Sequence record: OZ335959.1
Direction: 5' to 3' (one strand)
Length of the DNA: 64,000 nt
Source: a phage
Shown here: positions 1 through 64,000 of the stretch, piece after piece
How the letters are laid out: each line of letters begins with the position of its first letter
How positions within the stretch are numbered: position 1 is the first letter of the stretch
Notes under the pieces: generated by a model
Told to the model about the DNA's origin: nothing
What the model saw: the letters and a program-made list of their open reading frames with translations, nothing else
The model's database searches: none
Position numbers and translations under genes: made by a program

Positions 1-366
1 AGTGCGGTGTATTCTTTCCGCCCTAAAAACTTAAACTATTTTGTTGATATTATAGCATATGAAGGAAAATTACCTTCAACAATAAGTGAAAAATCACTTG
101 GAGGATATCCTGTTGATAAAACTATGGATGAATATGCAGTTCATTTAAATGGACGTCATTATTATTCCAACTCAAAATTTGCTTTTTTACCGACTAAAAA
201 GCCTACTCCCGAAATAAATTACATGTACAGTTGTCCATATTTCAATTTGGATAATATCTATGCTGGAACAATAACCATGTACTGGTATAGAAATGATCAT
301 ATAAGTAATGACCGCCTTGAATCAATATGTGCTCAGGCGGCCAGAATATTAGGAAGGGCTAAATAA
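1..366 (+). CDS. t: Holin T, C-terminal portion (5' end outside window)
   Basis: Frame open from base 1 to TAA at 364-366; translation ...SAVYSFRPKNLNYF...AQAARILGRAK matches the T4 holin periplasmic domain as I recall it. Confidence 0.85.
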   Translation, partial: SAVYSFRPKNLNYFVDIIAYEGKLPSTISEKSLGGYPVDKTMDEYAVHLNGRHYYSNSKFAFLPTKKPTPEINYMYSCPYFNLDNIYAGTITMYWYRNDHISNDRLESICAQAARILGRAK

Positions 367-639
367 TTATTTGTTTGTATACATCTCTAGATATCGATAT
401 ACACCCTCAAAACCCTCGTTGAATTCGTCGATGAGGGTTTTCTTATCTTCTTGAGTTAATTCAGAAACAATTTTACGGAATGAATTCTGATTTAACTTTC
501 TACCTTCATGCGTTACTCCAATCTCATTCAGAAATGCAATAAAATTAGCGCGATTCTCAACAATATCTTCTCTGGAAAATTTAATCAAAATAGACGCAAC
601 AGTAATAATTTCACGAACTGTATCAATATTTTTATTCAT
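367..639 (-). CDS. asiA: Anti-sigma70 factor AsiA
   Basis: 90-aa ORF MNKNIDTVREIITVASILIKFSRED... recognised as T4 AsiA; correct size and position. Confidence 0.92.
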   Translation of the reverse strand: MNKNIDTVREIITVASILIKFSREDIVENRANFIAFLNEIGVTHEGRKLNQNSFRKIVSELTQEDKKTLIDEFNEGFEGVYRYLEMYTNK

Positions 640-670
640 TAACTATACCACTCAATTAGTTGACTTTGCT

Positions 671-700
671 ATAATATCATCAGACGCTTGATTTGTAAAC
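671..700 (-). promoter_or_regulatory. Early (sigma70-type) promoter upstream of asiA
   Basis: Minus strand reads GTTTAC, 18-bp spacer, TATTAT, directly 5' of asiA. Confidence 0.5.
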
Positions 701-800
701 TGGTCTGTGTTATTTTCTTCAAAAATTTTTTCTACGAATTCCTTGAACGACTTACGTTCCTGAGCTACATTATGCTCGATTACTTTTTCAAGATTATGAC

Positions 801-1079
801 TCATTCGAAATAATCTTCAATTTCATAATCAAGAACATAAATCATTATAGTTTTTAATACATCATCAATACTTTTTCCTGGAGCTGGAATTACGTAAAAA
901 TATCCTGCTTTTGAGAGGTCTTTATAAGTTCCAACCAAGAAATCATTATTCTCGAGATGCAGTTCTTCAACTAATTCATTAACAATTGAGTGGTATAAAT
1001 TTGGTAGTAACTTGTATAGCTTTTCTAGAATATCAATTTTGATTGTGTATTGAACCACAGACTGAGAATCAATAATCAT
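801..1079 (-). CDS. arn: Arn-like anti-restriction protein (McrBC inhibitor)
   Basis: 92-aa ORF; size and position between asiA and motA match T4 arn. Confidence 0.7.
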   Translation of the reverse strand: MIIDSQSVVQYTIKIDILEKLYKLLPNLYHSIVNELVEELHLENNDFLVGTYKDLSKAGYFYVIPAPGKSIDDVLKTIMIYVLDYEIEDYFE

Positions 1080-1162
1080 AGACCTTCCCCTTATGTTTCT
1101 GTTTGCGATTAGATTCTTTAAACGCTTTCTTCTTATCTTTATGGACAGAAGCTTTATTAAAA

Positions 1163-1381
1163 TTATGTTTTGCGACTAAATTGTTCATAGTGCTGAATTA
1201 CCTCTCTCAAACATTTGCATGTGAATGAAAACTTTTTAGCTACACCACATTCAAATATATGTTCTCTTAAATCACGTGTGTCAGTATATCCCATCTCAAC
1301 AATAAAATGCCGTATTAGATTTTTATCTTTATCATTGAGAGAATTAAAATAATCGGATTTTGAATTAATTTCCCTGGCCAA
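1163..1381 (-). CDS. Hypothetical small early protein, 72 aa
   Basis: Track ORF in tightly packed same-strand operon; Cys-containing; no motif recognised. Confidence 0.5.
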   Translation of the reverse strand: MAREINSKSDYFNSLNDKDKNLIRHFIVEMGYTDTRDLREHIFECGVAKKFSFTCKCLREVIQHYEQFSRKT

Positions 1382-1661
1382 ATTGAATCACCTTCAGTTG
1401 ACGTTTTAGTTCTTTTATCATTTCTTCGTTCATCGCAATATAAAGATCTCGTAAAGCAGGTTTTAACATTCCATTTACTGGAGAACTAAATGGACATACA
1501 TAATCTTTTCCTACGAGCTTTTTGGTGAATTCCATATTACAGAACTGAAATGCCGGTTCATTGGCATAAATTCCCCAATTAGTTGACATCATTTTATTGG
1601 CATATTCCAGTGCCTGGATTTGATTCATAATTCCATCAATTTGAAACTTTTTAATATTCAT
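1365..1661 (-). CDS. Hypothetical protein, 98 aa
   Basis: Track ORF; start overlaps stop of upstream gene (coupled arrangement). Confidence 0.5.
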   Translation of the reverse strand: MNIKKFQIDGIMNQIQALEYANKMMSTNWGIYANEPAFQFCNMEFTKKLVGKDYVCPFSSPVNGMLKPALRDLYIAMNEEMIKELKRQLKVIQFGQGN

Positions 1662-2122
1662 TAGTAAAGGTCCTCAGAGTAAAGTTCTTTTTCACTACCA
1701 CCACGTTCAATACGTACTTGTCCGGCGTAAGTTGCAATAATCATTGCTTCTTCACGTGTCCAATAATTACTATATTGGTCAATAAATCCTTGGTCATCAT
1801 CACAAACTTGTTGAGTAACTAATTGGGGTTTAACTACATCTAAAACTTCTGCCATATCTTTAGAATAATGACGAGCACCTGGAATAACAAGAGTTCGTCC
1901 ATCTTTTAATTTAAAACGATTGGCGGCACAAACAATTCGTCGTTGATACTTTTGGTTTTCGTCCCAATATGCGGTTTGCCAACAGATTTCAGGAACTTCA
2001 TCTAAAACATTTTGTTCGGTGTATTCACCACTGTAAGAAGCTAATTTAGCAGCCAAACTTTCTGGAGTCTCACGTGACAAAGCTTTATCTAACAGAGTTA
2101 AACGTTCTTTAAAAGTTTTCAT
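1661..2122 (-). CDS. Hypothetical protein, 153 aa
   Basis: Track ORF; stop/start overlaps with both neighbours. Confidence 0.55.
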
Positions 2123-2448
2123 TTAAACCATCCTTTAATACGCTGCCACAAAGTTTTCTGTTGTGCTTTGTTAACACCAATTGAGCGAATAACTGGTTGA
2201 GATTCCTGGAATTCTTTATAATCAGCAAGGTAAATTTCATAAGCTGAATCTGTAAAGGAACTTATCGCTGCCATAAAATTATTGCGAATACCTACTGGAG
2301 CATCTTTACTTTCACGAATAATCATGTATTTACCAGTCTTAATCTTTACAATAGTTCCAAGATAAGCTCCGTGGTACCAGATGTCCCACCCCTCTTGAGT
2401 GGGTTCTGCACAACGACGAAGTTCATTAACAATTTCTAACTTGTTCAT
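2119..2448 (-). CDS. Hypothetical protein, 109 aa
   Basis: Track ORF immediately downstream of motA on same strand. Confidence 0.55.
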
Positions 2449-2458
2449 TATTTATTCC

Positions 2459-3094
2459 TCACAGTTCAGATGCTACGGTGATTACTGCTTCAATGTTTTC
2501 TGCCGAGCGTTTAATGTCAAGATACACATTACCATTTTTAGCGATTTTACATGACATTCCGATATCAGTAAATTTCTGAATATGATGTTCCATCATTTTG
2601 TATCCAAAAATTCGCATATTTCCATTGTTGTTAATTTCAAAATTACGAATTCCGTGAGTGCGTTTTTCTAAAATAGCAAGATAGTTACTGCGGTAAGTTT
2701 CAACCTTTTTAAGAACAAATCCATTTTCATCTAAAAGTTTTAACATGAAGTCTTTATCTTCTTCCATATCGGAAGTAATCTCACGAGCTTTACGAGTTGC
2801 TCGTTTTTTCAGCAGTTCAGGAGCATTTTCCTGTGCGTATAAAGTTGCTGCATTTGAAATAATATCCTGAGCTTCGCCTGTGATGATTAATCCATCACCA
2901 GATTTCTCCACCAGGCCTTTTTTAATCAATACCCCAATATTACTATTAACTACTGCGTTACCTAAATCTGGATGCACCTCACGAACTTCTGCAGCTGTAA
3001 TGAAATCTTTCTTAGCAATGGTAATTAAAATCGCAGCAGTTTTTTCATTCAGAACATCGTTAGAAGCTTTGATGATGTAAGTTACTTTAGACAT
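2459..3094 (-). CDS. motA: Middle-transcription activator MotA
   Basis: 211-aa ORF MSKVTYIIKASNDVLNEKTAAILITIAKKDF... recognised as T4 MotA; exact T4 length. Confidence 0.93.
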   Translation of the reverse strand: MSKVTYIIKASNDVLNEKTAAILITIAKKDFITAAEVREVHPDLGNAVVNSNIGVLIKKGLVEKSGDGLIITGEAQDIISNAATLYAQENAPELLKKRATRKAREITSDMEEDKDFMLKLLDENGFVLKKVETYRSNYLAILEKRTHGIRNFEINNNGNMRIFGYKMMEHHIQKFTDIGMSCKIAKNGNVYLDIKRSAENIEAVITVASEL

Positions 3095-3135
3095 TTTCTA
3101 ATCTCCGTAATTCTGTATCAGTAGTTGATAGTTGT

Positions 3136-3165
3136 ATAGTACCACAGTATGCTTTGGTTGTAAAC
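3136..3165 (-). promoter_or_regulatory. Early promoter upstream of motA
   Basis: Minus strand GTTTAC, 18 bp, TACTAT with TGTGG upstream of -10 and A/T-rich UP region. Confidence 0.55.
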
Positions 3166-3185
3166 CGTTTTGTGAAAAAATTTTT

Positions 3186-3216
3186 GAAATAAAAAAGGGA
3201 GAGCCTCGGCTCTCCC
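3186..3216 (-). terminator. Rho-independent terminator after gene 52 / small ORF
   Basis: Minus strand GGGAGAGCC-GAGG-CTCTCCC hairpin followed by TTTTTTATTT. Confidence 0.6.
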
Positions 3217-3221
3217 TAAAA

Positions 3222-3371
3222 TTACTGCATGACTGTGATAACTGTCATGATAACACGTTGAATTCCGAATGCAAGAAGACCTCCTGCTACGGCTGGAACA
3301 ACACCTAAACCCGCTAGTAAAATGCTACCAGATACTAATGCCGCGCTTGTAATACCAATGAATGGACTCAT
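3222..3371 (-). CDS. Small hydrophobic protein, 49 aa (below track length cutoff)
   Basis: ATG overlaps gene 52 TGA (ATGA); translation MSPFIGITSAALVSGSILLAGLGVVPAVAGGLLAFGIQRVIMTVITVMQ is one or two TM helices. Confidence 0.45.
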   Translation of the reverse strand: MSPFIGITSAALVSGSILLAGLGVVPAVAGGLLAFGIQRVIMTVITVMQ

Positions 3372-4696
3372 TTGATTTCCTCTAAATCTTTAGTGTATTC
3401 GGTAACTACATCAGTAGTTTTCCAATATTCGTTTTCTTCTTTCTTAGCTTTAGCTTCTTCAGCAAGTTTCTTTGCTTCGTCGGAAGTCATATGAAAAATA
3501 TTCATTCCAACTAGTTTATCAACATAAGAAGAATACATATCAATTTTAGAAAGTTCTTCGGTCAGTTCTTTGCGAGTTTTACCTTGTACAACAATTTCAC
3601 CTGAAATCACTTTCTTAATGAAATGCGCCTTGGCAAAGGCTAAACGAAATGCTGATTCAGTTTCTTTGATTTTGTTATCAATTCGTTTTTGGACATAAGT
3701 TTTACGAACTTCAACGAAGTCTTTGATTAAATCAACTACGTTATCGTAAACTTGTAGCTTTCCTTTCTCATTAATAACGGTAATATTCTGGGAACGACGC
3801 TCAATCAACCCGAAGTCTTTCATAATTTTTGCATGGCGTTCTTCTTCGTTATCACTCAAAGAGTATTCTTTGCGGAATTTAACTTTGAAGCCAAAGCCAT
3901 GCTCACCACAAGCATCATCCCACGTAATGAAGCCTTTATCTTCAAGCGGGTCTAAGATTTTACTCACATAAGTTTCACGATCATACTTATACGGAATCTC
4001 AGTGATATGCATTTGAGTTCGTGAAGTAAACTTGTACGTTCCACGAATTTCATATTGACCGTCAATTTCAACGACTTCACCACGAAATTCTGGGAATTCT
4101 ACCTTAGGTTTAGTTACTTTCTTTCCTTGAAGAGCTTGCAATACAGCTTTCTTGACAGAAGAAACACTATGAGGAAGAATGTAAGTTGCATAACCAGTTG
4201 CAATACCGGAAACACCATTAAGAAGAACAGTAGGAATAATAGGCAAATAGAAAGCAGGCGGAATGTGTTCTTTATCTTGATGTACCGGAGCATATTCAGT
4301 ATCTTTATATACATTATAGAAATTTTTACTTACACGAGCAAAAATATAACGACTTGCCGCTGCTTTTTGAACGGTACGAGAACCAAAGTTTCCTTGACCA
4401 TCTAACAAAGGAAAGTTATTATTCCAAGTGTTAGCCATCAAAGCACCTGCGTCTTGCGCAGAGTTTTCACCATGATGATATCCAAGGTCTGCTACACCGC
4501 CTGCAATAGAAGCGAGTTTGTGAAACTTATCTTTATTTCCTCGTGCCAAATCAAGAGCTCGAGCAATAACAAATCGTTGAACTGGCTTAAATCCATCAAT
4601 CATATTTGGGATAGCACGATTTTCAACCGTGTACATAGCATAAGCCAATGCTTCATTATCAATGATACTTTTTAAATCGCGATTATTCAGTTGCAT
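3368..4696 (-). CDS. 52: DNA topoisomerase II medium subunit gp52 (GyrA-like)
   Basis: 442-aa ORF MQLNNRDLKSIIDNEALAYAMYTVENRAIPNMIDGFKPVQRF... with type II topoisomerase A-subunit N-terminal motifs; T4 gp52 length. Confidence 0.93.
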   Translation of the reverse strand: MQLNNRDLKSIIDNEALAYAMYTVENRAIPNMIDGFKPVQRFVIARALDLARGNKDKFHKLASIAGGVADLGYHHGENSAQDAGALMANTWNNNFPLLDGQGNFGSRTVQKAAASRYIFARVSKNFYNVYKDTEYAPVHQDKEHIPPAFYLPIIPTVLLNGVSGIATGYATYILPHSVSSVKKAVLQALQGKKVTKPKVEFPEFRGEVVEIDGQYEIRGTYKFTSRTQMHITEIPYKYDRETYVSKILDPLEDKGFITWDDACGEHGFGFKVKFRKEYSLSDNEEERHAKIMKDFGLIERRSQNITVINEKGKLQVYDNVVDLIKDFVEVRKTYVQKRIDNKIKETESAFRLAFAKAHFIKKVISGEIVVQGKTRKELTEELSKIDMYSSYVDKLVGMNIFHMTSDEAKKLAEEAKAKKEENEYWKTTDVVTEYTKDLEEIK

Positions 4697-4700
4697 AAAT

Positions 4701-4841
4701 TTACCATACTAGTGAATGTAGTGCCATAATAACATCAGAAATGAAAAGCACGACTTGAATTAATCCGAACATTACTCCATAATATAGTGCTACCAATAAA
4801 GTAGCAAGGGCTAATGAATAGCCCAAGATTTTCTTAATCAT
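4701..4841 (-). CDS. Small membrane protein, 46 aa
   Basis: Hand-translated MIKKILGYSLALATLLVALYYGVMFGLIQVVLFISDVIMALHSLVW; start overlaps stop of upstream small ORF. Confidence 0.4.
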   Translation of the reverse strand: MIKKILGYSLALATLLVALYYGVMFGLIQVVLFISDVIMALHSLVW

Positions 4842-4992
4842 TAGTAGATAACAACACAAATGTTAAATATGCACACATACCCTGGGCTAAAGCTTGTGAA
4901 AACACACTGCTAGCATCGATACAGATAGTTAAAACACATGCTACTATCCAACAAATAAATGAAATAACTCCTAATAATTTTGCGATATTCAT
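4834..4992 (-). CDS. Small membrane protein, 52 aa (ac-like by position)
   Basis: Hand-translated MNIAKLLGVISFICWIVACVLTICIDASSVFSQALAQGMCAYLTFVLLSTND; lies between stp and 52 as T4 ac does. Confidence 0.4.
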   Translation of the reverse strand: MNIAKLLGVISFICWIVACVLTICIDASSVFSQALAQGMCAYLTFVLLSTND

Positions 4993-4999
4993 ATTTTCC

Positions 5000-5080
5000 T
5001 CACTGGCGTCCGAAGACGCCTTTGGTTTTAAGATTGTTACGATAGAACTGCATCACATGTTCGTTATGGAAATTACTCAT
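5000..5080 (-). CDS. stp: Stp peptide, 26 aa (modulator of host EcoprrI / PrrC anticodon nuclease system)
   Basis: Hand-translated [26 protein letters not shown], identical to T4 Stp as I recall it; not in the track because under 60 aa. Confidence 0.8.
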
Positions 5081-5246
5081 ACACACCACACATTTTGCAT
5101 AAACGTTCAAAACAGATAAATCCGCCACCTACACACATCACGACAGCCACATTATCATTAAGAGGTAGACCTAAAGCCATAAAGATTCCGGTCACTGTGA
5201 ATAAGGCTAAAACTAATAGGTAACCCATTACAAATAGAGCTTTCAT
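5073..5246 (-). CDS. Small membrane protein, 57 aa
   Basis: Hand-translated [57 protein letters not shown]; ATG overlaps ndd stop (TAATG). Confidence 0.4.
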
Positions 5247-5701
5247 TAGTATGCCTGTAAAACAAATTTAAAGTTATCAGCCAACATACGATTCATTTCT
5301 TCAAGTGTTTGATACTCAGAATGATGATTACGAGTAAACGCTAAAGCTAACTGACCTTTTCCAAATCCTGTCGTCAAAGGTTTCATCTTAGAAGCAGGAA
5401 GATAAAATACTGTATATGGAACATTATTATTTGCAATAGTACGCGCAAGCTGAGACCGACGCTGACGAATATGACTTAGAACTGCACTGAATCCTTGCTT
5501 AGAACGCTGATTACCTACATAAAATCGTGCAGATACACACGGACTATCAAATGGACCACCAAATTTACTCACTAAAAAGTAAAATCCAGGTGTAGATAAA
5601 ATGTCTTTATGTGGAGTTCCAAAAACCCATTCACCGCCCTTGATTGTACCAATAACAGTAGCACCTGCATTATTCAAATCAGTAACAGTCATGTATTTCA
5701 T
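5246..5701 (-). CDS. ndd: Nucleoid disruption protein Ndd
   Basis: 151-aa [28 protein letters not shown]...; T4 Ndd length and position. Confidence 0.8.
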
Positions 5702-5760
5702 ATTAATTTCCTCTAATTATTTTCTACTCCAAGGCCGCATGAATACACACGGCCGATAAA

Positions 5761-5976
5761 TTAATCGTCGCAGTCGACGCTCAATTCCCAGAACTCTTCT
5801 ACAGTATAAGTTTCAGTATCGTTTTCAATACAGAAACGTTCATTACTGTTATTTGCTAAAGTAGCATTAACTGTCATTTTCTCGCTAGTGCTCTTAAGAG
5901 GTGAAATACGAATTAACTGATCACCACTATCCAAGCAAAAAATTTCGCCAACTTTTACATCTTTAAAAATTTTCAT
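5761..5976 (-). CDS. Hypothetical protein, 71 aa
   Basis: Track ORF on coding strand of operon. Confidence 0.5.
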   Translation of the reverse strand: MKIFKDVKVGEIFCLDSGDQLIRISPLKSTSEKMTVNATLANNSNERFCIENDTETYTVEEFWELSVDCDD

Positions 5977-6091
5977 AATTCACCTCAGGGAGTATAAAAT
6001 CCAAATGCAGTTGTTGACCATCCCATCCAATACGGAAAATTTGCACCAACGTAAAACATGAGAATATAAAACCAACCACTCAGCAAATTCA

Positions 6092-6310
6092 TCATTTTAC
6101 ACCATTCCAAATTGTTTCAACCACAGATTTTAAGCCATTTTGATGAATGTCCATTCCGACAACTGCCATCAAATAAATTCCAACTACAACTGAACCTAAG
6201 GCAAAAATCAGCATGAAAATGAATAAAGCTGGAAAAATATTATCGAAAAACCATTCAATAAATGTAAAAGCACTGCGTTTACGCTTCATATTTTCCTCAC
6301 ATAAATCCAA
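6092..6310 (-). CDS. Small membrane protein, 72 aa
   Basis: Track ORF; hydrophobic stretch IFPALFIFMLIFALGSVVVGIYLMAVVGM. Confidence 0.5.
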   Translation of the reverse strand: MDLCEENMKRKRSAFTFIEWFFDNIFPALFIFMLIFALGSVVVGIYLMAVVGMDIHQNGLKSVVETIWNGVK

Positions 6311-6410
6311 AGTAAGCGTTTAATACATCAATCATTAAAACGATTGGGAATATACTCAAAACTACTAGTATTATAACTACATTCCATATAGCTTTAACAA
6401 TCTTTTTCAT
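6297..6410 (-). CDS. Small membrane protein, 37 aa (track ORF trimmed to ATG after promoter)
   Basis: Track ORF 6297-6545 contains an early promoter inside its 5' part; ATG at 6408-6410 is preceded by GGAGG; product MKKIVKAIWNVVIILVVLSIFPIVLMIDVLNAYFGFM. Confidence 0.45.
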   Translation of the reverse strand: MKKIVKAIWNVVIILVVLSIFPIVLMIDVLNAYFGFM

Positions 6411-6438
6411 TTTCTGTTCCTCCGTAGTTGATAGGGTA

Positions 6439-6468
6439 ATAATACCACAGAGGAACAGTCTTGTAAAC
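6439..6468 (-). promoter_or_regulatory. Early promoter
   Basis: Minus strand GTTTAC, 18 bp, TATTAT (TGGTATTAT). Confidence 0.5.
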
Positions 6469-6653
6469 AACTTTTTTAAAAATATTCGTAATAAATGTGA
6501 ATACCAATCACCACTGCCGAAACTTGCGCAACCCACCACGCACAAGCAATAAGCACAGAATTCAAAATTTTCATAATAACCTCATTACAAAAGTAAATGT
6601 TAAACAAATTAATGGAATACTAATTAACCAAACAAAACACCACCACAATGAAC

Positions 6654-6917
6654 TCATAGTTCAATCTCAGCGATTTTCATTTCATTACTATTAATAGCCG
6701 CTTTAAGACTATCTGAAAGAATTACATTCCAGTGGTCATTCATATGACCATTAACTAAGCGTGTAATTTCTTCGGGAGTTGAAAAATAAGGCGTATCAGA
6801 CTCCCAATGCGATAATCCCAAGCGAGTATAAATCATACCTTCATCATCGCTAGAATATTCAACTGACACAAACTCATCAGTTATTTTATGTTTAGCGTAA
6901 TAAAATTTAAATTTCAT
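6654..6917 (-). CDS. Hypothetical protein, 87 aa
   Basis: Track ORF with GGAGG SD and own early promoter. Confidence 0.55.
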   Translation of the reverse strand: MKFKFYYAKHKITDEFVSVEYSSDDEGMIYTRLGLSHWESDTPYFSTPEEITRLVNGHMNDHWNVILSDSLKAAINSNEMKIAEIEL

Positions 6918-6944
6918 TTTTACTCCTCCGTAGCTGATAGTTGT

Positions 6945-6974
6945 ATAGTACCACAGTCCTTGTGGTATGTAAAC
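6945..6974 (-). promoter_or_regulatory. Early promoter
   Basis: Minus strand GTTTAC, 18 bp, TACTAT. Confidence 0.5.
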
Positions 6975-6990
6975 CGTTTTGTGAAAATTT

Positions 6991-7548
6991 TTAAATGGAA
7001 AGATACCATCCGTTGTAGTTGCTTTTTCTTACAACCTTACGAAGGTCTTCTCTATCACCAATGAACTTCGGAGTGTACTGGATGACACCTGGATGAATTT
7101 CTTTAGTGTTGAATATAATTATACAGTCAGCGACCTGATGATTCAGAATGGGCCCTAGATTTATTCCAGAACCATATGGATACTCTCCGCTGCATCCTGT
7201 TGTTACAGAAATCCAACGTGAGTCAGTTTGATGTGTCTTAACTTCTACACGAAGCCCGCAGTATCTTGGATGCGCCAATACATCCCATGCATATGTATAC
7301 GGGTCATTAACATCTTCTTGGCCTTTGTTAACATACCCGCTTAGCCAATCTGCTACAAAAAACTCTGCGTACACCGCGATACGGCATCTTTCGATAACTT
7401 CTGCTTTATCCTGATTTGGATTTTGTTTTAAAGAGTATCTTGCTGTATCAGCAATTTTGACCTTCATTTCACTAGTCAAGTCACTGTTCGATAGGGTAAA
7501 TGTCGGAATCTGAAATAGTCTCTGTAAACCCGGATTCGTTTTCTGCAT
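6991..7548 (-). CDS. denB: Endonuclease IV DenB (cytosine-DNA specific)
   Basis: 185-aa ORF; T4 DenB length and position between ndd and rIIB. Confidence 0.7.
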   Translation of the reverse strand: MQKTNPGLQRLFQIPTFTLSNSDLTSEMKVKIADTARYSLKQNPNQDKAEVIERCRIAVYAEFFVADWLSGYVNKGQEDVNDPYTYAWDVLAHPRYCGLRVEVKTHQTDSRWISVTTGCSGEYPYGSGINLGPILNHQVADCIIIFNTKEIHPGVIQYTPKFIGDREDLRKVVRKSNYNGWYLSI

Positions 7549-7810
7549 TTAGACTTTCCTTTTTACCGCTGAGATAAGCGTTATATACTTTAAGAGTGCC
7601 GTAATAAATTCGGTCATTTTCATCTAAAGACTCATGGTCAAGTTCATCGAGTTCCTTTTTATCCATGACTATAATATCATTGCAGTAAAGAAACCCAAGT
7701 TTTTCGTGACCAAACTCAAATTTATTGCAGTACACAATATTAGCATGATGATTTCCGTGCAGTTTAATCTCTTTTATGTCGGAATCACCGATATTCATAC
7801 AATAAATCAT
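7481..7810 (-). CDS. Hypothetical acidic protein, 109 aa
   Basis: Track ORF; overlaps denB 5' end in another frame, so one of the two starts is probably further downstream. Confidence 0.45.
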   Translation of the reverse strand: MIYCMNIGDSDIKEIKLHGNHHANIVYCNKFEFGHEKLGFLYCNDIIVMDKKELDELDHESLDENDRIYYGTLKVYNAYLSGKKESLNAENESGFTETISDSDIYPIEQ

Positions 7811-7820
7811 AATTTTTCCT

Positions 7821-7843
7821 TAAAACAAAAGGGCCGAAGCCCC
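7821..7843 (-). terminator. Rho-independent terminator (UUCG tetraloop hairpin + U run)
   Basis: Minus strand GGGC-TTCG-GCCC followed by TTTTGTTTT just 3' of the 7849-8043 ORF. Confidence 0.55.
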
Positions 7844-7848
7844 TTATT

Positions 7849-8043
7849 TTATTTGAATTGTGCAATTCTTTTTTCTAAACAATCTGCGTAAGATTTCATT
7901 GAGATGAACTGTGAAAGCAGTAATTCTTGCTCAACTTCATTAATCGTTAGAAACTTTGTGCTTTCTAAAAATTTGCTCAGTGCATTAATTTTGAGCATTA
8001 ATTGATCGTATTCTTCTTTTACTCGTGCTTGATAACCTAACAT
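7849..8043 (-). CDS. Hypothetical protein, 64 aa (rIIB-distal)
   Basis: Track ORF directly downstream of rIIB. Confidence 0.5.
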   Translation of the reverse strand: MLGYQARVKEEYDQLMLKINALSKFLESTKFLTINEVEQELLLSQFISMKSYADCLEKRIAQFK

Positions 8044-8071
8044 AATTTTCCTTAGTTAAGGGCCGAAGCCC

Positions 8072-9010
8072 TTATTTAAATTGTTCAGTAACGTCTTCAA
8101 CTACTTCGTATTGGCAGGTACGCATTTTAGCATCATTGTAATCAATCGGAATTGATACTACATCGCGAGGATGTACTTTAACTTTTACAACTCGACTGGT
8201 TGAACTGCCAAAGTGACGAATATAAGATTTAGAACACACATGCAGACCACGAGAACAAGTTTGTGTATCATCGTCATTCACACGAGTGCGTGGCATTTTA
8301 ACTACTTTACCAGGACTGTTATCAAAAGTATTTGAATGGCAGTCAAAGTAATTACTGCGAACTACTTTCCAAGCATAGAAGTAACCATCTTCTGTGATTT
8401 CAATATCGTTTGCTACCAAGAAATCAAAGAGTCGAGATACCGCTTTTTGGCTCGGGTTTTCCAACAGATTTTCCAAGAACGGAAAATAAAATTCAAAGTT
8501 TTCGCCTTTTTCCATCGAATCGAGAATACGATCAACTAAACCAGATCGCAATTCAATATTTTGATAGAACAAGCTTCCACCTTCAATTCGAACATCACCG
8601 GAAATATATTTTTCAACAGCGCGACGAACATTAATTTTTTGTGCCGCTTCTTCCAATTTATCTGCAACAAGCAGATTAAGAATTTCCTGGAAGTTTGAAT
8701 GAGTATTAGGAGTTGCGTTATAAGTTACACCGTCAACAGTAATTGAAATGAATTTTTTAGATGCATTCCAAATAATGTCAGATTTAGCAACTGGAGCGAT
8801 AGCTGTATCGCTATTAACTTTAACTGTAATATCACCACTAATAGTAACTTTAGAGCGCTCAGCTTCTTCAGCATTTTTCAAAACACGACGGATTGTGTCC
8901 ACCGATACACCTTGCCAATCAGCCAATTCCTGTTGGGTGTAATTACCACTTGAATACAGTTTGACAATTTCAGATTGTTCGTTTTTGGTCAGGCATTTAA
9001 TATTGTACAT
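8072..9010 (-). CDS. rIIB: Lysis-inhibition / rapid-lysis protein rIIB
   Basis: 312-aa ORF MYNIKCLTKNEQSEIVKLYSSGNYTQQELADWQGVSVDTIRRV... (HTH-like N-terminus); T4 rIIB length, adjacent to rIIA. Confidence 0.9.
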   Translation of the reverse strand: MYNIKCLTKNEQSEIVKLYSSGNYTQQELADWQGVSVDTIRRVLKNAEEAERSKVTISGDITVKVNSDTAIAPVAKSDIIWNASKKFISITVDGVTYNATPNTHSNFQEILNLLVADKLEEAAQKINVRRAVEKYISGDVRIEGGSLFYQNIELRSGLVDRILDSMEKGENFEFYFPFLENLLENPSQKAVSRLFDFLVANDIEITEDGYFYAWKVVRSNYFDCHSNTFDNSPGKVVKMPRTRVNDDDTQTCSRGLHVCSKSYIRHFGSSTSRVVKVKVHPRDVVSIPIDYNDAKMRTCQYEVVEDVTEQFK

Positions 9011-9021
9011 AATTTTCCTTA

Positions 9022-11199
9022 TTAGGCCGCAAGGGCCTTCATAGTTTTAGCGATTTGGGAAACTTCATCATCACTTAAAGAGTTACGATAACCGATGAAG
9101 TCGGAAACGATACGGAATTTCTTGGTAAACTCAGCAACCATTTTATCACTATTTTTTGAAGCATTATTTGATAGTACATCAAAAAGATTAGTTACTGTCC
9201 AGATGTCATGACCGATGGTACCTTTTCCACCGTTGAAATATATACCCTGCAATGAACTAACCATATTACCAAGGCGAGTATATTCTTCAGAAACTTCATC
9301 TACACTGAAGTACTTCATCATAAAATCGAGTTCAGGATACTTAATAATTTTATCAATATATCGTTTAGCTGAACTTGAATAACCTACATACTTATCATAA
9401 TCTACAGCATCAAAAGCATCTACATATAAATCACGCAGAGTTTCAAAAATACATTGGCACTGACCAAGTTCTTTTACCTTTTTCTGCAAAAGCGGACGAA
9501 TAACATAAAATTCATTAATGCCAATAAGATTAGCCATACGAGTCAAAATACTCGTAGATGGATTACAAAGCGATGTAGTGCCATCCATAGAGAAAATATC
9601 AGAACGATGCATGTATGCTACGTAACCAGTAATTTCATCTGCTTCTGATGTGAGCGTAAACAGTTCCTCTTTTTCCCAGCGCCCGTCTTTAATTTCAAAC
9701 TTAAATGCAGTAGCAGCTTTAGGACGAGGAGCTTTACTTTTAACTGCCTTCGGAATATAACTTTTAACTAAAGCTTCAATTTCTGACAAATAATGAATGT
9801 TAACTTCATCACTTTCAAACATTGCCATAATATCAGGAAGTAAATCAATCTGCGATTCTACTTCCGGATTAATAAACAGAAGACGCTCATTATGATGAAT
9901 ATTTAAGGCGTTATTAAATTCACTATCATCTAATGCATGTGCTAATCCACGGACAATATTAACACGATTTTTAATATTATCAATAACGATATTGATTTTT
10001 GTTGTATTAATACCAAACAGACGATAACTTGATGCAACGGCTGAAGTTTCATGACTTTGCTTAATGCGTTTCAGTCGAGGGTCAAGATTTACTTCATACA
10101 CAACTCCTGCATTGCATAGTTTACTATCAGGTTCAAACATGCTTTGCATCTTCTTATATGACAGATTTTTAGTCGTAAATTTGACTGAATTACTAATCAT
10201 ATAATCTCGAGCAGAATATCCCATCTTCATCAATTCACGGTATGTATGACGAGGAGATGTAGATTCTTTAAATCGTTTTACATCTTCATTGAATGCCTTC
10301 TCACTAAGCTCTTTAACACGCTCAATAATATTTTTACGAGTACGATCATCTAATGAAAGAGCTTCGCGTGATGGAGCAATATCAAGTGAACCCATTGGAA
10401 ACTTAATGTAATTCACTTCATTGCGGATGCTTAACCAGTTACGGTCTCTAATAACACCATCGATAGGATAAACAATACCACCATAGATAGCATATAATCC
10501 ACCACGATCTGGCCAGTATCTTTCTGGATTTACGCCGTAATAATCATCAAAATCCGGAAAATAATCAATTTCGCGGTCAAGACCATTAATGATAGCTAAA
10601 TCTTTGAATGGTCGCATGATATAAGAAACTTCATAAGCAAAGTTTCTAAAGTCTTTTTCTTCAACTGGAACTACAATTTCAATACCAGTTTTATCATCTG
10701 GATCCATTTCTTTTACGAATGTAGGTTTAATTTGCGGACCATCGCCATCCATGTAAGCTACATAACCACGAATTTCACCTTTATGATACGAAGTAATACT
10801 AAATGTATCAGTATAACTAAACGGAGATTTAGAACCTAAACCAAATCCACCAATGAAATCGTTAGATTCAGCCTTAGATGAACTAAAGTATGAATTATAC
10901 AACCCAGGAGAATTATCATCACCCTGAATATCAAAATCGCTCATACCCGGACCAAAATCTCGACAAACAAATCGCGGATCTAATCGTCCTGGAACTTGAA
11001 TGATAAATTTTTCAGGATTTCCATTGAGAGCATGGGCATCAATCATGTTGGTAATCAATTCACGGACTACTGCGCGAATCTTGTTTGTATACAAATCAGA
11101 TGACAGAATTTTAAATACTTTAGGAGATGCTGTGATGCTAAATGCTTTTGACTTAGAACCATTACCAAGAATTGTTTCTTTTTCAGTGGTGATAATCAT
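9022..11199 (-). CDS. rIIA: rIIA protein (GHKL ATPase-like N-terminal domain)
   Basis: 725-aa [60 protein letters not shown]...; exact T4 rIIA length. Confidence 0.93.
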
Positions 11200-11209
11200 A
11201 ATTTCCTCA

Positions 11210-11413
11210 TTAATTCATATTGCGTTTAATAACTTCAGCAACTTCTAGTAGTTCATCTTTAGTTGCGGTGTCGGATTGAATTTTATCTCTAATATCCTTA
11301 AAGCGGTTTTTAAACTCTTCGGCTTCTCCCATATCGAAAAAGCGTTGAATGATTCTATATTCTCGATGAACTGCTTTATCAAAAAGTTCTAAATTTACTT
11401 TATATGATTTCAT
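11210..11413 (-). CDS. Hypothetical protein, 67 aa (rIIA.1 position)
   Basis: Track ORF between gene 39 and rIIA with its own promoter. Confidence 0.55.
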
Positions 11414-11438
11414 TTCAATATCCTCATTTGCCCAATTA

Positions 11439-11468
11439 ATTATACCACATCCTTGTGGTAAAGTAAAC
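11439..11468 (-). promoter_or_regulatory. Early promoter upstream of rIIA.1/rIIA
   Basis: Minus strand GTTTAC, 18 bp, TATAAT with TGTGG extension; -35 overlaps gene 39 stop. Confidence 0.6.
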
Positions 11469-13288
11469 TATTGGCTCATCCATTCTTTACGAAGGTCAGC
11501 ATTATCTCCCATGAGCATTTCAAAAAGCTCTTTCCAGTTCTCAGGAAGTTTAACAACATCATATACTGGGTTTTGAATCATCTCACGATATTCAGATTTT
11601 TCCAAAGAGCCAAGTCCCTTAATATAACGGATGCTATGTTTAGGTAGAGCATCTTTGGCACTCTCATATTCAGCGACTGTATAAAACCATTCTTGTTTTT
11701 TACCGACCTGAGCGATGATTACAGGAGTTTTGACGAAGCGAATTCTTCCTTGTTCAAACAGTTCTGGCCAATTGCTAAAAAATCCGAGCAGAGAAGGATA
11801 AATGCTTCCTAGACCATCATGGTCAGCATCGGTCATAATAGCAATATTATGATAATTCAAGTTTTCAGCTTTTTCACCAAGAACTAATCCAGTGATTGCG
11901 CAAATATCAAACAGTTCTTTGTTTTTAAGCATATCGGCATAAGACATACCCCAGCTATTAAGAACTTTACCACGCAATGGATAACCACCATGAAGTTCTT
12001 TATCACGAACATCAATAAGATATCCGATAGCAGAATCACCCTCAGTCAAGAAAAGAGTAGTGTCAGCGTCTTTACCGCAAAGATTCGCTTTAATATGTTT
12101 ATGAACCTTAGCTTTAGAAGCCTTTTTAGCTGCTTTAGTTTCAGCTGCTTTTTCTGCAGCCAATTTACGAGCCAAAGCAGCTTCAATAATTGGCATTAAA
12201 ATTGCTTCATTATTTAAAATAGCACGTGAAATCTTTTTAGCATCAAGCTGAATATGACTACGAATTTCACCAAATGGAGAAGTCAAACGCTCTTTAGTCT
12301 GAGAATCAAATCGCATGTTTTTCATATCACGAACAAACATAACGATAGTCAAACATTCTTTAACACGTGCTTTAGTTACATCAATTTTGAACTTGCGTTT
12401 GATTTGTGGAATAAGGTCTTCACAAATATCATCCATAACGCAGTCAATGTGATGGCCACCATTCTTAGTATGAATGTTATTAACGTATGTTAATTGACGA
12501 AAACCATCAGGTGAACGACCAACCGCAATAGAACAATTTTCTTGTTCTTGAACAATAGCATGCTCATCATATTGGCGTGCATATTTCTTAAAATTACCCT
12601 GAACCTTTTTACCATTAAAGGTAAATTGAATATCAGGATAAACTACTGCAAGTGTCTGGAGACGATCCAGTGTAATGTCAAGATAAACTTGAGACAGCTC
12701 ATTAGTTTCAAATGACATAAAATCAGGAATGAAAGTAACACGAGTTCCTTTCCATTTTCCGGGAATATCTTCCCATGATTTATTTTCCATGCCATTTGAA
12801 CAACGAACTACAATATTATTTTGACCGTCGCCAGTTTCACCGACAAACATCACAGAAAAAATGTTAGTTAAACTAGAACCAACACCGTTCATACCGCCAG
12901 TGACGCGTTCTTTATCATCGCCGAAGTTACCACCTGCTTTTGGAATAGTCCAAGCAGCAACAGGACCAGGAATTTCTTCACCAGTAGGTGTTTTAACCAT
13001 CGCTTGTGGAATACCGCGACCGTTATCTTCAACTGTTACCTGATTATTTTTAATGGTAACATTAATTTTATTTGCGAATTTAAACTTAGTACGAATACCT
13101 TCATCTACTGAGTTATCGATAATTTCATCAATAAGCTTAACAAGACCAGGTACATACTGAACACTTTCCCATTTACCAAACAGAAAGCGCTCATGCATTT
13201 CATTAGCGGAAGAGCCAATGTACATGCCGCTACGCTTTTTGATATGTTCAATATCGCTCAGAATTTTAATTTCATTCTTAATCATCAC
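11468..13288 (-). CDS. 39: DNA topoisomerase II large subunit (GyrB-like), unsplit 39+60 form
   Basis: 606-aa single ORF MMIKNEIKILSDIEHIKKRSGMYIGS... with GHKL ATPase and TOPRIM motifs; no interruption equivalent to the T4 39/60 split. Confidence 0.9.
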   Translation of the reverse strand: MMIKNEIKILSDIEHIKKRSGMYIGSSANEMHERFLFGKWESVQYVPGLVKLIDEIIDNSVDEGIRTKFKFANKINVTIKNNQVTVEDNGRGIPQAMVKTPTGEEIPGPVAAWTIPKAGGNFGDDKERVTGGMNGVGSSLTNIFSVMFVGETGDGQNNIVVRCSNGMENKSWEDIPGKWKGTRVTFIPDFMSFETNELSQVYLDITLDRLQTLAVVYPDIQFTFNGKKVQGNFKKYARQYDEHAIVQEQENCSIAVGRSPDGFRQLTYVNNIHTKNGGHHIDCVMDDICEDLIPQIKRKFKIDVTKARVKECLTIVMFVRDMKNMRFDSQTKERLTSPFGEIRSHIQLDAKKISRAILNNEAILMPIIEAALARKLAAEKAAETKAAKKASKAKVHKHIKANLCGKDADTTLFLTEGDSAIGYLIDVRDKELHGGYPLRGKVLNSWGMSYADMLKNKELFDICAITGLVLGEKAENLNYHNIAIMTDADHDGLGSIYPSLLGFFSNWPELFEQGRIRFVKTPVIIAQVGKKQEWFYTVAEYESAKDALPKHSIRYIKGLGSLEKSEYREMIQNPVYDVVKLPENWKELFEMLMGDNADLRKEWMSQ

Positions 13289-13337
13289 TTATCCTCGTTT
13301 GGTTTCGGGAATATTATACTCCGGTAATCATAAAGCT

Positions 13338-13355
13338 AAAGGCCCGAAGGCCTTT
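13338..13355 (-). promoter_or_regulatory. Intercistronic stem-loop (AGGCC-TTCG-GGCCT)
   Basis: Perfect hairpin overlapping the stop of the lipoprotein gene, upstream of a TATAAT-like element before gene 39. Confidence 0.45.
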
Positions 13356-13627
13356 TATTTAAAACGGATAGTCGAATCCTTGAAGAATAGACCAGAACAT
13401 ACGGTTCCTTCTACTTTCTGCCCGGTAGGTCCAATAGCACGAAATCCAGTATGTTGGAAATCATTTTCAGAGCAACCGAACCAGTTATATCCAGTGATTT
13501 CAATATTAGTAAAACCACTTGAAGACAAAACTTTGGTTGCATTATCAGCATCAGTACATCCTGCTAAAGACACTGCTAATACTAATGCTGCGATAGAACG
13601 ATTAATATATTTCATAATTTCACTCAA
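13355..13627 (-). CDS. Small lipoprotein, 90 aa
   Basis: Signal peptide plus lipobox: MSEIMKYINRSIAALVLAVSLAGC followed by TDAD. Confidence 0.6.
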   Translation of the reverse strand: MSEIMKYINRSIAALVLAVSLAGCTDADNATKVLSSSGFTNIEITGYNWFGCSENDFQHTGFRAIGPTGQKVEGTVCSGLFFKDSTIRFK

Positions 13628-13997
13628 ATTTAATGGCTTGAAGAAGACTAATAATTCTCAAGCGACTTCTTTCATCTTTAACCGTAAATGAAAGAGGGTC
13701 ACCAGATTTCATAGTGATAGTGCATTCAAAATCAAAATCTTCGGGAACTTCTTCGAAGAAGTCAAATTCTTCATCATATATTAGAACATTACTCTGAAAA
13801 CTGTGAAGAATTTTTCCATCATTTCCAGATGCTGTACTAATCATTGTAACGTTATTACCTTTCATATCTTCAACGATAAATTCGCTTGTAGATATTACGG
13901 CATTAATAGAACCATTCCTATAAATAGCAGAAAATAGATATTTCTTTTCTTCACCTTCACGAACACGATATTTCTTACCGATTTTAAACATAATCAC
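13620..13997 (-). CDS. Hypothetical protein, 125 aa
   Basis: Track ORF; overlapping start/stop with neighbours. Confidence 0.55.
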   Translation of the reverse strand: MIMFKIGKKYRVREGEEKKYLFSAIYRNGSINAVISTSEFIVEDMKGNNVTMISTASGNDGKILHSFQSNVLIYDEEFDFFEEVPEDFDFECTITMKSGDPLSFTVKDERSRLRIISLLQAIKFE

Positions 13998-14170
13998 CCT
14001 TTAAGTAAGTCGTAAAATCCACCATTCACATGCTTAGGAGCAGAAGGCCGACGAGTAGACAGACGATGACATTTAGGACAAACATCATTTTCTCGTTCAG
14101 AAATCTTTTTAATTTTTTCATATTCATGCCCGCAATCTTCGGATTGGCATTTATAATCATACATTGGCAT
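13994..14170 (-). CDS. Zinc-ribbon protein, 58 aa (FmdB-like CxxC...CxxC)
   Basis: Hand-translated MPMYDYKCQSEDCGHEYEKIKKISERENDVCPKCHRLSTRRPSAPKHVNGGFYDLLKG; MPxYxYxC...CPxC pattern of FmdB-type zinc ribbons. Confidence 0.55.
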   Translation of the reverse strand: MPMYDYKCQSEDCGHEYEKIKKISERENDVCPKCHRLSTRRPSAPKHVNGGFYDLLKG

Positions 14171-14172
14171 AA

Positions 14173-14592
14173 TTATTCCTTAAAGTGTGCTTTCAACATC
14201 TGATACAAGGACCATGCCTGTTCATTATTTTCAATAGTAACTTTCATGATAGGAAATTCTGTGAAATCTTCTATTTGTTCTTGCTCTTCCTGCTCTTGCT
14301 CTTCAGATGCCTGATATGGATTTTCAACTTCATCAAAGAACCCAGCTTCGTTAGTAGAGAGCCAGATAAAGTTTTCGTCAAGGATATCACCATGTGTTGC
14401 ATATCCAACTGTGCCAGTAGATGTCACAATTTTAGTAGGACGACCAAGATGGTCAACATCTAAAATTTTAAAAGGATGCATACCTAAACGACGTGCATAG
14501 ATTCCGTTATCAGTATGGTCTTTAATAAAATTTTCTTGAGCTTGTTTATTTTTAAATTGATACCATTTATTAACTTCAAATTTAATAGCCAT
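14173..14592 (-). CDS. Acidic protein, 139 aa (positional equivalent of T4 goF/comC-alpha)
   Basis: Track ORF; [10 protein letters not shown] acidic stretch; size and position similar to T4 goF. Confidence 0.5.
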
Positions 14593-14807
14593 TAATAAAT
14601 TTCCTTCCAGTAAGTTGTACCGTCTTCAGTGATTTCACGGAATACACCGTAAATTGGCTGTTTATCACCAACATTTTCATACACATAAACCGAAGTCAAG
14701 TGAGTAAACTTAACGGTATGTTCCTTTTGAACTACTACCAAATCTGGATCGAATAATACATCTTCAAATTCGTCATTAGTGCATTTCTGAACAGTTTTAC
14801 GTTTCAT
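14592..14807 (-). CDS. cef: Cef-like protein, 71 aa
   Basis: 71-aa ORF at the position and length of T4 cef. Confidence 0.55.
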
Positions 14808-14905
14808 TACAATTTCCTCATTAATTGAACATTGGAGCGATGCGTTTCAGAAGAGTGGCAGCACCTTTGGCAAATTTTCCATTTCATTCTCCAAGTTATT
14901 TTCTG

Positions 14906-14950
14906 TATCAGTAGTTGATATTGATATAGTACCATAATCAACTACTGATG
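14906..14950 (-). promoter_or_regulatory. Inverted repeat / promoter-like element upstream of cef
   Basis: catcagtagttgat ... atcaactactgatg 14-bp inverted repeat around a TACTAT -10-like core; A11 homopolymer nearby at 14967-14977. Confidence 0.4.
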
Positions 14951-14983
14951 TATATAGTTTTATGAAAAAAAAAAATTTAAACT

Positions 14984-15481
14984 TTATGCACAGCGGGCTT
15001 TGCTATAGTGTTTAATCCAACTTTCGGGAATGACTTTGTATGTTCCTAAAAATACAGCATTGTACAACTTAACACCATCTTCTACCCACTGATCAGTAAT
15101 GTATGCACACATAGCGCGAGTACGGTGTTTTTGAACAACCCCTTCCTCATCTTCAGTAAATTCGAATTCATAAGGAGCAACGAACTTAATAGCTTGACCG
15201 AGTTTCCACTTAAAGTCTACACCTACGTGCGAAGTATCAATCGTTTCAATTCCTTTAGCAGGAACAGCTTTCAAAAACGCAGACTCAAGAAATTTCGCAC
15301 GAACATAGCCAAACTGAGGTTTAGACTTTCCATCTTTAGGAATGATACGCACTTTTACTTCAGAATCTTCATCTTTAACGCCGTGTTTAAGCTGAATGCT
15401 TACAATTTCAACCAATTTTCCTGCTGCTTTAGAACGGGATTTATCAGATACACGAGCAATTTCACCAATATTAATAATCAT
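14984..15481 (-). CDS. MotB-like protein, 165 aa
   Basis: Position and size match T4 motB; shares a C-terminal motif with the next ORF. Confidence 0.55.
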   Translation of the reverse strand: MIINIGEIARVSDKSRSKAAGKLVEIVSIQLKHGVKDEDSEVKVRIIPKDGKSKPQFGYVRAKFLESAFLKAVPAKGIETIDTSHVGVDFKWKLGQAIKFVAPYEFEFTEDEEGVVQKHRTRAMCAYITDQWVEDGVKLYNAVFLGTYKVIPESWIKHYSKARCA

Positions 15482-15557
15482 AGTTATCTCTCACTTGTTA
15501 AAAAGATTTTATACTCCACGGGACCATTATACTCTGGTCCCAAGAGTTTGTAAACTA

Positions 15558-16100
15558 TTAATTCAAAATAGCTACCACCGCACTACGGGGTACTACACTA
15601 AAATCACCTGCATGAACAACGTTCAGAAGTTCAACACCATCTTCAATCCATTGGTCTGTTACCCAACCACAGACCGAAATAAATGGGGTCTTAATAGCTA
15701 CAGCACGAGTTAGAAGGTCAGTAGGATCGCATTCTTGGAAGAGGATAAGCTCTGCTTCAAAGACTATAGTTTTAATTACTTCATCATTATCTAAGCGTTG
15801 TGCTCGAATCACATAAGCTTTATTCTTATCATACCAATTACTTTTTGAAAAACTTTTAACCACAAACTCGCCTTCACCAAAAACACTAGTCAATGCTTTA
15901 TAACCCAAACTTAGTTCAGTAGTTTTAATTTCAGTTTCAACCAGTTTGTAGATTTTGCCAATTTCAATGGTCCGAGCAGTCATAAAGGTTTCCTTAATTT
16001 CCAGTGGTTTAACAGGGCATACATAAGTGCTTACAACATCAAAATCAATCAGTTTAGCTACCGGATTTGGAGTGTATTCAGGATTATAATTAAATTTCAT
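15558..16100 (-). CDS. MotB paralogue, 180 aa
   Basis: C-terminal CGWVTDQWIEDGVELLNVVHAGDFSVVP aligns with CAYITDQWVEDGVKLYNAVFLGTYKVIP of the 14984-15481 product. Confidence 0.55.
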   Translation of the reverse strand: MKFNYNPEYTPNPVAKLIDFDVVSTYVCPVKPLEIKETFMTARTIEIGKIYKLVETEIKTTELSLGYKALTSVFGEGEFVVKSFSKSNWYDKNKAYVIRAQRLDNDEVIKTIVFEAELILFQECDPTDLLTRAVAIKTPFISVCGWVTDQWIEDGVELLNVVHAGDFSVVPRSAVVAILN

Positions 16101-16615
16101 AATTGTCTCATTTCAATAAAATCTACAAGTTCAGCATGGGATTTACGGAACATTACTTGGTGTCCGCCAATGATAACTTCATCTTCAGGAACTTCATAAA
16201 TCGCAATGTACATTCCACGATCTTTTAAGTCTTCACGCTCTTCTCGGGTGAACCATCTCATCATATCATATTCACTAGCGAAAGCAAAATGGTATAATGC
16301 AATAAACCGCGATGGAATATACTTTTCAGACGGTGAATAATTTTTATCCCATTTAGTTTTAATAGCATTATTAGCATTTTCAACTAATAACTTATCATCG
16401 TGTGGAATAGGAATACTTTCATGGCTTTCATAATTATCGCTATGATGATGAAATGACGATGAATTAATACCACAAAATTTTAGCCAAGTTCGAGTTTTCA
16501 TAGAATCAAATCCACGATAAGGAGTTGATTGCACGCATAACTCTTGCCTAATTTTCACTATACCACTATCATCATTTAATGCGCTAAACGATGATTCAAC
16601 ACGATAAATTTTCAT
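16097..16615 (-). CDS. Hypothetical protein (about 172 aa after trimming to ATG downstream of promoter)
   Basis: Track ORF 16097-16654 includes the promoter; MKIYRVESS... start preceded by GAGGA. Confidence 0.5.
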   Translation of the reverse strand: MKIYRVESSFSALNDDSGIVKIRQELCVQSTPYRGFDSMKTRTWLKFCGINSSSFHHHSDNYESHESIPIPHDDKLLVENANNAIKTKWDKNYSPSEKYIPSRFIALYHFAFASEYDMMRWFTREEREDLKDRGMYIAIYEVPEDEVIIGGHQVMFRKSHAELVDFIEMRQL

Positions 16616-16642
16616 TTTATTATCCTCAGTAGCTATGGTGTT

Positions 16643-16672
16643 ATAATACCACAACTAACCGAGGAAGTAAAC
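16643..16672 (-). promoter_or_regulatory. Early promoter
   Basis: Minus strand GTTTAC, 18 bp, TATTAT (TGTGGTATTAT). Confidence 0.55.
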
Positions 16673-16678
16673 AACTTT

Positions 16679-17362
16679 TTATCGTTTTGTTGGAAGAGAT
16701 AGAGGATCGCACTCTTCCTCTGACGGAGCATCTTCAAGACCCATAGCATACCGCAAAGCATACTTCATCATCAGGATGTCTTTCGCACAGTCATGAATAG
16801 AATCATGCGCAACGAACCCGTCTAAAGTTCCCTTTGGAAGAGGACATGTGGTCATATCACGAACAAGCAGAAGTGCTTCAATTCTGGTGCGAATATCGCG
16901 TTGATTCCAGAATTTACAAGGTTCTAACTTAAACGTATCAAGCTCATTCTCGGAAACGCCATTAAGACGTTGAATATCACGAATGAGATCAACTAAAATA
17001 GGAAAATCAAACGACATTCCACGGCACCAGCCTTGAGATTTCCAAGGATCGATATTATGCGCATTGATGTAATCATTAAATTTTGCAATACCATCGATAG
17101 TGCTTACATCTTCATCTGATGGCGCAATATTTTTTCGAGCTTCAGGAGATTGATTTTTCCACCATTCGATAGTGCTTTTAGTAAAAAGACGATGTCCTTT
17201 TTGGCTTTTTAAATCAAACTTGATTTTAATGCCGCGTGAAACTAATTCATCAAACGTTTCAACTACTTCTGGATTAGGGTCAAAGGCAATAACAGCCAAA
17301 TCAATAACAGCTGCCTTTTCACCGCTTCCCATTGTTTCAAAATCTATAATAAAATCAAACAT
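16679..17362 (-). CDS. dexA: Exonuclease A DexA (DEDD 3'-5' exonuclease)
   Basis: 227-aa ORF MFDFIIDFETMGSGEKAAVIDLAVIAF... with Exo I D-x-E motif; T4 DexA length. Confidence 0.85.
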   Translation of the reverse strand: MFDFIIDFETMGSGEKAAVIDLAVIAFDPNPEVVETFDELVSRGIKIKFDLKSQKGHRLFTKSTIEWWKNQSPEARKNIAPSDEDVSTIDGIAKFNDYINAHNIDPWKSQGWCRGMSFDFPILVDLIRDIQRLNGVSENELDTFKLEPCKFWNQRDIRTRIEALLLVRDMTTCPLPKGTLDGFVAHDSIHDCAKDILMMKYALRYAMGLEDAPSEEECDPLSLPTKR

Positions 17363-17637
17363 TAAATTTTCCTCGCTAAATCGCGAATTTGACCTACAGT
17401 ATAATCTTGGATATAAACTTTATTGATGGGCTCATCAATAAATTTTGTCATAGATTCAATATCTTTTTGTATCTCTTCAAGACTGTATACTATCTTTAAA
17501 GCTTTTTCGCGAATAGTAACATTATCAGGTCCTGGATTTTCTTGAATGACAGCTTTAACATTTGCCATAAGAGATTTAAACTGATGCAAACTTAATTCAA
17601 TCATTAATAACCGCCTTATAAAGATGGCTAATTTCAC
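17362..17637 (-). CDS. Hypothetical protein, 91 aa
   Basis: Track ORF; stop/start overlap with dexA. Confidence 0.5.
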   Translation of the reverse strand: MKLAIFIRRLLMIELSLHQFKSLMANVKAVIQENPGPDNVTIREKALKIVYSLEEIQKDIESMTKFIDEPINKVYIQDYTVGQIRDLARKI

Positions 17638-17857
17638 CTAAAATATAATCACTGATTGTAACAGTTTTCACTTCACCACAAAAGAATTCTAACGCGATCA
17701 AATCTCGTTCAATTTCTTCCAATTGAAGCATTAACTTGCCTGATTTAATTTTTACATTTGTACGATTTTTACTATAAGCTATTTCATAAATTTCGCTCAC
17801 TTTATCTTGAAGCAGATAAAACTGATCTTTAGTTATTTCCACGAATAGCTTCCTCAA
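17597..17857 (-). CDS. Hypothetical protein, 86 aa
   Basis: Track ORF. Confidence 0.5.
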   Translation of the reverse strand: MRKLFVEITKDQFYLLQDKVSEIYEIAYSKNRTNVKIKSGKLMLQLEEIERDLIALEFFCGEVKTVTISDYILGEISHLYKAVIND

Positions 17858-18089
17858 ATTTAATCAGCAGCTTACAGACACTTTCATCTAGCGTAATTAC
17901 AGTGTCTATATTACTGTGATATGATTGTTTTTCAATTCGTTTAATTGCTAGTATAGTATCACTTATAAGATTAAGCTTATAAAGGAGCTCAGCTCCTGTT
18001 ACCATAACACTGAGGTTATCTTGCTTATCAGTATGCTTCTTTATACCATCTATTAGACGATTTAAATATTTTGAATTGATGTTAATCAT
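17829..18089 (-). CDS. Hypothetical protein, 86 aa
   Basis: Track ORF. Confidence 0.5.
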   Translation of the reverse strand: MININSKYLNRLIDGIKKHTDKQDNLSVMVTGAELLYKLNLISDTILAIKRIEKQSYHSNIDTVITLDESVCKLLIKFEEAIRGNN

Positions 18090-18095
18090 ATATCC

Positions 18096-19415
18096 TCACA
18101 CATAAAACACATCATAACGACCACGAGTGACACCAACATAAAGAAGCTGCTGAGCCAATTCAGCATCTGCATAATGAATACAAGGCGTATAGATGAAAGC
18201 ACGGTCTACAGACATGCCCTGAGCTTTATGGAATGTTGATGCAGGAAGTGCTTTCACTTTACTAAACTGTGATTTAGCATCCCAAAAATCACTCCACGGA
18301 GCTTTTCCACCTTTATTCCAATTTTTATACGTTTCTGCCGTTTTACCTAAAAATAAGTTAAACTTATACAGCTCTTCATCAGATGAAATTATTTTAATCT
18401 TTTCACGATAATATTCATCATCGCCGTAAGTTTCTACTGTTAAATCCCAATGACGAATTAGATATTCTCCAGAAACACCACGAGCTTTAACAAATGTTGA
18501 TGTATACTCTGCTTCTATAATACGAACTAATTGTCCGTTATTAAAAATAATTTCTGACACAGGCTTTCCATCAATTTTATATGTTTTAATTAATGGTTCC
18601 TGCATTACAATAATTTCACCAACGATAAAATCTTTATCAGTTTCAAAAATCTTTTTGCGAATAATGCTATTTAACTTGTCGACAGATTTATTCGTAAATG
18701 CCATTACGCGATTTTCAAACAAATCATCTAATGATTTTACGATTGAAAAATAATTTACCATAAAATCGCGTAAAGCGGTATCACCAGTAAATCCACGTAC
18801 TCCATGCCCGTCAACAACTTTATCATAAATCCACTTACCGTTGCGAACATCAGTAGCTACATCAATAATAGGAGCATTACTGCGTTTAACTTCAGTGAGT
18901 TCACACTGATAAAAATCTTTATGCGTAAAGAATGGACTGATATAAGCAGTGTTTTCTCCTGGGTCAACAGGTCTAATTTGCTTATTATCGCCTATTCCAA
19001 TTATAGTACACCACGGCGGGATAGTTGAAAGCAGAATTTTAAATAGCTTTCTATCATACATTGACACTTCGTCGCAGATTAATACTCTGCATTTAGCTAA
19101 ATCCGGTACTTCTTTTTGTTCAAAAAGAACGTTTTCTTCATATGTTACCGGGTTAATTTTGAGAATACTGTGAATAGTACTCGCTTCTTTCCCTGACAGT
19201 TTAGAAAGAATCTTTTTAGCTGCATGAGTAGGAGCTGCTAAAATAATGCCAGTTTCGCCCGTAGATATTAAGGCTTCAATGATGAACTTAGTAAGAGTAG
19301 TCTTACCAGTACCAGCAGGTCCATTAATAGTTACATGATGTTTCTTTTCTTTAATAGCCCTCATAACGATGTTAAAGGCATTTTTCTGGCCTTCGGTCAA
19401 ATCATCAAATGTCAT
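18096..19415 (-). CDS. dda: Dda DNA helicase (SF1B)
   Basis: 439-aa ORF MTFDDLTEGQKNAFNIVMRAIKEKKHHVTINGPAGTGKTT... with Walker A and SF1 motifs; T4 Dda length. Confidence 0.93.
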   Translation of the reverse strand: MTFDDLTEGQKNAFNIVMRAIKEKKHHVTINGPAGTGKTTLTKFIIEALISTGETGIILAAPTHAAKKILSKLSGKEASTIHSILKINPVTYEENVLFEQKEVPDLAKCRVLICDEVSMYDRKLFKILLSTIPPWCTIIGIGDNKQIRPVDPGENTAYISPFFTHKDFYQCELTEVKRSNAPIIDVATDVRNGKWIYDKVVDGHGVRGFTGDTALRDFMVNYFSIVKSLDDLFENRVMAFTNKSVDKLNSIIRKKIFETDKDFIVGEIIVMQEPLIKTYKIDGKPVSEIIFNNGQLVRIIEAEYTSTFVKARGVSGEYLIRHWDLTVETYGDDEYYREKIKIISSDEELYKFNLFLGKTAETYKNWNKGGKAPWSDFWDAKSQFSKVKALPASTFHKAQGMSVDRAFIYTPCIHYADAELAQQLLYVGVTRGRYDVFYV

Positions 19416-19723
19416 CGTAAATTCCCTGCAATTGGTATACTAACAATACGCCCAGTATCTAAAATTCGCCGATATAATCTTTGTGTGTCTACATCAGGCT
19501 TAACATGTTTAACTTCTATTTTATTAAACCAAAACTTGCGTGGAGTTTCAACTAATCTCGGAATTCCCATACCTAAAGCTAGTCGATACTGATCTTTAAG
19601 AGTTGTAAATACTTTATCAGCAATCTCCCTTTCAAAAAATACAGCAGGGCGATGTTCATCGAGCGGAACTGGCACTGCAAATCCATCTTTATCTCTATAC
19701 ACTATCGCATATACATAAAACAT
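19412..19723 (-). CDS. Hypothetical protein, 103 aa
   Basis: Track ORF; ATG overlaps dda. Confidence 0.5.
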   Translation of the reverse strand: MFYVYAIVYRDKDGFAVPVPLDEHRPAVFFEREIADKVFTTLKDQYRLALGMGIPRLVETPRKFWFNKIEVKHVKPDVDTQRLYRRILDTGRIVSIPIAGNLR

Positions 19724-19724
19724 A

Positions 19725-20471
19725 TTATCCTCGGATAAGTTTAAAAATTGAACAATTTAGCGGGTATCCTCTTTTTAGTTTAAGTTTATCAATAAAAGAC
19801 AAGTTTTGATACCGCTCTACACCTTGAATAATTTTATCACACATATCATATTGCATTTCTGCTTCTGACAGCTTTTTCACAGTTTTCCAATCAGAGCCTT
19901 TAAGAAGAACGTTCAATTTAACAACTTCAGTGCCTTCTGCTATACGAGAACCATCAATACGAGCTTTGAGTGCTACAATCGTTAGCTTAATGTCAGAGGT
20001 TTGTTTTGATTTAGAAAGCTGAGAAATGTGTTCAATTCGGTTTTCACGTTTTTTCTGTATAGCTTTAATTTGATTATAAGTCTTTTTGATTTTAGCCCAT
20101 TTCTTTTCATCTAAATTTAGTTTATGAACTTTTTTCGCAGATGAACGACCAATTCGCAAAGCAAATAAATCACGCTTTTCAATCAACTCTTCTAAAGTAT
20201 AATCAGAACGAAATGTATTGTACTTTTTCTTTACTGCAATAACATTCCCTTTAATGTATCCAACGTTATTATCAAAACGTTCTAATGATAATTTCTCTCC
20301 TTCAATACGATTATCAAAAGGTTCTCCCGAGTAAGCGCAAACTTTCTGATCTAAAATGTTCTTAATGTAATTGAAGTCTAAGTTAAAATCTTTAGAACGT
20401 CTTTTAGCAGATGCCTGAGTATGCTCTAGACGACGTGTAATTTTACGAATTTGATTTTTAGACAGTTTCAT
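19725..20471 (-). CDS. srd: Srd-like protein (sigma-factor-related decoy), 248 aa
   Basis: Size and position between dda and modA match T4 srd; basic N-terminus. Confidence 0.55.
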   Translation of the reverse strand: MKLSKNQIRKITRRLEHTQASAKRRSKDFNLDFNYIKNILDQKVCAYSGEPFDNRIEGEKLSLERFDNNVGYIKGNVIAVKKKYNTFRSDYTLEELIEKRDLFALRIGRSSAKKVHKLNLDEKKWAKIKKTYNQIKAIQKKRENRIEHISQLSKSKQTSDIKLTIVALKARIDGSRIAEGTEVVKLNVLLKGSDWKTVKKLSEAEMQYDMCDKIIQGVERYQNLSFIDKLKLKRGYPLNCSIFKLIRG

Positions 20472-20501
20472 ATTTTTCTCACGGACGGGTTAACTACTTA
20501 T

Positions 20502-20531
20502 ACTATAACATTTTTACTTCAGCTTGTAAAC
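20502..20531 (-). promoter_or_regulatory. Early promoter upstream of srd
   Basis: Minus strand GTTTAC, 18 bp, TATAGT. Confidence 0.5.
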
Positions 20532-20587
20532 AACTTTATGAAAAATGCTTTAAAACTTTCATGGTATAATGAATCTAAGTCCTTCCA

Positions 20588-21190
20588 TTATAGATTAAAT
20601 CCTTCAAAATCAAGAGTATAAATAGTGTATGTTGAATACTTTTTATACTCGTATCTATCCGCAATTCTAAATACACTTCCAGCTGGTATCATTACTTCTT
20701 GTTCATCTGAAACTAATTCCATATTACGATAACGATGGCTATCCGGAAATTTAAAACTTGGACTATATTCTTTACAGCGTAGAGCTTTTATAGCATACTC
20801 CTGGAAATTAAACACCATAGGAGCTTTGAATTCAAAAATAACTTGTGTGTTGTATTCTAATCCAGAAGCAAAATGTAGAGCTATATTTTTATCATATGAA
20901 GCTGATGCTACTTTATCAAATGTAATAATATCAATTCCTTGATTTAACACCTGCTTAGTCTCAACTGGAACACCTCTCCAAAGAGGTTTATCGTTTGGAA
21001 CCAAACGAGATTTGATTATTTCATTTAACCAAGAATGATCGTCTGGCTTATTAGTAATACAATGAATTAAAAGTTCAATTTCGGATAAATTAAATCCTTC
21101 AGAAAGTAATTCTTCACGAATAGAAGCACGCACCGATGCATCCATTGATTTGATTTTAAAATCTTTTAATTGCATTGCTGAATATTTCAT
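20588..21190 (-). CDS. modA: ADP-ribosyltransferase ModA
   Basis: 200-aa ORF; paralogue of the adjacent 207-aa ORF; T4 ModA length and position. Confidence 0.8.
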   Translation of the reverse strand: MKYSAMQLKDFKIKSMDASVRASIREELLSEGFNLSEIELLIHCITNKPDDHSWLNEIIKSRLVPNDKPLWRGVPVETKQVLNQGIDIITFDKVASASYDKNIALHFASGLEYNTQVIFEFKAPMVFNFQEYAIKALRCKEYSPSFKFPDSHRYRNMELVSDEQEVMIPAGSVFRIADRYEYKKYSTYTIYTLDFEGFNL

Positions 21191-21810
21191 TCAACTACCT
21201 CAATATCATACACTTTAAATGTTCCAAATGAATCATGTAATTTTTCTTTTGAAATAGAAGTTATTTTATACTTTCCAATTGGAATCATCCATTCTTGTTC
21301 ACGTACAATCATCATTAAGTTATCAGTACGTTCTGAATCTAATCCATCAGTATCTTCATATGTATACTTAAACTCAGTATTAGGAGAAGAAAGTATAATA
21401 TCACTGATATGGTCAGAATAATTAAAAGCTTTATCAGTTTTTAAGCGAAATATTATTTCAGTGGAATATTCAACATAAGAAAAACCACATGCTGTGTGCA
21501 AACTAGTAGTAAATGAATCTACTCTGTTCGTTGAAAACACTTCTCCAACTTGTAAATCTTTAATGAGTTCTTTTGTCGATTTTGATATACCACGATATAG
21601 CTGATAAGGCGATTTAGTTAAATGCTTTTTAATGATTTTATTCAACTGCCGATGAAGAGCTTCATTCTTTTTGGCTTCCATACATTGCCAAAGAACTGAC
21701 TGTTCAAAGTCAGTAAATTTTTCACAGACCTTTTTATACATATCATATTGAAAATCGACACTTTCAGCTTTTATAGATAACTGTTCAACATCTGCAAGAT
21801 TAATAATCAT
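21187..21810 (-). CDS. modB: ADP-ribosyltransferase ModB
   Basis: 207-aa ORF; ATG overlaps modA; T4 ModB length. Confidence 0.8.
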   Translation of the reverse strand: MIINLADVEQLSIKAESVDFQYDMYKKVCEKFTDFEQSVLWQCMEAKKNEALHRQLNKIIKKHLTKSPYQLYRGISKSTKELIKDLQVGEVFSTNRVDSFTTSLHTACGFSYVEYSTEIIFRLKTDKAFNYSDHISDIILSSPNTEFKYTYEDTDGLDSERTDNLMMIVREQEWMIPIGKYKITSISKEKLHDSFGTFKVYDIEVVE

Positions 21811-21836
21811 GATAGCCTCCGTATACTTCAGAAGCT

Positions 21837-21866
21837 ATCATATCATTGTTAGGAAGGAAAGTAAAC
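21837..21866 (-). promoter_or_regulatory. Early promoter upstream of modB
   Basis: Minus strand GTTTAC, 18 bp, TATGAT. Confidence 0.45.
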
Positions 21867-21878
21867 AACTTTTTTGAA

Positions 21879-22061
21879 TTATTTTGCCCAGGGAGCCCAG
21901 GGCGGAGGGTCAAGATGGTATGAAGCTAGTTCTTCTAGAAGAGCATCTGAGGCTTCAATTCCATAATTCTGTAATACTATACGGTACTCTTTCTTATAAT
22001 CACTAGAATCATTCTGGATATTCGTAGAATGATTATCTTCTAACATCTCAAATAAATCCAT
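21879..22061 (-). CDS. Hypothetical acidic protein, 60 aa
   Basis: Track ORF. Confidence 0.45.
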   Translation of the reverse strand: MDLFEMLEDNHSTNIQNDSSDYKKEYRIVLQNYGIEASDALLEELASYHLDPPPWAPWAK

Positions 22062-22069
22062 ATTAATTC

Positions 22070-22540
22070 CTAGCGATAAAAACCAAAATGACGATTAGCT
22101 TCAATAATCTTTCTTTCTTCTTCGGACATTCTCCAGCGTAGTCCAACATCAAAATGAGCCCAGACCATCTTAACAAATGCATTTATATCTTTAATATCTT
22201 CAATAATGAATGTTTTACTTTTATAAGGTTGACTAGCTAATTTAACTTTATCGTCTTCAAACAGGTCAAAAAGACCATATTCATGAGCTCTTTTATAGCC
22301 TTTAATAGTTAAAGCTTCAGAAGAAGAAAACGGTGAATCGGTATTCTGTAAAATATCTTCAGTATGCTTTATAATTAGAATAACATTTTCTGGATATTTT
22401 CTTTCTTTTATATCTTTAATTAAAAAATCCGGATTTTCTGCTAAAGGAATAATTAATGAGCAATTTTTATTAAGTGTATTTACTGATTTACCTTCTTTAG
22501 ACATAAATTCTATTGAATATCGTTTTGCTACTTCAATCAT
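22070..22540 (-). CDS. Hypothetical protein, 156 aa
   Basis: Track ORF. Confidence 0.55.
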
Positions 22541-22693
22541 GTGATTTCCTTTTGCCTACTAATGGACCGTCAGGAATTTTGTTTTCCTGGATATATTTCT
22601 CATTTTCTTCCATCATTTTACTGCCAATTTTAAGAAGCAAATCCATTGCTTCATTTGCTTTAGCTTTAGCCTCTTCTAACGTCATATCTCTGT

Positions 22694-22897
22694 TCACGAT
22701 TTATCCCCATAGATGTCTCTCATCAATTTAAGCGCTGAGCGTTCTAATTTCTTTTCTTTCTCGGCACTAATCATTGATTTCATCCATTCTTCTGATTCAT
22801 TCTGCATTTCTTTATTTGCTTGTTCAACCCAACCATCATCAATATACATTGAGTTTGGTCTATTGAACCATTCAAGCATTTTCTTCAGAACTTTCAT
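22694..22897 (-). CDS. Hypothetical protein, 67 aa
   Basis: Track ORF. Confidence 0.45.
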
Positions 22898-23369
22898 TTG
22901 TTTTACCTAAAATAACAGTAGGAGCATCATCAAATTCATGAATTTTTAGCAAATTTGGATGTAAACTATTCCATACAGAAGAAATAAAGTATGATAAAGC
23001 ATCTTCACTTGCAATTATAAATTTATTTCCTTTATCTATTTTCCAACTATATACTGAATCATACGAATAAAAAGATAAAGGTTTATCATTATATTGTTCT
23101 GCGCTAACATTAATGTATTCTGATTTAGTAAATGCTTCAATTGCTCTAAATGGAATATTTGGTACAGTTTCAATAATACCAATCTTTTTAAGTTTTATTT
23201 CAGCATCTTCTGGAACTGGCATTGAAACGAAATTTTCTACGAGATACATTGGGTCACAATAACCCTTATCAATCATTACTGCTACGGTAATTGGAACGTC
23301 TTTAGCAAACGACAAACTATTACTGCTAATATACATTTCAAACAAAATCGCTTCCATAATTTTCCTCAA
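22872..23369 (-). CDS. Hypothetical protein, 165 aa (mrh region)
   Basis: Track ORF; position equivalent to T4 mrh, identity not verified. Confidence 0.5.
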
Positions 23370-23704
23370 TCACAAGATGTAGATGAACAACTAGAATCAC
23401 AAGAACTTCCACATGAATCGCCCGTCCATACATGAACAGGAACATTAGTGTCATATGAATCAGAACTAGACTGTGTATTCTGCGTATTAGATGATGTAGG
23501 TATTGACCAGCGCCAAGGATTTTTATAATATTCCTGGGCTTCTTCATAAGTCATAGTAACTGCTTCTACTGTTCCATCTCCCATATAAACATATTCAACT
23601 ACAGTTAAAGGAAGGTAGTCATTTGAAATAGGAACTACACCTTCTCCGGGAGTTGTAGAGAAAAAATCCGTAAAGAAACTTTTAAACCAATTAAAGATAA
23701 ACAT
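23366..23704 (-). CDS. Hypothetical protein with Cys/Ser-rich C-terminal tail, 112 aa
   Basis: Hydrophobic N-terminus [15 protein letters not shown] and C-terminal [18 protein letters not shown]. Confidence 0.5.
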
Positions 23705-23916
23705 TACAAAAAGCCTCTTTGAAATTCGACTCTTTGAAATCCACCCCAGTCAGTGTATCGCATTTCAGCATTGAACTCGACTGAACCATCTGCATGCATC
23801 ATGAATGAATGCGTGACGATATCACAATCCCAGCTTTTCATACCCCATTTATCAGAGATAGCTTTATCAAGAACCTTCTGGAGGTCTTCATTTGGTTTAA
23901 TCCAACGATTTAACAT
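23704..23916 (-). CDS. Hypothetical protein, 70 aa
   Basis: Track ORF. Confidence 0.5.
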   Translation of the reverse strand: MLNRWIKPNEDLQKVLDKAISDKWGMKSWDCDIVTHSFMMHADGSVEFNAEMRYTDWGGFQRVEFQRGFL

Positions 23917-23977
23917 AGTGCTCTCCTCTATAAGATAATTCTATTATACCATACTTGTTTTGGAAAGTAAACCGGTA

Positions 23978-24007
23978 AAATGAAAAAAGGACTCCCGAAG
24001 GAGTCCT
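23978..24007 (-). terminator. Rho-independent terminator downstream of soc
   Basis: Minus strand AGGACTCC-TTCG-GGAGTCCT followed by TTTTTTCATTTT. Confidence 0.6.
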
Positions 24008-24014
24008 TGAATTA

Positions 24015-24260
24015 TTAACCACCAGTTACTTTCCACAAATCTTCGTTTGCAGTAATCCATGCATCACGTTGATTTTCTTCGTATACAGTAGTATATGCTG
24101 CTTTTTCTGAAGGGAATGTCTGGTAATGAGCGCCAGAAATTTTGTGAACGTCAGAATAAAGAGGGAAAGCTACAGAAATTTCCTTTCCTTCAATTTTCTT
24201 ATTTCCATCTAATTTCTGCTCAAATGTTTTAATATTAACATAACCGCGAGTACTAGCCAT
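24015..24260 (-). CDS. soc: Small outer capsid protein Soc
   Basis: 81-aa ORF MASTRGYVNIKTFEQKLDGNKKIEGKEISVAFPLYSDVHKISGAHYQTF... recognised as T4 Soc. Confidence 0.92.
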   Translation of the reverse strand: MASTRGYVNIKTFEQKLDGNKKIEGKEISVAFPLYSDVHKISGAHYQTFPSEKAAYTTVYEENQRDAWITANEDLWKVTGG

Positions 24261-24290
24261 GTAATTCTCCTTTTATTTAAATTACATGAC

Positions 24291-24298
24291 TATTTATA
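24291..24298 (-). promoter_or_regulatory. Late promoter (TATAAATA) for soc
   Basis: Exact TATAAATA on minus strand about 30 nt upstream of the soc ATG, with GGAG SD between. Confidence 0.6.
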
Positions 24299-24332
24299 AT
24301 AAATTCTCACAGCTTTTAAGCCGTCGTTTATA

Positions 24333-24851
24333 TTAATAACCTCGGTCTTGACGAGCGAAGTTTTCAGCATTTTTCAGATAATAAAGTTTAAAGATTTCTT
24401 CAGCCGTAAGACCGAGACCTTGGAACATGTTCAGAACGAAATGAAGAATATCAATCATTTCGAATTTAATTTCCAACTGGTCTTGTGGAGATAAGTCAGT
24501 AATCAGAGTTTCACGACGTTCACCGTGTTGCGACTTCCAAGGCTTCCATACAGCAGATGCATCTTTTTCGCCATTGCTCATACCACCAAGAGAAGTCAGA
24601 AGTTCGCGGAATTCATCATCAATATAATCTTTCTGATTACGCAGCCAATCAACAACTTCACCTGCAGTAGCCAAATCATCAGGATGACGGTTATATTCAG
24701 GTTTATCTTTAGCTAAACGAACTTGCAGAGATTTCTGCATATCAAGCATAACCTGCAGCGGGTCTTTTTCATCACCGAGAATATCCCAGTATTCATTTTG
24801 AGCTTTATCAGCGCCTTCAATTAGTTGACTACATTCGTTAAAGTATGCCAT
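24333..24851 (-). CDS. 56: dCTP pyrophosphatase gp56 (MazG-like)
   Basis: Track ORF trimmed to MAYFNECSQLIEGADKAQNEYWDILGDEKDPLQVMLDM... (about 172 aa), matching T4 gp56 as I recall it. Confidence 0.85.
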   Translation of the reverse strand: MAYFNECSQLIEGADKAQNEYWDILGDEKDPLQVMLDMQKSLQVRLAKDKPEYNRHPDDLATAGEVVDWLRNQKDYIDDEFRELLTSLGGMSNGEKDASAVWKPWKSQHGERRETLITDLSPQDQLEIKFEMIDILHFVLNMFQGLGLTAEEIFKLYYLKNAENFARQDRGY

Positions 24852-24922
24852 TATTTTTCCTTTCAATTCATGGGTTAGTAGATTAATTATACAATAAATA
24901 TATAAAGCAATAAGGAGGACAT

Positions 24923-25123
24923 ATGGTACAAAAATTAATGGCACTTGTTAATGCCATAAAAGGTAATAAAAAACGTATAGCTTTTACTATTTCTGCTATG
25001 GTAGGAATTTTACTCTGGAATTTTGTTTTATCACCAATTGCTATTGCTCATGGTGTTAATATTCCGGTAATTACTCTTGATACATTCGTAGATTTAGCAT
25101 TTGCTTTGGTTGGGTTAATTTAA
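24923..25123 (+). CDS. Small predicted membrane protein, 66 aa (plus strand)
   Basis: ATG preceded by AAGGAGG at 4-nt spacing; hydrophobic segments; convergent with gene 61, stops overlap. Confidence 0.5.
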   Translation: MVQKLMALVNAIKGNKKRIAFTISAMVGILLWNFVLSPIAIAHGVNIPVITLDTFVDLAFALVGLI

Positions 25124-26148
25124 ATCTTAGCATATTTAGATAGCCGCATTTTAGCCATCAACCCTTGAGCAATATTATTTTTCATATATTCCATAATTTG
25201 TTCAGGGGTTGCACCTTCCTTTCTAATCATATCATTAACATCTTTTGATTTCCAGGGAGATTTGTCCCAAAACATAACCCTTTCTCCTGCATCAACTAAT
25301 TTAGTCATTCGTTTAATAGTGTCAGGGTGACGAGGTTCATTATCTAAAACCCATACACGTCTATCTTTAAATGGAACAATTTCTAGGTCTAATTGACCAC
25401 CCGTAATAGCTATACCATTTTCAATAAAAAGTGAATCTATAGGTCCTTCTAGAACATATACATCACCATCTTTGACTCGTTCAACTCCATAGATTTTTGT
25501 TGCCTCAGGATAAGCTTTGATGGTGATATATTTTTGGGGAGCATCTTTCTTTAATGCACGTCCTTGAAAAGACTCAGCTTTTCCGTTAGCATTATAAATT
25601 GGAATAACAAGACGAGGCTCGGGCATTTCCTTTTTATATGTTCCTGGCGCTATACTATTAACTAATTTAGGCCATTCGGTTGTAAACCAAAGATATTTCC
25701 ATTTATTCTTTGGAATACAACGAGCTTTTACATATTTTATAATTGGATGGTCTTCCGCCAGTTTATCTAATCTAATGCATGACGGAAGAGATTTAATTAT
25801 TTTCTTCTCAGGTTGTTTAGGAAGTTCTTTAGGTTTTTCTACTGGACGACTTTTACCTTTTTCTTTTCTTATTTCAAAGATATACTCACGATATAAATCA
25901 GGTTCAAACTCCTTTAAATATATTCCAATTGGTGCATGATAGTTACAGTTATAACAATGAATATTTCCTTCATTATTATCGCCATAATACCATCCACGGG
26001 CTTTATTTTGATCGGTTTTTGAATCTCCACAAACAGGACATCTAAACCGTAATTTAAAAGTTGAACTATTATTTACTTGTGCGAATTTAGGTAAATGAGC
26101 TAATGCACGGTATGCAAACTCATTATCAATCCAAGGTATTGATGACAT
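25120..26148 (-). CDS. 61: DNA primase gp61
   Basis: 342-aa ORF with N-terminal zinc ribbon CPVCGDS...CYNC and TOPRIM-like EGPIDSLF; T4 gp61 length. Confidence 0.9.
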   Translation of the reverse strand: MSSIPWIDNEFAYRALAHLPKFAQVNNSSTFKLRFRCPVCGDSKTDQNKARGWYYGDNNEGNIHCYNCNYHAPIGIYLKEFEPDLYREYIFEIRKEKGKSRPVEKPKELPKQPEKKIIKSLPSCIRLDKLAEDHPIIKYVKARCIPKNKWKYLWFTTEWPKLVNSIAPGTYKKEMPEPRLVIPIYNANGKAESFQGRALKKDAPQKYITIKAYPEATKIYGVERVKDGDVYVLEGPIDSLFIENGIAITGGQLDLEIVPFKDRRVWVLDNEPRHPDTIKRMTKLVDAGERVMFWDKSPWKSKDVNDMIRKEGATPEQIMEYMKNNIAQGLMAKMRLSKYAKI

Positions 26149-26150
26149 TT

Positions 26151-26315
26151 TTACTCTTCTTTTTCTTTAGATTCCTCTTTTTTCTTTTTAGGAATCTGTT
26201 CAGGACCTTTATTTACTACAGCGCCTGACGTTGTTCCAGTGGAGATATTTTCAGGATTACCACCTGAATCTCCAGCTACCATATCTTCTTTGATAAATTC
26301 TTTATATGTTTTCAT
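26151..26315 (-). CDS. Small basic/acidic protein, 54 aa (61.1 position)
   Basis: Hand-translated MKTYKEFIKEDMVAGDSGGNPENISTGTTSGAVVNKGPEQIPKKKKEESKEKEE; stop abuts gene 61 start. Confidence 0.5.
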   Translation of the reverse strand: MKTYKEFIKEDMVAGDSGGNPENISTGTTSGAVVNKGPEQIPKKKKEESKEKEE

Positions 26316-26316
26316 A

Positions 26317-26943
26317 TTAACCTCTATTCATAAAAGCATTAAAAATTTGGTCATCAATAGAAACATTTACTTTAGACTGTTTTTCTGATGGTAATTCATA
26401 TCCACATATTACAATTTTGTGATCAATATCAAAATACACAGAAGCAATATGATTAATGATGTTTTCAGTAAAGTCTAAATCAACATCAATATCTTTTTGA
26501 CCACAGCCCAAAGGATAAATAATGCGAGTAATTCGATTATCTTTAACAAAGATTCCACCGATATACTCTGTGCTGCGTTTAAAGTCTACACGCCGACGAA
26601 ATGAAAAATATTCAGGCTCTTTATGAGCTCGGCTCATAGGACACAACGAGTAACTAGAATAAGAGATGTCAAATCCTACGCCTTCAATATGAGCCAAAGT
26701 ATTACGATTAAACCAATTATAATCGTACGCCAAATCCATTAGATTATAATATGTAAAAGGCACCGGATTAACATCATTAGTCACAAGCACGTAATTAGCA
26801 ATTGCTATAATTTCATTGTTTTTAACGAATACAAACCGTGATTGATGGGAATGACCTGGACCCGCGTTTTCACGATTAATGATATAACACTGGGCACCTT
26901 TATATTTGTATGTATCTTTGCACTTGTGCATTTGATAGAGCAT
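26317..26943 (-). CDS. Hypothetical protein, 208 aa (61.2 position; possible anti-defence factor)
   Basis: Track ORF at the position and length of T4 61.2. Confidence 0.6.
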   Translation of the reverse strand: MLYQMHKCKDTYKYKGAQCYIINRENAGPGHSHQSRFVFVKNNEIIAIANYVLVTNDVNPVPFTYYNLMDLAYDYNWFNRNTLAHIEGVGFDISYSSYSLCPMSRAHKEPEYFSFRRRVDFKRSTEYIGGIFVKDNRITRIIYPLGCGQKDIDVDLDFTENIINHIASVYFDIDHKIVICGYELPSEKQSKVNVSIDDQIFNAFMNRG

Positions 26944-27236
26944 TATTCACCTACCACTTCAGCGATGATATTTTTATTATTAAAGTTTTTATCGCAATAC
27001 AGAACATAATTATACTGCATTACACCACCAGACTTAAGCTGTTTTTGTACTTCAGCTTTCATTTCAGGACGGTCACGCTCAACAATATTCATAATATCTG
27101 CTTCAATTTGAGTTTCAACTTCAGTCTGATCTGCAGTCATAGACCATTCACACAAATCTTTGTCATAACCCGCCATAGCAGGCTGAGCAGCACAAGAAGA
27201 TAAAGCAAAAATTGTAGCAAAGATAAATTTTTTCAT
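26943..27236 (-). CDS. sp: Spackle periplasmic protein Sp (superinfection exclusion; lysozyme inhibitor)
   Basis: 97-aa ORF with signal peptide MKKFIFATIFALSSCAAQPAMAGY; T4 Sp length and position. Confidence 0.75.
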   Translation of the reverse strand: MKKFIFATIFALSSCAAQPAMAGYDKDLCEWSMTADQTEVETQIEADIMNIVERDRPEMKAEVQKQLKSGGVMQYNYVLYCDKNFNNKNIIAEVVGE

Positions 27237-27294
27237 GATAATCTCCTCAGTAGTTTATGTTTATAGTATCTCAATTTCTAATAAAAGTAAACAG

Positions 27295-27594
27295 CTATTT
27301 TAAAACTTCTGCATAATCACATGTTACAAACTGTTTCTCTAACTTGACGATTTTACGAAAGTATCTTTTGCATTGACGAATCTGTCGCTTCGTAGGGCGC
27401 ACAGCAAACTTAATAAATTCCACTCGACCAAATGGAGGGCTTTCTTCTGCCGGAATATCTAATACTAATTCCCACGTATCTGCAATAAGTGCTTTGAATT
27501 GAGTATTTTTCCTGACATTATACGAAGTAGGTTTAAATAAAACAATATGCATATTATCCTCGGCAATCCACTTCACATACTTTCTTGTCATCAA
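27295..27594 (-). CDS. Hypothetical basic protein, 99 aa (61.4 position)
   Basis: Track ORF between sp and dmd. Confidence 0.55.
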   Translation of the reverse strand: MMTRKYVKWIAEDNMHIVLFKPTSYNVRKNTQFKALIADTWELVLDIPAEESPPFGRVEFIKFAVRPTKRQIRQCKRYFRKIVKLEKQFVTCDYAEVLK

Positions 27595-27736
27595 TGAAAG
27601 CTTTAACTAGCGCTTTATTAACTTCAGCATATTGAGTAGTAGCCCATTGAACGTCATCTTTCATCATTGTGATTTCTTTAGCAAACATGCTTTCGTTCTT
27701 AAACCACCCCATAAAAACTACCTTTACCAATTCCAT
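27554..27736 (-). CDS. dmd: Dmd antitoxin (inhibitor of host RnlA/LsoA RNase toxins)
   Basis: 60-aa ORF MELVKVVFMGWFKNESMFAKEITMMKDDVQWATTQYAEVNKALVKAFIDDKKVCEVDCRG recognised as T4 Dmd. Confidence 0.85.
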   Translation of the reverse strand: MELVKVVFMGWFKNESMFAKEITMMKDDVQWATTQYAEVNKALVKAFIDDKKVCEVDCRG

Positions 27737-27765
27737 AACAATCTCCTCATTTAACCAACAAGACT

Positions 27766-27795
27766 ACTATACCATAGTCTTGTCAGCTTGTAAAC
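27766..27795 (-). promoter_or_regulatory. Early promoter upstream of dmd
   Basis: Minus strand GTTTAC, 18 bp, TATAGT (TGGTATAGT); -35 overlaps gene 41 stop. Confidence 0.55.
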
Positions 27796-29222
27796 TAAAA
27801 TTTTAATTCATTTGCCAAAGCATCTAACTGAGCCCGAGCGGATTCGTTTCTTTGATAGCGATTCTGTTCAGCCTGAATCTGCTGTGAACCTGCTACTTCG
27901 TTCACTTCGGTTGGAGTAGAATCTTGTTCAATTTCTACCCATTTCTGATTTCCTTTTTGAACACCCATCAAAAACTTATTCCATTTATTCTTATCACCAT
28001 ATCGTGATTTGATTTGCTTAATGAGTTGTTGTTCAGCAGCTGCTAACTCCTCGGTTTCAATGACCGCAAGCATAAAATCAGCTGTTGCTGGAAGACCGGC
28101 AGATTCTGCAATATCGCTCATGTTAACATCAGAAGAATCCCAAGCTTGCTTACCAACCTGTGCTGCGGTCCAAAGAACAGTTTCAGTTTCAACAGCCAGA
28201 GCACGCAATTCTTCTGCGATGGCTTTAACAGTTGTGTAACTATTTTCTGAATAAACTCTGATGCGGCAAGATTTACAAATACCTAGATAGTCAACAATAA
28301 TGATTGTTGGAACAAAATTCTTCTTGAGCTTCAATTCATTCAAGAGAGACCTGAATGTATTAGCGTCTGCTCCACCAGTAGGATACTGTTTAACGATTAA
28401 ACGACCGAGAGTAGATTTCTCACGCCATTTTTCCATTTTTCCTTTATATTCAGCGTAAGAAATATGCCCATCATCAATGTCATCAAGAGAAACATCAAGC
28501 ATATTAGCATCAATACGCTTAGCACAGACTTCTTCTGCCATTTCCATGGAAATGTAAAGAACATTATGTCCGAGCTGCAAATAATCTGCTGCCAATGAAC
28601 ACAATCCTAATGACTTACCGACGTTAACACCAGCCATTAAAACGTTCAGTGTTCCAGTTTCAGCTCCGCCTTTAGTAATTTTATTTAGAATTTTGAGTTT
28701 AAATGGAACCTTACGAGCTTTATTCATATAAGATAGCCAACGTGCTTCGTAGTCATCCATCCAATCATGACCAACGTAACTATCAAATGAAATTGATAAT
28801 GCTTGACGCATGATGTCAGGAATAGCACCTACATCTGGCATTTTCTTATTTCGTTTTTCCGGAGGAAGCTCAGCATTAGTTTGAATTTCAATTATTTTAG
28901 ACGTAGCATTAAACATCGCCCTTTGCTGAACATATTTTTCTGTTTCTTTTACTAACCAGCTGTGGTCTTCTGGAGAATCGGCTAGTTTCGAAATAAGTGT
29001 TTTTACACCAGAATATTCTGTTTCAGTAAATGAACTATTTTCTAATGCAACATTTAACGCATTAATAGATGGAACGCTATGGTACTCATTAACATGAGAT
29101 TTAATTAATTTGAATGTATTTTTAGCTGGACCACTTTCAAAATATTCTGAATCCATATATGGCCAAACTTTTGAAAAATAAGCTTGATCAAATATGAGAT
29201 GAGAAAGAATAATTTCTACCAC
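27795..29222 (-). CDS. 41: Replicative DNA helicase gp41 (DnaB-like)
   Basis: 475-aa ORF with Walker A GVNVGKS and DnaB-family architecture; T4 gp41 length. Confidence 0.92.
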   Translation of the reverse strand: MVEIILSHLIFDQAYFSKVWPYMDSEYFESGPAKNTFKLIKSHVNEYHSVPSINALNVALENSSFTETEYSGVKTLISKLADSPEDHSWLVKETEKYVQQRAMFNATSKIIEIQTNAELPPEKRNKKMPDVGAIPDIMRQALSISFDSYVGHDWMDDYEARWLSYMNKARKVPFKLKILNKITKGGAETGTLNVLMAGVNVGKSLGLCSLAADYLQLGHNVLYISMEMAEEVCAKRIDANMLDVSLDDIDDGHISYAEYKGKMEKWREKSTLGRLIVKQYPTGGADANTFRSLLNELKLKKNFVPTIIIVDYLGICKSCRIRVYSENSYTTVKAIAEELRALAVETETVLWTAAQVGKQAWDSSDVNMSDIAESAGLPATADFMLAVIETEELAAAEQQLIKQIKSRYGDKNKWNKFLMGVQKGNQKWVEIEQDSTPTEVNEVAGSQQIQAEQNRYQRNESARAQLDALANELKF

Positions 29223-29231
29223 ACTTACTCC

Positions 29232-29594
29232 TTAAAAGAATTTAAATTTTTTCTTTGACCTTTTATTAAATGCATCTTGTAGTTGCATTGTAATACATTT
29301 TTCTACATGAGGAGCTAACTCAGCTTTTCTTTCTTGGTCAAGAACAGCAAAGTCCATTACGACTTTTCCATCAACCCAATCTAATTTTGTCACATACACA
29401 ATGTGTGTAGAACCGTCTTCTAGTTTAATGACAATCTCCTGGATAACATTTTCCATGGCAGATTTAATTATCTTAAGAGATTCATTAAAAAGACGTTCTT
29501 TTCTTTCTTCTTCCCCCTCCGAAGAGGGGGATTCATCGATAATTTCTAGATCTAAATCTAAATCATCTTTATTCATTAAATTCTTCCATATCAC
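29232..29594 (-). CDS. 40: Acidic protein, 120 aa (gene 40 position)
   Basis: Track ORF between uvsX and 41, as T4 gene 40. Confidence 0.55.
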   Translation of the reverse strand: MIWKNLMNKDDLDLDLEIIDESPSSEGEEERKERLFNESLKIIKSAMENVIQEIVIKLEDGSTHIVYVTKLDWVDGKVVMDFAVLDQERKAELAPHVEKCITMQLQDAFNKRSKKKFKFF

Positions 29595-30750
29595 TTAACT
29601 GATCTAGGTCAGTTTCTAAATCAGCTGCTGATTTACTTTTACTTTCTGGAGATTTAAATTTTTCAACCTTTGAGTTAATCAATTCATCAACTTCAGCTTC
29701 AACAATTTCATTACTATCAATAGCACCTAACTGATAAGCGCGTTTAATAGCATCTCGGAATGGCTGATGCTTAAATAAAGGACCCCAGAATGTAGTGCAA
29801 TTGGTATCTTTTGCACGCCAAGATTTTTCTTCGCGAATCATCTCGCCGGTTTCTTCGTCAAGAAATTCACGAGCATACCAGCCATTTTTAGGTTTTACCA
29901 CAAATCCTAATTCAAGAGCCATATCTAACAATCCAGAATAAGGATCGATGCCACCGTCAAATTTAACATCAATAAAGAATTTACTTTTTTCTTTAACGGT
30001 ACGAGATTTTTCTACATTTAGAACAAATTGATACCCCTGAAGATCAGAACCATCTTTAATCTGGCGCTTACCGATAATGAATACAGTATCAGCCGAATAC
30101 ATTACGCCTGTACCACCTGTCATCACGGTTTTACTAAACATTTCAATTGTTTCAATTGTATGGTTAACCGCAACACACGGAATGTTTTTAATACTAAAAT
30201 AAGGAGTAACAATACGAAATAATGACTTCAGCGATTTAGCACGAGTCATATCTGCCACAGATTTTTCATTCAAGGCATCTTCCGTTTCTTTCTTAGAAGC
30301 CATATTACCGATTGAGTCGATGAATACAATAACTTTTTCACCACGCTCAATAGCTTCAAGCTGATTCACCATATCAATTTTCAGTTGTTCAACTGACTGG
30401 ATTGGGGTATGAATTACTCGTTCCGGGTCAACTCCCATGGATCGCAAATAAGCGGGAGTAATACCAAATTCGCTATCATAGAATAGACATACCGCGTCAG
30501 GATATTTGTTCAAATACGCCGCAACCATAGTCAAAGACATATTTGATTTAAAGTGTTTAGAAGGACCTGCAAAAATGGTTAAACCAGACTGCATACCACC
30601 GTCAATCGCACCTGAAATAGCGATATTAAGCATTGGGATTTTTGTACGGATTACATCCTTTTCATTAAAGAATTTAGATGTAGTCAGTTCAGCAGTCATT
30701 TTAGAAGTGGAAGCTTTAATCAAACGGGATTTTAAATCTGCAATAGACAT
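29569..30750 (-). CDS. uvsX: UvsX recombinase (RecA/Rad51 family)
   Basis: 393-aa ORF MSIADLKSRLIKASTSKMTAELTTSKFFNEKDVIRTKIPMLNIAISGA... with Walker A GPSKHFKS. Confidence 0.93.
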   Translation of the reverse strand: MSIADLKSRLIKASTSKMTAELTTSKFFNEKDVIRTKIPMLNIAISGAIDGGMQSGLTIFAGPSKHFKSNMSLTMVAAYLNKYPDAVCLFYDSEFGITPAYLRSMGVDPERVIHTPIQSVEQLKIDMVNQLEAIERGEKVIVFIDSIGNMASKKETEDALNEKSVADMTRAKSLKSLFRIVTPYFSIKNIPCVAVNHTIETIEMFSKTVMTGGTGVMYSADTVFIIGKRQIKDGSDLQGYQFVLNVEKSRTVKEKSKFFIDVKFDGGIDPYSGLLDMALELGFVVKPKNGWYAREFLDEETGEMIREEKSWRAKDTNCTTFWGPLFKHQPFRDAIKRAYQLGAIDSNEIVEAEVDELINSKVEKFKSPESKSKSAADLETDLDQLSDMEEFNE

Positions 30751-30827
30751 TCATTTTTTCCATAGGCATCATTATATTTTCCTCACTGGTTAAAGATAGA
30801 GTAATTATAACACAATAAATTTAGGCA

Positions 30828-31676
30828 TTAATCAACTGCTATTGGATGAATAGCATTAAACTTATGAAACGCTTCTGATTTTTCTTTGCGCGAAACACAC
30901 ATGCGAAGAACCTTTAATGGCTCGTCTTCTTCACCCAACGATTTTCTCTTTTCAATATTTGATGTTTTCCAACGAGCTTGCTCTGGAAACTCTCTATTGA
31001 TTTGCTCAAGAGCTCTATTATGTTTTGAATTACTACGAATTGAACTACATCCGCCAGGAGCTTGCGCTTTTCCAGATACAACCAGATATTTGAACAAGGC
31101 CAAATGCGGATAACCTTGATTAATTAAATTGAGAAATGCATACATATCTTCGCATAAATCAATTTTTCCATACCCAATTTGTTCTGTTGTAAGTTTTCCA
31201 AGGTCATACCAAGTATTCGTGAATCCATATGAATTTTCACGATAATTACCCCAAGATGAAGTAATTTTAAAAATTGGTAAACGAGCATGACCATGATAAT
31301 ACCCGCAATCCATGGCATCTTCAACGTATTGAATCAATTCATAGAACTGTTCACGGGTTAATTGATTAATTTTATCTACGCAGCGACGATCATCTTTCTT
31401 TCGCATTGAACTCATACGAATAGTAGTATCATCATCAATCATCCAAATTCGTTGACCTGCATACATTTCAGTAATTGCTTTGCGAGTGCCAGCAATTCCA
31501 TTAACATCATCGGGAATAGTTATAATTTTGGCTCTAGACCCGTAAGCGTCATAATAAGCTTTTTCTTCGTGTTCACGTACTACAATATGAGGTTCATAAT
31601 CAGTCGGAAACATATCAAGGGCAGAAACTGCCCCTACGCGTTGATAGCTTGGAATTACGAATTGAATCATTTCCAC
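30828..31676 (-). CDS. Glycosyltransferase, GT-A-like with DxD motif (candidate beta-glucosyl-HMC alpha-glucosyltransferase)
   Basis: 282-aa ORF with RIWMIDDDTT; occupies the uvsX-42 interval where T4 has beta-gt, but is not T4 beta-gt. Confidence 0.6.
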   Translation of the reverse strand: MEMIQFVIPSYQRVGAVSALDMFPTDYEPHIVVREHEEKAYYDAYGSRAKIITIPDDVNGIAGTRKAITEMYAGQRIWMIDDDTTIRMSSMRKKDDRRCVDKINQLTREQFYELIQYVEDAMDCGYYHGHARLPIFKITSSWGNYRENSYGFTNTWYDLGKLTTEQIGYGKIDLCEDMYAFLNLINQGYPHLALFKYLVVSGKAQAPGGCSSIRSNSKHNRALEQINREFPEQARWKTSNIEKRKSLGEEDEPLKVLRMCVSRKEKSEAFHKFNAIHPIAVD

Positions 31677-32407
31677 TCACCATTATAATCTTTTTTCGCA
31701 ATATGAGTTTCGCCAGTTTTCCACCAATGGTCAACCAAATAAAAATGACGGGAATACACATGAAGGCTTCCGACATTCCATATAATGGAACCTGCTTTAT
31801 ACTGACGAGTTGAATCACCTGCATTCAAATCAGATACTAATTTATCTAGTACGTATTTTTGCCATGCATAATCATTACGGAATCCGAAGACTACGTCATT
31901 TGAACGCATGCTTACTACTGCATTGACTTTCTTATCACGAATCAGGTACTGTACTGTATTCGTACACATGAAATCTGACATACCGTCTTTATTGTAGTCA
32001 AACTGCATGGATGGACGAGTATAAATCATGATACCACGTCGAGAATCAGGATTTTGACCAAGCTCAGCTAAACACATATCATACTGGGCATAGTTATCTT
32101 CTGACCAGATGGCCCAACCATAATTCGAGTTAATTTCGCCTTTAGAAGATGCTACCTGTTGCCAAATCTTCGGTGTTTCACCCGGAATATCTTTAACAAA
32201 CAAACTTTTAGATTTATACCATTCAAGTTCACGCTGAATGTATTCATCATTAAGAGCGCCAAAAATAAAAGGTTCATCTGCTACAAATGATGCGCCAATA
32301 ATTTCAATAGTTTTAACACCAGTTTTATCAATTACGAAATCTTTTTCCTTTAACGCAATTCCCAAATGAAGACGAGTTTCTTCAACTGTCAAAGAGTCAT
32401 TAATCAT
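31667..32407 (-). CDS. 42: dCMP hydroxymethylase gp42
   Basis: 246-aa ORF MINDSLTVEETRLHLGIALKEKDFVIDKTGVKTIEIIGASF...; thymidylate-synthase-like fold; T4 gp42 length. Confidence 0.92.
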   Translation of the reverse strand: MINDSLTVEETRLHLGIALKEKDFVIDKTGVKTIEIIGASFVADEPFIFGALNDEYIQRELEWYKSKSLFVKDIPGETPKIWQQVASSKGEINSNYGWAIWSEDNYAQYDMCLAELGQNPDSRRGIMIYTRPSMQFDYNKDGMSDFMCTNTVQYLIRDKKVNAVVSMRSNDVVFGFRNDYAWQKYVLDKLVSDLNAGDSTRQYKAGSIIWNVGSLHVYSRHFYLVDHWWKTGETHIAKKDYNGEWK

Positions 32408-32414
32408 TTAAACC

Positions 32415-32564
32415 TCAATTGATGCATTCATATTTAACTTGTAACAGTAATAAACCCCAACCTATAATAAGTGTCGGAATCATACAAGGAACCGTTACGC
32501 TATAGTATATACTTATTATAATCATCAAGATTAAAAGCAATACTGCTAAAATTTTGCTTTTCAT
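32415..32564 (-). CDS. Small membrane protein, 49 aa
   Basis: Hand-translated MKSKILAVLLLILMIIISIYYSVTVPCMIPTLIIGWGLLLLQVKYECIN; ATG overlaps imm TGA. Confidence 0.4.
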   Translation of the reverse strand: MKSKILAVLLLILMIIISIYYSVTVPCMIPTLIIGWGLLLLQVKYECIN

Positions 32565-32812
32565 TCCTTCTCTCTGATGATAATTACTTGATTTTGCTGT
32601 GCAGATTTTTTAGTTTCACCAGCAATTGACCAAATAAAGGTAATAAACCAACCAATAATTGACCAGTTAAACAGTAAAGATGTGAAAAAGATTCCTACTG
32701 TCGATTTTGACCCGCGCATCAAGGCGATGAACCACGGAAGCATGTATATAATAATAGCCAACACGCCTGAAACTAAAACCATAAAAATTGAACCTGCTAC
32801 TAAAGTTTCCAT
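32561..32812 (-). CDS. imm: Imm superinfection immunity membrane protein
   Basis: 83-aa ORF METLVAGSIFMVLVSGVLAIIIYMLPWFIALMRGSKSTVGIFFTSLLFNWSIIGWFITF... recognised as T4 Imm. Confidence 0.9.
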   Translation of the reverse strand: METLVAGSIFMVLVSGVLAIIIYMLPWFIALMRGSKSTVGIFFTSLLFNWSIIGWFITFIWSIAGETKKSAQQNQVIIIREKE

Positions 32813-32819
32813 GTTTTCC

Positions 32820-33200
32820 TCACTTAGTCAAATTTTTTACACATGAATTATAAGAATTCACTACATACTCCATCGGAGCATTTTTACCAGTACGCCATTG
32901 GTAATTATTAGCCCAATTAGCCCAAAGTTCAGCACAGTAGTTTTCAATTTTTTCTTCGCGTGTAATTACATCTGAATTACGATACGCTTGAGCAGATTCA
33001 TCTGGACGAATAGCTTCGTCAAAATTCGCCTGCATTTGTTCTACTGTCTGTTTTGGAGCCTCTTTATAACACTTAACATTAGGATTATAAAATTTGCTTG
33101 AACAATTTACAATTTTTCCTACATCAGATTGATTTACTACCGGTCCTTGAGCTACACAACCAGTAAGACCCAACGCAATAACCAAAATAGCGATTTTCAT
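32820..33200 (-). CDS. Lipoprotein, 126 aa
   Basis: Signal peptide plus lipobox MKIAILVIALGLTGC; Cys-containing mature part. Confidence 0.6.
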   Translation of the reverse strand: MKIAILVIALGLTGCVAQGPVVNQSDVGKIVNCSSKFYNPNVKCYKEAPKQTVEQMQANFDEAIRPDESAQAYRNSDVITREEKIENYCAELWANWANNYQWRTGKNAPMEYVVNSYNSCVKNLTK

Positions 33201-33210
33201 AATAATTTCC

Positions 33211-33468
33211 TCAAATACAAGTAGTAATTACTCCAGTAGTGCTTACACAGGTATTACCTAATTGAACACCAAGCGTTCCATTAGTATTCATATGAAGATT
33301 ATCATCAATTTTTGTTGATACTTTACCATTCATGTGAATAACAGTATTAGATTCAATCACATTCTGAGTGTCATTTTCAATATCAATAAATGGAACAGCT
33401 GCTAATGCAACTAGAACAACTGCTAATGCAACTAAACACGCTGCTAAACAACCATAAACAATTTTCAT
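33211..33468 (-). CDS. Small membrane-anchored protein, about 85 aa (trimmed)
   Basis: Track ORF 33211-33579 includes the promoter; ATG at 33466-33468; product starts MKIVYGCLAACLVALAVVLVALAAVPF. Confidence 0.5.
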   Translation of the reverse strand: MKIVYGCLAACLVALAVVLVALAAVPFIDIENDTQNVIESNTVIHMNGKVSTKIDDNLHMNTNGTLGVQLGNTCVSTTGVITTCI

Positions 33469-33502
33469 TTTATTCTCCAAATCCGTATCAGTTGATAGTT
33501 GT

Positions 33503-33532
33503 ATAGTACCATGGAAGAACAGAGATGTAAAC
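33503..33532 (-). promoter_or_regulatory. Early promoter
   Basis: Minus strand GTTTAC, 18 bp, TACTAT; member of the repeat module family. Confidence 0.55.
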
Positions 33533-33613
33533 GGTTTTGTGAAAAAATTTTTTAATGAATTTACAGGACCTAGAATCATCTGTTTTTCATAAGTATAGAT
33601 TTATATTACTTGT

Positions 33614-33637
33614 ATGAAAAAGGGACCCGGAGGTCCC
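33614..33637 (-). terminator. Rho-independent terminator downstream of gene 43
   Basis: Minus strand GGGACC-TCCG-GGTCCC followed by TTTTTCA. Confidence 0.6.
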
Positions 33638-33650
33638 TAGATTTATTCTA

Positions 33651-36347
33651 TCAGCCAAACAGGAAGTCTAACGAAGCTTTTTCCTCATAGTCCATACCTG
33701 CTGATTCACACATACCCGCAAGCGGTTTAACAAACGATTTTTGGAACAAAGTTGAGTAGTCAATCCAAGACAGTACGTCAGAACGAATTTCTTTTGGAAG
33801 TTCTGTGCCTGATGGCCAAGCAATGCACTTATCACCAAATGGATTTCCTTCACGTAATGGAAGAACCATTACCTTATTTCCATCCAAAATTGGAGCTACG
33901 CCTAAACCGTTAACAGCTCGACGATAAGTTAGTACACCACGAATATGGAATGGACATTTAAATCCTGGCCAACCTTTATCATCATATTTCGCTATATCGT
34001 TCGCAGTTTTTACTTCAGCAATAACTTTATAGTCAAGTTGACGATATTCTTTCTCAAAGTTCTTGTAGTATTCTTGGACAGACTCTTCGCCTTCCTGAAG
34101 AATACGACGAATACTTTCTTCGAGAGCTTCTTGTACTGCTTTTGGTGTTGAGCTCTGCTGAGTTTCCATACCCATGATTTTTAGATGCGGTTCGGCAAAT
34201 CGCTTATCTTCCATATCATAAACGTTCAGAGCATAACGTTTTTTCGCTTTCCAAAATCCACCAACACCCTTTGAACCAAGCGGAGGGCAAGAAATAGCTT
34301 CACGGTCCATATGCATCAGATGCTCGCGGTTATTCATATAATCACATAACTCACGATATGCAACATCAATCATAGGTTCCATCTTTTTCTTACCAAACTG
34401 ATTCATGAATTCAACTAAATCATTTTGTTCTTTAAAGCGATCAAGACCTACTTTTTCAATAACTTTATCTACACAAACATATACCGAATCAGTATCACCT
34501 GCTGCGATGAAATCTTCACCATTAGTTCCACACACTTTATTTAGATATTCATTAATTTTGCGAGCAATCCACTGAATACCAACTTGACCGAAAATTGTGA
34601 TAGCAGTAGCATTTCGCAAATCATAGTAACGGAAATGAATATTACCAAGAGCACCATAAAGACTGTTAATAAGAATTTTACGGTTCAGCTGATTTGTGTT
34701 AGCAAGCGTAGCTGCTTTTTCACATTCTTCGATCAGACTATTAAGAACAGATTCGGTGTAATTCGATAATTCGTTTAAGAAATCATCACTGAACTTAACA
34801 TATCGTTCAACTTCCGGTTTATTTGAACAAGACCCTGCACCTTTCATAATAATCTTTTTAATAGCTTCGGCATTCATTTCTTCAGCGAACATTTTCTTTT
34901 TCCAATCTTTACGCTGGAAAAATACTTTAGCGATTTCCTTTGGAATGATACCTTCTTGATGCTTATCATACATCCATCCATTCGGAGAGCAAGAATATTC
35001 ATCACTTGGCTTAGGAGCTGTTCCTGCGATATATTCATGAATTGGATGAACTTTAAACTGCCCACGAATAGTCTCAGGACTAATGTTAACCTGACGAATA
35101 ATGCTAGGATATAGAGACGTCAAGTCAAAACTCATAATGTATCGACGAGCAATCGGTTTAGGTTCAAACACAAATGCACCTGGAAAACTCTGTTTAACGT
35201 GCGAACCTTGTTGAGGAATAACCTTATGTTCACCTTTCAGTGAGTTAAAAATAATAGCGTCCCAAGTTTTAATAGGACTCATTACACCAGAAAAAGGCAT
35301 TTTAGCGTAATAAGACATACTTAAAACTAGATCGATAAACCCACGAATTTTATCAATTGCTTGAACTGATTCTACGTCAATGATGTTATAACTAATGTAT
35401 CGTTGATGATTAGTCTCACGAAGTTTATTAATAGGACCATCGTACGGCAATTTACCTTTTTTGGTTTCATGTTGAGCAACTGATTCCAAAGAGAACGATG
35501 GCAAATTAGTAAATGCGAATTTCTTGTACAAATCTAAATAATCAAGAATAGATACGCCATCAATAGAATAAATTTCTTTACTACCGTACATATTTTGAAT
35601 TAGTTTAGATTTTACTCGACCGATTGGAGAGAAACGTTTCATACTACGTTCACCGAGAACCATTTTAACACGATTCATGATATACGGAACGTCAAATCCC
35701 TCAATATTCCAACCAGTAAAAATAGCAGGTCGTTTCTGTTCCCAGAGATTAATATATTCCATGAGCATATCACGCTCATTATCAAATGGCATATAAATTA
35801 CTCGGTCAAGAATTTCTTGAGGAACTTCATCACCACCTTCACAGTCAAGCTTAGCAGCTAACTTTGCATCCCATTTTGATACTGAGCCGTACATTGAATT
35901 CAATAAATCAAAGACGTAAAAACGATCGTCAATTGAATCATAATGAGTGATAGCATCAATTTCATATTCTGCTTTCATTGGGTCAGGAAATTTATCACCA
36001 GTAACCTCAATGTCACAGTTAGCTACACGAACAAATTTTCGGTCATAAACAATTTCTGAACCATATGTATCACTGATATAAGCGAGTTTAAAATCGTTCA
36101 TACCAAGAGCTTCGAGACCGATGTCTTCCATTCGTTTCATCCAGTCTCGTGCATCTTTCATTGATGGAAATTTTTGAGGAGCACAATTTTTACCATAAAT
36201 GTCTTTGTATTTTGACTCTTCCTTACAATGCCTAAACATAGTCGGAAGATATTCTACTTCACGGGTACGTTCCTTTCCATTTTCATCAATATAACGCTCA
36301 ACAATATTATTTCCGACTGTTTCGATAGAGATATAAAATTCTTTCAT
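33651..36347 (-). CDS. 43: DNA polymerase gp43 (family B, with 3'-5' exonuclease)
   Basis: 898-aa ORF MKEFYISIETVGNNIVERYIDENGKERTREVEYLPTMF... with exo and pol motifs (DxxSLYPS, YGDTDS); T4 gp43 length. Confidence 0.95.
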   Translation of the reverse strand: MKEFYISIETVGNNIVERYIDENGKERTREVEYLPTMFRHCKEESKYKDIYGKNCAPQKFPSMKDARDWMKRMEDIGLEALGMNDFKLAYISDTYGSEIVYDRKFVRVANCDIEVTGDKFPDPMKAEYEIDAITHYDSIDDRFYVFDLLNSMYGSVSKWDAKLAAKLDCEGGDEVPQEILDRVIYMPFDNERDMLMEYINLWEQKRPAIFTGWNIEGFDVPYIMNRVKMVLGERSMKRFSPIGRVKSKLIQNMYGSKEIYSIDGVSILDYLDLYKKFAFTNLPSFSLESVAQHETKKGKLPYDGPINKLRETNHQRYISYNIIDVESVQAIDKIRGFIDLVLSMSYYAKMPFSGVMSPIKTWDAIIFNSLKGEHKVIPQQGSHVKQSFPGAFVFEPKPIARRYIMSFDLTSLYPSIIRQVNISPETIRGQFKVHPIHEYIAGTAPKPSDEYSCSPNGWMYDKHQEGIIPKEIAKVFFQRKDWKKKMFAEEMNAEAIKKIIMKGAGSCSNKPEVERYVKFSDDFLNELSNYTESVLNSLIEECEKAATLANTNQLNRKILINSLYGALGNIHFRYYDLRNATAITIFGQVGIQWIARKINEYLNKVCGTNGEDFIAAGDTDSVYVCVDKVIEKVGLDRFKEQNDLVEFMNQFGKKKMEPMIDVAYRELCDYMNNREHLMHMDREAISCPPLGSKGVGGFWKAKKRYALNVYDMEDKRFAEPHLKIMGMETQQSSTPKAVQEALEESIRRILQEGEESVQEYYKNFEKEYRQLDYKVIAEVKTANDIAKYDDKGWPGFKCPFHIRGVLTYRRAVNGLGVAPILDGNKVMVLPLREGNPFGDKCIAWPSGTELPKEIRSDVLSWIDYSTLFQKSFVKPLAGMCESAGMDYEEKASLDFLFG

Positions 36348-36425
36348 AGATATTCCTTAGTTTATAGCCCGAGTTATTAGGCTCTTGATATATTATACTC
36401 CAAATAAGGGGCCGAAGCCCCTTGC

Positions 36426-36794
36426 TTAATTACCAATCGTATATTTTGGAACGAGTTTCCATTCATGTTTTTGTTTAAAAGAAATAACTCGGAAGTTATT
36501 AGTTAAATCTTTCATAAAAGTTCTTTGACCAGGAACGATTTCAATCAGTCCCCAATCTTCTAACAGCCACGCAATCGAATCACGACGAACTTCATCTTCT
36601 TCTGTCATTTCAACCTGACGGCCATCCATACGAAGCATTTCTTTAAAATGAACGATATAGTATAGTCCTTTTTTCTGAAGAATGTGGCAGGACTGATACA
36701 GAACTTTATCTTTATTATTAGCAATTCCCATACGAGTCAAGGTTTCTTTTACTTTCAGAAAATCTTCAGGTTTTTTAAGAGTAATTTCAATCAT
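36426..36794 (-). CDS. regA: Translational repressor RegA
   Basis: 122-aa ORF MIEITLKKPEDFLKVKETLTRMGIANNKDKVLYQSCHILQKKGLYYIVHFKEM...; T4 RegA length and position. Confidence 0.9.
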   Translation of the reverse strand: MIEITLKKPEDFLKVKETLTRMGIANNKDKVLYQSCHILQKKGLYYIVHFKEMLRMDGRQVEMTEEDEVRRDSIAWLLEDWGLIEIVPGQRTFMKDLTNNFRVISFKQKHEWKLVPKYTIGN

Positions 36795-36795
36795 T

Positions 36796-37359
36796 TTACC
36801 ATTCCAATGCTAGTTTTTTAAGTTGTTTCTGTTCTTTTACGTTCTTAGTCACTTCTTTCAAAAAATCATCCGTGACTAAACCTTTTAGTTCTTTTAATAC
36901 TAAAGGAAGTTTTCCATTTTTAGTAAGAATTGATTTATAGTTAATTGCATCATTTGTATTAACTTGATACCGCTTAGCAAGTAACTTAATAATCAATACT
37001 TCAGTAGAATCTTCGACCAGTTTTGCCCATTTACCATATCTTTTACCACGAGGAACAGCAGCCATCAGATAATTAAAATGGGCTTCATCGCTTAAACCTG
37101 ATCCAATTAAATTCATAGCATATACAGCTGGCATGCATTCAGGAAATTGTGATAATGCATTCTCAACCATGTATTTTGAATAATCTTTTTGAGCAATAGA
37201 GCATTTAGTTTTATTATTAATAGCTCCAATTATTTCAAAAAATTCATTTTCAGCTTTTTCCTTAAAAGAATCAGCAGCAGATTGGACAGCTGTCCAATCT
37301 TTTGAATACCAAGCAACTTGATGCTCGTTTAATTGAATATCATCTTCAAATAAGCTCAT
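36796..37359 (-). CDS. 62: Clamp loader small subunit gp62
   Basis: 187-aa ORF between regA and 44; T4 gp62 length. Confidence 0.85.
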
Positions 37360-37360
37360 A

Positions 37361-38320
37361 TCACTTCCACTGCATTTCGCATGCTAATTGAATGAAAAGA
37401 TATGCTAAATGTAATTCCGTATTAGCCGCAATTCCATGATACTGGTTATTTTCACCAACAATTTCATACATACGAATAATACTTTGCGGAGTTACGCGTG
37501 TATAGATTTCTTCGGCAAGTTTACCTACGAACCACGAATAATCAGCTGCATATTTTGGTGCTAAAGCTCTGAGCTGTTTAACATCTTTATTTTTGAGAGA
37601 CTCAAGAACATCATCAATAGCACCACGATCGTTAGTAACCAGTGATAAAATACCAGCATCCAAAACACCTTTAGATGAATAACTATCGAGCTCGCCGATA
37701 GTTTTACGAAAATCAGGAAAATTCTTTTTAACCAAAGCTGCTACAACTTTCATATCAGCTATAGCAATTCCTTCATGCTTACAGATTTCAGTCAATCGAC
37801 GAATCATCTGCTTCATCATTTCAATTTTATCTTCATCGGTCGGCTGACCGAACGTAATAACTCGGCAGCGTGACTGAAGCGGTTTAATAATACCATCAAT
37901 ATTGTTAGCAGTAATAATAATACTACAGTTTGAACTATAAGCTTCCATAAAGGAACGAAGATGTCGCTGAGACTCTGCTAACCCTGAGCGGTCAAATTCA
38001 TCAATAACGATTACTTTTTGACGACCATCAAATGAAGCTGCACTAGCAAAATTAGTCAAAGGACCACGAACGAAATCAATTTTACAATCTGATCCATTCA
38101 CAAACATCATATCAGCATTTACATCATGACACAATGCTTTTGCTACAGTTGTTTTACCTGTTCCTGGAGAAGGAGAATGAAGAATAATATGTGGAATTTT
38201 ACCTTTACTTGTAATAGATTTAAAGGTTTCTTTATCAAAGGCGGGAAGAATACATTCATCGATAGTAGATGGACGATATTTCTGTTCAAGAATGTGTTCT
38301 TTTTCATTTACAGTAATCAT
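37361..38320 (-). CDS. 44: Clamp loader ATPase gp44 (AAA+)
   Basis: Track ORF trimmed to [25 protein letters not shown]... (319 aa) with SD GAGGAAA; Walker [11 protein letters not shown] and SRC motif. Confidence 0.92.
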
Positions 38321-38352
38321 AATTTCCTCATTCAAGTTTTAGTGTAAATTAT

Positions 38353-38370
38353 AAAGGGCCGAAGCCCTTT
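38353..38370 (-). promoter_or_regulatory. Intercistronic stem-loop between 45 and 44 (GGGC-TTCG-GCCC)
   Basis: Perfect hairpin in the 45-44 spacer; no U run follows, so likely an RNA stability or coupling element rather than a full terminator. Confidence 0.5.
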
Positions 38371-38371
38371 A

Positions 38372-39058
38372 TTAAAAATCGTGGGTAGAATCAGCTTCAA
38401 GAGCTACTACATAATTCGCATGTTCACCTTCAAATTTAGCAGCGCCTTGTTTACCTTTTGCCCAGAGCAGAAGTTTATAATTTCCTGGTTGCATTTTCAT
38501 ATTTGCCATATTGATAATGAAATTAAATGTATTTTCACCATCATAATCACCAAGAGTCAAAGAATATTTAACACGGGTCAAAGCAGAATCTTCTACTTTA
38601 TTAAAACCGTTAATTACGATTTTACCTTCTTTTACTGTGATAGCAATTGTATCAATCTGCAGACCACGAGATACACGCAACAGCTGTTGAAGGTCTTCAG
38701 CTTTAATTTCGGTAACAACAGATGCTACCGGGAATGGAATCGGTTTATTAGGAGCAACTACTGTACTTGGATCGGCTGCTGGCCAAAAAATTGTTGAACG
38801 AGCATCAGCAATTTTAATATTTCCATCTTCTGACTGGGAAATTTCTGCATCGTCATTAACTAAGGACAGAATACCGAGAAAACCGTTCAAATCGTAAATT
38901 GCTACATCAAAATCAATAGTGTCAGAAATATTTGCTTCCGCATAAGTTGTACCATTAACTGCGCGAGTCATAATAAATTGACCAGATTTAAGCATAATAC
39001 CAGAGTTAATAGTAGCGAAATTTTTAAGCAGAGCAGTAGTATCTTTAGACAGTTTCAT
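38372..39058 (-). CDS. 45: Sliding clamp gp45
   Basis: 228-aa ORF MKLSKDTTALLKNFATINSGIMLKSGQFIMTRAVNGTTYAEANISD...; T4 gp45 length. Confidence 0.93.
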   Translation of the reverse strand: MKLSKDTTALLKNFATINSGIMLKSGQFIMTRAVNGTTYAEANISDTIDFDVAIYDLNGFLGILSLVNDDAEISQSEDGNIKIADARSTIFWPAADPSTVVAPNKPIPFPVASVVTEIKAEDLQQLLRVSRGLQIDTIAITVKEGKIVINGFNKVEDSALTRVKYSLTLGDYDGENTFNFIINMANMKMQPGNYKLLLWAKGKQGAAKFEGEHANYVVALEADSTHDF

Positions 39059-39077
39059 GTAATTTCCTTCAATTCAA

Positions 39078-39102
39078 ATGAGATTTAATTTTATAACTAA
39101 TT
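39078..39102 (-). promoter_or_regulatory. Middle promoter (MotA box TTGCTTTA, 12 bp, TAAAAT) for gene 45
   Basis: MotA-box consensus and sigma70 -10 at the canonical spacing, directly upstream of the gene 45 ATG. Confidence 0.5.
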
Positions 39103-39113
39103 TAATAAAGCAA

Positions 39114-39503
39114 TTAACGATTAAAATCAGAAGCAATTGTTTCCGCAACAATTTGAGCAGCAACAATTAGACGTTCATCTGCATTACCACAATAATCGTC
39201 TTCAAGGCGTTCACCACATGAAGTCATAATAAATTTAGCACCAGCATTTAAAGATTCTGTCGTATGTTTGCGCATTAGTTCAATCCATTTATCACTCACT
39301 TCACGATCGATAGCTTCATAATACGCATGACGAGCAGGTGCAGATTTAATTTTATTCTGAATAACTTCCATCGCGTTATCAGAAAGAGACAAAACCCATG
39401 CTCGACGAATTTTATTTTGGTTTTGTGGATTTGATTCAGAACGCACGTGTTTTGGCTGAATATCTTTTACATCAACAGTATAATTCACAGTAATTTTAGT
39501 CAT
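39114..39503 (-). CDS. rpbA: RNA polymerase-binding protein RpbA
   Basis: 129-aa ORF at T4 rpbA position and length. Confidence 0.75.
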
Positions 39504-39512
39504 AATACACCT

Positions 39513-39701
39513 TTAGTCATAATAATCAGTAACAGTCCAAGCTTCATTTCTGTTGGACATTATTTTCGTATATTCTGCTTTAAATGCATTCTTAAGCATA
39601 GATTCAGTAACTATATGCTCTTCATTAGAAAAATTATTTCTCAGAATATATCGTTTTATTTCAGGAATAGTTAATAGATGCTGTCCAGTTGAATATTCCA
39701 T
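39513..39701 (-). CDS. Hypothetical protein, 62 aa (45.2 position)
   Basis: Track ORF. Confidence 0.5.
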   Translation of the reverse strand: MEYSTGQHLLTIPEIKRYILRNNFSNEEHIVTESMLKNAFKAEYTKIMSNRNEAWTVTDYYD

Positions 39702-39756
39702 GTTTTTCCTCCATAGAGATTATACTCTAATAAATTAAAGCATAATCTCTTATAAA

Positions 39757-41439
39757 TTAAACCATTACAGTAAATCGACCAACTTTCTTCATTTGAAGAT
39801 GCTGACCATATTCTTGCGGGTCATGGTCTTTATGCGAAATTATAAAAACATTAGTATTTTTCATTGAATTTATAATATTAGCTACACCTTTAATACCTTC
39901 GGCATCAAATGACCCATCAAACACTTCATCAAGAATTAATGTACTAATACTAACACCAGATACGATAGAAGCAATATCACGCCAAGTAAATAAAAGAGCA
40001 ATATCGATTCGTGCTTTTTCACCTTCACTAAATGAAGCATAACTAAAATCTTCACGACCACGGGATTTAATTGTCTCATTAAATTCTTCATCTAATGTAA
40101 ACACATAATCCGCTTCCATTATTTTAAGATAATGGTTAATCTGCTTATTAAATAATGGAATGTACTTTTTAATAATAGCACCTTTAATACCAGAATCTTT
40201 GAGCATATCAGTCAAAATTCCTCTGTGGTATTTTTCCATTACTAAATTAGTTTTTGTCTTAACAATTTTATCAAGTTCTTCTTGAAGCAGTGCTATTTCA
40301 TCAGCATGGTCAATAAACTCGGATGATGCTTTTTCTATAGCTGCTTTAACTTTTTTAGCTTTATCTACCGTCGTGATTAGAGATTGCTTTTTATTGCGAA
40401 TATCATTTGCCAACGTCTGTTGGGTTTTAATATTATCTCGGTATTCATCAACAAGAACTTTTAAATTATCACGATGTGTTGAAAGCTGTTCAAACGAATG
40501 TGTGCATTCAGAAACTTTATCTTTAATTTTAGAAACAACTTTATCACCTGAACTTAATTGTGACAAACAAGTTGGACATAATCCACCTTCGTGATACATA
40601 TTAATGACTTTATTATACGAGTCAATTTTTGATTTAATTAAAAATGCTTCTTGACCGATTTTATTAAATGCATCAGTCGGGTCTTCATCCAAAACAATAT
40701 TAACTAATCTTTCATTAGCTTCTTCTATTTCCGATTTTAGCGTTCTAGCTTCTTTTGCCAAATCATCATACATATTCTGCAGACGAGTAAGGTTATCACC
40801 AGTTAATTTTTTCTGGCGTTCAACGTTATCATTATATATTTTAATTTGCTGGATAATACTATCTTTTTTAACATCAAGCACTTGGTTTTGTGAATTTAAT
40901 TCACGTATTAGTGCTTTATTAAGCTTATCCATTTCAGCTAGTGTTCCTACCTCGAGCAGGTCTTCGACGAGTTTTCTTCTTGCAGGAGTGGATAGGCCCA
41001 TAAAAGGGGTATATCCAGCCGTGCCGAGTACGACGATCTGTTTGAAACTGGCGTATGACATTCCGATAAGCTGTTCAAATTCTGCTTGGAAATCTTTACT
41101 GCTGGCAGATTCATTAAGACGTGTACCGTTAACGGTGATTTCGAAAACATTCGGTTTTTGTCCTCTTTTGATATAGTACTTTTTCTCATCATATTCCATC
41201 CACAGTTCAACTAAAAGTTCTTTCTTATTTGTGCTGTTTATTAATTGACCTTTCTTTACATCACGAAATGGCTTGCCAAAAAGCCCAAATGTGATGGCTT
41301 CTAACATAGTAGACTTACCACCGCCATTTCGTCCAGTAATAAGAGTTTTTTGAACCTTATCTAGTTGAATGTCAATAGGATTTCCACCTACTGACATTAT
41401 ATTTTGATACCTAACTCGGTTTAGTTTAAAATTCTTCAC
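39757..41439 (-). CDS. 46: Recombination nuclease subunit gp46 (Rad50/SbcC-like ATPase)
   Basis: 560-aa ORF with Walker A GRNGGGKST, coiled-coil middle, CPTC zinc hook and C-terminal Walker B; T4 gp46 length. Confidence 0.92.
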   Translation of the reverse strand: MKNFKLNRVRYQNIMSVGGNPIDIQLDKVQKTLITGRNGGGKSTMLEAITFGLFGKPFRDVKKGQLINSTNKKELLVELWMEYDEKKYYIKRGQKPNVFEITVNGTRLNESASSKDFQAEFEQLIGMSYASFKQIVVLGTAGYTPFMGLSTPARRKLVEDLLEVGTLAEMDKLNKALIRELNSQNQVLDVKKDSIIQQIKIYNDNVERQKKLTGDNLTRLQNMYDDLAKEARTLKSEIEEANERLVNIVLDEDPTDAFNKIGQEAFLIKSKIDSYNKVINMYHEGGLCPTCLSQLSSGDKVVSKIKDKVSECTHSFEQLSTHRDNLKVLVDEYRDNIKTQQTLANDIRNKKQSLITTVDKAKKVKAAIEKASSEFIDHADEIALLQEELDKIVKTKTNLVMEKYHRGILTDMLKDSGIKGAIIKKYIPLFNKQINHYLKIMEADYVFTLDEEFNETIKSRGREDFSYASFSEGEKARIDIALLFTWRDIASIVSGVSISTLILDEVFDGSFDAEGIKGVANIINSMKNTNVFIISHKDHDPQEYGQHLQMKKVGRFTVMV

Positions 41440-41699
41440 AAAAGATTCCTTTTAATGTATCTTTTAGACCATTCTATCATATCATCATAATCTAAAAAGT
41501 ATTCATCAAATTCAGCCATGCAAACAACACCTTGTGCTGCTTTTGATGTGATATAAATTATTCCAACATATCTAGAATCTTCTTCGGTGTAATCAATATT
41601 TGCTATAAATTCATCGTTAATGTCAAATGTCGAAAACTTCACAGTATGCATCCTTAATACAAGATACAGCCATATCTTGTAATGATTTAGGTGTGTCAT
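41436..41699 (-). CDS. Hypothetical protein, 87 aa (46.1 position)
   Basis: Track ORF; 5' end overlaps next ORF, true start may be internal. Confidence 0.45.
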   Translation of the reverse strand: MTHLNHYKIWLYLVLRMHTVKFSTFDINDEFIANIDYTEEDSRYVGIIYITSKAAQGVVCMAEFDEYFLDYDDMIEWSKRYIKRNLL

Positions 41700-41886
41700 T
41701 ATCTAAAATGTTGAAGTTAAAAGATACAGCCCAGTCAGTGCAGACCGTAACCTTTTTAATACAATTATCTTCAACCTCTAGCGGTTCAAACCAATATTCA
41801 ATAATTTCTTTATGCCCAATATCATCTTTTACTTCGCATTCAAAATGCTGACTCATCATAACATTTTTAAATTCATCAAAAGTCAT
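41623..41886 (-). CDS. Hypothetical protein, 87 aa (46.2 position)
   Basis: Track ORF. Confidence 0.45.
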   Translation of the reverse strand: MTFDEFKNVMMSQHFECEVKDDIGHKEIIEYWFEPLEVEDNCIKKVTVCTDWAVSFNFNILDNDTPKSLQDMAVSCIKDAYCEVFDI

Positions 41887-42902
41887 TGTGTTGCCTCTAC
41901 ATATAACTGATTTGCATATTGAATAAGTGCTTCGCGGTCAGAATCAGTGATGTCTGGAATTGCATTAATGTATTCTTCCATCAACGTCTGAAGAGATTGA
42001 ACTTCAACTTCTTCACTATCATCTGACTCGGCAGAGTTATCAATCTTTGACACAACTCGTAATGAATGCACAACTTTTTCTAGTTCAGATTCGAACTTCG
42101 TTAGATTTTTGTCTACTTCAGTTACTATAACACGCACTGATAGATTTGTAAAATCTTTATAGTCAATTTTTCCCTTAAATGGATATTGAATTCGACGATG
42201 CCAGGTAGTGTTGTTTGGAATAAATTCCATTCGTTCTGTTTCTGTATCAAACATCCAGAACCCACGAGGGTCATTCTCGTCACCCGCAGTTAGTGTCCAT
42301 GGTGTCCCAATATATCTGACGTTAGCAGCCTCAGAGATAGTATGGAAGTGACCAGACCACACCTCTTTATAAGTCTTAAGGAAATCAGGTTCAAGACCGT
42401 GAGATTTCATTCCTTTATAAAAATAAAATCCATTCAGTTCCCAGTGACCAACACAAAAAGAAGCAGATGAAGTTTTAATATGTTCAAGAATTTCACCAGT
42501 ATTTTCTTCACACATCCAAGGAATTAAATCAATCAAACATCCGTCAAAATCTACTGTAGTAGGCTTATCATATACTTTAACATTAGGATATTTAGCCAAA
42601 AGCTCAGTAGAAGCATTTGGAGTTAAAGTATTTTTAAAGTGCATATCATGGTTTCCTACGACAGTATGTAGGGTAATACCAGCATCATCAAGCATTTGAA
42701 CTATTTCACGAGCGAACTCCATAGTTTTATGCGTAATTGCTTTTCGCACATCAAAAATATCGCCGTATTGAATCCATGTAGTAATTCCGTTTTTCTTAGA
42801 ATATTCTATTGCTTGTTTAATTCCATCCAACTGAATGGATTGAACCCATTCATCGTCGGCTTTAACACCTAAATGCCAATCACCTAAATTTAAAATTTTC
42901 AT
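41883..42902 (-). CDS. 47: Recombination nuclease subunit gp47 (Mre11/SbcD-like phosphoesterase)
   Basis: 339-aa ORF with calcineurin-like phosphoesterase motifs (DWHLG, GNHD, GHWE, GHFH); T4 gp47 length. Confidence 0.92.
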   Translation of the reverse strand: MKILNLGDWHLGVKADDEWVQSIQLDGIKQAIEYSKKNGITTWIQYGDIFDVRKAITHKTMEFAREIVQMLDDAGITLHTVVGNHDMHFKNTLTPNASTELLAKYPNVKVYDKPTTVDFDGCLIDLIPWMCEENTGEILEHIKTSSASFCVGHWELNGFYFYKGMKSHGLEPDFLKTYKEVWSGHFHTISEAANVRYIGTPWTLTAGDENDPRGFWMFDTETERMEFIPNNTTWHRRIQYPFKGKIDYKDFTNLSVRVIVTEVDKNLTKFESELEKVVHSLRVVSKIDNSAESDDSEEVEVQSLQTLMEEYINAIPDITDSDREALIQYANQLYVEATQ

Positions 42903-43062
42903 ATATCAAGAACCGTCATTGAAATGCAAAATAAAATTATTGAAATAAATCCATCTGGAGTGCTAAAGAACCCAATCCAACATGCTCTAGTGAATAGATA
43001 AAACGCGAGAAAAAGTACCACATATCCAAGAAATATCATTATATCAAACTCCGTATAAAGCT

Positions 43063-43080
43063 AAAGGGCCGAAGCCCTTT
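43063..43080 (-). promoter_or_regulatory. Stem-loop at 3' end of alpha-gt (GGGC-TTCG-GCCC)
   Basis: Perfect tetraloop hairpin overlapping the alpha-gt stop. Confidence 0.45.
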
Positions 43081-44281
43081 ATTTTGTAATAATGTCAAAC
43101 TGTTCTTTAAAGCAGAAGCTTGAATCTTGATGCTGATACAAAAATTCATAAGCTTTTTCGCGTTCACGGTCATAAAGAGCTCGGTCAGATGACAGTTCTT
43201 TAATACGCTCAAATGTTGATTCCATGTCATTTTCATCAAACCAAACGATACCGCTATCATGAGAAATTAACGGAGTATTATCAACACGGAATTTTAAATT
43301 TTCGCCAGTAGATTTCCAAAATACTGGAATTGTTCCACATGCACCAAGCTCGAGATGAGTATATTCTAAAGAACGTTGTAGATATTTTTTGTCCAACTTA
43401 CTCAGCTGATAACCAAATCCGGATTTACTCATGCGTTCAAGCATTTCGCTATTTACATAACGGTCAAGAATTTGCGTTGGCAAATTAGGAGCAATTTTAA
43501 TTTGATCTACTTGATGAAGACGATAATACTCGTATGGAATTCCTTTTTCTTTAATAGGAATGAACGCTGGAGAACGTTCCAGACCTTCCATAATAGTACT
43601 TAATCCCGCAGGTTTAAGATGTTTTTCGTGAAAATCAAACATCTGATAAAAACCTTTCCATGTAGTCGTACGACCGATCCAACGGTTGACATTCATATTA
43701 ATTTCAGAAACATCTTTCCAGTATGTTGATCGAACCTTCGCAATATCCATAGGAGGCTGAAAGTTGTATACAGTCGGTGCTTCTTCAATATCATCAAACA
43801 GAGAAACGGTTTCTGGATACCATTCTTTCATTAAAACTTTATTAAAATCACCATTATCAGAATGACTAAAAATAACATCAGCTCGACGAACAGTTTCTTC
43901 TAATCCCAAATTTCGACGTAAAGAAAGAGAAGAATGGTCATGTTGATAAACTACAACACGAACCGAAGGTTTAATGTTATCAATAATTTTTTTATAGTTA
44001 TTAATAGTGTCTTCTTCGACTGAAGTAGCAGGAACTGAATTGATAATTAGAATATCACAATCATTTACCAGCTTAAGTGTTTTATCGTATTCTTTTGCCA
44101 ATAAAACCGGAATTGAAAATGATTTATAATCATGCGCGCAATTACGGGTAAATGATTTATCTTTAGCATAAACCAAAGTTACTTCATGACCATTTTTAAT
44201 AAACCAATCACGTTGCTCAAGAGAAAATTTAGTTACGCCACAACCTTCAAGACCTCGAGCCATAAAAATGCATACTTTCAT
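43079..44281 (-). CDS. agt: DNA alpha-glucosyltransferase
   Basis: 400-aa ORF MKVCIFMARGLEGCGVTKFSLEQRDWFIKNGHEVTLVYAKDKSF...; T4 alpha-gt length and position after gene 47. Confidence 0.88.
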   Translation of the reverse strand: MKVCIFMARGLEGCGVTKFSLEQRDWFIKNGHEVTLVYAKDKSFTRNCAHDYKSFSIPVLLAKEYDKTLKLVNDCDILIINSVPATSVEEDTINNYKKIIDNIKPSVRVVVYQHDHSSLSLRRNLGLEETVRRADVIFSHSDNGDFNKVLMKEWYPETVSLFDDIEEAPTVYNFQPPMDIAKVRSTYWKDVSEINMNVNRWIGRTTTWKGFYQMFDFHEKHLKPAGLSTIMEGLERSPAFIPIKEKGIPYEYYRLHQVDQIKIAPNLPTQILDRYVNSEMLERMSKSGFGYQLSKLDKKYLQRSLEYTHLELGACGTIPVFWKSTGENLKFRVDNTPLISHDSGIVWFDENDMESTFERIKELSSDRALYDREREKAYEFLYQHQDSSFCFKEQFDIITK

Positions 44282-44305
44282 TTAATATCCTCATTGTTTT
44301 GGTTT

Positions 44306-44329
44306 ATTTTACCAAAAATTTATAAAGCA
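44306..44329 (-). promoter_or_regulatory. Middle promoter (MotA box TTGCTTTA, 11 bp, TAAAAT) for alpha-gt
   Basis: MotA-box consensus and -10 at the canonical spacing upstream of alpha-gt. Confidence 0.5.
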
Positions 44330-44524
44330 ATATAGGAGCCGAAGCTCCTATCCGCATAATACACCATACAGAGGCTCATTAGAGCTTCTAAATTTTATAC
44401 GCTTATGTGTTATAGTTCCTTCTGCTTTAGCTTTATCATGAGACTCTTTAAAGCGTCTCATCATTTCTACTTTAGAGGAACGAATTTTATTATAATCTAT
44501 TTCACAAGTCTGGGCGTTCATCTT

Positions 44525-44731
44525 TCACAGCTGCCACCATTTTTTGACTTGATAAGAATCAACCCACACTTTCATATTAGGGTCTGCTCTTACAATAGGA
44601 GGATTAACTTCTTTAATTGAACTATCATGGTATTCTTTTTCAGAAATTTTCACACAAAGATGACCATTCAAAGATTCAGTAAATCCTGCATTAATTTTAA
44701 GACGCTTGAATTTTACGTGTGTAAGCATCAA
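44525..44731 (-). CDS. Hypothetical protein, 68 aa
   Basis: Track ORF. Confidence 0.45.
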   Translation of the reverse strand: MMLTHVKFKRLKINAGFTESLNGHLCVKISEKEYHDSSIKEVNPPIVRADPNMKVWVDSYQVKKWWQL

Positions 44732-45014
44732 TCATATCCTCAATCTGCGATCTAGTAGTCTTCCAAAGAATACTAATGAGTTCATCGTTATATGGCTGTT
44801 TTAGAATATCCCGACTTTTCTTGATAGCATATTCGTATTGAGCAAAATTATTGTTTTCAGCTGCAATCTGAGCGTGCTTATAAAGACGGTTCAGTTCGCG
44901 TTTGTTTTTAGACAATAACTTATTTGCTTTTCTTTCTGCTTCAAGACGGTTCTTTTCTTCAATAGAAGAAATAAGCTTTTCCACTTCATCATTAATTTCG
45001 GGTTTATCAGTCAT
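44697..45014 (-). CDS. Hypothetical coiled-coil protein, 105 aa
   Basis: Track ORF; heptad-like charged pattern. Confidence 0.5.
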   Translation of the reverse strand: MTDKPEINDEVEKLISSIEEKNRLEAERKANKLLSKNKRELNRLYKHAQIAAENNNFAQYEYAIKKSRDILKQPYNDELISILWKTTRSQIEDMIDAYTRKIQAS

Positions 45015-45015
45015 A

Positions 45016-45234
45016 TTATTTCTCTAATATAAAATAAAAATCATCATCTGTTAAATGATACCGATAGTTTAATTCTACACCATTAGATTTAAAAGCGGTA
45101 TCATACGGATTTTCTGGATCAATATCAATGTCAAGAGCTAAAACTTCCCTGAGATACATTTTAAGTAAATAGGGAATAGCTTCAACTTCAGGTATTTCTT
45201 CCAAGAATCCGGAGAGGTTAATCGTTAGCCTCAT
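45016..45234 (-). CDS. Hypothetical protein, 72 aa
   Basis: Track ORF; overlaps gp55 3' end. Confidence 0.5.
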
Positions 45235-45781
45235 ATAAAAAATCCAAACTAGGAGAATCGTCTACAACACTTTTCTTTTCAGCCCCCGGTGTTCTATAGG
45301 TTGATTCTTCGTAATGCGTCATTTTATCGTAGATGTCTTGAATAAAAGTTTCATCTACTAACGCAACCATATCGTCGTCACGACTGTCATAGACATTGTG
45401 AACGAAGTAACTGTATTTCTTTGCAACTTCCTTACGTTCTTTTTTAATACGTTGGACGAATGCATTAAAACAAGCTTGAGTTATATATGCATGTGGGTTT
45501 TTATATTTCGTTTCATCAAAATTATGAAGCCCCTTAATAGAAGCTTCTATACCATCTGCAATCATTTCTTGTTTCCAGGATTGGGTGTATCCTGAAAAGT
45601 TGAAACGTTTAGATAAGCCTTCTGCAATAAGCATAATGGCTAATCCGATAGTATCATTCTGACGAACTACTTTATTTGGGTCTTTATTATTTGCTAATTC
45701 TGTTTTCCAATCAATAATAGCTTGTAAAAGCTCTTTATTGTTTACGTAATTATATTTAGGCTTAGTTTCTGACATTTTCAC
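45218..45781 (-). CDS. 55: Late-transcription sigma factor gp55
   Basis: 187-aa [59 protein letters not shown]...; size and position of T4 gp55. Confidence 0.88.
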
Positions 45782-45853
45782 CTCTTAGCTCAATTCATAG
45801 ATCTATTATATCATAATATTTGAAGATCTATCTTAAAGCATAGAGGGTATCAG

Positions 45854-46123
45854 TTATCTAAGTAAGCAGTATGCTTGGAATACTTTCTCCATCATCTTTT
45901 TAAATTCATGAATATCTATATAATGACTAGTTAAATCAGCATGATATAAAAAGTCTAAAAACTTTTCATGTGTGCTAACATATTCACTTTCATTTAATTC
46001 AGAAACATGGCTTTCCCAATATCCAACACCAGTCTTATTTGGGAAAAATGAAATTTTCATGTATTGATCAACATAGAAAATGCCATAATTTTCAATAGTA
46101 ATAGAAATATTAATAAATTTCAT
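45854..46123 (-). CDS. Hypothetical protein, 89 aa
   Basis: Track ORF. Confidence 0.5.
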   Translation of the reverse strand: MKFINISITIENYGIFYVDQYMKISFFPNKTGVGYWESHVSELNESEYVSTHEKFLDFLYHADLTSHYIDIHEFKKMMEKVFQAYCLLR

Positions 46124-46341
46124 GCATTCATCAACTTAGCCGCTTCAAGAGCTGCATCTAGTGAATCAAACTGGTCAACGTATTCAATCAATTCGCCATA
46201 ATTAGCGTATAACCACCATTGGCTAAATTCATACTCAAGGATGAATCCATTTCCTTCAATTTGAGTTAAACCAATGCCATTTGTATTTACTTCATATCCG
46301 GCAAGACGTAAATCGTTAATAAGAGCTTCGTTCATATTCAT
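46120..46341 (-). CDS. Hypothetical acidic protein, 73 aa
   Basis: Track ORF. Confidence 0.5.
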   Translation of the reverse strand: MNMNEALINDLRLAGYEVNTNGIGLTQIEGNGFILEYEFSQWWLYANYGELIEYVDQFDSLDAALEAAKLMNA

Positions 46342-46664
46342 ACCTTAGCAATTTTCAGGTCAGCAAATTTTTTCTTGCGTTGATTTTTCATACGACGAAT
46401 AGTTTTATCGGAAATTTCATGCTTTTGATAAGCTTTAGATTCTACACCAAAAGCTTTAACATCAAATTCTGACAAGATATATTGAACCAACAATTCGCGG
46501 ACAGTATTGCGTCCAATCTTCTGATCGTTCTGTTTCATCGTCTGATGAAGCTCTTTTTCCCATTTATCCAAAATTTGAGGAGTTACAATATCGCCTTTTT
46601 CTAGCAAAGAAACTACTTTATCATATGCGTAAGAATTGATGGCGTTTTTAATTTGAATAGTCAT
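46338..46664 (-). CDS. Hypothetical protein, 108 aa
   Basis: Track ORF. Confidence 0.5.
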   Translation of the reverse strand: MTIQIKNAINSYAYDKVVSLLEKGDIVTPQILDKWEKELHQTMKQNDQKIGRNTVRELLVQYILSEFDVKAFGVESKAYQKHEISDKTIRRMKNQRKKKFADLKIAKV

Positions 46665-46696
46665 ACATTATCCTCAATTACATTAAAATTTTATTA

Positions 46697-46719
46697 TCCA
46701 AAAAGGGCCGAAGCCCTTA
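46697..46719 (-). terminator. Rho-independent terminator (GGGC-TTCG-GCCC + U run)
   Basis: Minus strand hairpin followed by TTTTTGGATAAT, immediately 3' of the 46717-46917 ORF. Confidence 0.6.
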
Positions 46720-46917
46720 GCTAAACTTTTTGGCACCCTTCCAGCCTTCGTACATCATTGCGACTGACAATGACAAAGCTCCTTCACATGCTGCATACTT
46801 ATTATTCCAGAACCAATTTAGAAAAACTTCATCCTCAATACCATTGTGTTTCATGTTCTGGAAAAATTTGGCACGTTCTTCAGCAATTCGTTGCGATAAT
46901 TTAGATTCAGGATTCAT
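46717..46917 (-). CDS. Hypothetical protein, 66 aa
   Basis: Track ORF. Confidence 0.5.
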   Translation of the reverse strand: MNPESKLSQRIAEERAKFFQNMKHNGIEDEVFLNWFWNNKYAACEGALSLSVAMMYEGWKGAKKFS

Positions 46918-47133
46918 TTAAATTTTCCAGTTACCATTTTCATCAATAAATTTAATCCAGTCATTTACTGACCACTTGGTCGTATCGCCTTTTGGAGCAA
47001 CATTTAAAGTGTATAATCCTTGTTTAAAAAGCATGCGTTTGATATTCATATTTTCCTCAGCTGTAACGATAGCACTCGTTTGATTTACGCTTAGCAACCC
47101 ATTGAGAAGTATTATAATCAAAATCATCGTCAA
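46918..47133 (-). CDS. Hypothetical protein, 71 aa
   Basis: Track ORF; hydrophobic N-terminus. Confidence 0.45.
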   Translation of the reverse strand: MTMILIIILLNGLLSVNQTSAIVTAEENMNIKRMLFKQGLYTLNVAPKGDTTKWSVNDWIKFIDENGNWKI

Positions 47134-47395
47134 TGTAAACTGATTTTTTCAACTTTCTTACTTCACCACGTAATTGGCGATTTAGCTCATCTTTAACTTC
47201 TGAATCAATGCCTTTCATTCTACGCCATTTATCAGAGCGAAAAATGTTTTCAACCATATCTTTATGACTTACACCATCAGGAGCTTTACGCTTTCCGAAA
47301 TAGTCATAATCACGAACTTTTAAGTCTTTACGACGATACGTTTTACCCATGGAGTTTAATTTCCTTAGCAACTGAACTAAATACAGCACGGTCAC
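47057..47395 (-). CDS. Hypothetical basic protein, 112 aa
   Basis: Track ORF; overlaps downstream ORF, so start is probably internal. Confidence 0.45.
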   Translation of the reverse strand: MTVLYLVQLLRKLNSMGKTYRRKDLKVRDYDYFGKRKAPDGVSHKDMVENIFRSDKWRRMKGIDSEVKDELNRQLRGEVRKLKKSVYIDDDFDYNTSQWVAKRKSNECYRYS

Positions 47396-47525
47396 AAATC
47401 ATCTGTTTATGTAACTTGAGTATAAGATAATAAACTTCAAAACCGTTTACGTAAGTAACACGAACAACATTACCATTAATAAAATAATATTGTCCCTTTT
47501 TAATTTCTTTATCAACCACAACCAT
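47343..47525 (-). CDS. Hypothetical protein, 60 aa
   Basis: Track ORF with its own early promoter. Confidence 0.5.
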   Translation of the reverse strand: MVVVDKEIKKGQYYFINGNVVRVTYVNGFEVYYLILKLHKQMICDRAVFSSVAKEIKLHG

Positions 47526-47555
47526 ATCAAATCCTCAAAGGCAATTCATATGTTA

Positions 47556-47585
47556 ATAATACCACAGTTTGAACTTCCTGTAAAC
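47556..47585 (-). promoter_or_regulatory. Early promoter
   Basis: Minus strand GTTTAC, 18 bp, TATTAT. Confidence 0.5.
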
Positions 47586-47683
47586 AACTTTGTGAAAATT
47601 ATTTTAGGGAATGATAAGAAGGGAACGATAGCTTAGAATGGTAATATACAGAATGTGAGAAAGAAAGGCCCAGAGGGCCCGTC

Positions 47684-48007
47684 TTAGTCTTCTATGATAT
47701 CTCTATCATATCCAAGTGAAATGAGAGTTTCTTTGAAGTGTTTAATGTTCTTTTGTCTAGAATCATTGATGAAAATGACTGGATAACGAATGTTAAGAGA
47801 TGTAAATCCAGCGCGTTTAGCAAGAGATACAATCAGTGGACGATCATACTCAATCTTGCCGTTATTTGTAAGAACTTTATAGAAAGTAAAAGGAGCATTG
47901 AGCTCCTTTAGAAGTTTTGTAACTGATTGACATCCAGGACAACGACCAACTTCATCTGGAATTCCATAGACTTCAATCTTATTCTTTAAGTTCGAGTTTT
48001 GTTCCAC
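47684..48007 (-). CDS. Glutaredoxin-like protein (NrdH-type, CPGC active site)
   Basis: KIEVYGIPDEVGRCPGCQ... thioredoxin-fold start; 5' end uncertain: proposed GTG at 48005-48007 with AAGGAA SD, track maximal ORF extends to 48136. Confidence 0.6.
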   Translation of the reverse strand: MEQNSNLKNKIEVYGIPDEVGRCPGCQSVTKLLKELNAPFTFYKVLTNNGKIEYDRPLIVSLAKRAGFTSLNIRYPVIFINDSRQKNIKHFKETLISLGYDRDIIED

Positions 48008-48290
48008 GAGAAATAATTCCTTGATAAGCCCAATATGGCGGGTTAACAGAATCATCGCCAGAATTTTCTTCAGGAAAATAAACCTGGATAACAAATCCAG
48101 ATTCATCAAAGGTAAAATAAACCGTAGGTAATTCACCTAACAATTCAGCACGATTATTAATTTCTTCGAGTTCTCGTTCACGTCCGGCCCAAAAACTAGG
48201 ATTTAGACTACATTCATAGAAATAATAGTCATTACCGAACATATCAAAACCATTCCAACTCTCTACCACATACCGCTCAAAACTAATCAT
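47979..48290 (-). CDS. Hypothetical protein, 103 aa
   Basis: Track ORF. Confidence 0.5.
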   Translation of the reverse strand: MISFERYVVESWNGFDMFGNDYYFYECSLNPSFWAGRERELEEINNRAELLGELPTVYFTFDESGFVIQVYFPEENSGDDSVNPPYWAYQGIISRGTKLELKE

Positions 48291-48292
48291 AA

Positions 48293-48508
48293 TTAAGCCT
48301 TTTTATCAAGAACAGCATTCAGCTTGTTAGTAATTTTATCCAGACGCTCATTGAACTCGCTAGAAGACAGTCCTTTTTCTGGAGAAATCAAACTAATCAC
48401 GAAAAATATAGCAATAAAAGGAATAAGGAAAATAGCTCCAACTGCCATAAACAGAAAGAATGTTACAGTTGTAAGAAAATCAGCTAAACCTTTGCGAAAT
48501 TTATACAT
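48293..48508 (-). CDS. Small membrane protein, 71 aa
   Basis: Two hydrophobic helices FLTTVTFFLFMAVGAIFLIPFIAIFFVISLI. Confidence 0.5.
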   Translation of the reverse strand: MYKFRKGLADFLTTVTFFLFMAVGAIFLIPFIAIFFVISLISPEKGLSSSEFNERLDKITNKLNAVLDKKA

Positions 48509-48623
48509 ATTTTACCCTTAATTGATTAACCAAGCATTGATAAGCACTAAACTATATTGCGAATAAAATTCTGGACCAAAATGAAAAATCATATCATTTA
48601 TAGTGTCCATAATATAATTCAAT

Positions 48624-49094
48624 TTAATCATGTTTCCACACCCCATCGGTATTTGACCAAAGTCGCTGATTATCTGATCCTCGCCACAGCTTTTTGGTCG
48701 GAAGATTTTTCTCATACTTCCCATCAATAATAACATCAACATATTTAAGCATTTCTAGTTGTTTAATATCTTCAAACTTATATCCTGTCCACAACCAAAT
48801 GCTTTTATTTGGATAAAGATTTTTTACTGTTTGAACCACAGAGTGAATAACATCTCGGTTATCAGGATAGAGAGGGTCTCCTCCAGTTATAGTTAATCCT
48901 TCTATATAATCATTATTCAAACATTCAATTAATTGTTCCAGTGTTTCACCAGTGAATGGAACGCCATTTCTAGCATTCCATGTTGATTTATTATAACACC
49001 CTTCGCATTTATGCAAACAACCTGTAACGAAAAGAACGACCCTGCATCCAGGGCCATTCACAAAATCGCAAGGATAAAATCTATCATAATTCAT
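48624..49094 (-). CDS. nrdG: Anaerobic ribonucleotide reductase activating enzyme NrdG (radical SAM)
   Basis: 156-aa ORF with radical-SAM cysteine cluster CLHKCEGCYN; T4 NrdG length. Confidence 0.88.
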   Translation of the reverse strand: MNYDRFYPCDFVNGPGCRVVLFVTGCLHKCEGCYNKSTWNARNGVPFTGETLEQLIECLNNDYIEGLTITGGDPLYPDNRDVIHSVVQTVKNLYPNKSIWLWTGYKFEDIKQLEMLKYVDVIIDGKYEKNLPTKKLWRGSDNQRLWSNTDGVWKHD

Positions 49095-50908
49095 TGGTGT
49101 TTAACCCTATGCATGATTTCTTTATTTTTGCCGAGATTAAATCCGCGTTCATTCGGATTTCCCAAATAACCACATGTTCTTCTTATTGTGTTCATCTTTT
49201 TAGGATCAGTTTCTCCACAAATAGAGCAAACAAATCCGTTTTCAGTAGGAGTCATTTCATGGGTACTTCCACACGTAAAACATTTATCTACTGGCATGTT
49301 AACACCAAAATAATCTAAATGTTGTGCAGCATAATCCCATACAGCCTCAAGACCTTTTAAGTTATTTTTCATATCAGGAAGTTCAACATAAGAAATGTGA
49401 CCACCTGTCGCAATGAAATGATATGGTGCTTCTCGAGAAATCTTTTCAAACGGAGTAATATTTTCTTCTACTGAAACGTGGAAACTATTAGTGTACCATC
49501 CTTTATCAGTAACATCTTTTACACTTCCATATTTTTCGGTATCAAGTTTACAGAAGCGATAGCACAGGTTTTCAGCAGGAGTAGAATACAAACTAAAAGC
49601 AAAACCGGTTCTTTCAGTCCACTGCTTAAGATGAGTATTCATTTTAGTTAAAATTTCTTGTCCAATATCACGACCGACAAGAATATTCAATTCGTGAATA
49701 CCAATGTATCCTAGGGACACTGAACTTCTACCGTTTTTAAATAACTCAATTATGTCGTCATCAGGTTTAAGACGAACCCCGAATGCACCTTCTTGGTAAA
49801 GAATAGGAGCAACAGTCGCTTTAACTCCTTTTAAGGAACTAATTCTACACATCAATGCTTCAAAACACAAATCCATTCGTTCATTGAACAATTCGGCAAA
49901 TTTCTGTTCATTGAATTGTGTTCCAATATAAGAATCTAACGCAATGCGAGGAAGATTCAGTGTTACAACGCCAAGATTATTACGTCCATCAAGAATTTCA
50001 TTACCAGTCGAATCTTTCCATACGCTTAAGAAACTACGGCAACCCATCGGAGAAACAGGAATAGATGAACCGGTGATAGCTTTATTGTTCTTAGCTGAAA
50101 TAATATCAGGATACATTCTTTTACTTGCGCACTCTAAAGCAAGCTGCTTAATATCATAGTTCGGGTCATCTTTATAAAGATTAACACCTTCTTCAACGAA
50201 CATAACAAGTTTAGGGAAAATAGGAGTTATCCCATCGCGACCAAGACCTTTAATACGATTTTTCAGAATTGCTTTCTGAATCATTCGTTCAGTCCAGTCA
50301 GTTCCCGTACCAAATGTAATTGTTACAAAAGGCGTTTGTCCATTTGAACTAAAGAGAGTATTTACTTCATATTCATAAGCTTGGAATGCATCGTATACGT
50401 CTTTTTCTGTTTTAGATTGGGCGTAATTCAACGCATCAGCGATTTGCCATTTTTCTGCATCCTCAATGTGTTTTGCATAGGTGCGTTTAACATAAGGAGA
50501 AAGTACTTTATCTACATTCGCAAAAGTCGTTCCGCCATATTGATGAGAAGCAACCTGTGCAGTAATTTGTGCCATAATTGCAGTAGCAACGCCGATTGAT
50601 TTAGGAGTTTCAATCTGCGCATTACCGAGCTTAAATCCATTCTCAAGCATTCCTTTTAAATCTACTAAACAGCAATTAGTAAATGGAAGAGCAGGCGAAT
50701 AATCAATATCATGGAAATGAATAATTCCGCTTTCATGCGCTTTCATAATAAAAGACGGGACCATATTTTTGGCAATGTGTTTAGACACAATACCAGCCAT
50801 AAGGTCCCGTTGAGTTGGAAAAACACGAGAATCTTTATTAGCATTCTCGTTTAAAAGGTCTTTATTAGTTTTATGAATCAATCCTTCAATTTCTTTTTCA
50901 ATTGTCAT
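49091..50908 (-). CDS. nrdD: Anaerobic ribonucleoside-triphosphate reductase NrdD
   Basis: 605-aa continuous ORF; C-terminal zinc site CFTCGSTHE...CSICG and glycyl-radical motif RRTCGYLG. Confidence 0.93.
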   Translation of the reverse strand: MTIEKEIEGLIHKTNKDLLNENANKDSRVFPTQRDLMAGIVSKHIAKNMVPSFIMKAHESGIIHFHDIDYSPALPFTNCCLVDLKGMLENGFKLGNAQIETPKSIGVATAIMAQITAQVASHQYGGTTFANVDKVLSPYVKRTYAKHIEDAEKWQIADALNYAQSKTEKDVYDAFQAYEYEVNTLFSSNGQTPFVTITFGTGTDWTERMIQKAILKNRIKGLGRDGITPIFPKLVMFVEEGVNLYKDDPNYDIKQLALECASKRMYPDIISAKNNKAITGSSIPVSPMGCRSFLSVWKDSTGNEILDGRNNLGVVTLNLPRIALDSYIGTQFNEQKFAELFNERMDLCFEALMCRISSLKGVKATVAPILYQEGAFGVRLKPDDDIIELFKNGRSSVSLGYIGIHELNILVGRDIGQEILTKMNTHLKQWTERTGFAFSLYSTPAENLCYRFCKLDTEKYGSVKDVTDKGWYTNSFHVSVEENITPFEKISREAPYHFIATGGHISYVELPDMKNNLKGLEAVWDYAAQHLDYFGVNMPVDKCFTCGSTHEMTPTENGFVCSICGETDPKKMNTIRRTCGYLGNPNERGFNLGKNKEIMHRVKHQ

Positions 50909-51378
50909 TTTAAACTCTTTCTAAGCTGCTTCTTAAATGAAGCTATTAATTGTGTTTTAGTGTCAGATTCATTATATTCAAATCCTCTTTGAAGCATCTC
51001 AGCCATCATTTCCTCTTTTCCTAAACGAGAAAATTCCTTTGATTTATCTCCAACGAAGTTAGGGTGAATATTATTTTGGGTGTAATCGGATTTTAAATAA
51101 GTAAGTAAATTTTCTAACCATTCAAGATAATCAACGCCTTGTCCCTTTAAGCCAGAACGATTAAATTTATGCTTCATTTGACCTTCCGCAGCATTGCAGA
51201 GATTACAGAGCAATCCACGCACCTTTCCTGCTTTTGGCCCATTTAATTCATGGTCATGGTCGAGGTGATTAGCTTGAACATCAGGATTTAGTTCTCGTTG
51301 GCAAATTAAGCATTTACCGTTTTGTGCATCATAAAATTTCTGTTTTTCTTCTTTGTATAATTTGCCAGTCAATAACAT
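50905..51378 (-). CDS. 49: Endonuclease VII (Holliday junction resolvase) gp49
   Basis: 157-aa ORF MLLTGKLYKEEKQKFYDAQNGKCLICQRELNPDVQANHLDHDHELNGPKAGKVRGLLCNLCN... recognised as T4 endo VII. Confidence 0.92.
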   Translation of the reverse strand: MLLTGKLYKEEKQKFYDAQNGKCLICQRELNPDVQANHLDHDHELNGPKAGKVRGLLCNLCNAAEGQMKHKFNRSGLKGQGVDYLEWLENLLTYLKSDYTQNNIHPNFVGDKSKEFSRLGKEEMMAEMLQRGFEYNESDTKTQLIASFKKQLRKSLK

Positions 51379-51427
51379 AATAAAACCCTTACCTTGAATA
51401 GATAAGGGTATTTATTATTTTCAAGTA

Positions 51428-51892
51428 TTAAAACGCTCGGTCAGAAAAAGAATTTTGAGTTTCAAGCCATTCAATATATTCTGCTGCAGCTTGCATCAGG
51501 TTACCTTCATAACCATCATTATTTTCTTGTGCAGCTAATTTAGCTAATGCATATGAAATGCGTTCACCTTGAAAAGCAGATTCAGGCTTCCGAACAACTT
51601 GACTAGTTCGTTCTACAACTTCTTCAATTTCACCATTTTCTGCTGATTCAGTATTCCACAAGCACCAATATGTAATTGGCTTATCATAGATGTTAATAAT
51701 CTTTCCATCAGAAAGTTCAATTTCAATAATTCCAGTATCAGGTTCTATGTCATCTTCACATTCTTTTACAAGTTCACGAACTTTAAAGACAGTACCTGCA
51801 CTAAGTTCCGGCCAGTAATTACACAGCCCTTTATCAGCACGATTAATTCTAAACCACTTATCTACTGCAATCATATCCCATCTCCATATCAA
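51428..51892 (-). CDS. Hypothetical acidic protein, 154 aa (pin position)
   Basis: Track ORF downstream of 49; equivalence to T4 Pin not verified. Confidence 0.5.
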   Translation of the reverse strand: MIWRWDMIAVDKWFRINRADKGLCNYWPELSAGTVFKVRELVKECEDDIEPDTGIIEIELSDGKIINIYDKPITYWCLWNTESAENGEIEEVVERTSQVVRKPESAFQGERISYALAKLAAQENNDGYEGNLMQAAAEYIEWLETQNSFSDRAF

Positions 51893-51997
51893 TTAAGTCG
51901 TTTATCGTTGGTTCATTATATACTGTTTCTTCATCAGTGTAAACCGGTTCTTCCGGCTCTGGCTCCACAGTTTCCCATCTAGCCGCCCACCAAGGTT

Positions 51998-52318
51998 TTA
52001 TAGCGTAATCCATTCTCGTACTGTCTGAGTTACTACACGTTCACGGGGCTCGACTAGTTCAACAGTTGGAACTGCATAATACCAGTCAGAATGGTAAGAA
52101 CCTGAGCGAGTTTCATTTACAGACACATGAACGTTATGTTTTGGACTAAAATAAATGCACTGCCGGTATTGGCATTTGCCGTCTTGTACCCAATCTTCTA
52201 TTTCGATAGGTTTAAGATAATCTGAAAAATCGAAATCATAATTTTCTGAAAATGCATCATGGTCTTCAATGATTTCACTCAGAACTGCATCAACATCTAA
52301 TTTATTTTCAATATTCAT
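51998..52318 (-). CDS. Hypothetical acidic protein, 106 aa
   Basis: Track ORF. Confidence 0.5.
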   Translation of the reverse strand: MNIENKLDVDAVLSEIIEDHDAFSENYDFDFSDYLKPIEIEDWVQDGKCQYRQCIYFSPKHNVHVSVNETRSGSYHSDWYYAVPTVELVEPRERVVTQTVREWITL

Positions 52319-52328
52319 TTTTCACCAA

Positions 52329-52538
52329 TTAATTTCGCAATTTATTAAGTTCTTCATAATCAATCCAGGATTCTAGTCCTGATGGCAAATCAGATTCAAT
52401 TTCCCAAAGAAGCTCTTCAATTTTCTGAAGACGATCTAATTCTTCGGCTGGAACAGTAACCATTGACGGAGTTCTTGATACACTAATATCGTAAATCATA
52501 TTTACCCCAGTTTGACCATACAATCGCCATATTTCCAT
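52329..52538 (-). CDS. Hypothetical protein, 69 aa
   Basis: Track ORF. Confidence 0.45.
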   Translation of the reverse strand: MEIWRLYGQTGVNMIYDISVSRTPSMVTVPAEELDRLQKIEELLWEIESDLPSGLESWIDYEELNKLRN

Positions 52539-52717
52539 TTAGAAATAGACTTTTCACCATTAGAATAATAAACTTCGAGTTTAGCACGATTATTTTTAAT
52601 TTGAATAACCTTGGCTGTCATCAAAGTTCCATACCCATAGTAAACTGCAACCTCATCACCTACATATACCGCGCTTCCGCGGTAGTCATGGATATAATCA
52701 GTTCCTTCGAGCATCAT
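52502..52717 (-). CDS. Hypothetical protein, 71 aa
   Basis: Track ORF. Confidence 0.45.
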   Translation of the reverse strand: MMLEGTDYIHDYRGSAVYVGDEVAVYYGYGTLMTAKVIQIKNNRAKLEVYYSNGEKSISKWKYGDCMVKLG

Positions 52718-52977
52718 TTAAAGTATTCCCGCAATTGGTCAAATCCACCAATATGACTTCCATCAGGAGCAAATACTTGTGGCATTGTCAAACCGATTTG
52801 AGTATCACGACCTAGTTTCGTCAGAAGCTCAGCGATTTTCTCATCATCAAAAACACCTTTTTCCGGCATAATGTTGATAAATTCAAACGGCTGTTTCTTT
52901 ACAGTCAAAAGACGTTTTGCATTATCGCAATACACACATTTATGGATGTTGCTATCATAACCATATACTTTAAACAT
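52714..52977 (-). CDS. nrdC: Thioredoxin/glutaredoxin NrdC
   Basis: 87-aa ORF MFKVYGYDSNIHKCVYCDNAKRLLTVKKQPFEFINIMPEKG... with CVYC active site; recognised as T4 NrdC. Confidence 0.9.
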   Translation of the reverse strand: MFKVYGYDSNIHKCVYCDNAKRLLTVKKQPFEFINIMPEKGVFDDEKIAELLTKLGRDTQIGLTMPQVFAPDGSHIGGFDQLREYFK

Positions 52978-52978
52978 A

Positions 52979-53236
52979 TTATTCCTTAATTCCTAGTACT
53001 TGTTTAAAAGTCTCGTCGTAATCAAGACTTTGGCCCGTTTGTTCTTTATGTTTGTATATAATATCACTTACTTCTGATAGCATATTTTTATATGAACGAG
53101 TTAAAGCAGATTTAAGCACGCTATATCTATCAGGAAATTTACCATGTTCATTATAATAAGCTATTGCTAATTCACGGACTGCCTTTTCAGCAGTCTCCAT
53201 ATATTCTTTACGCTTTGTCATTTTCTTCTCGGTCAA
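52979..53236 (-). CDS. Hypothetical protein, 85 aa
   Basis: Track ORF. Confidence 0.5.
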
Positions 53237-53525
53237 ATCGGTGTTTGCAATGACGGCATTTATAACGAAGATTACTAGTCTGCCAATGGACTAATTGAAC
53301 CTGTTCAGTACCGCATTCAGGACAATTAGGAACGCTTTTAGAAGCCCTTTCGCGACGTTCAACCATAGCCATAATGGCATCCCAAGCTGGAGGTTTAAAA
53401 TCTAAATCGTCACAACCATGAATCTTTCCACGCATTTCCAGATCGTCTTCTTCACCAGCCATAATAATTTTAATTAGACTGGAATTACTTGAAGCTGCAA
53501 TATCTTCTAATAGACGCTTTTTCAT
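53208..53525 (-). CDS. Zinc-ribbon protein, 105 aa
   Basis: CPECG...CRHC four-cysteine pattern in C-terminal half. Confidence 0.5.
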
Positions 53526-54451
53526 TTCAATACCTCAATAGCATTACGTAAACCATTTGCTTTTGCATTAAGAGCTTTTAACAATTTGGTGTGTTCGGCA
53601 ATCTGGGCTTCAACTTCAATTAAACGAGCATTGAGATATTCACGTTCTTCGCTCAGGTTATCAACCTTTTCTACTTTAGGTTCTTTTACAACTATCTTAT
53701 ATGTATTAGGGTTCTTCAGTTTAATTAGAATGCGTGAACTGTATAACATTGAACCATTATCTTCGGTTTCGTCATACATTTCTACTACGTCCATGATTTT
53801 TAACATCATGCGGAGTTTATAAGACAACGAACGAATAGTTTTGTTGTGCTTATTAATTTCTCTAGAGTTCATGGTGCCAAGATTACGTGAGTAATAATAA
53901 GGAACCTGAATATTAATTAATACTGATGAACCACCTGGCTTATGTGTTACTTCATCAGCAATAACCCAGTCCTTAACATGAACTGTATTTGTACGGTCAT
54001 CGCCTGTGGTAAATAGTTTACGAGCATGCTTAAAAAGCATATTCACTTGGTCATTGAATTGACAAGCGAATTTATCAGCAAATTTAGTTTCAGGAATGGT
54101 AGATAACCAATCAGCCAAATGGGTCTTTTTAACATCGTTAACAATAGTAAATTCAACCAAATCGGTTATAGATGTTGCAGATTTAATGAAGCTCGGCTTC
54201 ATAAAGTTTTTAATGTTATCGCGAGCTACAGTAGAAGATAACATACGAGAACGTTTAAACCATTCAAGCAAATTGCCCAATGAATGAGAATAGGCGTTCT
54301 GAGTATCTTTACAGATATGATTTTCCTGGCCAGCATATTGAAGGAAATCACGAAGAATATTATTGATTACTGCTCTGTGTCCGATCTGATAATTACGGTG
54401 TTTAGTAATAAGACTGTCAAAATAATCAATATAATGTTTACGAGTTTTCAT
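53522..54451 (-). CDS. Hypothetical protein with C-terminal coiled coil, 309 aa
   Basis: Track ORF; last ~45 aa [42 protein letters not shown] heptad-like. Confidence 0.6.
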   Translation of the reverse strand: MKTRKHYIDYFDSLITKHRNYQIGHRAVINNILRDFLQYAGQENHICKDTQNAYSHSLGNLLEWFKRSRMLSSTVARDNIKNFMKPSFIKSATSITDLVEFTIVNDVKKTHLADWLSTIPETKFADKFACQFNDQVNMLFKHARKLFTTGDDRTNTVHVKDWVIADEVTHKPGGSSVLINIQVPYYYSRNLGTMNSREINKHNKTIRSLSYKLRMMLKIMDVVEMYDETEDNGSMLYSSRILIKLKNPNTYKIVVKEPKVEKVDNLSEEREYLNARLIEVEAQIAEHTKLLKALNAKANGLRNAIEVLK

Positions 54452-54503
54452 GTTCTTCTCACTTGATTAATGATTTATACTCCGAGCCATCCTTGGCTTT
54501 AAA

Positions 54504-55505
54504 TTACTTAATTAACTGTAAAGCTTGTTCAAGACGATCCAGACGATTAACAGATTCTTCCCAAATCCTTTTAGCCTGCTCATATTCTTTCTGCGCTTTA
54601 TTAGAAATTTCTAGAGCTTCTTTATAAGCTTTTTCTAGTGCAATAACTTCTGGACGAATTTCTACCGGTTCAGGTGAATCATCAAGACATTCCATTAGTT
54701 CCTCAAGGGTAGTTTCTTCTTTAGGAGTATTCGCAATTTCATCACATTTTTGTTGGTAAATTTCTTTATCAGTCGGCGAGTACGCACATTTCACTTCACG
54801 AAGACTAACTACAATTTTGTATCCTTCCCAACCGCATATATTCTTAAAAGGATAAGTATGAATATTTTCTACTGTTTCCATACAAAGTAGTGCAGTCTCT
54901 AATTGACGAGTTATATCGCTAGCAATTGAGAAAAATTTATTGATGTTCTTTTGATTAGCTTCTGGTGTAAAAAATTCATAATTCACAAAAATAGCTGCTT
55001 TATTTTTATCAAGTTCATATTCTTTTATGATAATCATATCAGAAGCCCAAGGATGAATTTGACGATAATCGCCATAGCATAATTTAGAAGCGGATTTTAT
55101 AATTTGCTTCTTGAAAAGTCTGAAATTACTAACCCAACGACGAGTAAAAATATTCTCAGGGTCTTCTTTATTATTAAGATGATAAGAATTAACATCACCG
55201 AACCAATTATATCCTACTACATTTTTAGTTCGTTTAATTTCTTTCCCAAATTTACCAAGAATATCTTGATTAACTAAATATGAAAGAAGACGAGACCTTT
55301 TAAAGGTTTCCTTAATATCATCTTTATATTCGCGACTAGAAATTTTATGAACTTCATGAATAAATTTGCTCGAAGAAACAATGCTTACATCAATATTATT
55401 GAGCCATTGATTGATAATGGAAATAACGCTATTCTGACTAGACATAGGTTTAACTTTATCATCAATAACGCTATTGAATGATTTGATATATTCGTTACGA
55501 GTCAT
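54504..55505 (-). CDS. Hypothetical protein with C-terminal coiled coil (about 333 aa after trimming)
   Basis: Track ORF 54504-55556 includes the promoter; ATG at 55503-55505 with GAGGAG SD; C-terminus ALEKAYKEALEISNKAQKEYEQAKRIWEESVNRLDRLEQALQLIK. Confidence 0.6.
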   Translation of the reverse strand: MTRNEYIKSFNSVIDDKVKPMSSQNSVISIINQWLNNIDVSIVSSSKFIHEVHKISSREYKDDIKETFKRSRLLSYLVNQDILGKFGKEIKRTKNVVGYNWFGDVNSYHLNNKEDPENIFTRRWVSNFRLFKKQIIKSASKLCYGDYRQIHPWASDMIIIKEYELDKNKAAIFVNYEFFTPEANQKNINKFFSIASDITRQLETALLCMETVENIHTYPFKNICGWEGYKIVVSLREVKCAYSPTDKEIYQQKCDEIANTPKEETTLEELMECLDDSPEPVEIRPEVIALEKAYKEALEISNKAQKEYEQAKRIWEESVNRLDRLEQALQLIK

Positions 55506-55533
55506 ATTAATCTCCTCAGTAGAAAGTAAGAAC

Positions 55534-55563
55534 ATTATACCACATCCTTGTGGCAAAGTAAAC
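55534..55563 (-). promoter_or_regulatory. Early promoter
   Basis: Minus strand GTTTAC, 18 bp, TATAAT (TGTGGTATAAT). Confidence 0.55.
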
Positions 55564-56591
55564 TAGTTTAGTGCATTTAGTGCATTGTTCAGTTTAGAAC
55601 GTTGCTTTGTCAGATTTTGAACCCTTGACTGAGCTTGTTCTAACACCTTTTCAGCTTCTAGCACTTCATTGGTCGCTTTAACGAGTTCATCATCTACTGC
55701 CTTAAGAGACTTCTCAATCGCGTCAGCGTGCCATTTTTCTACAGGTTTAAAATTTGAATTTTCAGTAGGAAGAAAACTCACTTTATTAAGTTTACATGCA
55801 TCTATATTGCTTGAGCTATACATCCAAAATTTAGGATCGTTTGATGAGTAATTGGATAAATTTAAATTTAAGTTATCTTGCACTTCTTGCTTTTTCTCTT
55901 GCGTGACTTCGTCCTTTCTCAAAAAATCGTATTTAAATGAAACGATCATATCAAGTTCATACGTTGTTGTATGTTCCCAATTTCGCTCAAAACGAGGTAA
56001 AATCTTAGACTGAACAGCGGCAACAACATCCATATACTTAAATGCTTCTGTCAACTGTGATTTAAGGCATTCGCAAATTGAAAGAGAATTTTTTGTATTA
56101 GGTTTAAAGCTAATTCGCGCAGTTCTGTTATTTTCTTTTAATGGTCTTACTTCCATCTGAAGAGTATAACCATCAAATTTCAGGTTCTTTAAGTTAATGT
56201 CAGAACCTTTTAATCGACTAGCAGTCGACAAAATTTGCTTTAATTGTCTACGGAACAGAGCAATAAATCTCCATTCAATACGATAATGATTTGGATTGAA
56301 AAATCCAGATGATAAATCGACCTTACTTTGACCAACACCTTGAACAAATAGAGGATTTTTATAATCAATAGTTTTACAGAAATTGGTGAGTTGCTCACGA
56401 GCCGTCATTTGTGTAATATACCCTGCTTTACTAAAATTACTTACCCATTCACTGCTATTTAGATATTTAAAGTGATGAATAGCACGATTAACTTTATCAG
56501 GATCTAAATTATTTTCACACAAAAATGTCATAACATTACGAGTATCGCTGGCAGTACGAACCATATCTTCAATTTGAGAACGAGTTTTCAT
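55563..56591 (-). CDS. Hypothetical protein with C-terminal coiled coil, 342 aa
   Basis: Track ORF; C-terminus DDELVKATNEVLEAEKVLEQAQSRVQNLTKQRSKLNNALNALN. Confidence 0.6.
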   Translation of the reverse strand: MKTRSQIEDMVRTASDTRNVMTFLCENNLDPDKVNRAIHHFKYLNSSEWVSNFSKAGYITQMTAREQLTNFCKTIDYKNPLFVQGVGQSKVDLSSGFFNPNHYRIEWRFIALFRRQLKQILSTASRLKGSDINLKNLKFDGYTLQMEVRPLKENNRTARISFKPNTKNSLSICECLKSQLTEAFKYMDVVAAVQSKILPRFERNWEHTTTYELDMIVSFKYDFLRKDEVTQEKKQEVQDNLNLNLSNYSSNDPKFWMYSSSNIDACKLNKVSFLPTENSNFKPVEKWHADAIEKSLKAVDDELVKATNEVLEAEKVLEQAQSRVQNLTKQRSKLNNALNALN

Positions 56592-56599
56592 GGTATTCC

Positions 56600-57505
56600 T
56601 TAAGATTTAAGTAAATCGACAATTTTAATTAACTTTTCACGCTCAGATTTAGCTTTACTACTCAATCCAGATAGTCTGAAAATTTCATCATCATATTGTT
56701 GAATAGAAATATTCAGCTCTTCAATTTGCTTATTAAAATAATCAATTTGTTCAGAATGTTTTTCATTACTACGAACTGGTACAGGTTTCGTAGGCAATGT
56801 AGTTGAACTGGATTCATCCGGGCGATAAATTAAAATACAACTTGAACCAATAGGGCATTTTGCACCAGATGAATATTCTAATGTTCCGGCTTCTTTTAAA
56901 ACTTCAAAAGCTAAACAGAGATGATGACCCATATTGACATAATCTGTAGAGTGAGCTCTGATATAATAATCAACGCCACGAGTACTAAATTTAAAGCATT
57001 TAAGGTCTTCTGTATTATTGGTCTTAAAAATCATTTGTTTATCTAGACCTTTAGCTAATCGAGCGCCTAATGCTAATAATCGTCTTTGATTTTCCCACAA
57101 ATCCGCAATCATTTGATCGAATGATAATTTTGGCATCAGTCGGCCATAAAGGTCATATCCTTTATTATAATTACGAAGGATTTCACTTGCATTAATACGA
57201 GACAATGCTCCAATTTTATTAAGGGCTTTCATAATGCGATTAGATAAACTCATTCCAGATCCGTTCGTTCGCTGCAAATGTTTTTCTAATCCAAATCCAA
57301 TATCAACTTTAAATTTATCTAAAATTTCGGCATGAACATCTCTGTCAATAACATTCAAATCCAAAGTTGGGTTAAATCTATGAAAAAATTTATCTGGCTC
57401 TCCACGGCGAAATACAGTCCATTCATTCATCATTTTTTTATTAACTAAAGATTTAATTACTGCATTGACATTATTAATTACTACTGACATATTTTCCTCA
57501 CTCAA
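56600..57505 (-). CDS. Hypothetical protein with C-terminal coiled coil, 301 aa
   Basis: Track ORF; C-terminus IDYFNKQIEELNISIQQYDDEIFRLSGLSSKAKSEREKLIKIVDLLKS. Confidence 0.6.
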   Translation of the reverse strand: MSEENMSVVINNVNAVIKSLVNKKMMNEWTVFRRGEPDKFFHRFNPTLDLNVIDRDVHAEILDKFKVDIGFGLEKHLQRTNGSGMSLSNRIMKALNKIGALSRINASEILRNYNKGYDLYGRLMPKLSFDQMIADLWENQRRLLALGARLAKGLDKQMIFKTNNTEDLKCFKFSTRGVDYYIRAHSTDYVNMGHHLCLAFEVLKEAGTLEYSSGAKCPIGSSCILIYRPDESSSTTLPTKPVPVRSNEKHSEQIDYFNKQIEELNISIQQYDDEIFRLSGLSSKAKSEREKLIKIVDLLKS

Positions 57506-57899
57506 TTTTACTAATTACACGAAATAAGATTGAACAGACTATATAAGTACCACATATAGACTGAACTAATGCCATTCCAAAGAACCAAACAATATTATCA
57601 AACCATGTCTGTTTTACGTCGAAAGGACGTAAACTTACAGTAATATTATCGCCTTTTTCTATTGAAGAATACATCTCTGGGGAAATATATTCACTAAATC
57701 TATAGCCGTCTTTAAGTTCATATACGGCAATAAACGATAAACTAGACCCTTTTCCTTGTGTTCCTGTAATGGTATTAACTACAGTAACATCGTAATCTTT
57801 ATAATGCATATAATCATTAATTGCGTAATAACCATATGCAACTACTACACATAAACAACATATCAATAAATTCAATCTTCTAATTATCAACCGTTTCAT
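57498..57899 (-). CDS. Membrane-anchored protein, 133 aa
   Basis: N-terminal TM helix LNLLICCLCVVVAYGYYAI and C-terminal hydrophobic segment. Confidence 0.55.
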   Translation of the reverse strand: MKRLIIRRLNLLICCLCVVVAYGYYAINDYMHYKDYDVTVVNTITGTQGKGSSLSFIAVYELKDGYRFSEYISPEMYSSIEKGDNITVSLRPFDVKQTWFDNIVWFFGMALVQSICGTYIVCSILFRVISKIE

Positions 57900-57954
57900 A
57901 ATAATCTCAATTAAAAGGGCTTAGAACCATTATACCATCCTTGGCATAAAGCGG

Positions 57955-58482
57955 TTATGCGAGTACCGTCTTTAACCGTTCTTCAAACTTCCGAAGAGTA
58001 TTTTGGCGTTCAGCTCTTTGCTTTTTGTAAGTTTCAATACGCTCTGAAATGAGAGAGTATCGTTCATTTACTGATTCTTTCATAAAATCAGGAATTTCAC
58101 GAGAAGCTTTAATCTCGTCAAATTTATCAATAACAGCTTGCTCTTCAGCAATTAAGTTATCATACATTAAAATATCTTTCTTGATGAACTCAATATCTTC
58201 TTGAGTTACACGAGATAATTTAGATGCTTTATCCTTTTTGTACTGTTCGTTAGTATCACGAGACCAGTGTAATGTACGATTTTTATTCGTATTTTTGTAA
58301 ATTTCTACAATACCGATCTCATCAATAATAACGATCCAATTCCAACGGGATTTGTAAATTTGTCCTCCATCAACAGTGATTTCACCTCCGATTGAGATGT
58401 CATTAAAGAACTTGCTTTGCGCTTCAGATTTAAATTTACCATCGTTATAATTTACCAAGTTGAAAATATCTTTAGCGTTCAT
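57955..58482 (-). CDS. Hypothetical protein with C-terminal helical tail, 175 aa
   Basis: Track ORF with own promoter and GGAGG SD; charged helical C-terminus. Confidence 0.55.
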   Translation of the reverse strand: MNAKDIFNLVNYNDGKFKSEAQSKFFNDISIGGEITVDGGQIYKSRWNWIVIIDEIGIVEIYKNTNKNRTLHWSRDTNEQYKKDKASKLSRVTQEDIEFIKKDILMYDNLIAEEQAVIDKFDEIKASREIPDFMKESVNERYSLISERIETYKKQRAERQNTLRKFEERLKTVLA

Positions 58483-58510
58483 TTTCTGTTCCTCCGTAGT
58501 TGATAGTTGT

Positions 58511-58540
58511 ATAGTACCACAGAGGAACAGTCTTGTAAAC
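58511..58540 (-). promoter_or_regulatory. Early promoter
   Basis: Minus strand GTTTAC, 18 bp, TACTAT; repeat module family. Confidence 0.55.
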
Positions 58541-58542
58541 CA

Positions 58543-58857
58543 CTAAAAGAAACTTCTTTCACAATTTTTTCCACTGAACCAGGCGCTCACTGCTTTCTTA
58601 GTCTCAGGAGCAGTGTTATCCATAAACCATTCAAAGGCAGCCTTTTTATGATTCTGGAGAGCTTCTCGGGCTTTAATCTGCTCACGGTCTATTAACACTA
58701 ACATGTGAGCCTTTCTTGTCACCATGGGCTTCTTATGATTTTTTGAATACTCCCAGTCATTTGTCCATCGCATTGTTGTTGCGAACTGAAATACTGCTTC
58801 TTTAATTTTAGTTTCGTAAATTTCACGAGCCTTTGAGTATAACATCACTACCTCCAT
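58543..58857 (-). CDS. Hypothetical protein, 104 aa
   Basis: Track ORF. Confidence 0.5.
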   Translation of the reverse strand: MEVVMLYSKAREIYETKIKEAVFQFATTMRWTNDWEYSKNHKKPMVTRKAHMLVLIDREQIKAREALQNHKKAAFEWFMDNTAPETKKAVSAWFSGKNCERSFF

Positions 58858-58946
58858 TTACCAGTTTAATTCTAGTCATCTTTTTAATGGCAGTCCATAT
58901 AATCTATTTCTGAACTGCCTTTTTGTCATAGAAGTCCTCTTATGAA

Positions 58947-59915
58947 TTATTTCAGAAGAGTAACCTCAGCAATTTCTTCCCAACCGTTTTTGTCGGTCAT
59001 AATAAAGTCAGCAAGATAAAGAGCAGTACGCAGTGAAACATTGCGTAAACGGTTAACATTAACTTTCATCCATGATAATGCTTTATAAGTTTCTTCATCA
59101 GAAAGACCGCGCTTTTGCATCATGTCAGTTGAAAGAATAACATCTTCAACCCTGACCATAATTTCTTCATTAGTGTGAACACCCAAATCTAAATAAACTG
59201 AGCGGGACACTAATGCTTGTAAATGTGGAGCAAGTTTAGTACCACGGTCTAATTCGCGGTCAATATCAACGTTTGTGATAAAAACAATCGTTCCTTTAAA
59301 TTCAAACTCACGCTCAATGCCTTTTTCTTCTAAGTAAGAAGACGCAGTGCTCCAGCAGACTTTACGGGTCTCTCCAGTGTCCAGAGCGGCTTTTAGAAGA
59401 TTAAGAATGTCCATATCAGAGAAAACATCCACATCATCAATCAAAAGGACAGAATTCTCTTCACGATTATTCCAAAGCTGCTCATAAAGACCAATACCAG
59501 AGATTTTACCATTAATGCTTTTATATTCAATGTATCCAATATCATTTGCTTTATTTAAAGCTTTATCTAAAGAATACGTTTTACCAATACCTGCTGCGCC
59601 AGAGATAATTAATGAACGAATATTTCCGTTAATAATACCATTCGTCATCATTCCCATAACATTAAATCTTTTATTAATGCGGGTTTTCATATCTTCATAC
59701 GATTCTTTAACTTCTTCAACTTTTACACCATCATATGAAATATCTGATTTGTAAACCCAAACACCGCGACGTTTACCGTCAATTTCAACAAAAACTTTAC
59801 CATCTCCTTGTGCATCTACCGGAGCATTATCTGGGAACCATTCGCCTAAGAGCTCAAAAGTTCCAGAGATTTCTTTACCGAAGTAGATACCCTTATTGAT
59901 AGTTACAGTTTTCAT
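58947..59915 (-). CDS. P-loop (AAA+-like) ATPase, about 322 aa
   Basis: Walker A GAAGIGKTYS and Walker B VLLIDDVD; trimmed to ATG at 59913-59915 with GGAG SD. Confidence 0.7.
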   Translation of the reverse strand: MKTVTINKGIYFGKEISGTFELLGEWFPDNAPVDAQGDGKVFVEIDGKRRGVWVYKSDISYDGVKVEEVKESYEDMKTRINKRFNVMGMMTNGIINGNIRSLIISGAAGIGKTYSLDKALNKANDIGYIEYKSINGKISGIGLYEQLWNNREENSVLLIDDVDVFSDMDILNLLKAALDTGETRKVCWSTASSYLEEKGIEREFEFKGTIVFITNVDIDRELDRGTKLAPHLQALVSRSVYLDLGVHTNEEIMVRVEDVILSTDMMQKRGLSDEETYKALSWMKVNVNRLRNVSLRTALYLADFIMTDKNGWEEIAEVTLLK

Positions 59916-59948
59916 TTTATTCTCCAAATCGTATCAGTTGATAGTTGT

Positions 59949-59978
59949 ATAGTACCATAAAGCTTTATGCCTGTAAAC
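59949..59978 (-). promoter_or_regulatory. Early promoter upstream of ATPase gene
   Basis: Minus strand GTTTAC, 18 bp, TACTAT. Confidence 0.55.
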
Positions 59979-59998
59979 CGTTTTGTGAAAAAATTTTG

Positions 59999-60026
59999 AA
60001 ATAAAAAAGGGAGCCCGAAGGCTCCC
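59999..60026 (-). terminator. Rho-independent terminator downstream of nucleotidyltransferase gene
   Basis: Minus strand GGGAGCC-TTCG-GGCTCCC followed by TTTTTTATTT. Confidence 0.65.
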
Positions 60027-60028
60027 TA

Positions 60029-61042
60029 TCATTTATAATAACTTCGGTGGTTTTCAAGATAAACCCTCTCAAGGAAGTCATCCCAAAAACCCATGTCTAC
60101 TTTTTGCTGCATACCGTTCTTAGAAGCTTCAATGGATGCTGCTTCTACCTGATCGACCACATCTTCCAAAAACTCTTGAACAGTTTTAAATGGATGTTTA
60201 CCCAACTTCACGTCGAGAATAAATGGAGCATCTTGGAGTGGATAGACTAAGTCACCAGTTTTGTAAATTTCCAATAGTTGGAGTCCACCACGACAAGCAT
60301 GACTCAATGCTTTCCAGTCAATACCTTCATTCGCTTCAGCCTTACGAGCACGTTCACCGTATTCAGCATCTAATTTGTTCAGTGACTGCTTAAGCTCAAT
60401 AAGAGAAAGTGTTGTCTGATATTTACGACCCAACACAGTGTAGAACGTTTGTGGGCCTGTTTTCTCATGATTATGGAATACCCATTCACAAAATTCGTTC
60501 TCTGGAAGACGATGCTTAATATCTTCAACTTTAGTTCGACGTTGCTTAATAGAGCCGTCTTCTTGGTAATCAACCCATTGCTCAGGGATTTGATTAACTA
60601 CTTTCAATACATCACGTAATGCGGCCAAACGAGAACCCTTGACGCCGTATTTAGAAGCTTGCTTGCGAACATATCCTAAATAGGATTTCATGTTAGTCGT
60701 ATAAAAACGAGAACGATTGTCTTGAATAAACTTCCATACATCAGGCAAATCTGATTTAACCACTAGCTCAGGTGGAGTATGGAGCATATCCAATGCTACA
60801 GTTTCACCATCTGCTGCTAATTTAAAGAAATATTTAAGACTGTATAGTTCATGGTCAATATCATCTTTAGTGTTTTTAGATGATGTGTTGTTAGTGTTTT
60901 TACTCATATGCTCTTTAACATTTCCGATAAGAATATCACGAGCAGGAGGAACAAAGATTTCTTTAAAATCTACATCAGATTCTGGAGTAGAAGTTCCATA
61001 AAGATGACTACCAAAATAGCTTTTCATTACTGTTTTCATCAT
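60029..61042 (-). CDS. Polymerase-beta-superfamily nucleotidyltransferase-domain protein, 337 aa
   Basis: N-terminal FGSHLYGTSTPESDVDF fits the hG[GS]x9-13Dh[DE]h NTase signature; C-terminal helical region. Confidence 0.65.
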   Translation of the reverse strand: MMKTVMKSYFGSHLYGTSTPESDVDFKEIFVPPARDILIGNVKEHMSKNTNNTSSKNTKDDIDHELYSLKYFFKLAADGETVALDMLHTPPELVVKSDLPDVWKFIQDNRSRFYTTNMKSYLGYVRKQASKYGVKGSRLAALRDVLKVVNQIPEQWVDYQEDGSIKQRRTKVEDIKHRLPENEFCEWVFHNHEKTGPQTFYTVLGRKYQTTLSLIELKQSLNKLDAEYGERARKAEANEGIDWKALSHACRGGLQLLEIYKTGDLVYPLQDAPFILDVKLGKHPFKTVQEFLEDVVDQVEAASIEASKNGMQQKVDMGFWDDFLERVYLENHRSYYK

Positions 61043-61524
61043 TCAGCCTTATATTCAATAACAGGACATACTTTAGCTTTACGCGCTTTTAAAAATTCGA
61101 CGATAATAGATTTCTTGGGTTGAATAGGCTCAAGTCCATTTTTGATTCGTTCTTCGTTTTGTACAATAAGCTCAATTTCTTTATTGAGCTTTCGGTCGTT
61201 ATATTTGTCTAACAACCAGGAAGGACCAATTACTGCCCCAACAGCAATAAGAACCATGACCGATAATGCTAAAATACCTATACCAATTGAAGCCGGAACT
61301 AATGTCCATAGACTACTAAAGACAAAGAATTTAATTAAAATTTCTTGGCCAATGATTGCAGCACCTGTTAAAGTTGCAAATCCAACAATTGAAACCGCTA
61401 ATACCGGGAGAAACGTTTTCCAAAAATAAGCACATAACGTTTTTGGACGATTCCATGTGCTATTAAATGCCGAGTAAATTTTAAAGTGCCAAGAGTTTTC
61501 ATTAATAACCATAGTTATAATCAT
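61039..61524 (-). CDS. Integral membrane protein, 161 aa
   Basis: Three to four predicted TM helices (LPVLAVSIVGFATLTGAAIIG, ILALSVMVLIAVGAVIGP). Confidence 0.55.
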   Translation of the reverse strand: MIITMVINENSWHFKIYSAFNSTWNRPKTLCAYFWKTFLPVLAVSIVGFATLTGAAIIGQEILIKFFVFSSLWTLVPASIGIGILALSVMVLIAVGAVIGPSWLLDKYNDRKLNKEIELIVQNEERIKNGLEPIQPKKSIIVEFLKARKAKVCPVIEYKAE

Positions 61525-62042
61525 CCTTTCATTGAAGGTGTAACAGTTGTTAAATACTTAATCATAGCTTCAGCTTCTGATTTTGATAATGAAATTTCTC
61601 CATTGTTTTGACGAATAGAAATAAAATCCGGATGACGGTCACTACCAGCTTTTAAAACACACATATAAGTATCAGTTTCATCTTCAATATTTGAAATGAT
61701 TGAAGCAGTTCCACATGAATGTGGTTTTTGATAAATCAATACAGCTTTTCTTCCACCGTTTGACTGTTCATAAACTTTTAACACATCAAACAAATCACTT
61801 CTTTTATCAATAGCTAAAATGTTATTTTCATCTTCAATGTTAAATCCTTCGGATACTTCATAAAGTGTCACCCATAAATCGCCAATATCAATGACAGCAT
61901 TCACCTTTCCATGATTTTCAAGAGCATTACAAATTTTCTTAATTTCATCATAACTCATTTTAATAATATCATCTCCTTGAATAAAGAAGATGTCATTTTT
62001 AAATTCAACACGAATTAAACCACTTTCACTTGAAATAAACAT
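61521..62042 (-). CDS. Hypothetical protein, 173 aa (paralogue of next gene)
   Basis: C-terminus SLSKSEAEAMIKYLTTVTPSM aligns with TFTKDEAIALKTYLDSVIPTM of the 62049-62612 product. Confidence 0.55.
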   Translation of the reverse strand: MFISSESGLIRVEFKNDIFFIQGDDIIKMSYDEIKKICNALENHGKVNAVIDIGDLWVTLYEVSEGFNIEDENNILAIDKRSDLFDVLKVYEQSNGGRKAVLIYQKPHSCGTASIISNIEDETDTYMCVLKAGSDRHPDFISIRQNNGEISLSKSEAEAMIKYLTTVTPSMKG

Positions 62043-62048
62043 ATTTCC

Positions 62049-62612
62049 TCACTTTGAAATCATAGTTGGAATGACAGAATCAAGATAAGTCTTTAGCGCA
62101 ATAGCTTCGTCTTTGGTAAATGTGACAATATGCGATCGAAAATCATCAATTTGACGAATAGTTAAGACATCTCCATCTTCATAACATTTTGATACGTTTA
62201 AAACAGTTTCATCATTCTGATCACACTGATCGCAAACGTTAGTAATAATAGCATTGCAATTTTTGAGCCATTTTAAACTATGTTTTCTTTCATTAGAATA
62301 ATAAAAATATTTAATCTTATCTATAAAACTATCCCAATGGATAACTGATAAACACGTTGACTCACTTTTAATATTAAATCCTGGGCATGAAGAATAAAAA
62401 TGAATTTTGTGCTCATCATTGATGCTTACTATTTTATCAGTATAAGGATATTCAATTTGGGTTAAATGAATGATTTCACTAGGCGTAAAATATAGCATAT
62501 CGTCTTCTTGCGTCAAACGATACATGTTATTTACTTTTTCTATAGCCAATTCACCAAAAAGCGGACTAACTTCTAATACTAATCGTTTCATATTAATTCT
62601 CTTTACTGACAT
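62049..62612 (-). CDS. Hypothetical protein, 187 aa (paralogue of previous gene)
   Basis: Shared C-terminal motif; tandem arrangement. Confidence 0.55.
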   Translation of the reverse strand: MSVKRINMKRLVLEVSPLFGELAIEKVNNMYRLTQEDDMLYFTPSEIIHLTQIEYPYTDKIVSINDEHKIHFYSSCPGFNIKSESTCLSVIHWDSFIDKIKYFYYSNERKHSLKWLKNCNAIITNVCDQCDQNDETVLNVSKCYEDGDVLTIRQIDDFRSHIVTFTKDEAIALKTYLDSVIPTMISK

Positions 62613-62871
62613 AAATTTGTTCTAAAATTTTAGAGTATTCCTTTGTATCAGATTTACGCACAATCGATACACTATAAGGCATACTATCAGTGTCTTTTAT
62701 AAAGCGTTCCAAATGACACTCTAACAAAATTTCTGGATTATAAATCGTGTACATCAAATTACCTGTTGCTCCACGATATTGGCAGATTTCTACTGATTGA
62801 GCATCATTCCACAATTTTGTTAAGACTAAATCACCTACTTCTAATTTCGGAAAGCTCACATTATTCACCAA
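62593..62871 (-). CDS. Hypothetical protein, 92 aa
   Basis: Track ORF. Confidence 0.5.
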   Translation of the reverse strand: MVNNVSFPKLEVGDLVLTKLWNDAQSVEICQYRGATGNLMYTIYNPEILLECHLERFIKDTDSMPYSVSIVRKSDTKEYSKILEQIYVSKEN

Positions 62872-63046
62872 TTAAAGTTTCAATATAAGAATCAAGATTT
62901 ACTTTAGCTTCTTCCATAAGAGTTTTGTATTTAATCTTGTTAGCATATCCAGAGAAAGCTGATTCATCAATAATTGTTGATGTATGAACAGCTTTACTAT
63001 ACATCTCAATTAATTCTCTTAATTTAAAAGCCTGCTCACTTGTCAT
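62861..63046 (-). CDS. Hypothetical protein, 61 aa
   Basis: Track ORF. Confidence 0.45.
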   Translation of the reverse strand: MTSEQAFKLRELIEMYSKAVHTSTIIDESAFSGYANKIKYKTLMEEAKVNLDSYIETLIGE

Positions 63047-63178
63047 TACATACTCCTTTGAATAATATCAATAATGTTGTTCACAAGATTATAAGTAAAC
63101 ATTGGGTAATTATATTGAATCATCACATACACAACAAACAAAACTTTCATTCTCTTCTCCTTGGCAGTTGACAAGATT

Positions 63179-63208
63179 ACTATATCATAACCTTGCCAAC
63201 TTGTAAAC
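63179..63208 (-). promoter_or_regulatory. Early promoter
   Basis: Minus strand GTTTAC, 18 bp, TATAGT. Confidence 0.45.
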
Positions 63209-63373
63209 CGTTAAATGGTGTTTTCAATAAAATTCTGAAGCTTTGTGTGAGCATCAACCATGATTTTCATTTCTTCCTTTGCGAAAGCTGTACCTCTTTC
63301 TCGAGCAGAATACTCATAGTCAGAAACTGCATTAGCATATTCTTCAATTAGCTTCATTAAAAACATCTGCTTT

Positions 63374-63568
63374 TCAGTTTTCATTATTCCACCTAATCAT
63401 TTCAAGATATTGAACTAACTTAGCTTTGGATTTATCCAAATCCTTTTTAGCTGCTTCTATACCATCGTATGGGTATCCTTCACAATGCTCAACTGCTAAT
63501 TGGTATGAATCTATTTCAACATCACGTGCTAATTTAATGATTTTTTCAAACTGTTCACGTGTTAGCAT
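63374..63568 (-). CDS. Hypothetical protein, 64 aa
   Basis: Track ORF. Confidence 0.45.
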   Translation of the reverse strand: MLTREQFEKIIKLARDVEIDSYQLAVEHCEGYPYDGIEAAKKDLDKSKAKLVQYLEMIRWNNEN

Positions 63569-63570
63569 AC

Positions 63571-63810
63571 TTAAACTCTCGTATTATGATCGATAATTTC
63601 ATCAAGAAACATATCTAAAGCTTCTACAGCATTATCAACTTTAGCTTCAAGTTCTTCAGCGCCTTTATTTGTAATGCCTGCCGAAAACCAGGCAAAGTCA
63701 CTAAGTTCCTCATCTGCTTTGCGAATTAAAGCTACCAATTCTTTAATTTTATCTGCTTGTTCAATGCTAATCATTATTCCACCACATATGAAAGAGAGAA
63801 TATTGCACAC
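63571..63810 (-). CDS. Hypothetical acidic protein, 79 aa
   Basis: Track ORF. Confidence 0.45.
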
Positions 63811-63962
63811 GCCATATGAGTTGCAGCTTCATCACACATATCATAACGTTTCTTAAGAAGTTCTACAAGTTCTTCACTAGTAACTTCATCCATGTCGACG
63901 AAAAAATCACCATTAATGATGACGTAGATATTTCCTTCTTGATTAAGTGCTTCAATTTTCAT
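63774..63962 (-). CDS. Hypothetical protein, 62 aa
   Basis: Track ORF. Confidence 0.4.
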
Positions 63963-64000
63963 GATGTTCTCCTCTTTATCCGATGGTTGTATAGTATCAC

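Follow-up and report, generated by a model that had tools for sequence, protein, structure and literature searches.

We identified, in a 64,000-nucleotide stretch of phage DNA (sequence record OZ335959.1; the window), a dispersed repeat whose copies are very probably sigma-70-dependent, T4-like early promoters, with the promoter and stem-loop composites corresponding to PeSL elements and the most similar copies acting as hot spots of module exchange. The window represents the early region of a Tequatrovirus (T4-like phage) and aligns collinearly with T4 at 93-96% identity; the strong early promoter of T4-like phages is already known. The finding is real but ordinary, because the composite has been published as PeSL and tied to the gain and loss of small genes.

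Promoter sites on the minus strand

The minus strand carries all 19 exact matches to GTTTAC-N18-TA(C/T)(A/T)(A/G)T in the whole window, against 0.13 expected from dinucleotide shuffles, none of 100 of which reached 19. A two-block weight-matrix (PWM) scan yielded 21 minus-strand sites, adding 21837-21866 and 42124-42153 to the strict matches, and no early-promoter site on the plus strand of the window; both totals stayed the same across thresholds of 12 to 16 bits. The sequence-only reading had reported about 15 sites, which are real and all on the minus strand but too few, and the five copies that it named each contain a core (3136-3165, 59949-59978, 6945-6974, 33503-33532 and 58511-58540). 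Among T4-like loci, 127 of 136 have the motif, essentially always on the coding strand. The predicted promoters and one degenerate copy are as follows (SD, Shine-Dalgarno sequence).

671-700, minus: core, asiA homologue (ATG 639); strict motif, PWM 35.0, SD and ATG 31 nt downstream
3094-3217, minus: composite cassette at motA; strict motif, PWM, hairpin
6410-6468, minus: ndd.4 region, core 6439-6468; strict motif, SD and ATG
6917-6974, minus: 87-aa ORF (phrog_2390), core 6945-6974; strict motif, SD and ATG
11439-11468, minus: core, rIIA.1 homologue (ATG 11413); strict motif, SD and ATG
14881-14988, minus: degenerate cassette copy, repeat family D1; 61% to the reference copy
15481-15555, minus: motB homologue, core 15526-15555; strict motif, SD and ATG
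16615-16672, minus: motB.2 homologue, core 16643-16672; strict motif, SD and ATG
20502-20531, minus: core, srd homologue (ATG 20471); strict motif, PWM, SD and ATG
21808-21866, minus: modB homologue, core 21837-21866, -10 TATGAT; PWM 29.3
23916-24008, minus: mrh.2 homologue, core 23943-23972, with terminator-like hairpin 23987-24008; strict motif, SD and ATG
27263-27292, minus: core, sp (spackle) homologue; strict motif, SD and ATG
27736-27795, minus: dmd homologue, core 27766-27795; strict motif, SD and ATG
33468-33532, minus: T4 Pe26.4, core 33503-33532; T4 start mapped
42124-42153, minus: weak promoter (TTTTAC...TATAGT) in gene 47, T4 Pe35.3; PWM 17.6, T4 start mapped
47111-47140, minus: T4 Pe40.4, 55.4 homologue (start 61 nt downstream); T4 start mapped
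47556-47585, minus: core, 55.6 homologue; strict motif, SD and ATG
51915-51944, minus: motif match upstream of the pin homologue, within the 49.1 homologue; strict motif, PWM 17.9
55534-55563, minus: core, nrdC.4 homologue; strict motif, SD and ATG
58482-58540, minus: nrdC.8 homologue, core 58511-58540; strict motif
59915-60027, minus: composite cassette at nrdC.10; strict motif, SD and ATG, hairpin
63150-63208, minus: mobD.2 homologue, core 63179-63208; strict motif, SD and ATG

A site consists of a UP block rich in A/T (often TTTTCACAAAAC), GTTTAC(A/T) as the -35 element, a spacer of 17 bp, TGn extending the -10, TAYWRT as the -10 element itself, and a leader of 19-55 nt ending in a strong SD, usually GGAG. 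The UP block has an A+T fraction of 0.64-0.91 at most sites, and 16 of 20 have TGn ahead of the -10 element, including eight with the exact TGTGG that had been noted there. An SD and ATG follow 18 of the 19 strict sites at 25-44 nt; at site 47140 this distance is 61 nt. The proposed GGAG(G) leader is borne out by GGAG in the SD region of 13 of 20 promoter-proximal genes and only 7 of 121 other called gene starts. Several promoters reach into the 3' end of the ORF that precedes them. The least certain promoter is 51915-51944, which lacks TGn and an A/T-rich UP block (A+T 0.36) and is conserved in relatives.

The published T4 starts of Pe26.4, Pe35.3 and Pe40.4 (map units 27,044, 35,662 and 41,225; PMC6024815) project onto positions 33496, 42117 and 47104 of the window, exactly 7 nt past the -10 elements, in agreement with the spacing of about 7 nt that had been predicted. 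For Pe40.4, primer extension both in vivo and in vitro has been reported (PMC6024815). The sp-homologue promoter is likely the counterpart of Pe19.8, another named T4 promoter (PMC6024815), as judged from gene position, and the dmd-homologue promoter is likely that of Pe20.3. Many cores, including those of asiA and motA, are the same in T4; across seven relatives the hexamers are invariant and the spacers variable, and the promoter at 11439-11468 is unchanged in all seven. In the OZ335959.1 phage, the three mapped sites would be active by orthology with T4 and the others by their match to the consensus.

Unmodified host RNA polymerase would fire these sites right after infection, and the promoters would head early minus-strand units (asiA, motA, motB, srd, modB, sp, dmd, nrdC.x genes and small ORFs). 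The copies had been proposed to mark boundaries of small accessory cassettes; extra small ORFs do occur at some, but copies also head units with core regulators (asiA, motA, motB, srd, modB, dmd, sp), and one promoter lies deep within gene 47 rather than at a gene boundary. The GGAG leader would act as the ribosome-binding site, and might also be a target of RegB, an endoribonuclease known to recognize such leaders (consensus GGAGRAYARAA; PMC3014915) and later to inactivate early mRNAs. The leader of the Pe26.4 counterpart, GGAGAATAAAA, fits this consensus, and RegB could potentially cleave leaders in the window.

Stem-loops at the promoters

At motA, a terminator-like hairpin with a T-run (3196-3217) is followed by an A/T-rich UP block, the core (3136-3165), a GGAG leader and the ATG at 3094. 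The nrdC.10 cassette has the same kind of order, with a UUCG-tetraloop hairpin and T-run (60008-60027), UP block, core (59949-59978), leader GGAGAATAAAA and ATG at 59915. These two copies had been called near-identical; they are similar, but at about 80-88% identity (99 identical positions over 112-123 nt with gaps, 80% over 76 nt without), and differ in the spacer, hairpin stem and loop. The GC-rich tetraloop terminator described for them is present at both, but only 3 of 21 promoters have such a hairpin with its T-run (3196-3217, 23987-24008 and 60008-60027) no more than 30 nt upstream of the -35 element, so that the terminator half of the cassette is a minority feature. Two further terminator-like hairpins sit 80-90 nt upstream of promoters (33621-33638, 88 nt from promoter 33532, and 47666-47680, 80 nt from promoter 47585). 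In the subset of promoters joined to a stem-loop, the latter is either just upstream, where it would be an intrinsic terminator insulating the unit from upstream transcription, or a hairpin spanning the promoter.

Stable promoter-spanning hairpins were found at eight promoters (z <= -3.9), and strong hairpins in 23% of promoter segments versus 4% of control gene starts. The hairpins at motB (15513-15547; dG -24.4, z -4.03), dmd (27753-27788; dG -18.9, z -3.98) and mobD.2 (63166-63201; dG -19.0, z -3.92) span the -10 element. Four sites place an internal promoter within a hairpin that covers the SD or start. At promoter 6468, the 5' arm of a 15-bp hairpin (6414-6458; dG -23.2, z -5.55, 0 of 200 shuffles) lies in the untranscribed spacer and the SD, GGAGGAACAG, within the 3' arm. 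The nrdC.8 promoter copy is 91% identical to 6406-6472 and has the same SD-covering hairpin (58486-58530; dG -23.2, z -6.32). The hairpin of promoter 16672 (16623-16665; dG -23.7, z -5.49) has the SD GAGGA in its 3' arm, and in that of promoter 21866 (21808-21842; dG -18.0, z -4.93) the -10 region pairs with the SD and start codon. Additionally, the spacers of the 6945-6974 and nrdC.4 promoters contain the palindromes ACCACAAGGACTGTGGT and GCCACAAGGATGTGGT (the latter with fold z -2.32).

A modest lead is the anti-Shine-Dalgarno arm encoded in some of the promoter spacers. In T4, hairpins sequester the ribosome-binding sites of e, soc, 49 and I-TevI (Uzan and Miller 2010, PMC3014915), occluding the SD or AUG on transcripts from upstream, as the geometry of the four window promoters would likewise do; in both cases a promoter inside the hairpin gives transcripts that lack the 5' arm and would be translatable. 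In the T4 genes, however, the internal promoter is late and the blocked transcripts early, whereas in the window the internal promoter is early and the effect is predicted.

Gain and loss of small genes at the copies

The repeats had been proposed as plausible substrates for exchange, to be checked against indel breakpoints, and the proposal holds in part. Cassettes make up 4% of the window yet are touched by 9 of 47 indel events among seven close genomes (p=0.009), but promoter junctions as a class show no excess over other gene junctions (indels at 5/20, 25%, versus 33/120, 28%; p=1.0, with limited power and crude gene calls). The hot spots are the most similar copies. Junction homologies measure 6-23 nt, which is below the length expected for efficient homologous recombination.

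The lack of a class-wide excess suits an alternative in which the early promoters are alike only through functional constraint on strong promoters and have no special exchange role: indels would arise at any gene boundary, from microhomology (ATGAAA, SD) present everywhere, selection would purge gene-breaking events, and promoters would be bystanders or cargo. Consistent with this, 40% of all indel breakpoints fall within 15 nt of a start codon, versus 6% of random positions; many events are homing-endonuclease insertions unconnected with promoters; and several cassette breakpoints are deletions of ORF bodies at 6-8 nt microhomologies just past the ATG, which leave the promoter untouched and make no use of it. 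In the window itself, 6687-6926 is missing in T4 (join, microhomology AAATGAAA) and 33201-33460 in T4 and relative G5 (join, ATGAAAAT), and another promoter-associated indel joins at a 6-nt repeat just past the ATG; the promoter is left intact. The first indel affects the phrog_2390 ORF, absent from T4, where the leader at this locus is of the type found at promoter 59978; the second affects an 85-aa ORF (phrog_4189) driven by the Pe26.4 counterpart and inserted ahead of imm.1.

We nevertheless consider this alternative unlikely, if a serious contender, since events cluster on the most similar copies. Indels affect 4 of the 5 copies named above, which are mutually the most similar, versus 1 of 15 others (p=0.005), and their frequency follows inter-copy similarity (p=0.02). 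In repeat family D1, 5 of 6 copies are affected (p=0.008); the copy at 14881-14988 retains a UP block, a TATAC-type -35, TGG with TACTAT as -10, and a GGAG leader, followed by an 11-codon remnant of an 89-aa ORF that is intact in ESh31 and G5 and likewise a remnant in T4 and G1. The two copies most alike carry inserts, the nrdC.10 copy in 16 of 44 sampled phages (36%, at least four size classes) and the motA copy (+341 bp) in 9 of 35 (26%), versus 0 of 55 at the control nrdC.4 promoter, 55534-55563, which itself resembles the 11468 copy (97% identity over 32 nt, 55534-55565). Relatives stack 0-3 extra small ORFs at the nrdC.11/nrdC.10 junction, most with their own promoter copy; G1, G4 and G2 have one additional ORF of 75 aa and a second promoter at the motA junction, and G5 a 329-bp insert directly upstream of the sp-promoter -35. 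Furthermore, the break in homology at the promoters of motA and nrdC.10 lies within the -10/initial transcript block, with overlaps of 17-23 nt, relatives contain chimeric cassettes in which the upstream half is the same and the leader different, and PeSL-PeSL recombination has been shown by experiment in RB49/phi1 (PMC2839356).

We favor exchange at the most similar copies, where small ORF modules, often with their own promoter copy, have been inserted, deleted or swapped within the Tequatrovirus population, presumably through recombination. Hot-spot copies share their longest blocks over the UP/-35 region and over the -10 together with the initial transcribed sequence, TACTATACAACTATCAA. The joins lie at short conserved stretches, namely the -35 edge, the -10/initial transcript block, the SD or ATGAAA. 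A dedicated recombinase acting on the stem-loop, as at integron attC sites, was raised as speculation by the PeSL authors and would fit the recurrence of a GC-rich hairpin family in the window; it is very improbable, given breakpoints scattered over the -35 edge, -10/initial transcript block, SD and ATG rather than at one fixed site, the few promoters that such a hairpin adjoins, and an ORF content that matches the T4 early region, with no integrase-like gene seen in the window.

Relation to known promoters and cassettes

T4 early promoters are described as UP/-35/TGn/-10 (Hinton 2010, PMC2988021), and the window sites share this build, the 17-bp spacer, the restriction to the early-transcribed strand and the genome positions; the sequence-only reading of a T4 early-promoter architecture is correct. 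There is no difference of substance, spacers and some leaders being off by a few bases; T4 lacks the two small ORFs (6654-6917 and 33211-33468) that window promoters drive. MotA-dependent middle promoters also have a sigma-70 type -10, often with TGn (PMC2988021), but the sites are almost certainly not of that kind, as every one has the GTTTAC -35 with a 17-bp spacer, the MotA-box core TGCTT is absent from all 21 spacers, and three are T4 promoters of the early class.

The composite of promoter and stem-loop is what Arbiol et al. 2010 (PMC2839356) and Comeau et al. 2014 (PMC4122927) published as the PeSL element of T4-type phages; in the PeSL model, it serves as an exchange point of small gene cassettes. 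The PeSL consensus for T4/PST, TTTACW-N17-TAYWAT (PMC4122927), is the window motif. Shared features include the early promoter, the A/T-rich upstream block, a stem-loop of variable position, the SD plus ATG, scarcity within the conserved replication core (from 33.5 to 47.1 kb, the window has one weak site), and indels that distinguish close relatives at cassettes or near them, where crossovers fall between the -10 and the ATG. Unlike PeSL, about 9 of the 21 window promoters have no significant stem-loop within 90 nt; in the other 12 it spans the promoter (8), is an adjacent terminator (3) or lies 88 nt upstream (promoter 33532), and promoter 47585, with its hairpin 80 nt upstream, would be a thirteenth. 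Also unlike PeSL, the junction-level test gave no class-wide breakpoint excess, and hot spots are confined to the most similar copies.

In bringing along their own expression signals, the small accessory genes are reminiscent of lambdoid-phage morons and integron gene cassettes. In contrast to these, the window has no integrase or attC-type site, its genes are oriented as their neighbours, and the common flanking signal is the promoter itself.

Early promoters of the window

The dispersed element is real and occurs far beyond chance expectation, and its interpretation in the sequence-only reading, as T4 early promoters that plausibly serve the exchange of accessory genes, is essentially right, both halves being already present in the literature. 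Four qualifications apply: a terminator accompanies few copies, units with core regulators are included, the link to exchange holds for the most similar copies only, and the joins have short homologies.

In the window, the motif GTTTAC-N18-TA(C/T)(A/T)(A/G)T matches exactly at 19 places, without exception on the minus strand; shuffles give an expectation of 0.13, and a chance origin is rejected on these numbers. A weight matrix derived from the 19 strict sites, with variable spacing permitted, identified 21 minus-strand sites and none on the plus strand, which confirms and extends the original count of about 15. Sites are named here by the upper (-35 edge) coordinate of the promoter core; the five copies first singled out (3165, 6974, 33532, 58540 and 59978) are real and belong to the dispersed repeat families D1 and D2. 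The two sites added by the weight matrix are:

21837-21866, minus strand, upstream of the modB homologue
42124-42153, minus strand, weak TTTTAC site within gene 47

The spacer between -35 GTTTAC(A/T) and -10 TAnnnT measures 17 bp in all 19 strict sites and both near matches. TGn precedes the -10 in 16 of 20 sites, and the A+T content of the UP region is at least 0.64 in 18 of 20, with a window average of ~0.66; the A/T-rich upstream block, recurrent among sites, is frequently TTTTCACAAAAC. Site 51944 has neither TGn nor an A/T-rich UP region. A Shine-Dalgarno (SD) sequence and ATG lie 25-44 nt downstream of 18 of the 19 strict sites and 61 nt downstream of the remaining one (47140). The genes 3' of the promoters include homologues of asiA, motA, motB, srd, modB, sp and dmd; the promoters head units with core regulators as well as accessory cassettes. 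The stretch from gene 43 to gene 55 (33.5-47.1 kb) has a single site, the weak 42153, and the other 20 are spread over the ~50 kb outside it. Among seven close relatives, the -10 and -35 hexamers are constant and the spacers variable, and 127 of 136 loci from T4-like phages in several genera have the motif, in essentially every case on the coding strand. A spacer palindrome, (A/G)CCACAAGGA(C)TGTGGT, is common to three promoters (6953-6969, 11447-11462 and 55542-55557), and the cores at 11439-11470 and 55534-55565 share 97% identity over 32 nt within unrelated flanks.

T4 early promoters are a textbook case of very strong sigma-70 promoters. They have been described as UP/-35/TGn/-10 "uber" promoters used by the unmodified host polymerase (PMC2988021), and the T4 regions starting at Pe26.4, Pe35.3 and Pe40.4 map, with primer-extension support, to 27,044, 35,662 and 41,225 (PMC6024815). 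Via alignment, these positions correspond to 33496, 42117 and 47104 in the window, each exactly 7 nt past the -10 of its site (33532, 42153 and 47140, respectively). The expectation that transcripts start ~7 nt past the -10 is therefore borne out by orthology with T4 at three sites, the weakest included, and the proposed architecture (-35/-10 with a 17-bp spacer and TGn, on the minus strand, in line with the early, counter-clockwise transcription units, upstream of early genes) holds. Judged by sequence, the window sites are T4 early promoters.

T4 middle promoters, which have a MotA box centred at -30 instead of a -35 element, are rejected as an alternative because no spacer carries a MotA box: the TGCTT core is present in none of the 21, and the -35 GTTTAC is present in all (as the near match TTTTAC at 42153). 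A transposon or MITE is likewise rejected, as terminal inverted repeats and target duplications are lacking and the copies occupy conserved positions as apparently functional promoters.

The analysis provides a correct regulatory annotation of the window phage, with 21 early promoters and the leaders and hairpins that belong to them, and sets the phage within a picture that is well described. Promoter features were sought in copies of the T4 reference records NC_000866 and AF158101, which list only CDS and a few other features, and an Rfam search of the full window returned no family matches.

Indel breakpoints and gene exchange

The window is part of a T4-like phage genome; about 200 Tequatrovirus records match a 20-kb query from it at 95-99% identity. 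T4 is collinear with the entire window (93-96% identical); in T4 coordinates the match begins at 160,512, crosses the rIIA origin and stops at 58,760. As in the T4 early region, nearly all window genes lie on the minus strand. The T4 homing-endonuclease genes segF, mobB, mobC, I-TevII and mobD and the nrdD intron are all missing from the window, which explains many of the window-versus-T4 indels, at the following junctions:

24298-24370
44272-44297
49074-49094
50370-50373
61043-62024

One 606-aa ORF at 11468-13288 encodes the large topoisomerase subunit, and the split genes 39/60, mobA, 60.1 and the gene-60 bypass segment of T4 (~1.1 kb) are absent. At 24891-24912, the window lacks the dam methyltransferase gene that in T4 occupies ~900 bp between genes 56 and 61; T4 and two of the five aligned Tequatrovirus contigs (G2 and G3) have an insert at this junction, and Shigella phage ESh31, G1, G4 and G5 appear to lack dam, since no event was seen at this junction. 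At 30739-31684, a 282-aa ORF (30828-31676) replaces T4 segA and beta-glucosyltransferase (1.9 kb); its ESh31 homologue carries the annotation glucosyl transferase, suggesting that the DNA glucosylation type of the window phage differs from that of T4.

We aligned the window to T4, ESh31 and the five contigs; the breakpoint test rests on these seven genomes because the viral contig collection contains only about five Tequatrovirus contigs. From the alignments we collected 47 distinct events (indels or replacements, each ≥40 bp), many of which are T4 homing-endonuclease or intron insertions (mobA, segF, segA, mobB, mobC, I-TevII and mobD). Nine of the 47 have a breakpoint in a cassette (promoter core, upstream block and leader to ATG, sometimes with a hairpin), where 3.6 are expected (2.5x; cassettes cover 4.0% of the window; p=0.009). 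A start codon is no more than 15 nt away for 40% of breakpoints versus 6% of random positions, and promoter-bearing junctions are not hit more often than other gene junctions (5/20 versus 33/120, p=1.0). Because the gene calls, made from ORFs, are crude (certain starts are wrong and some of the small ORFs spurious), we ran the junction test at three gene-size cut-offs, and the result did not change. The signal is concentrated among the mutually most similar copies: the five named copies were hit in 4/5 cases versus 1/15 for the others (p=0.005), hits correlate with how closely a copy resembles its best partner (p=0.02), and five of the six members of family D1 are hit (p=0.008). A link between the repeats and gene exchange appears to hold at the most similar copies but not across the promoter class, which shows no excess of breakpoints over other gene junctions, and the joins have short homologies. 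A site-specific recombination system is rejected because crossover points vary.

Two locations are hot spots. At the motA promoter (3165), G1 and G4 carry an extra 75-aa ORF and a second promoter; a 23-nt run is common to both leaders, and homology to the window ends inside TACTATACAACTATCAA. In an even sample, a 341-bp insert occurs here in 9 of 35 Tequatroviruses. At nrdC.11/nrdC.10 (59978), the window, T4, G1 and G3 have no extra ORF, ESh31 has one, G2 two and G4 three, most of these modules with their own promoter copy, and 16 of 44 Tequatroviruses, sampled evenly from the phage collection, have inserts, which fall into at least four size classes. The control promoter 55563 has an insert in 0 of 55 phages, also evenly sampled. 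All variable ORFs belong to phage families of unknown function. Chimeric cassettes exist, as the T4 ndd.6 cassette joins an upstream half like that of window site 6974 to a leader of the 59978 type.

Three cassette-associated events are deletions of an ORF body at 6-8 nt microhomologies just past the ATG, with the promoter intact:

6687-6926, ORF-body deletion
33201-33460, ORF-body deletion
~14881, remnant of an ORF-body deletion

Behind intact promoters there remain 11 codons of an 89-aa ORF (window 14845-14881) and 8 codons of an 87-aa ORF (T4 ~167,000-167,030), remnants indicating that accessory ORFs have been deleted at both places with promoter and leader retained.

Some relatives show further changes at the cassettes. 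In G2 (IMGVR_UViG_2974787500), short deletions remove the hairpin 3' side, T-run, UP block and -35 at both most similar cassettes (homologues of window 3165-3200 and 59978-60012), with endpoints differing between the two; shortened junctions also occur in the Shigella phages Sfk20 (750 versus 801 bp) and SP21535 (759 versus 801 bp). These could reflect recurrent promoter loss or assembly artefacts at hairpins. In G1, G2 and G4, which carry the 75-aa insert, the motA-proximal promoter is GTTTACTTCTGCTTTAAACATGATACTAT; it may be a dual early/middle promoter, because the -35 GTTTAC is followed by a MotA-box-like TGCTTTA. At window position 55495, similarity ends in a few phages ~10 nt into the nrdC.4 homologue, right past the start codon served by 55563, which suggests gene replacement or strong divergence starting at the cassette.

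Stem-loops and leaders

The sequence-only reading placed a GC-rich tetraloop terminator immediately upstream of the promoter. Such a hairpin with a T-run, at most 30 nt upstream of the -35, is indeed present at three promoters, and most copies lack it:

3196-3217
23987-24008
60008-60027

Two further promoters have a terminator-like hairpin within 90 nt upstream of the -35, and seven others on the transcribed strand stand apart from promoters. The pair described as near-identical, 3165 (motA) and 59978 (nrdC.10), does show strong resemblance (99 identical positions over 112-123 nt) but, at 80% over 76 nt ungapped, falls short of near-identity. A second dispersed repeat consists of GGGC(C/Y)-UUCG-GCCC tetraloop hairpins (families D3 and D5), located mostly 3' of core genes, away from promoters; a PeSL (promoter-early stem-loop) paper recalls that GGGC/GCCC motifs are involved in about half of 13 T4 deletion mutants. 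The D3/D5 hairpins are at:

7828-7845
13331-13360
36408-36421
38355-38368
43056-43085
46704-46717

Very stable hairpins form in 8 of 20 folded segments from -35 to ATG. Seven of these promoter-spanning hairpins have z-scores of -3.9 to -6.3, with 0-1 of 200 shuffles equally stable, and the eighth nearly duplicates one of these. The 5' arm falls within the spacer or -10, untranscribed from the own promoter, and the 3' arm within the leader. Among more distant T4-like loci, 23% of 261 unique promoter-to-ATG segments reach z ≤ -3 versus 4% of 103 non-promoter gene starts (p=5e-6); strong hairpins are specific to promoter cassettes. The promoter-spanning hairpins were also compared for covariation within close relatives: 87 of 128 pairs are invariant, 15 show one-sided and 3 two-sided changes, 4% of cells are broken, and paired positions evolve no slower than unpaired ones.

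Of 20 promoter-proximal genes, 13 have GGAG in the SD part of the leader, versus 7 of 121 other called gene starts. T4 RegB endoribonuclease targets GGAG in early intergenic regions, with strong sites fitting GGAGRAYARAA (PMC3014915), a consensus fully matched by the leaders of 33532 and 59978 (GGAGAATAAAA). We infer that GGAG leaders of the window phage would be cleaved by RegB.

The sole lead beyond the known picture is a testable regulatory idea that we put forward tentatively, considering it possible but somewhat doubtful: at some early promoters, the untranscribed spacer might encode an anti-SD arm, such that only own-promoter transcripts are translated. [quoted passage not shown] The hairpin 3' arm covers the SD at the candidate sites 6468, 16672 and 58540, and also at 21866, where the arm includes the -10 (z of the candidate hairpins, -4.9 to -6.3). 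Spacer:own-SD duplexes with dG ≤ -17 occur in 4 of 87 independent cassettes versus 0.09 expected (p=3e-6), their sequences being unrelated, and a spacer pairs more favorably with the initial 16 nt of its own transcript than with those of others (p=0.005). A class-wide permutation of spacer against own SD, with related cassettes strictly removed, gave no preference for the own SD (p=0.45). If the proposal is correct, protein synthesis would be strictly tied to the 2-3 minute life of early promoters.

Relation to PeSLs and other hairpins

In T4-type phages, PeSLs are published composites of an early promoter and a stem-loop, and such cassettes have been proposed as the linkers through which T4-like phages shuffle accessory genes as modules. 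The published T4/PST consensus, TTTACW-N17-TAYWAT (PMC4122927), is the motif reported here for the window sites. The definition allows the stem-loop upstream of the -35, between the boxes, overlapping a box or downstream of the -10 (PMC2839356), and the positions in the window fit it. A promoter joined to a stable stem-loop is found at ~12 of 21 sites and not at the rest (3 adjacent terminator hairpins, 1-2 within 90 nt, and 8 promoter-spanning with z ≤ -3.9); as in PeSLs, all 19 strict sites have an SD and start codon at the element's 3' end, and early promoters are concentrated in hyperplastic regions and scarce in the conserved core module. In the PeSL model, indels and replacements between close relatives break at the elements (PMC2839356, PMC4122927), and recombination between flanking elements yields mini-circles, whose reported crossover zones, between -10 and ATG, match those of the window (PMC2839356). 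Our counts add a quantitative caution to this model: breakpoints favor gene starts generally, cassettes are exceptional only if two copies have long blocks in common, and joins in this region use very short homologies.

The PeSL papers take the stem-loops as terminators or attenuators and make no mention of translation (PMC2839356, PMC4122927); under the anti-SD proposal, the "SL" of PeSLs would gain a translational role in place of the terminator role. The SD-covering geometry of the e, soc, 49 and I-TevI hairpins is similar to that in the window, but those hairpins involve late promoters and the ones in the window early promoters, so that, if the proposal holds, the same hairpin logic would reach from late to early promoters.

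Follow-up and report, generated by a model that had tools for sequence, protein, structure and literature searches.

The short reading frames between gene 52 and ndd in the window, a stretch of 64,000 nucleotides of phage DNA (record OZ335959.1), are very probably best explained together, as the ndd-to-gene-52 early block of a Tequatrovirus in which ndd, orf57, stp, ac, 52.1, gene 52 and motA.1 are packed on one strand. By its sequence the window belongs to a T4-like phage, a Tequatrovirus; over the 1 kb around the small genes it shares 99.9% identity with Escherichia phage ECp13, 590 phage records match this part, and the minus strand carries all genes of the stretch around stp and ac. Read in that direction, the block runs from ndd (5246..5701), which encodes the 151-aa nucleoid disruption protein and is annotated as such in ECp13, SholemSchwarzbard and T4, through orf57 (5073..5246; a 57-aa hydrophobic protein with an ATG start), stp (5000..5080; 26 aa), ac (4834..4992; a 52-aa membrane protein) and 52.1 (4701..4841; a 46-aa predicted membrane protein), to gene 52 (3368..4696), the downstream neighbour of 52.1, which encodes the 442-aa medium subunit of topoisomerase II, and finally to motA.1 (3222..3371), which encodes a 49-aa hydrophobic peptide. 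The T4 reference annotation of the same interval reads ndd, stp, ac, 52.1, 52. Since three of the small genes, stp, ac and 52.1, belong to textbook knowledge of T4 and the orf57 family is likewise already annotated, the novelty is low, and the main value of the analysis is that it confirms that the sequence was read correctly.

The initial annotation had placed four ORFs of 57, 26, 52 and 46 aa between gene 52 and ndd, and all four are indeed present on the minus strand at those lengths. Together these ATG-initiated frames tile 97.6% of the 552-nt interval from ndd to gene 52, against a mean of 29.5% in dinucleotide-preserving shuffles, none of which (0/2000) reached 90%, and they are therefore not the product of chance. 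On the plus strand, the interval holds no ATG ORF of at least 26 aa. The same small ORFs are annotated in near-identical phages, and phrog_3595 is also among the family matches of the four, while a search of NCBIfam returned no significant matches. The membrane peptides among them had been assigned jointly to the T4 ac locus. This stands for the 52-aa peptide, which is Ac; the 46-aa peptide is gp52.1, the product of a separate T4 gene, and the 57-aa peptide does not belong there at all, being encoded between ndd and stp in a 166-bp segment that T4 and T2 lack.

Expression of the block as an early unit is suggested by several features of the surrounding DNA. A search of the minus strand from 4600 to 7000 found no middle promoter with a MotA box. 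Early-type sigma-70 promoter matches lie upstream at 6467, 6973 and 6268, as matches to a consensus only, in a background of 20 promoter-like sites where 15.4 were expected. At the other end, a hairpin resembling an intrinsic terminator follows motA.1 (3217-3196, minus strand; a 9-bp stem with 6 GC pairs, then TTTTTATTTC); it too is a consensus match only, and it likely marks the end of the transcription unit. Rfam models applied to 3000-7200 gave only a sub-threshold match to CrcZ, at this same terminator. The T4 RNAs for stp, ac and 52.1 have been assigned to the early class (PMC9697503, Table S2), and a review calls Stp delayed-early (PMC3014915). Given the lack of a MotA box in the searched stretch, the early-type matches, the terminator and the early class of the T4 RNAs, the simplest model is one wherein the genes from ndd to motA.1 would form part of a long early polycistronic transcript, begun at sigma-70-type promoters upstream of ndd and ended past motA.1. 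In the T4 shotgun proteome the protein class of stp, ac and 52.1 is given as NA, and Ndd was detected (PMC9697503, Table S2). An NA entry is expected for tiny hydrophobic peptides, yet it is still an absence. At the protein level the small peptides are predicted products, the exception being what classical genetics provides for stp and ac.

One of the small products is Stp. The 26-aa peptide quoted in the initial annotation was found exactly at 5000-5080; it is 100% identical to T4 Stp over all 26 aa, and it matches the Pfam family PF08133 (Nuclease_act) over its full length, 1-26, with 75.3 bits (cut-off 25; E = 2e-21), as well as phrog_6763. A sequence search of the PDB with Stp returned no solved structure. 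By inhibiting the type IC enzymes EcoprrI and EcoR124I, Stp unmasks the anticodon nuclease PrrC; suppressor (loss-of-function) mutations cluster in its residues 4-14, and its last 8 codons are largely dispensable (PMC3014915). The function that had been ascribed to the peptide, interference with EcoprrI that triggers PrrC, agrees with this established role. Judging from its identity to the T4 peptide, the soluble Stp encoded here should act on type IC restriction and PrrC as T4 Stp does: it would bind the host EcoprrI type IC complex, block DNA restriction and unmask the tRNA-Lys anticodon nuclease PrrC. T4 stp (T4p267) also lies upstream of ac, with the same C(UUCG)G hairpin in its last codons and the same stop/Shine-Dalgarno/ATG junction into ac. 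The two genes differ at their starts, since the ATG of T4 stp overlaps the ndd stop (TAATG), whereas here stp starts within orf57, sharing the last 8 nt of that gene, and the upstream sequence is different.

Stp-like tblastn matches occur in 799 records, many of them phages of 40-50 kb, and a 10-residue core is kept in the Dhakavirus, T2, Kagunavirus and Drexlerviridae homologues. Unannotated Stp-like peptides were seen in siphophages unrelated to T4, namely the Kagunavirus phage G AB-2017 (KY295895; locus L020, 1501-1578) and the Drexlerviridae Enterobacter phage AS5 (OR753409; L023, 601-681), and their constant core and variable C-terminus fit the known dispensability of the Stp C-terminus. 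In Dhakavirus ESCO10 (L004, 1667-1747) an unannotated 26-residue stp and the end of the orf57 homologue overlap in just the way seen in the window; Dhakavirus VR5 has an orf57 homologue of 59 aa and lacks stp. A T2 record (PV958097; L019, 1599-1760) encodes a Stp of 27 aa with a replaced C-terminus (…NNLKNFGILGFKK), and the hairpin is lost. These comparisons are of some value for annotation, as Stp goes unannotated in many related records and is entered in some sister genomes as a 29-aa version that starts from an upstream GTG inside orf57 (L002, 1912-2001; L021, 712-801). Of the two versions, the 26-aa one from the ATG agrees with T4, because the corresponding upstream codons in T4 belong to ndd.

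Downstream of stp, the alignment with T4 Ac that had been suggested for the 52-aa peptide gives 96% identity to the T4 protein of 51 aa, the difference in length being one extra Thr near the C-terminus, from an inserted codon that gives LLSTND against LLSND. Ac matches phrog_2501 (E = 4e-25) and gave no match in a Pfam search. Synteny agrees with the assignment: the gene lies between stp and 52.1 as in T4, where ac (T4p266) has the same neighbours and also overlaps 52.1 by 8 nt. Wild-type Ac confers sensitivity to acridines (acriflavine) and loss of ac leads to resistance, and Ac has been proposed, in a 2025 preprint, to interfere with AcrAB-TolC (bioRxiv 10.1101/2025.06.30.662393). The Ac protein encoded here would make infected cells take up or retain acridines, with a block of efflux through AcrAB-TolC as the proposed route.

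The ac position itself varies among related phages. The ac gene of the T2 record PV958097 has an in-frame stop at codon 11. In vB_EcoM-101117BS1 (MZ234018; L021, 809-1133), a divergent Ac paralogue, 41% identical, lies between stp and ac, and some Tequatroviruses therefore have two tandem genes of the ac family. A family of small membrane proteins of 51-60 aa with the motif G[VA]WVP takes the ac position in Dhakavirus, Winklervirus, Kagamiyamavirus and Marfavirus (L004, 1755-1919; L018, 1688-1852; L006, 1671-1826; L007, 1811-1969; L017, 1671-1838). Product names in the ESCO10 record are visibly shifted in this region, such that the 57-aa ORF, for example, is labelled 'sliding clamp'.

The 46-aa peptide is 98% identical to T4 gp52.1, with one substitution (T14 against A14), and it matches the Pfam family DUF7396 with 81.9 bits (cut-off 27). 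Like the gene described here, T4 gene 52.1 (T4p265) encodes 46 aa and lies directly upstream of gene 52, and dN/dS against the Dhakavirus copy is 0.07. Homology among orf57, gp52.1 and Ac was considered and rejected: profile-profile comparisons of orf57 with gp52.1 and of orf57 with Ac gave probabilities below 1%, so that the three are unrelated families and not paralogues. These unrelated, very hydrophobic peptides would insert into the inner membrane, and by analogy with Ac it is our guess that gp52.1 and orf57 modify inner-membrane transport or permeability early in infection. Several very hydrophobic small ORFs of the ndd.x type also lie upstream of ndd (5980-6545, minus strand), and the stretch from ndd to motA is one T4 cluster of predicted small membrane proteins.

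The 57-aa product of orf57 aligns over its full length with the phrog_5941 profile (57 positions; E = 8e-28), a family of unknown function, and had no match in Pfam. It is 98% identical to WWE96913.1 of ECp13, and the records of ECp13, SholemSchwarzbard, Sf24 and others list it as a hypothetical protein. A phrog_5941 protein is encoded downstream of ndd in ECp13, Sf24, ime09, Shfl2, Dhakavirus, Jiaodavirus and other phages; these relatives start on the ndd stop as orf57 does and show no difference of substance, and orf57 combines every mark of the family, from the full-length profile match and a length within 57-61 aa to the start on the ndd stop and the F-E-R motif. Because phrog_5941 is without a T4 member, the gene has neither a T4 name nor a genetic history. 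By tblastn, orf57 is present in 222 phage records from at least 7 sampled genera, at 57-61 aa and down to about 40% identity: 22 records, a minority of the Tequatroviruses, have copies 95-99% identical to that of the window, 15 have copies of 60-80%, and the 185 below 60% come mostly from Klebsiella phages. An exhaustive search of 1.84 billion representative proteins retrieved only eight small clusters, of 57-61 aa, along with a few long Cys-rich proteins whose matches are spurious; a word-indexed search retrieved 3 proteins, and scans of viral contigs retrieved 2 and 7 loci. None of these three kinds of search found orf57 outside T4-like phages.

Gene order around orf57 was inspected in seven contexts (Dhakavirus ESCO10 and VR5, Jiaodavirus 311F, Winklervirus CHI14, Kagamiyamavirus EcS1, Marfavirus EI and a metagenome contig). 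In all of them orf57 starts no more than 1-2 nt from the ndd stop, and in five of the seven its stop overlaps the ATG of the next gene, with ATGA as the overlap in four and one of 7 nt in EcS1; the orf57 homologue of ESCO10 overlaps the stp ATG by 8 nt, and that of VR5 is followed by a 7-nt gap. The minimal arrangement, ndd-orf57-52.1-52, is found in Jiaodavirus and in the metagenome contig. Elsewhere, variable insertions come between orf57 and 52.1: stp, ac, the divergent Ac paralogue, and a fourth family with the GVWVP motif.

Two hydrophobic segments and a GRAVY of 1.39 characterize the orf57 protein, for which AlphaFold2 places helices at 2-24 and 31-52 with moderate confidence (pLDDT 71.5), consistent with a predicted two-helix membrane hairpin. 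Residues Y9, G20, F22, G26, V33, F46-E47-R48 and G54 are invariant, the F-E-R motif coming after the second hydrophobic segment. The other two frames of orf57 are full of stops. Against the Dhakavirus copy dN/dS is 0.55, a value from a single pair to which one off-frame comes close; as this is not decisive, the case for orf57 as a real gene rests on the breadth of its conservation. It is in this light that a non-functional orf57, either a dispensable cassette of a hyperplastic region or a decaying remnant, should be judged. Such a reading draws on the absence of the gene from T4, from T2 and from most of the approximately 590 related records, with copies of 95-99% identity in only 22, on the pairwise dN/dS, and on the lack of a known function. 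Nonetheless, we regard it as very improbable, because the frame is open at 57-61 aa in 222 records across at least seven genera and down to about 40% identity, because it has invariant residues, the F-E-R motif included, and because orf57 is kept even in the minimal arrangement of Jiaodavirus and the metagenome contig.

How orf57 came to be present here and missing from T4 and T2, in both of which stp begins right at the ndd stop (TAATG), can be approached through the junction itself. Relative to T4, the window has 166 extra bp, bounded on both sides by the tetranucleotide ATGA. At the nucleotide level, orf57 and stp are about 83% identical to the Dhakavirus locus, and gene 52 about 80%. Because this identity is like that of gene 52, and because every examined outgroup has orf57, we favour the view that in T-even-type phages the ancestral neighbour of ndd was probably orf57, and that a 166-bp microhomology deletion between the two ATGA copies would have removed it from T4, T2 and most Tequatroviruses and placed stp on the ndd stop; a re-acquisition is less probable. 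That T4 and T2 have an identical ndd-TAATG-stp junction was also counted in favour of an ancestral orf57, and the direction of the change, loss as opposed to gain, was assigned by parsimony over a handful of genera.

The opposite direction, an insertion by which this Tequatrovirus lineage received orf57 through recombination with another genus, we consider unlikely. It would readily account for the fact that only about 4% of Tequatrovirus-like records have the gene, and it suits a region known for cassette exchange (PMC4122927) in which unrelated genes take the ac position in other genera. At the same time, insertion does not sit well with the presence of orf57 directly after ndd in every outgroup genus examined, nor with a divergence from the Dhakavirus copy in line with what gene 52 and 52.1 show on its flank, and the 4-nt ATGA repeat that bounds the indel is what a microhomology deletion is expected to leave. 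A recent import of orf57 together with stp from Dhakavirus was considered as well, since their dS is lower than that of ndd; it was rejected as the main reading because the identity matches that of gene 52 and 52.1, and only the 5' half of ndd is unusually divergent.

The initial annotation had described a chain in which each start overlaps the preceding stop by ATGA or TAATG. Overlap is indeed found at ndd/orf57, orf57/stp and ac/52.1, and fails at stp/ac, where TGA-GGAAAAT-ATG leaves a 7-nt gap; as to its form, TAATG is correct for ndd/orf57, with an overlap of 1 nt, and orf57 and stp share 8 nt (ATGAGTAA) in which the in-frame stop is TAA, not the TGA of ATGA. The ac/52.1 junction (ATGATTAA) likewise overlaps by 8 nt, and the pattern ATGAnTAA is common to both 8-nt overlaps. 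A 4-nt gap (TAA-ATTT-ATG) separates 52.1 from gene 52, whose stop in turn shares ATGA (3368-3371; 4 nt) with the start of motA.1, so that the chain of genes continues downstream of the four small ORFs. By direct reading of the sequence, no recognisable Shine-Dalgarno precedes orf57 or 52.1; the stp start is preceded by a weak GGUG and that of ac by a good GAGG (4998..5001), which lies 5 nt ahead of the ATG and overlaps the stp TGA stop. If a close start combined with a weak or absent Shine-Dalgarno is taken as the mark of coupling, then ndd/orf57 and ac/52.1 have both properties, orf57/stp has them in part (GGUG lies upstream), and stp/ac, with its 7-nt gap and its own GAGG, does not.

From gene spacing alone, translational coupling in the chain is plausible. 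As orf57 and 52.1 have no usable Shine-Dalgarno and their ATGs lie 1 nt and 8 nt inside the upstream gene, they would most likely be translated by ribosomes terminating on ndd and ac, respectively, and such termination-reinitiation is reasonable to expect, given the spacing and the fact that other genera conserve it. For stp, initiation would occur 8 nt inside orf57 behind the weak GGUG, and for ac at its own GAGG site after the 7-nt gap. A model in which the overlaps reflect mere genome compaction, each small gene initiating independently and without functional coupling, has something to recommend it, namely the good GAGG of ac 7 nt past stp, the GGUG element upstream of stp, the Kagunavirus stp homologue that follows a GGAG-containing leader with no annotated gene directly upstream, and the persistence of stp both in T4, after ndd, and here, after orf57, despite a wholly different upstream context. 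We nevertheless find it somewhat doubtful: it leaves orf57 and 52.1 without a recognisable Shine-Dalgarno, and it has difficulty explaining a positional constancy in which orf57 starts no more than 1-2 nt from the ndd stop in all genera examined and its own stop usually overlaps the next gene by ATGA. Among the siphophage Stp homologues coupling is not uniform, and the Drexlerviridae copy overlaps the preceding ORF by ATGA.

Beyond spacing, the RNA around stp and ac may carry information of its own. A perfect C(UUCG)G tetraloop hairpin (GGCGUCUUCGGACGCC; 5005..5020, minus strand), with arms GGCGUC and GACGCC around UUCG, is built from stp codons 21-26 and stands directly 5' of the ribosome-binding site of ac; it is part of a 31-nt fold with a free energy of -12.2 kcal/mol (z = -3.1). 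The hairpin is identical in T4 and Dhakavirus ESCO10 and absent from the stp genes of T2 and Kagunavirus. Its identity in the first two phages, and its absence from Kagunavirus stp even though the GVFG peptide is kept there, suggest a role at the RNA level, in mRNA stability or processing, on top of coding. UUCG tetraloop hairpins have long been known to be enriched in T4 mRNA, and the excess of CTTCGG in the window (38 occurrences against 12.1 expected, a count that 0/100 shuffles reach) matches this. In the predicted minimum-free-energy fold of the 111-nt segment 4975-5085 (minus strand; z = -2.7), stp codons 4-6 (UUUCC) pair with the ac ribosome-binding site (GGAAA), and such pairing could couple translation of ac to that of stp through RNA structure.

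Regardless of how each start is reached, what is mildly new here is a lead: a membrane peptide linked to ndd and conserved in other genera is missing from the model phage; because T4 is without it, orf57 has never been studied genetically. One can imagine that orf57 is an ancestral inner-membrane partner of Ndd, tied to it translationally in T-even-type genera outside most Tequatroviruses and missed because T4 deleted it, a speculation to which we attach little probability. If it is true, orf57 could have a part in positioning the disrupted nucleoid, or Ndd itself, at the membrane; alternatively, it could act with Stp, Ac and gp52.1 as a module for host takeover or counter-defence.

Follow-up and report, generated by a model that had tools for sequence, protein, structure and literature searches.

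The GyrB-like large subunit of the T4 type IIA topoisomerase is split into genes 39 and 60, and gene 60 is read across a 50-nt coding gap by translational bypass. In the T4 reference record the two genes are parted by a 1117-nt insert that comprises a 43-aa C-terminal extension of gp39, mobA/60.1, a 30-aa N-terminal extension of gp60, a recoded homologous stretch and the 50-nt gap. The mobA sequence is a pseudogene plus 60.1 in this record and an intact gene of 272 aa in T4T. The same split gene 39/60, with MobA and bypass, also occurs in HY01, RB55, RB59 and others in addition to T4T. Comparison of MobA-bearing genomes with MobA-free ones, the latter termed "parental" targets of the MobA homing element, defined a 64-nt deleted region (bioRxiv 10.1101/2022.08.31.505936). 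According to the same preprint the element deletes these 64 nt, carries a recoded homologous region (DNA identity 67-81%) together with the bypass, and moves into T2; in the T4 clade 9 further nucleotides past the bypass are recoded. In T2, MobA is reported to nick the 64-nt segment, and in mixed infection the locus is reported to acquire the cassette (Bonocora et al. 2011, in the summary given by bioRxiv 10.1101/2022.08.31.505936); the nick is placed, approximately, ~20 nt upstream of the bypass (bioRxiv 10.1101/2022.08.31.505936). The unsplit state of the gene is also already in print (bioRxiv 10.1101/2022.08.31.505936; PMC11461880; PMC2988022). The enzymes of T2 and T6 have two subunits; the structure of T6 gp39 has been solved by cryo-EM (PDB 8ylu) and the holoenzyme has been purified and assayed (PMC11461880).

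The locus described here lies in a stretch of 64,000 nt of phage DNA (OZ335959.1), referred to as the window. A first-pass annotation had described its topoisomerase large subunit as a single 606-aa ORF covering both T4 parts, followed directly by rIIA.1 and rIIA, and had regarded the phage as representing the uninterrupted state of the locus. The analysis below identifies the locus, almost certainly, as the Tequatrovirus gene 39 in its uninvaded, T2/T6-type "parental" form, without the MobA homing element.

Gene 39 and its neighbours

The mechanical ORF list contains a 606-codon open frame that begins at GTG and occupies 11468..13288 on the minus strand. Stop codons make up ~7% of random triplets at the G+C content of 35.7%, so the probability of an open frame of this length arising by chance is ~7e-20. 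An in-frame TAA lies immediately 5' of the GTG at 13288, and the next codon, at 13285, is ATG. The gene and its putative ribosome-binding site are as follows:

11468..13285, minus strand: gene 39, the GyrB-like large subunit of the type IIA topoisomerase of the phage, unsplit, 605 aa and a stop codon
13292..13296, minus strand: GAGGA Shine-Dalgarno sequence, located 6 nt 5' of the ATG (13285) and just 3 nt 5' of the GTG (13288)

The spacing of GAGGA, the start-context string GAGGATAAGTGATG common to the window, T4, T4T, HY01, T2, T6 and ime09, and the translated or annotated ATG starts (MIKNEIK) of the gene 39 protein in all four records checked (T4, T2, T6 and ime09) together indicate that the product is most likely 605 aa long and starts at the ATG. 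Initiation at GTG is permitted, and the mechanical ORF begins with this codon; nevertheless, a true start at 13288 with a 606-aa product is improbable, as GAGGA would then be 3 nt away rather than 6, the seven genomes that share this context include four whose protein starts at ATG, and the solved T6 protein begins MIKNEIK. The single open frame of the first-pass annotation is thus retained, and its length is reduced by one residue.

The genes rIIA.1 and rIIA follow directly downstream on the same strand, as had been described, and the gene for the GyrA-like partner of gp39 is found in the same window, 7 kb away:

11439..11467, minus strand: promoter-like site TTTACT-17-TATAAT with an upstream TG (10/12 in a consensus scan; a pattern match only)
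11210..11413, minus strand: rIIA.1, 67 aa, the next gene downstream of gene 39 (Pfam T4_RIIA1, E = 1.4e-33, profile positions 1-67 of 67)
9022..11199, minus strand: rIIA, 725 aa (ORF; annotated as rIIA at the match in close relatives)
3368..4696, minus strand: gene 52, the GyrA-like DNA-cleavage subunit that pairs with gp39, 442 aa (Pfam DNA_topoisoIV, E = 9.1e-77, aa 27-429)

The promoter-like site falls within the 54-nt spacer that separates gene 39 from rIIA.1; a scan of 11000..14200 for promoters and terminators gave site counts no higher than the shuffled expectation.

A 5-kb query around the locus matched 727 phage records, nearly all of them from Tequatrovirus and its relatives, with Escherichia, Shigella, Yersinia and Salmonella as hosts. 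The best match was Shigella phage pSs-1 (98.1% over the full length). The gene is annotated as "DNA topoisomerase II large subunit" in close relatives and as "gp60plus39" in ime09.

Several other genes of the window were recorded in passing. The 39.1 homologue carries a lipoprotein-type LAGC box, and between 39.1 and 39.2, where the T4 record has no annotated gene, there is a 125-aa ORF that is RB69ORF005c-like in relatives. The nrdD gene consists of one 605-aa ORF, matched by Pfam along its full length, in which the Rfam scan detected no group I intron; nrdG adjoins it with no intervening gene. A 282-aa ORF of the TAGT glycosyltransferase family is located between uvsX and the next downstream ORF, and an alpha-glucosyltransferase is likewise present.

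Comparison with T4 gp39 and gp60

The T4 proteins gp39 (516 aa) and gp60 (160 aa, joined over the 50-nt gap) were built from the reference locus (NC_000866, 1-7000), and residue alignments were numbered on the 605-aa window protein. Residues 1-473 align without gaps to T4 gp39 1-473, with 466 of 473 positions identical (98.5%). Residues 471-605 align to gp60 27-160 with identity at 128 of the 134 aligned positions; from gp60 residue 31 the match is essentially perfect, and gp60 31-160 corresponds to 476-605 ungapped. The C-terminal ~150 aa, on whose alignment with gp60 the earlier proposal depended, therefore do align, and one ORF spans both T4 parts. For the last 43 residues of T4 gp39 (FEEKEDGEW...RKNL) and the first 30 of T4 gp60 (MKFVKIDSS...SSS) the window has no equivalent; its protein runs ..GEKA-ENLNYHN.. 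without either extension peptide.

The same relationship is seen in the DNA. Two colinear blastn blocks connect the loci, the first pairing window 13500..11868 with T4 5543..3911 (96.2%) and the second pairing window 11803..11111 with T4 2793..2101 (98.3%). The breakpoints accordingly lie at window 11868 = T4 3911 and at window 11803 = T4 2793; between them are 64 nt in the window (11867..11804) and 1117 nt in T4 (3910..2794). Both the mobA segment of T4 (~1.07 kb) and the 50-nt coding gap are missing, which bears out the contrast drawn earlier between the split, bypass-containing T4 locus and an uninterrupted one here. These breakpoints agree with the boundaries of the element given in the preprint (bioRxiv 10.1101/2022.08.31.505936).

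Domains and catalytic motifs

The gene 39 product contains all fold-defining and catalytic motifs of its family. The GHKL ATP-binding domain is recognised by Pfam HATPase_c (E = 2e-9, aa 48-150) and includes the N-box EIIDNSVDE (aa 54-62), DNGRGIP (aa 87-93) and GGMNGVGSS (aa 130-138). The transducer domain matches Pfam DNA_gyraseB (E = 1.5e-13, aa 251-385) and holds the QTK loop (aa 329-331) inside FDSQTKERL. The TOPRIM domain is unbroken, one polypeptide carrying both the EGDSA glutamate and the DxDxD cluster, and Pfam TOPRIM_C matches aa 520-605. The computed positions of the two TOPRIM motifs are:

12029..12046, minus strand: TOPRIM motif TEGDSA, aa 414-419
11813..11833, minus strand: TOPRIM acidic motif TDADHDG, aa 485-491

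TEGDSA is retained by gp39 in T4 and DxDxD is carried by gp60; the TOPRIM domain, unsplit in the window, is thus divided by the T4 insertion, and the T4 coding gap sits directly after DADHDG of the acidic motif. Among solved structures, the T6 gp39 chain 8ylu_C (605 of 605 residues covered, with more than 99% identity) and five further entries match over residues 1-605, and the engineered T4 gp39-gp60 fusion 8yo3 matches the window protein in two stretches.

The T4 reference gp39 departs from all other sequences examined next to the QTK loop, reading MKNMR-LIR-QTKE (LIR being codons 326-328) where the others have MKNMR-FDS-QTKE. At the DNA level the LIR version amounts to a -1/+1 indel pair, CGATTGATTCGTCAA versus CGATTTGATTCTCAA, and it occurs in only three of 476 records: X06220, AF158101 and the RefSeq copy of AF158101. 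A legacy sequencing error is the probable cause. LIR is also found in the T4 gp39-gp60 fusion chains that have been deposited (8yo3 and others), together with D355 in place of A.

The empty target site and the bypass position

The segment between the two blastn blocks is the part of gene 39 that the element replaces in T4-type phages:

11804..11867, minus strand: 64-nt stretch of gene 39, replaced by the MobA/bypass element in T4-type phages; empty and unrecoded here, encoding ..A/ENLNYHNIAIMTDADHDGLGS/I..
11810..11815, minus strand: equivalent of the T4 take-off and landing sites, GGT (Gly491) then CTA (Leu492), in ..DADHDG/LGSIY..

With slashes marking the edges, the left edge and the segment read GGT GAA AAA GCT / GAA AAC TTG AAT TAT CAT AAT ATT GCT ATT ATG ACC, continuing GAT GCT GAC CAT GAT GGT CTA GGA AGC / ATT TAT CCT. 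The T4 counterpart starts as AAA GCG / C-terminal extension, mobA/60.1, N-terminal extension / AAC TAT GCG AAT GTC GCT ATT ATG and ends as ACA GAC GCA GAT CAC GAT GGA (TAG CCTTCGGGC...50 nt...TTGGA) TTA GGT TCT / ATT TAT CCT, the parentheses enclosing the coding gap.

The 64-nt stretch is identical to that of T2 at 63 of 64 positions, to that of T6 at 61 and to that of ime09 at 60, and has ~80% identity to the recoded T4 copy; the last 35 nt of the T4 insert before the coding gap are 80% identical to window 11848..11814. The T4 gap would fall between window 11813 and 11812. At the bypass-equivalent position (11815..11810), which the first-pass annotation had singled out for inspection, no GGA take-off codon, UAG, hairpin or gap is present, and the frame continues uninterrupted as GGT CTA GGA AGC. 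The locus serves as a clean empty-site reference for mapping the edges of the MobA/bypass element to the nucleotide (64 nt exchanged for 1117 nt).

Frequency of the unsplit gene

Two queries were used to estimate how common each form is. A 191-nt junction query (window 11740..11930), so short that the search tool could not span the 1.1-kb insertion with it, was covered at >=80% by 453 phage records, which have the uninterrupted junction. For the T4-type phages PD112, RB55 and CJY920, among the matches listed, only the flanks of this query were matched (coverage 31-34%). The 1117-nt T4 insert used as query found 43 phage records, several of which are duplicate or laboratory T4 entries. From 453 uninterrupted against 43 inserted records it follows that an unsplit gene 39 is the rule, present in some nine of every ten Tequatrovirus-level records, with T4 as the exception. 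The description of this phage as representing the uninterrupted state is correct for the present genome and has to be amended in one respect, namely that the state is not special to it.

These counts also bear on whether the single ORF could have come from a split gene collapsed in error during sequencing or assembly. Nothing specific supports such a reading, and its probability is practically nil: the same uninterrupted junction occurs in 453 independent phage records and is nearly identical in T2, T6 and ime09, and a collapsed gene, besides losing exactly 1117 nt, would need to have regained 64 nt of sequence of the T2 type.

Search for remnants of the element and history of the locus

The blastn blocks leave no room for mobA between the topoisomerase parts, and the search was extended to the whole 64 kb. 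T4T MobA (272 aa) gave a best tblastn E-value of 3.1, which is chance level; the gp39 C-terminal and gp60 N-terminal extensions gave no significant tblastn match across the 64 kb; and blastn-short with the bypass cassette returned chance 10-14-mers only over the same length. One of these, a 10-mer at 13351..13342, was rejected, as it is the GCCTTCGGGC tetraloop hairpin downstream of 39.1. When the window was scanned with Rfam for structured RNAs and introns, nothing reached the gathering thresholds, and a scan for tRNAs found none.

These results can be set against a possible history in which the MobA/bypass element entered the locus and was later lost again, through precise excision or through recombination with an uninvaded phage. 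The preprint describes lineages from which the endonuclease or the bypass has disappeared (bioRxiv 10.1101/2022.08.31.505936), and the flanks of gene 39 in the window resemble those of T4T and HY01, which bear the cassette (96-98%), as closely as those of T2, T6 and ime09. The flanks were further examined for co-conversion over 1754 nt, using sites that separate the cassette-bearing phages (T4T, HY01) from the naive ones (T2, T6, ime09). Only two diagnostic sites were found; the window is cassette-like at both, evidence of mosaicism through recombination, and flanks as mosaic as these carry no information on history. On the other hand, had the element been lost by an excision inside it, the recoded stretch, the extension peptides or the gap would still be there; no remnant of these was found, and the 64 nt are T2-like at 63 of 64 positions and only ~80% like the copy of the element. 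Replacement by a naive allele would give the same present state as a locus that was never invaded. Former invasion followed by reversion is accordingly very unlikely, and the uninvaded form, against which no feature of the sequence speaks, remains the preferred reading of the locus.

As for the present function of the site, the 64-nt stretch would be expected, by analogy with T2, to act as a MobA nicking and homing substrate in mixed infection. Co-infection with a MobA-positive phage would then convert the locus to the split, bypass-containing form, and the phage is predicted to gain the element under these conditions. Within the 64 nt the sole difference between the window and T2 is a synonymous C at 11831 (ACC versus ACT), ~18 nt upstream of the bypass-equivalent point. 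A change beside the presumed nick might conceivably alter sensitivity to MobA and make this a naturally resistant unsplit allele that escaped homing without a bypass. However, a far more diverged T4 copy without the 50-nt gap is still nicked by MobA (bioRxiv 10.1101/2022.08.31.505936). Resistance is therefore a highly improbable proposition, and loss of the cassette from the lineage through gene conversion is an equally minor alternative.

Comparison with known topoisomerases

The closest described relatives of this gene are unsplit. T2 gp39 (BBF63163.1, AP018813), proposed from the outset as a comparison, has 605 aa and is identical to the window protein at 604 of 605 positions, the sole difference being F70L. 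T6 gp39 (AXN58044.1, MH550421), also of 605 aa, is identical at 603 of 605 (D173T, Q526H), and gp39 of ime09, again with 605 aa, has one difference (A407V; DNA identity 97.5%). T2 and T6 share with the window the start context, colinearity over the full length, the uninterrupted junction and the gene order 39 - rIIA.1 - rIIA, and differ from it by point differences only, with ~4% synonymous DNA divergence. The flanks of ime09 contain 39.1, the RB69ORF005c-like ORF, 39.2, goF and cef in the same arrangement, and nothing structural differs.

The near-identity (603/605) to the solved and assayed T6 enzyme suggests what the activity and subunit stoichiometry should be. A single 605-aa polypeptide would supply the GHKL ATPase, the transducer with its QTK loop and the contiguous TOPRIM domain, and gp39 together with gp52 would form an ATP-dependent type IIA topoisomerase of the two-subunit type that relaxes DNA. 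As the MobA element is absent, there is no gene 60, no extension peptide and no 50-nt gap, and ordinary triplet translation suffices. The annotation is thereby fixed as one gene 39 of 605 aa with no gene 60.

The same order of GHKL ATPase, transducer and TOPRIM is found in cellular GyrB and ParE and in the N-terminal half of eukaryotic Topo II. Full-length matches of the window protein include human Topo II alpha and beta, yeast Topo II and ParE (E 1e-47 to 1e-59). The cellular B modules are distant in sequence, and the A subunit of the phage enzyme is a short protein of its own (gp52, 442 aa).

The comparison of the present locus with T4 is thus sound textbook biology and not a new finding. 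The unsplit state, known since T2 was compared with T4, is not special to this phage, which, like the great majority of T4-like phages, has an unsplit topoisomerase large subunit.

The gp39 sequence of the T4 reference

DNA and protein comparison of the T4 reference (NC_000866, 4318..4377) with the window (12275..12334) revealed a discrepancy in gp39. The T4 reference reads MKNMR-LIR-QTKE, while the window, T2, T6, ime09, T4T and HY01 read FDS-QTKE, the difference arising from a compensating -1/+1 indel pair in the T4 reference DNA adjoining the QTK loop of the transducer domain. The LIR version is probably a legacy sequencing error, as it is found in only 3 of 476 phage records (X06220, AF158101 and NC_000866). 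The chains of the T4 gp39-gp60 fusion in PDB (8yo3 and others) contain LIR, together with D355 instead of A.

The mobA region (T4 reference L001, 2971..3767; T4T L006, 1711..2529; HY01 L005) also differs among cassette-bearing phages. It is annotated in the T4 reference as two pieces, a short 'mobA' pseudogene and '60.1', and in T4T and HY01 as a single intact MobA of 272 aa. The T4 reference insert is 11 nt longer (1117 nt) than those of nearly all other full-length cassette-bearing records among the matches listed (1106 nt).

Other genes of the window

48624..49094, minus strand: nrdG
49091..50908, minus strand: nrdD, a single uninterrupted ORF of 605 aa (Pfam NRDD, 1-562 of 562)
30828..31676, minus strand: 282-aa ORF, Pfam TAGT (TET-associated glycosyltransferase), E = 7e-10
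43079..44281: clear alpha-glucosyltransferase
15558..16100, minus strand: 180-aa ORF, Pfam motB match confined to the C terminus (aa 142-175)
14984..15481, minus strand: 165-aa ORF

The genes nrdG and nrdD overlap by 4 nt, and there is therefore no gene between them; no group I intron was detected by Rfam anywhere in the 64-kb window. The TAGT ORF, flanked by uvsX (29569..30750) and the next downstream ORF (31667..32407), is a candidate that may encode a second hydroxymethylcytosine-sugar transferase. The adjacent 180-aa and 165-aa ORFs have in common a similar C-terminal motif, WV(E/T)DQWxEDGVxL(Y/L)N, and look like paralogous MotB-tail proteins.

Region upstream of gene 39

13335..13352, minus strand: GGCCTTCGGGCC hairpin followed by TTT, directly downstream of 39.1
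13355..13615, minus strand: 39.1 homologue, 86 aa counted from ATG
13620..13997, minus strand: 125-aa ORF between 39.1 and 39.2

The 125-aa ORF, for which a Pfam search gave no match, has counterparts named RB69ORF005c/RB32ORF005c-like in ime09 and T6, whereas the T4 record has a gap of about 100 nt between 39.1 and 39.2 with no annotated gene. It is another presence/absence polymorphism adjoining gene 39. The length of the 39.1 homologue is that annotated from ATG in T6 and ime09, compared with 65 aa in T4; its N terminus, MKYINRSIAALVLAVSLAGC, is a signal of the lipoprotein type and contains the lipobox LAGC. The hairpin is followed, upstream of gene 39, by a TATAAT-containing stretch. This hairpin shares its CUUCGG-type stem-loop motif with the beginning of the coding gap in T4 gene 60, which explains the spurious 10-mer match of the bypass query in the window.

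Follow-up and report, generated by a model that had tools for sequence, protein, structure and literature searches.

A conserved clockwise gene between genes 56 and 61 of T4-like phages is predicted to encode a late inner-membrane protein

The short interval between genes 56 and 61 of a T4-like coliphage (sequence record OZ335959.1) holds, on the evidence of codon-level comparison, a genuine protein-coding gene under purifying selection, whose position is constant although the DNA towards gene 56 is exchanged. The gene is not new, being a member of the already catalogued dam.1/RB32ORF030w family, and its 66-aa product is a predicted inner-membrane protein. We think it likely that the gene is expressed late, in dependence on gp55, and that its product is a small protein of the inner membrane acting at the cell envelope. 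From the conservation of a late-promoter-like box and from the features of the protein we infer late timing and membrane insertion strongly; a role in the envelope or the lysis phase is a guess, and a rather doubtful one, drawn from timing and location rather than from homology.

Results

The 56–61 interval and its sequence context

The window, by which we mean the whole stretch of 64,000 nucleotides that was analysed, is T4-like coliphage sequence and its closest public record is that of Escherichia phage EC121 (Tequatrovirus). Identity to EC121 is 99.4% across the 1.4 kb surrounding the open reading frame (ORF) described here and 92–97% across the entire window, which is collinear with EC121 from gene t via rIIB and rIIA to ~57 kb. 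The alignment breaks at window positions 31672, 39068-39134, 41423-41430, 49094-49155 and 54445-55486. Skipped at these breaks are stretches of EC121 that hold a hypothetical gene of 213 aa (gp041), gp051 and two annotated homing endonucleases, gp055 and gp076, and the window carries ~1 kb of additional DNA relative to EC121 at 54445-55486.

The left flank of the interval is gene 56 (dCTPase/dUTPase; 24333..24851, minus strand), which matches PHROG 173 (E 1.5e-46) and whose product is 100% identical to RB51 gp56. Its true ATG is at 24851, and a 203-aa GTG-extended gene 56 frame (24333..24944) is an artefact of ORF listing. The right flank is gene 61 (DNA primase; 25120..26148, minus strand), which matches PHROG 47 (E 5e-107) with 98–99% identity to T4 and RB51 gp61. 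Between the 5′ side of gene 56, ending at 24851, and the end of gene 61 at 25120 lie 268 bp, close to the figure of about 270 bp given by a sequence-only reading of the same DNA.

That reading had also described a plus-strand ORF of 66 aa here, and every sequence detail of its description holds. The ORF, at 24923..25123 and with an ATG start codon, is the sole plus-strand ATG ORF in the gap; a Shine-Dalgarno sequence, AAGGAGG, stands 4 nt ahead of the ATG at 24912..24918 (plus strand), and a GGAGG-type site is found in all homologous loci inspected. The ORF is convergent with gene 61, as had been proposed, and the two stop codons overlap at 25120-25123, the TAA of the ORF (25121-25123) and the stop of gene 61 (25120-25122) sharing a TTAA. 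The EC121 annotation bears out the further claim that this is the lone opposite-strand gene of a leftward block, for its ORF is the sole plus-strand CDS between position 1 and 75,339.

The two flanks differ in their similarity to T4: gp56 of the window is 73% identical to that of T4 (24333-24851 against L003 2774-3286), gp61 adjoining it 98% and the ORF 94%. Two gp56 alleles can be distinguished, one in T4, L009 and L011 and the other in the window, RB51 and L012; this split would fit the marker exclusion around segF that is known from crosses of T4 with T2.

Coding status and selection

Codon-aligned comparison gives dN/dS of 0.06–0.29 over all Tequatrovirus pairs, the window copy being separated from the other Tequatrovirus copies by 5–9 synonymous and 1–4 non-synonymous changes. 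Against the copies in Mosigvirus and Gaprivervirus, dS is saturated and dN is ~0.43, with the frame open for 65–66 codons. Over more than 10 lineages with saturated synonymous divergence the frame is open at 61–74 codons. Within its bounds no ORF of at least 25 aa is read from the minus strand, and only the GTG extension of gene 56 overlaps its first 22 nt. The sequence-only reading had named lack of conservation as something that would count against it; the ORF is conserved, and under purifying selection.

Family identity and phylogenetic spread

The ORF product matches the profile of PHROG 2024, a family of unknown function, along almost its whole length (E 5.4e-31, residues 2–66 on positions 1–65 of 65). 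The gene has been named RB32ORF030w ('similar to RB69ORF029w') in RB51 and RB14 and dam.1 in T4T (T4Tp032) and T6; most of the remaining records call its product a hypothetical protein. NC_000866 and AF158101, the reference records of T4, leave the stretch between dam and gene 61 unannotated and omit the ORF. Tequatrovirus dam.1 copies share 94–100% identity with the window ORF, together with strand, stop overlap, Shine-Dalgarno sequence and an upstream ATAAATA; from dam.1 of T4 and T2 the window ORF differs only in its left neighbour, which is gene 56 here and dam there.

Searching with the ORF protein (tblastn) returned matches in 693 phage records. The ORF adjoins gene 61 in Tequatrovirus, Mosigvirus, Gaprivervirus, Dhakavirus, Marfavirus, Gelderlandvirus, Moonvirus and Kanagawavirus, and two uncultured lineages from Logan assemblies have the same layout; the members from all of these match PHROG 2024. 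As judged from these genomes, at least nine T4-like genera have a family member arranged tail-to-tail with primase. All of the loci examined, at least 15, have the ORF on the plus strand, overlapping or abutting gene 61 at its 3′ end, and differ in the genes that lie towards gene 56. We considered gene 56 as the anchor of the ORF and rejected it, other genes intervening in Marfa, Moon and PEi20, where the ORF stays with gene 61. At the 56–61 site the ORF was not found in CC31 (Karamvirus) or in RB43 and GAP161 (Pseudotevenvirus).

Profile searches returned nothing outside the T4-like phages. A profile of type A, the branch to which the window ORF belongs, found six cluster representatives among 1.84 billion searched, all of the same family, and a profile from a wider alignment found 119 matches among 5.8 billion proteins. 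All 119 are hypothetical proteins on T4-like contigs, many of them 160–175 kb long, and none has a Pfam domain; stray automatic names among them are 'Holin', 'DNA packaging ATPase' and 'dCTP pyrophosphatase'.

A divergent branch, type B, is represented by the second tandem copy in Gaprivervirus VR25 (VR25_032), by an unannotated 66-aa ORF in the 56–61 gap of JS98 (Dhakavirus), and by members in Klebsiella phage Marfa, Salmonella phage CGG4-1, Citrobacter phage Moon and Edwardsiella phage PEi20; further Enterobacter, Pectobacterium and Kosakonia phages give matches to type B by tblastn only. The type B members inspected match PHROG 2024 at E 1e-15 to 1e-28, and the window ORF and the JS98 member match directly (BLASTP E 6e-7).

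Several loci show how the gene varies in copy number and start codon. VR25 (L006 2201-2401) carries a type A followed by a type B copy in tandem, the second of which overlaps gene 61; in TH40 (L007 ~2200-2310) this second member is disrupted by an internal deletion and a frameshift. The T6 record (L029, MH550421, 2232-2234) has ATT for ATG behind an intact AAGGAGG, and because of this substitution the depositors annotated a 61-aa product from Met6. Since the gene is absent in some genera, begins with ATT in the T6 record and has decayed as a duplicate in TH40, it is dispensable in some backgrounds and probably non-essential. Members of the family are also unannotated in JS98 (L030 4344-4544) and PEi20 (L034 1274-1459), as in the T4 reference; the gene has been missed repeatedly by annotators.

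Relationship to dam and gene 69

The sequence-only reading had expected dam and gene 69 between genes 56 and 61, as the T4 arrangement, and took the ORF to be present instead of them. For T4 this is right for dam and mistaken for gene 69, which in the 1984 record X01416 (1548-2726; Macdonald and Mosig) corresponds to today's gene 56 plus segF, with 69* being segF. This frame, which spans oriA downstream of P(M) 16.53, is found to the soc side of the promoter of gene 56 and outside the 56–61 gap. The window lacks segF, as soc and gene 56 are separated by only 72 nt.

The absence of dam from the window, in turn, was upheld. A tblastn search with T4 Dam found no homologue in the window (best E 0.65) and none in the complete EC121 genome, which served as proxy for the source genome (best E 1.5, against 2e-176 for the T4 control); no methyltransferase is found among the EC121 annotations. 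Motifs of the form [DNS]PP[YFWH] in the window are confined to ORFs of 103 and 107 aa. An NPPY at 48044 was rejected as a methyltransferase signature, the 107-aa ORF that contains it being too small and having no similarity to Dam. By these searches dam is missing from the window and from the closest complete genome, and beyond the 64 kb the statement rests on proxies.

The ORF is nevertheless no replacement for dam, a view ruled out by T4 and T2, which carry dam and the ORF side by side. In T4 the ORF lies within the 309-bp stretch between dam and gene 61 (L003 4239..4439), with 94% identity to the window copy, and in T2 the order is 56 – dam – T2_31 – ORF – 61. T6, RB51 and EC121, by contrast, have the order 56 – ORF – 61, identical to that of the window, and in Killian an HNH endonuclease separates gene 56 from the ORF. 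Across the loci compared, the neighbour of the ORF on the gene 56 side is nothing at all, dam, an HNH endonuclease, dam plus a gene of 181–186 aa, or a small MazG-like gene. The window has the dam-less 'T6/RB51' allele, and the comparison of gene orders indicates that dam is one optional insert among several to the left of a constant ORF.

Nor does the dam-less layout depart from expectation, as had been supposed. T4-type Dam (at least 90% identity) is found in ~182 phage records and the ORF (at least 80% identity) in ~503, from which it follows that the dam-less state is the commoner one. The absence of dam is a common and known polymorphism and no anomaly, and we would expect the ORF product to have no connection with Dam methylation.

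The gene of 181–186 aa directly upstream of dam (L012 1841-2401, minus strand; 'T2_31' in T2, MH751506 15998-16543) is of some interest in its own right. In L012 the two genes overlap at start and stop. It has a match to the Pfam family of DpnII (GATC) restriction endonucleases that falls below threshold (E 0.0045; 16.8 bits, cutoff 23), and it carries a D...EIK motif; it may be a dam-linked endonuclease-like gene of some T-even phages.

A conserved late-promoter-like box

ATAAATA, the core of the T4 late promoter TATAAATA, occurs seven times in the window, counting both strands, where 38.5 ± 6 copies are expected, a five-fold depletion. One of the seven belongs to a late-promoter-like box, AATAAATA, at 24893..24900 on the plus strand, which ends 22 nt before the ATG of the ORF and has the character of T4 late promoters, in which an TATAAATA-type box stands about one helical turn upstream of the start site and there is no −35 element. 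Of 50 T4 late sites, 32 are perfect and nine have A at −13, the commonest variant (Geiduschek and Kassavetis, PMC2988020). All T4 early and middle transcripts run counterclockwise (PMC2988020), and a clockwise gene, such as the ORF, could therefore only be late.

Of 15 lineages or arrangements, 12 have the heptamer 15–22 nt ahead of the ATG, although their flanks are unrelated. It occurs as GATAAATA in T4, T2 and L012, where it adjoins dam or T2_31; as AATAAATA in Killian, T6, Mosigvirus and JS98; as CATAAATA in Gaprivervirus and PEi20; and within a perfect TATAAATA in Marfa. The L020 lineage likewise has the heptamer ahead of the ORF, and the remaining three lineages have near-matches only, TATTAAATA in CGG4-1 and Moon and TATTAATA in L018. 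Together these loci make a strong comparative case for a predicted late promoter upstream of the ORF.

The other copies of ATAAATA with a reading frame 20–30 nt downstream precede soc (TATAAATA, 30 nt before the gene) and gene 49 (AATAAATA, also 30 nt before). These two are T4 late-promoter genes within the early region, and their boxes lie 30 nt from the ATG against 22 nt for the ORF; both are on the counterclockwise strand like their neighbours, whereas the ORF is clockwise and convergent with gene 61. Two perfect TATAAATA octamers also occur on the plus strand at 13919-13926 and 20617-20624, inside minus-strand early genes. Neither is followed by an ORF of 36 aa or more; as ATAAATA is depleted five-fold in the window, the two may be late promoters that read antisense. 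We also considered a sigma-70-like plus-strand promoter at 24825-24854 and rejected it: neither of its hexamers is kept in T4, where early and middle transcription is counterclockwise.

A predicted MotA-type middle promoter of gene 56 occupies 24886..24910 on the minus strand, with a mot box, TTGCTTTA, at 24910-24903, an 11-nt spacer and a −10 element, TATAAT, at 24891-24886; its T4 counterpart is annotated 'mot-box of promoter P(M) 16.53' in X01416. The late box of the window lies in the spacer of this middle promoter, on the opposite strand. In T4 and T2 dam intervenes, so that the late box and the gene 56 promoter do not overlap.

Downstream of the ORF no plus-strand terminator-like site was found for more than 4 kb, and a late transcript would consequently run antisense into gene 61. 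On the minus strand, a terminator scan picked out a hairpin with a U-tract, TAATTTTTGT, at 24938..24957, inside codons 6–12 of the ORF and 165 nt downstream of the gene 61 stop, as a weak candidate for the terminator of the gene 61 unit. Its fold energy is −8.9 kcal/mol (z −2.0). T4 has the identical hairpin, and Mosigvirus and Gaprivervirus lack it; Yersinia phage fPS-2 has a 'terminator' feature annotated under its match to the ORF. We regard this putative terminator as a weak, Tequatrovirus-specific side feature.

Features of the predicted protein

The ORF product was taken by the sequence-only reading to be hydrophobic and membrane-like, and its composition agrees, as does a modelled transmembrane helix. 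With a GRAVY of 1.25, the product has five basic and no acidic residues ahead of its hydrophobic core, and the best 19-residue Kyte-Doolittle window (2.0) covers residues 23–41; by the positive-inside rule the N-terminus would be cytoplasmic. The stretch from residue 43 to 66, which ends in LVGLI, has two acidic residues and no basic one. An AlphaFold model from 36 diverse sequences (mean pLDDT 82.5) places helices at residues 2–12, 16–42 (27 residues) and 52–63 (12 residues), with an extended conserved linker at 43–51, and a run with a shallower alignment gave the same layout; such models of tiny membrane proteins are weak evidence.

The window protein has the W-N-x4-P core after a basic N-terminal segment that characterizes the family. 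W32, N33 and P38 are invariant in 36 diverse members and A40, P48 and G64 are conserved in at least 90%, while G44 is invariant solely in an alignment of 11 sequences. Placed on the model, the constrained part of the protein is the periplasm-proximal half of the transmembrane helix and the turn that follows it.

Scans of the protein against Pfam and NCBIfam returned no family even at E 10. Foldseek returned nothing from the PDB, and from BFVD the sole significant match (E ≤ 0.001) was a member of the protein's own family; BFVD also returned a 27%-identical match in Enterobacter phage CIP9. We found no mention of the gene in the literature on T4 ribosome profiling, transcription-start mapping, CRISPRi-ART or HIDEN-SEQ.

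Discussion

A late gene for a small inner-membrane protein

In the reading that we favour, gp55-RNA polymerase would transcribe the gene from the AATAAATA box 22 nt before the ATG, at late times only, and the strong Shine-Dalgarno site would serve its translation. The product would insert with its basic N-terminus (+5 charge) on the cytoplasmic side and span the inner membrane with a single helix of 27 residues, so placed that the invariant W-N...P...G...P stretch is at the periplasmic end and the short acidic C-terminal helix is at or within the outer leaflet. An asparagine in the bilayer is a classic association motif. Speculatively, the product could act stoichiometrically late in infection, using the invariant membrane-embedded Asn for helix-helix contact with a partner in the membrane. 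The likeliest role would be to modulate envelope or lysis-phase events, as a non-essential fitness gene. As a side consequence, the late transcript would run antisense into gene 61 and, in the allele of the window, its promoter would overlap the middle promoter of gene 56.

Among the alternatives the one that fares best, improbable as we consider it, is a protein of envelope-level exclusion or counter-defence, of the kind of Imm, Sp and rII and unrelated to them, which would shield infected cells against superinfection or against a host defence that acts on the membrane. A small membrane protein confined to T4-like phages of Enterobacterales would suit such a role, as would its fast evolution (54% identity against 74% for gp61), which recalls arms-race genes, and its loss or duplication in some lineages. 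The T4 exclusion functions, however, are early genes, and the ORF has a late-type promoter on a strand that is not read early. T4 Imm, Sp, RI and Ac resemble the ORF product as small phage-encoded membrane or periplasmic proteins, and are likewise non-essential on laboratory hosts. They have no homology to it, and they are counterclockwise genes with early or middle promoters, whereas the ORF has a late-type promoter only.

Somewhat less probable still is a holin or pinholin-like lysis protein. Holins such as T4 T, those of classes II and III and pinholin S21 are small, late-expressed inner-membrane proteins, and the ORF has the size, the predicted transmembrane helix and the late-type promoter of one; UniProt indeed names the member in phage OE5505 'Holin'. 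That label, however, is an unreviewed automatic name, and the ORF product shares no sequence or profile similarity with holins, no Pfam holin family being found even at E 10. Its C-terminus is hydrophobic and acidic with no basic residue past residue 42, and it lacks the hydrophilic, highly charged C-terminal domain of holins. The gene also stands outside any lysis cassette: it adjoins neither the endolysin nor any other lysis gene, its neighbours being those for dCTPase and primase, and holin T (EC121 159651-160307), lysozyme e and spanins are already present elsewhere.

We accord the same low probability to the proposal that the element matters mainly as DNA or RNA, an antisense late promoter that shuts down gene 61 and gene 56 (oriA-type) late in infection, with the peptide secondary. 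The position of the promoter box inside the gene 56 middle-promoter spacer, the overlapping stops, the lack of a plus-strand terminator for more than 4 kb and the minus-strand terminator-like hairpin inside the ORF would all fit. Yet the protein is under purifying selection, with W32, N33 and P38 invariant over deep divergence, and all loci inspected retain its strong Shine-Dalgarno site; T4 and T2, on the other hand, lack the overlap with the promoter of gene 56, and the hairpin is not conserved outside Tequatrovirus. Type I toxin-like peptides (Hok, TisB) offer a related comparison, as short hydrophobic ORFs covered by opposite-strand transcription, which here would be gene 61 read-through. 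The ORF is longer than these and has a conserved periplasm-proximal motif, and the likeness is a resemblance only, with no sign of toxicity or of a dedicated antisense RNA.

Finally, that a frame so short and AT-rich, and unannotated in the T4 reference records, is a chance ORF in a regulatory spacer and no gene has a negligible probability and is already refuted by the comparative data, namely 61–74 open codons across more than 10 lineages with saturated synonymous sites, dN/dS far under 1, a conserved Shine-Dalgarno sequence and start, and no minus-strand ORF of at least 25 aa within it.

Implications for T4-like phages

As a discovery the gene is minor, since it is annotated in hundreds of phage genomes. 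The T4 reference, however, omits a conserved, selected and probably late-expressed gene, and omics or knock-down screens built on the NC_000866/AF158101 annotation would therefore be blind to it. The interval between gene 56 and the ORF is an insertion hot spot, receiving dam, an HNH endonuclease and the dam-adjoining gene with a faint DpnII-like match, and it stops exactly at the ORF promoter, which should aid the reading of this region in new T4-like genomes.

The residual interest is that of a widely conserved 'dark' gene, predicted to be late and to encode a membrane protein. It is the only clockwise gene in a counterclockwise block of ~75 kb, and among the few T4-like genes that are conserved in position across many genera without a functional clue, so that a knockout study would be cheap and its target well defined. 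There is a slim chance that the dam.1 family is an overlooked gp55-dependent inner-membrane component of the late phase, belonging to a classical membrane process that is incompletely assigned, and with a promoter that also drives antisense transcription into the primase gene. The processes in which it might then take part include lysis timing or inhibition, the membrane-bound initiation of proheads and protection from membrane-acting host defence.
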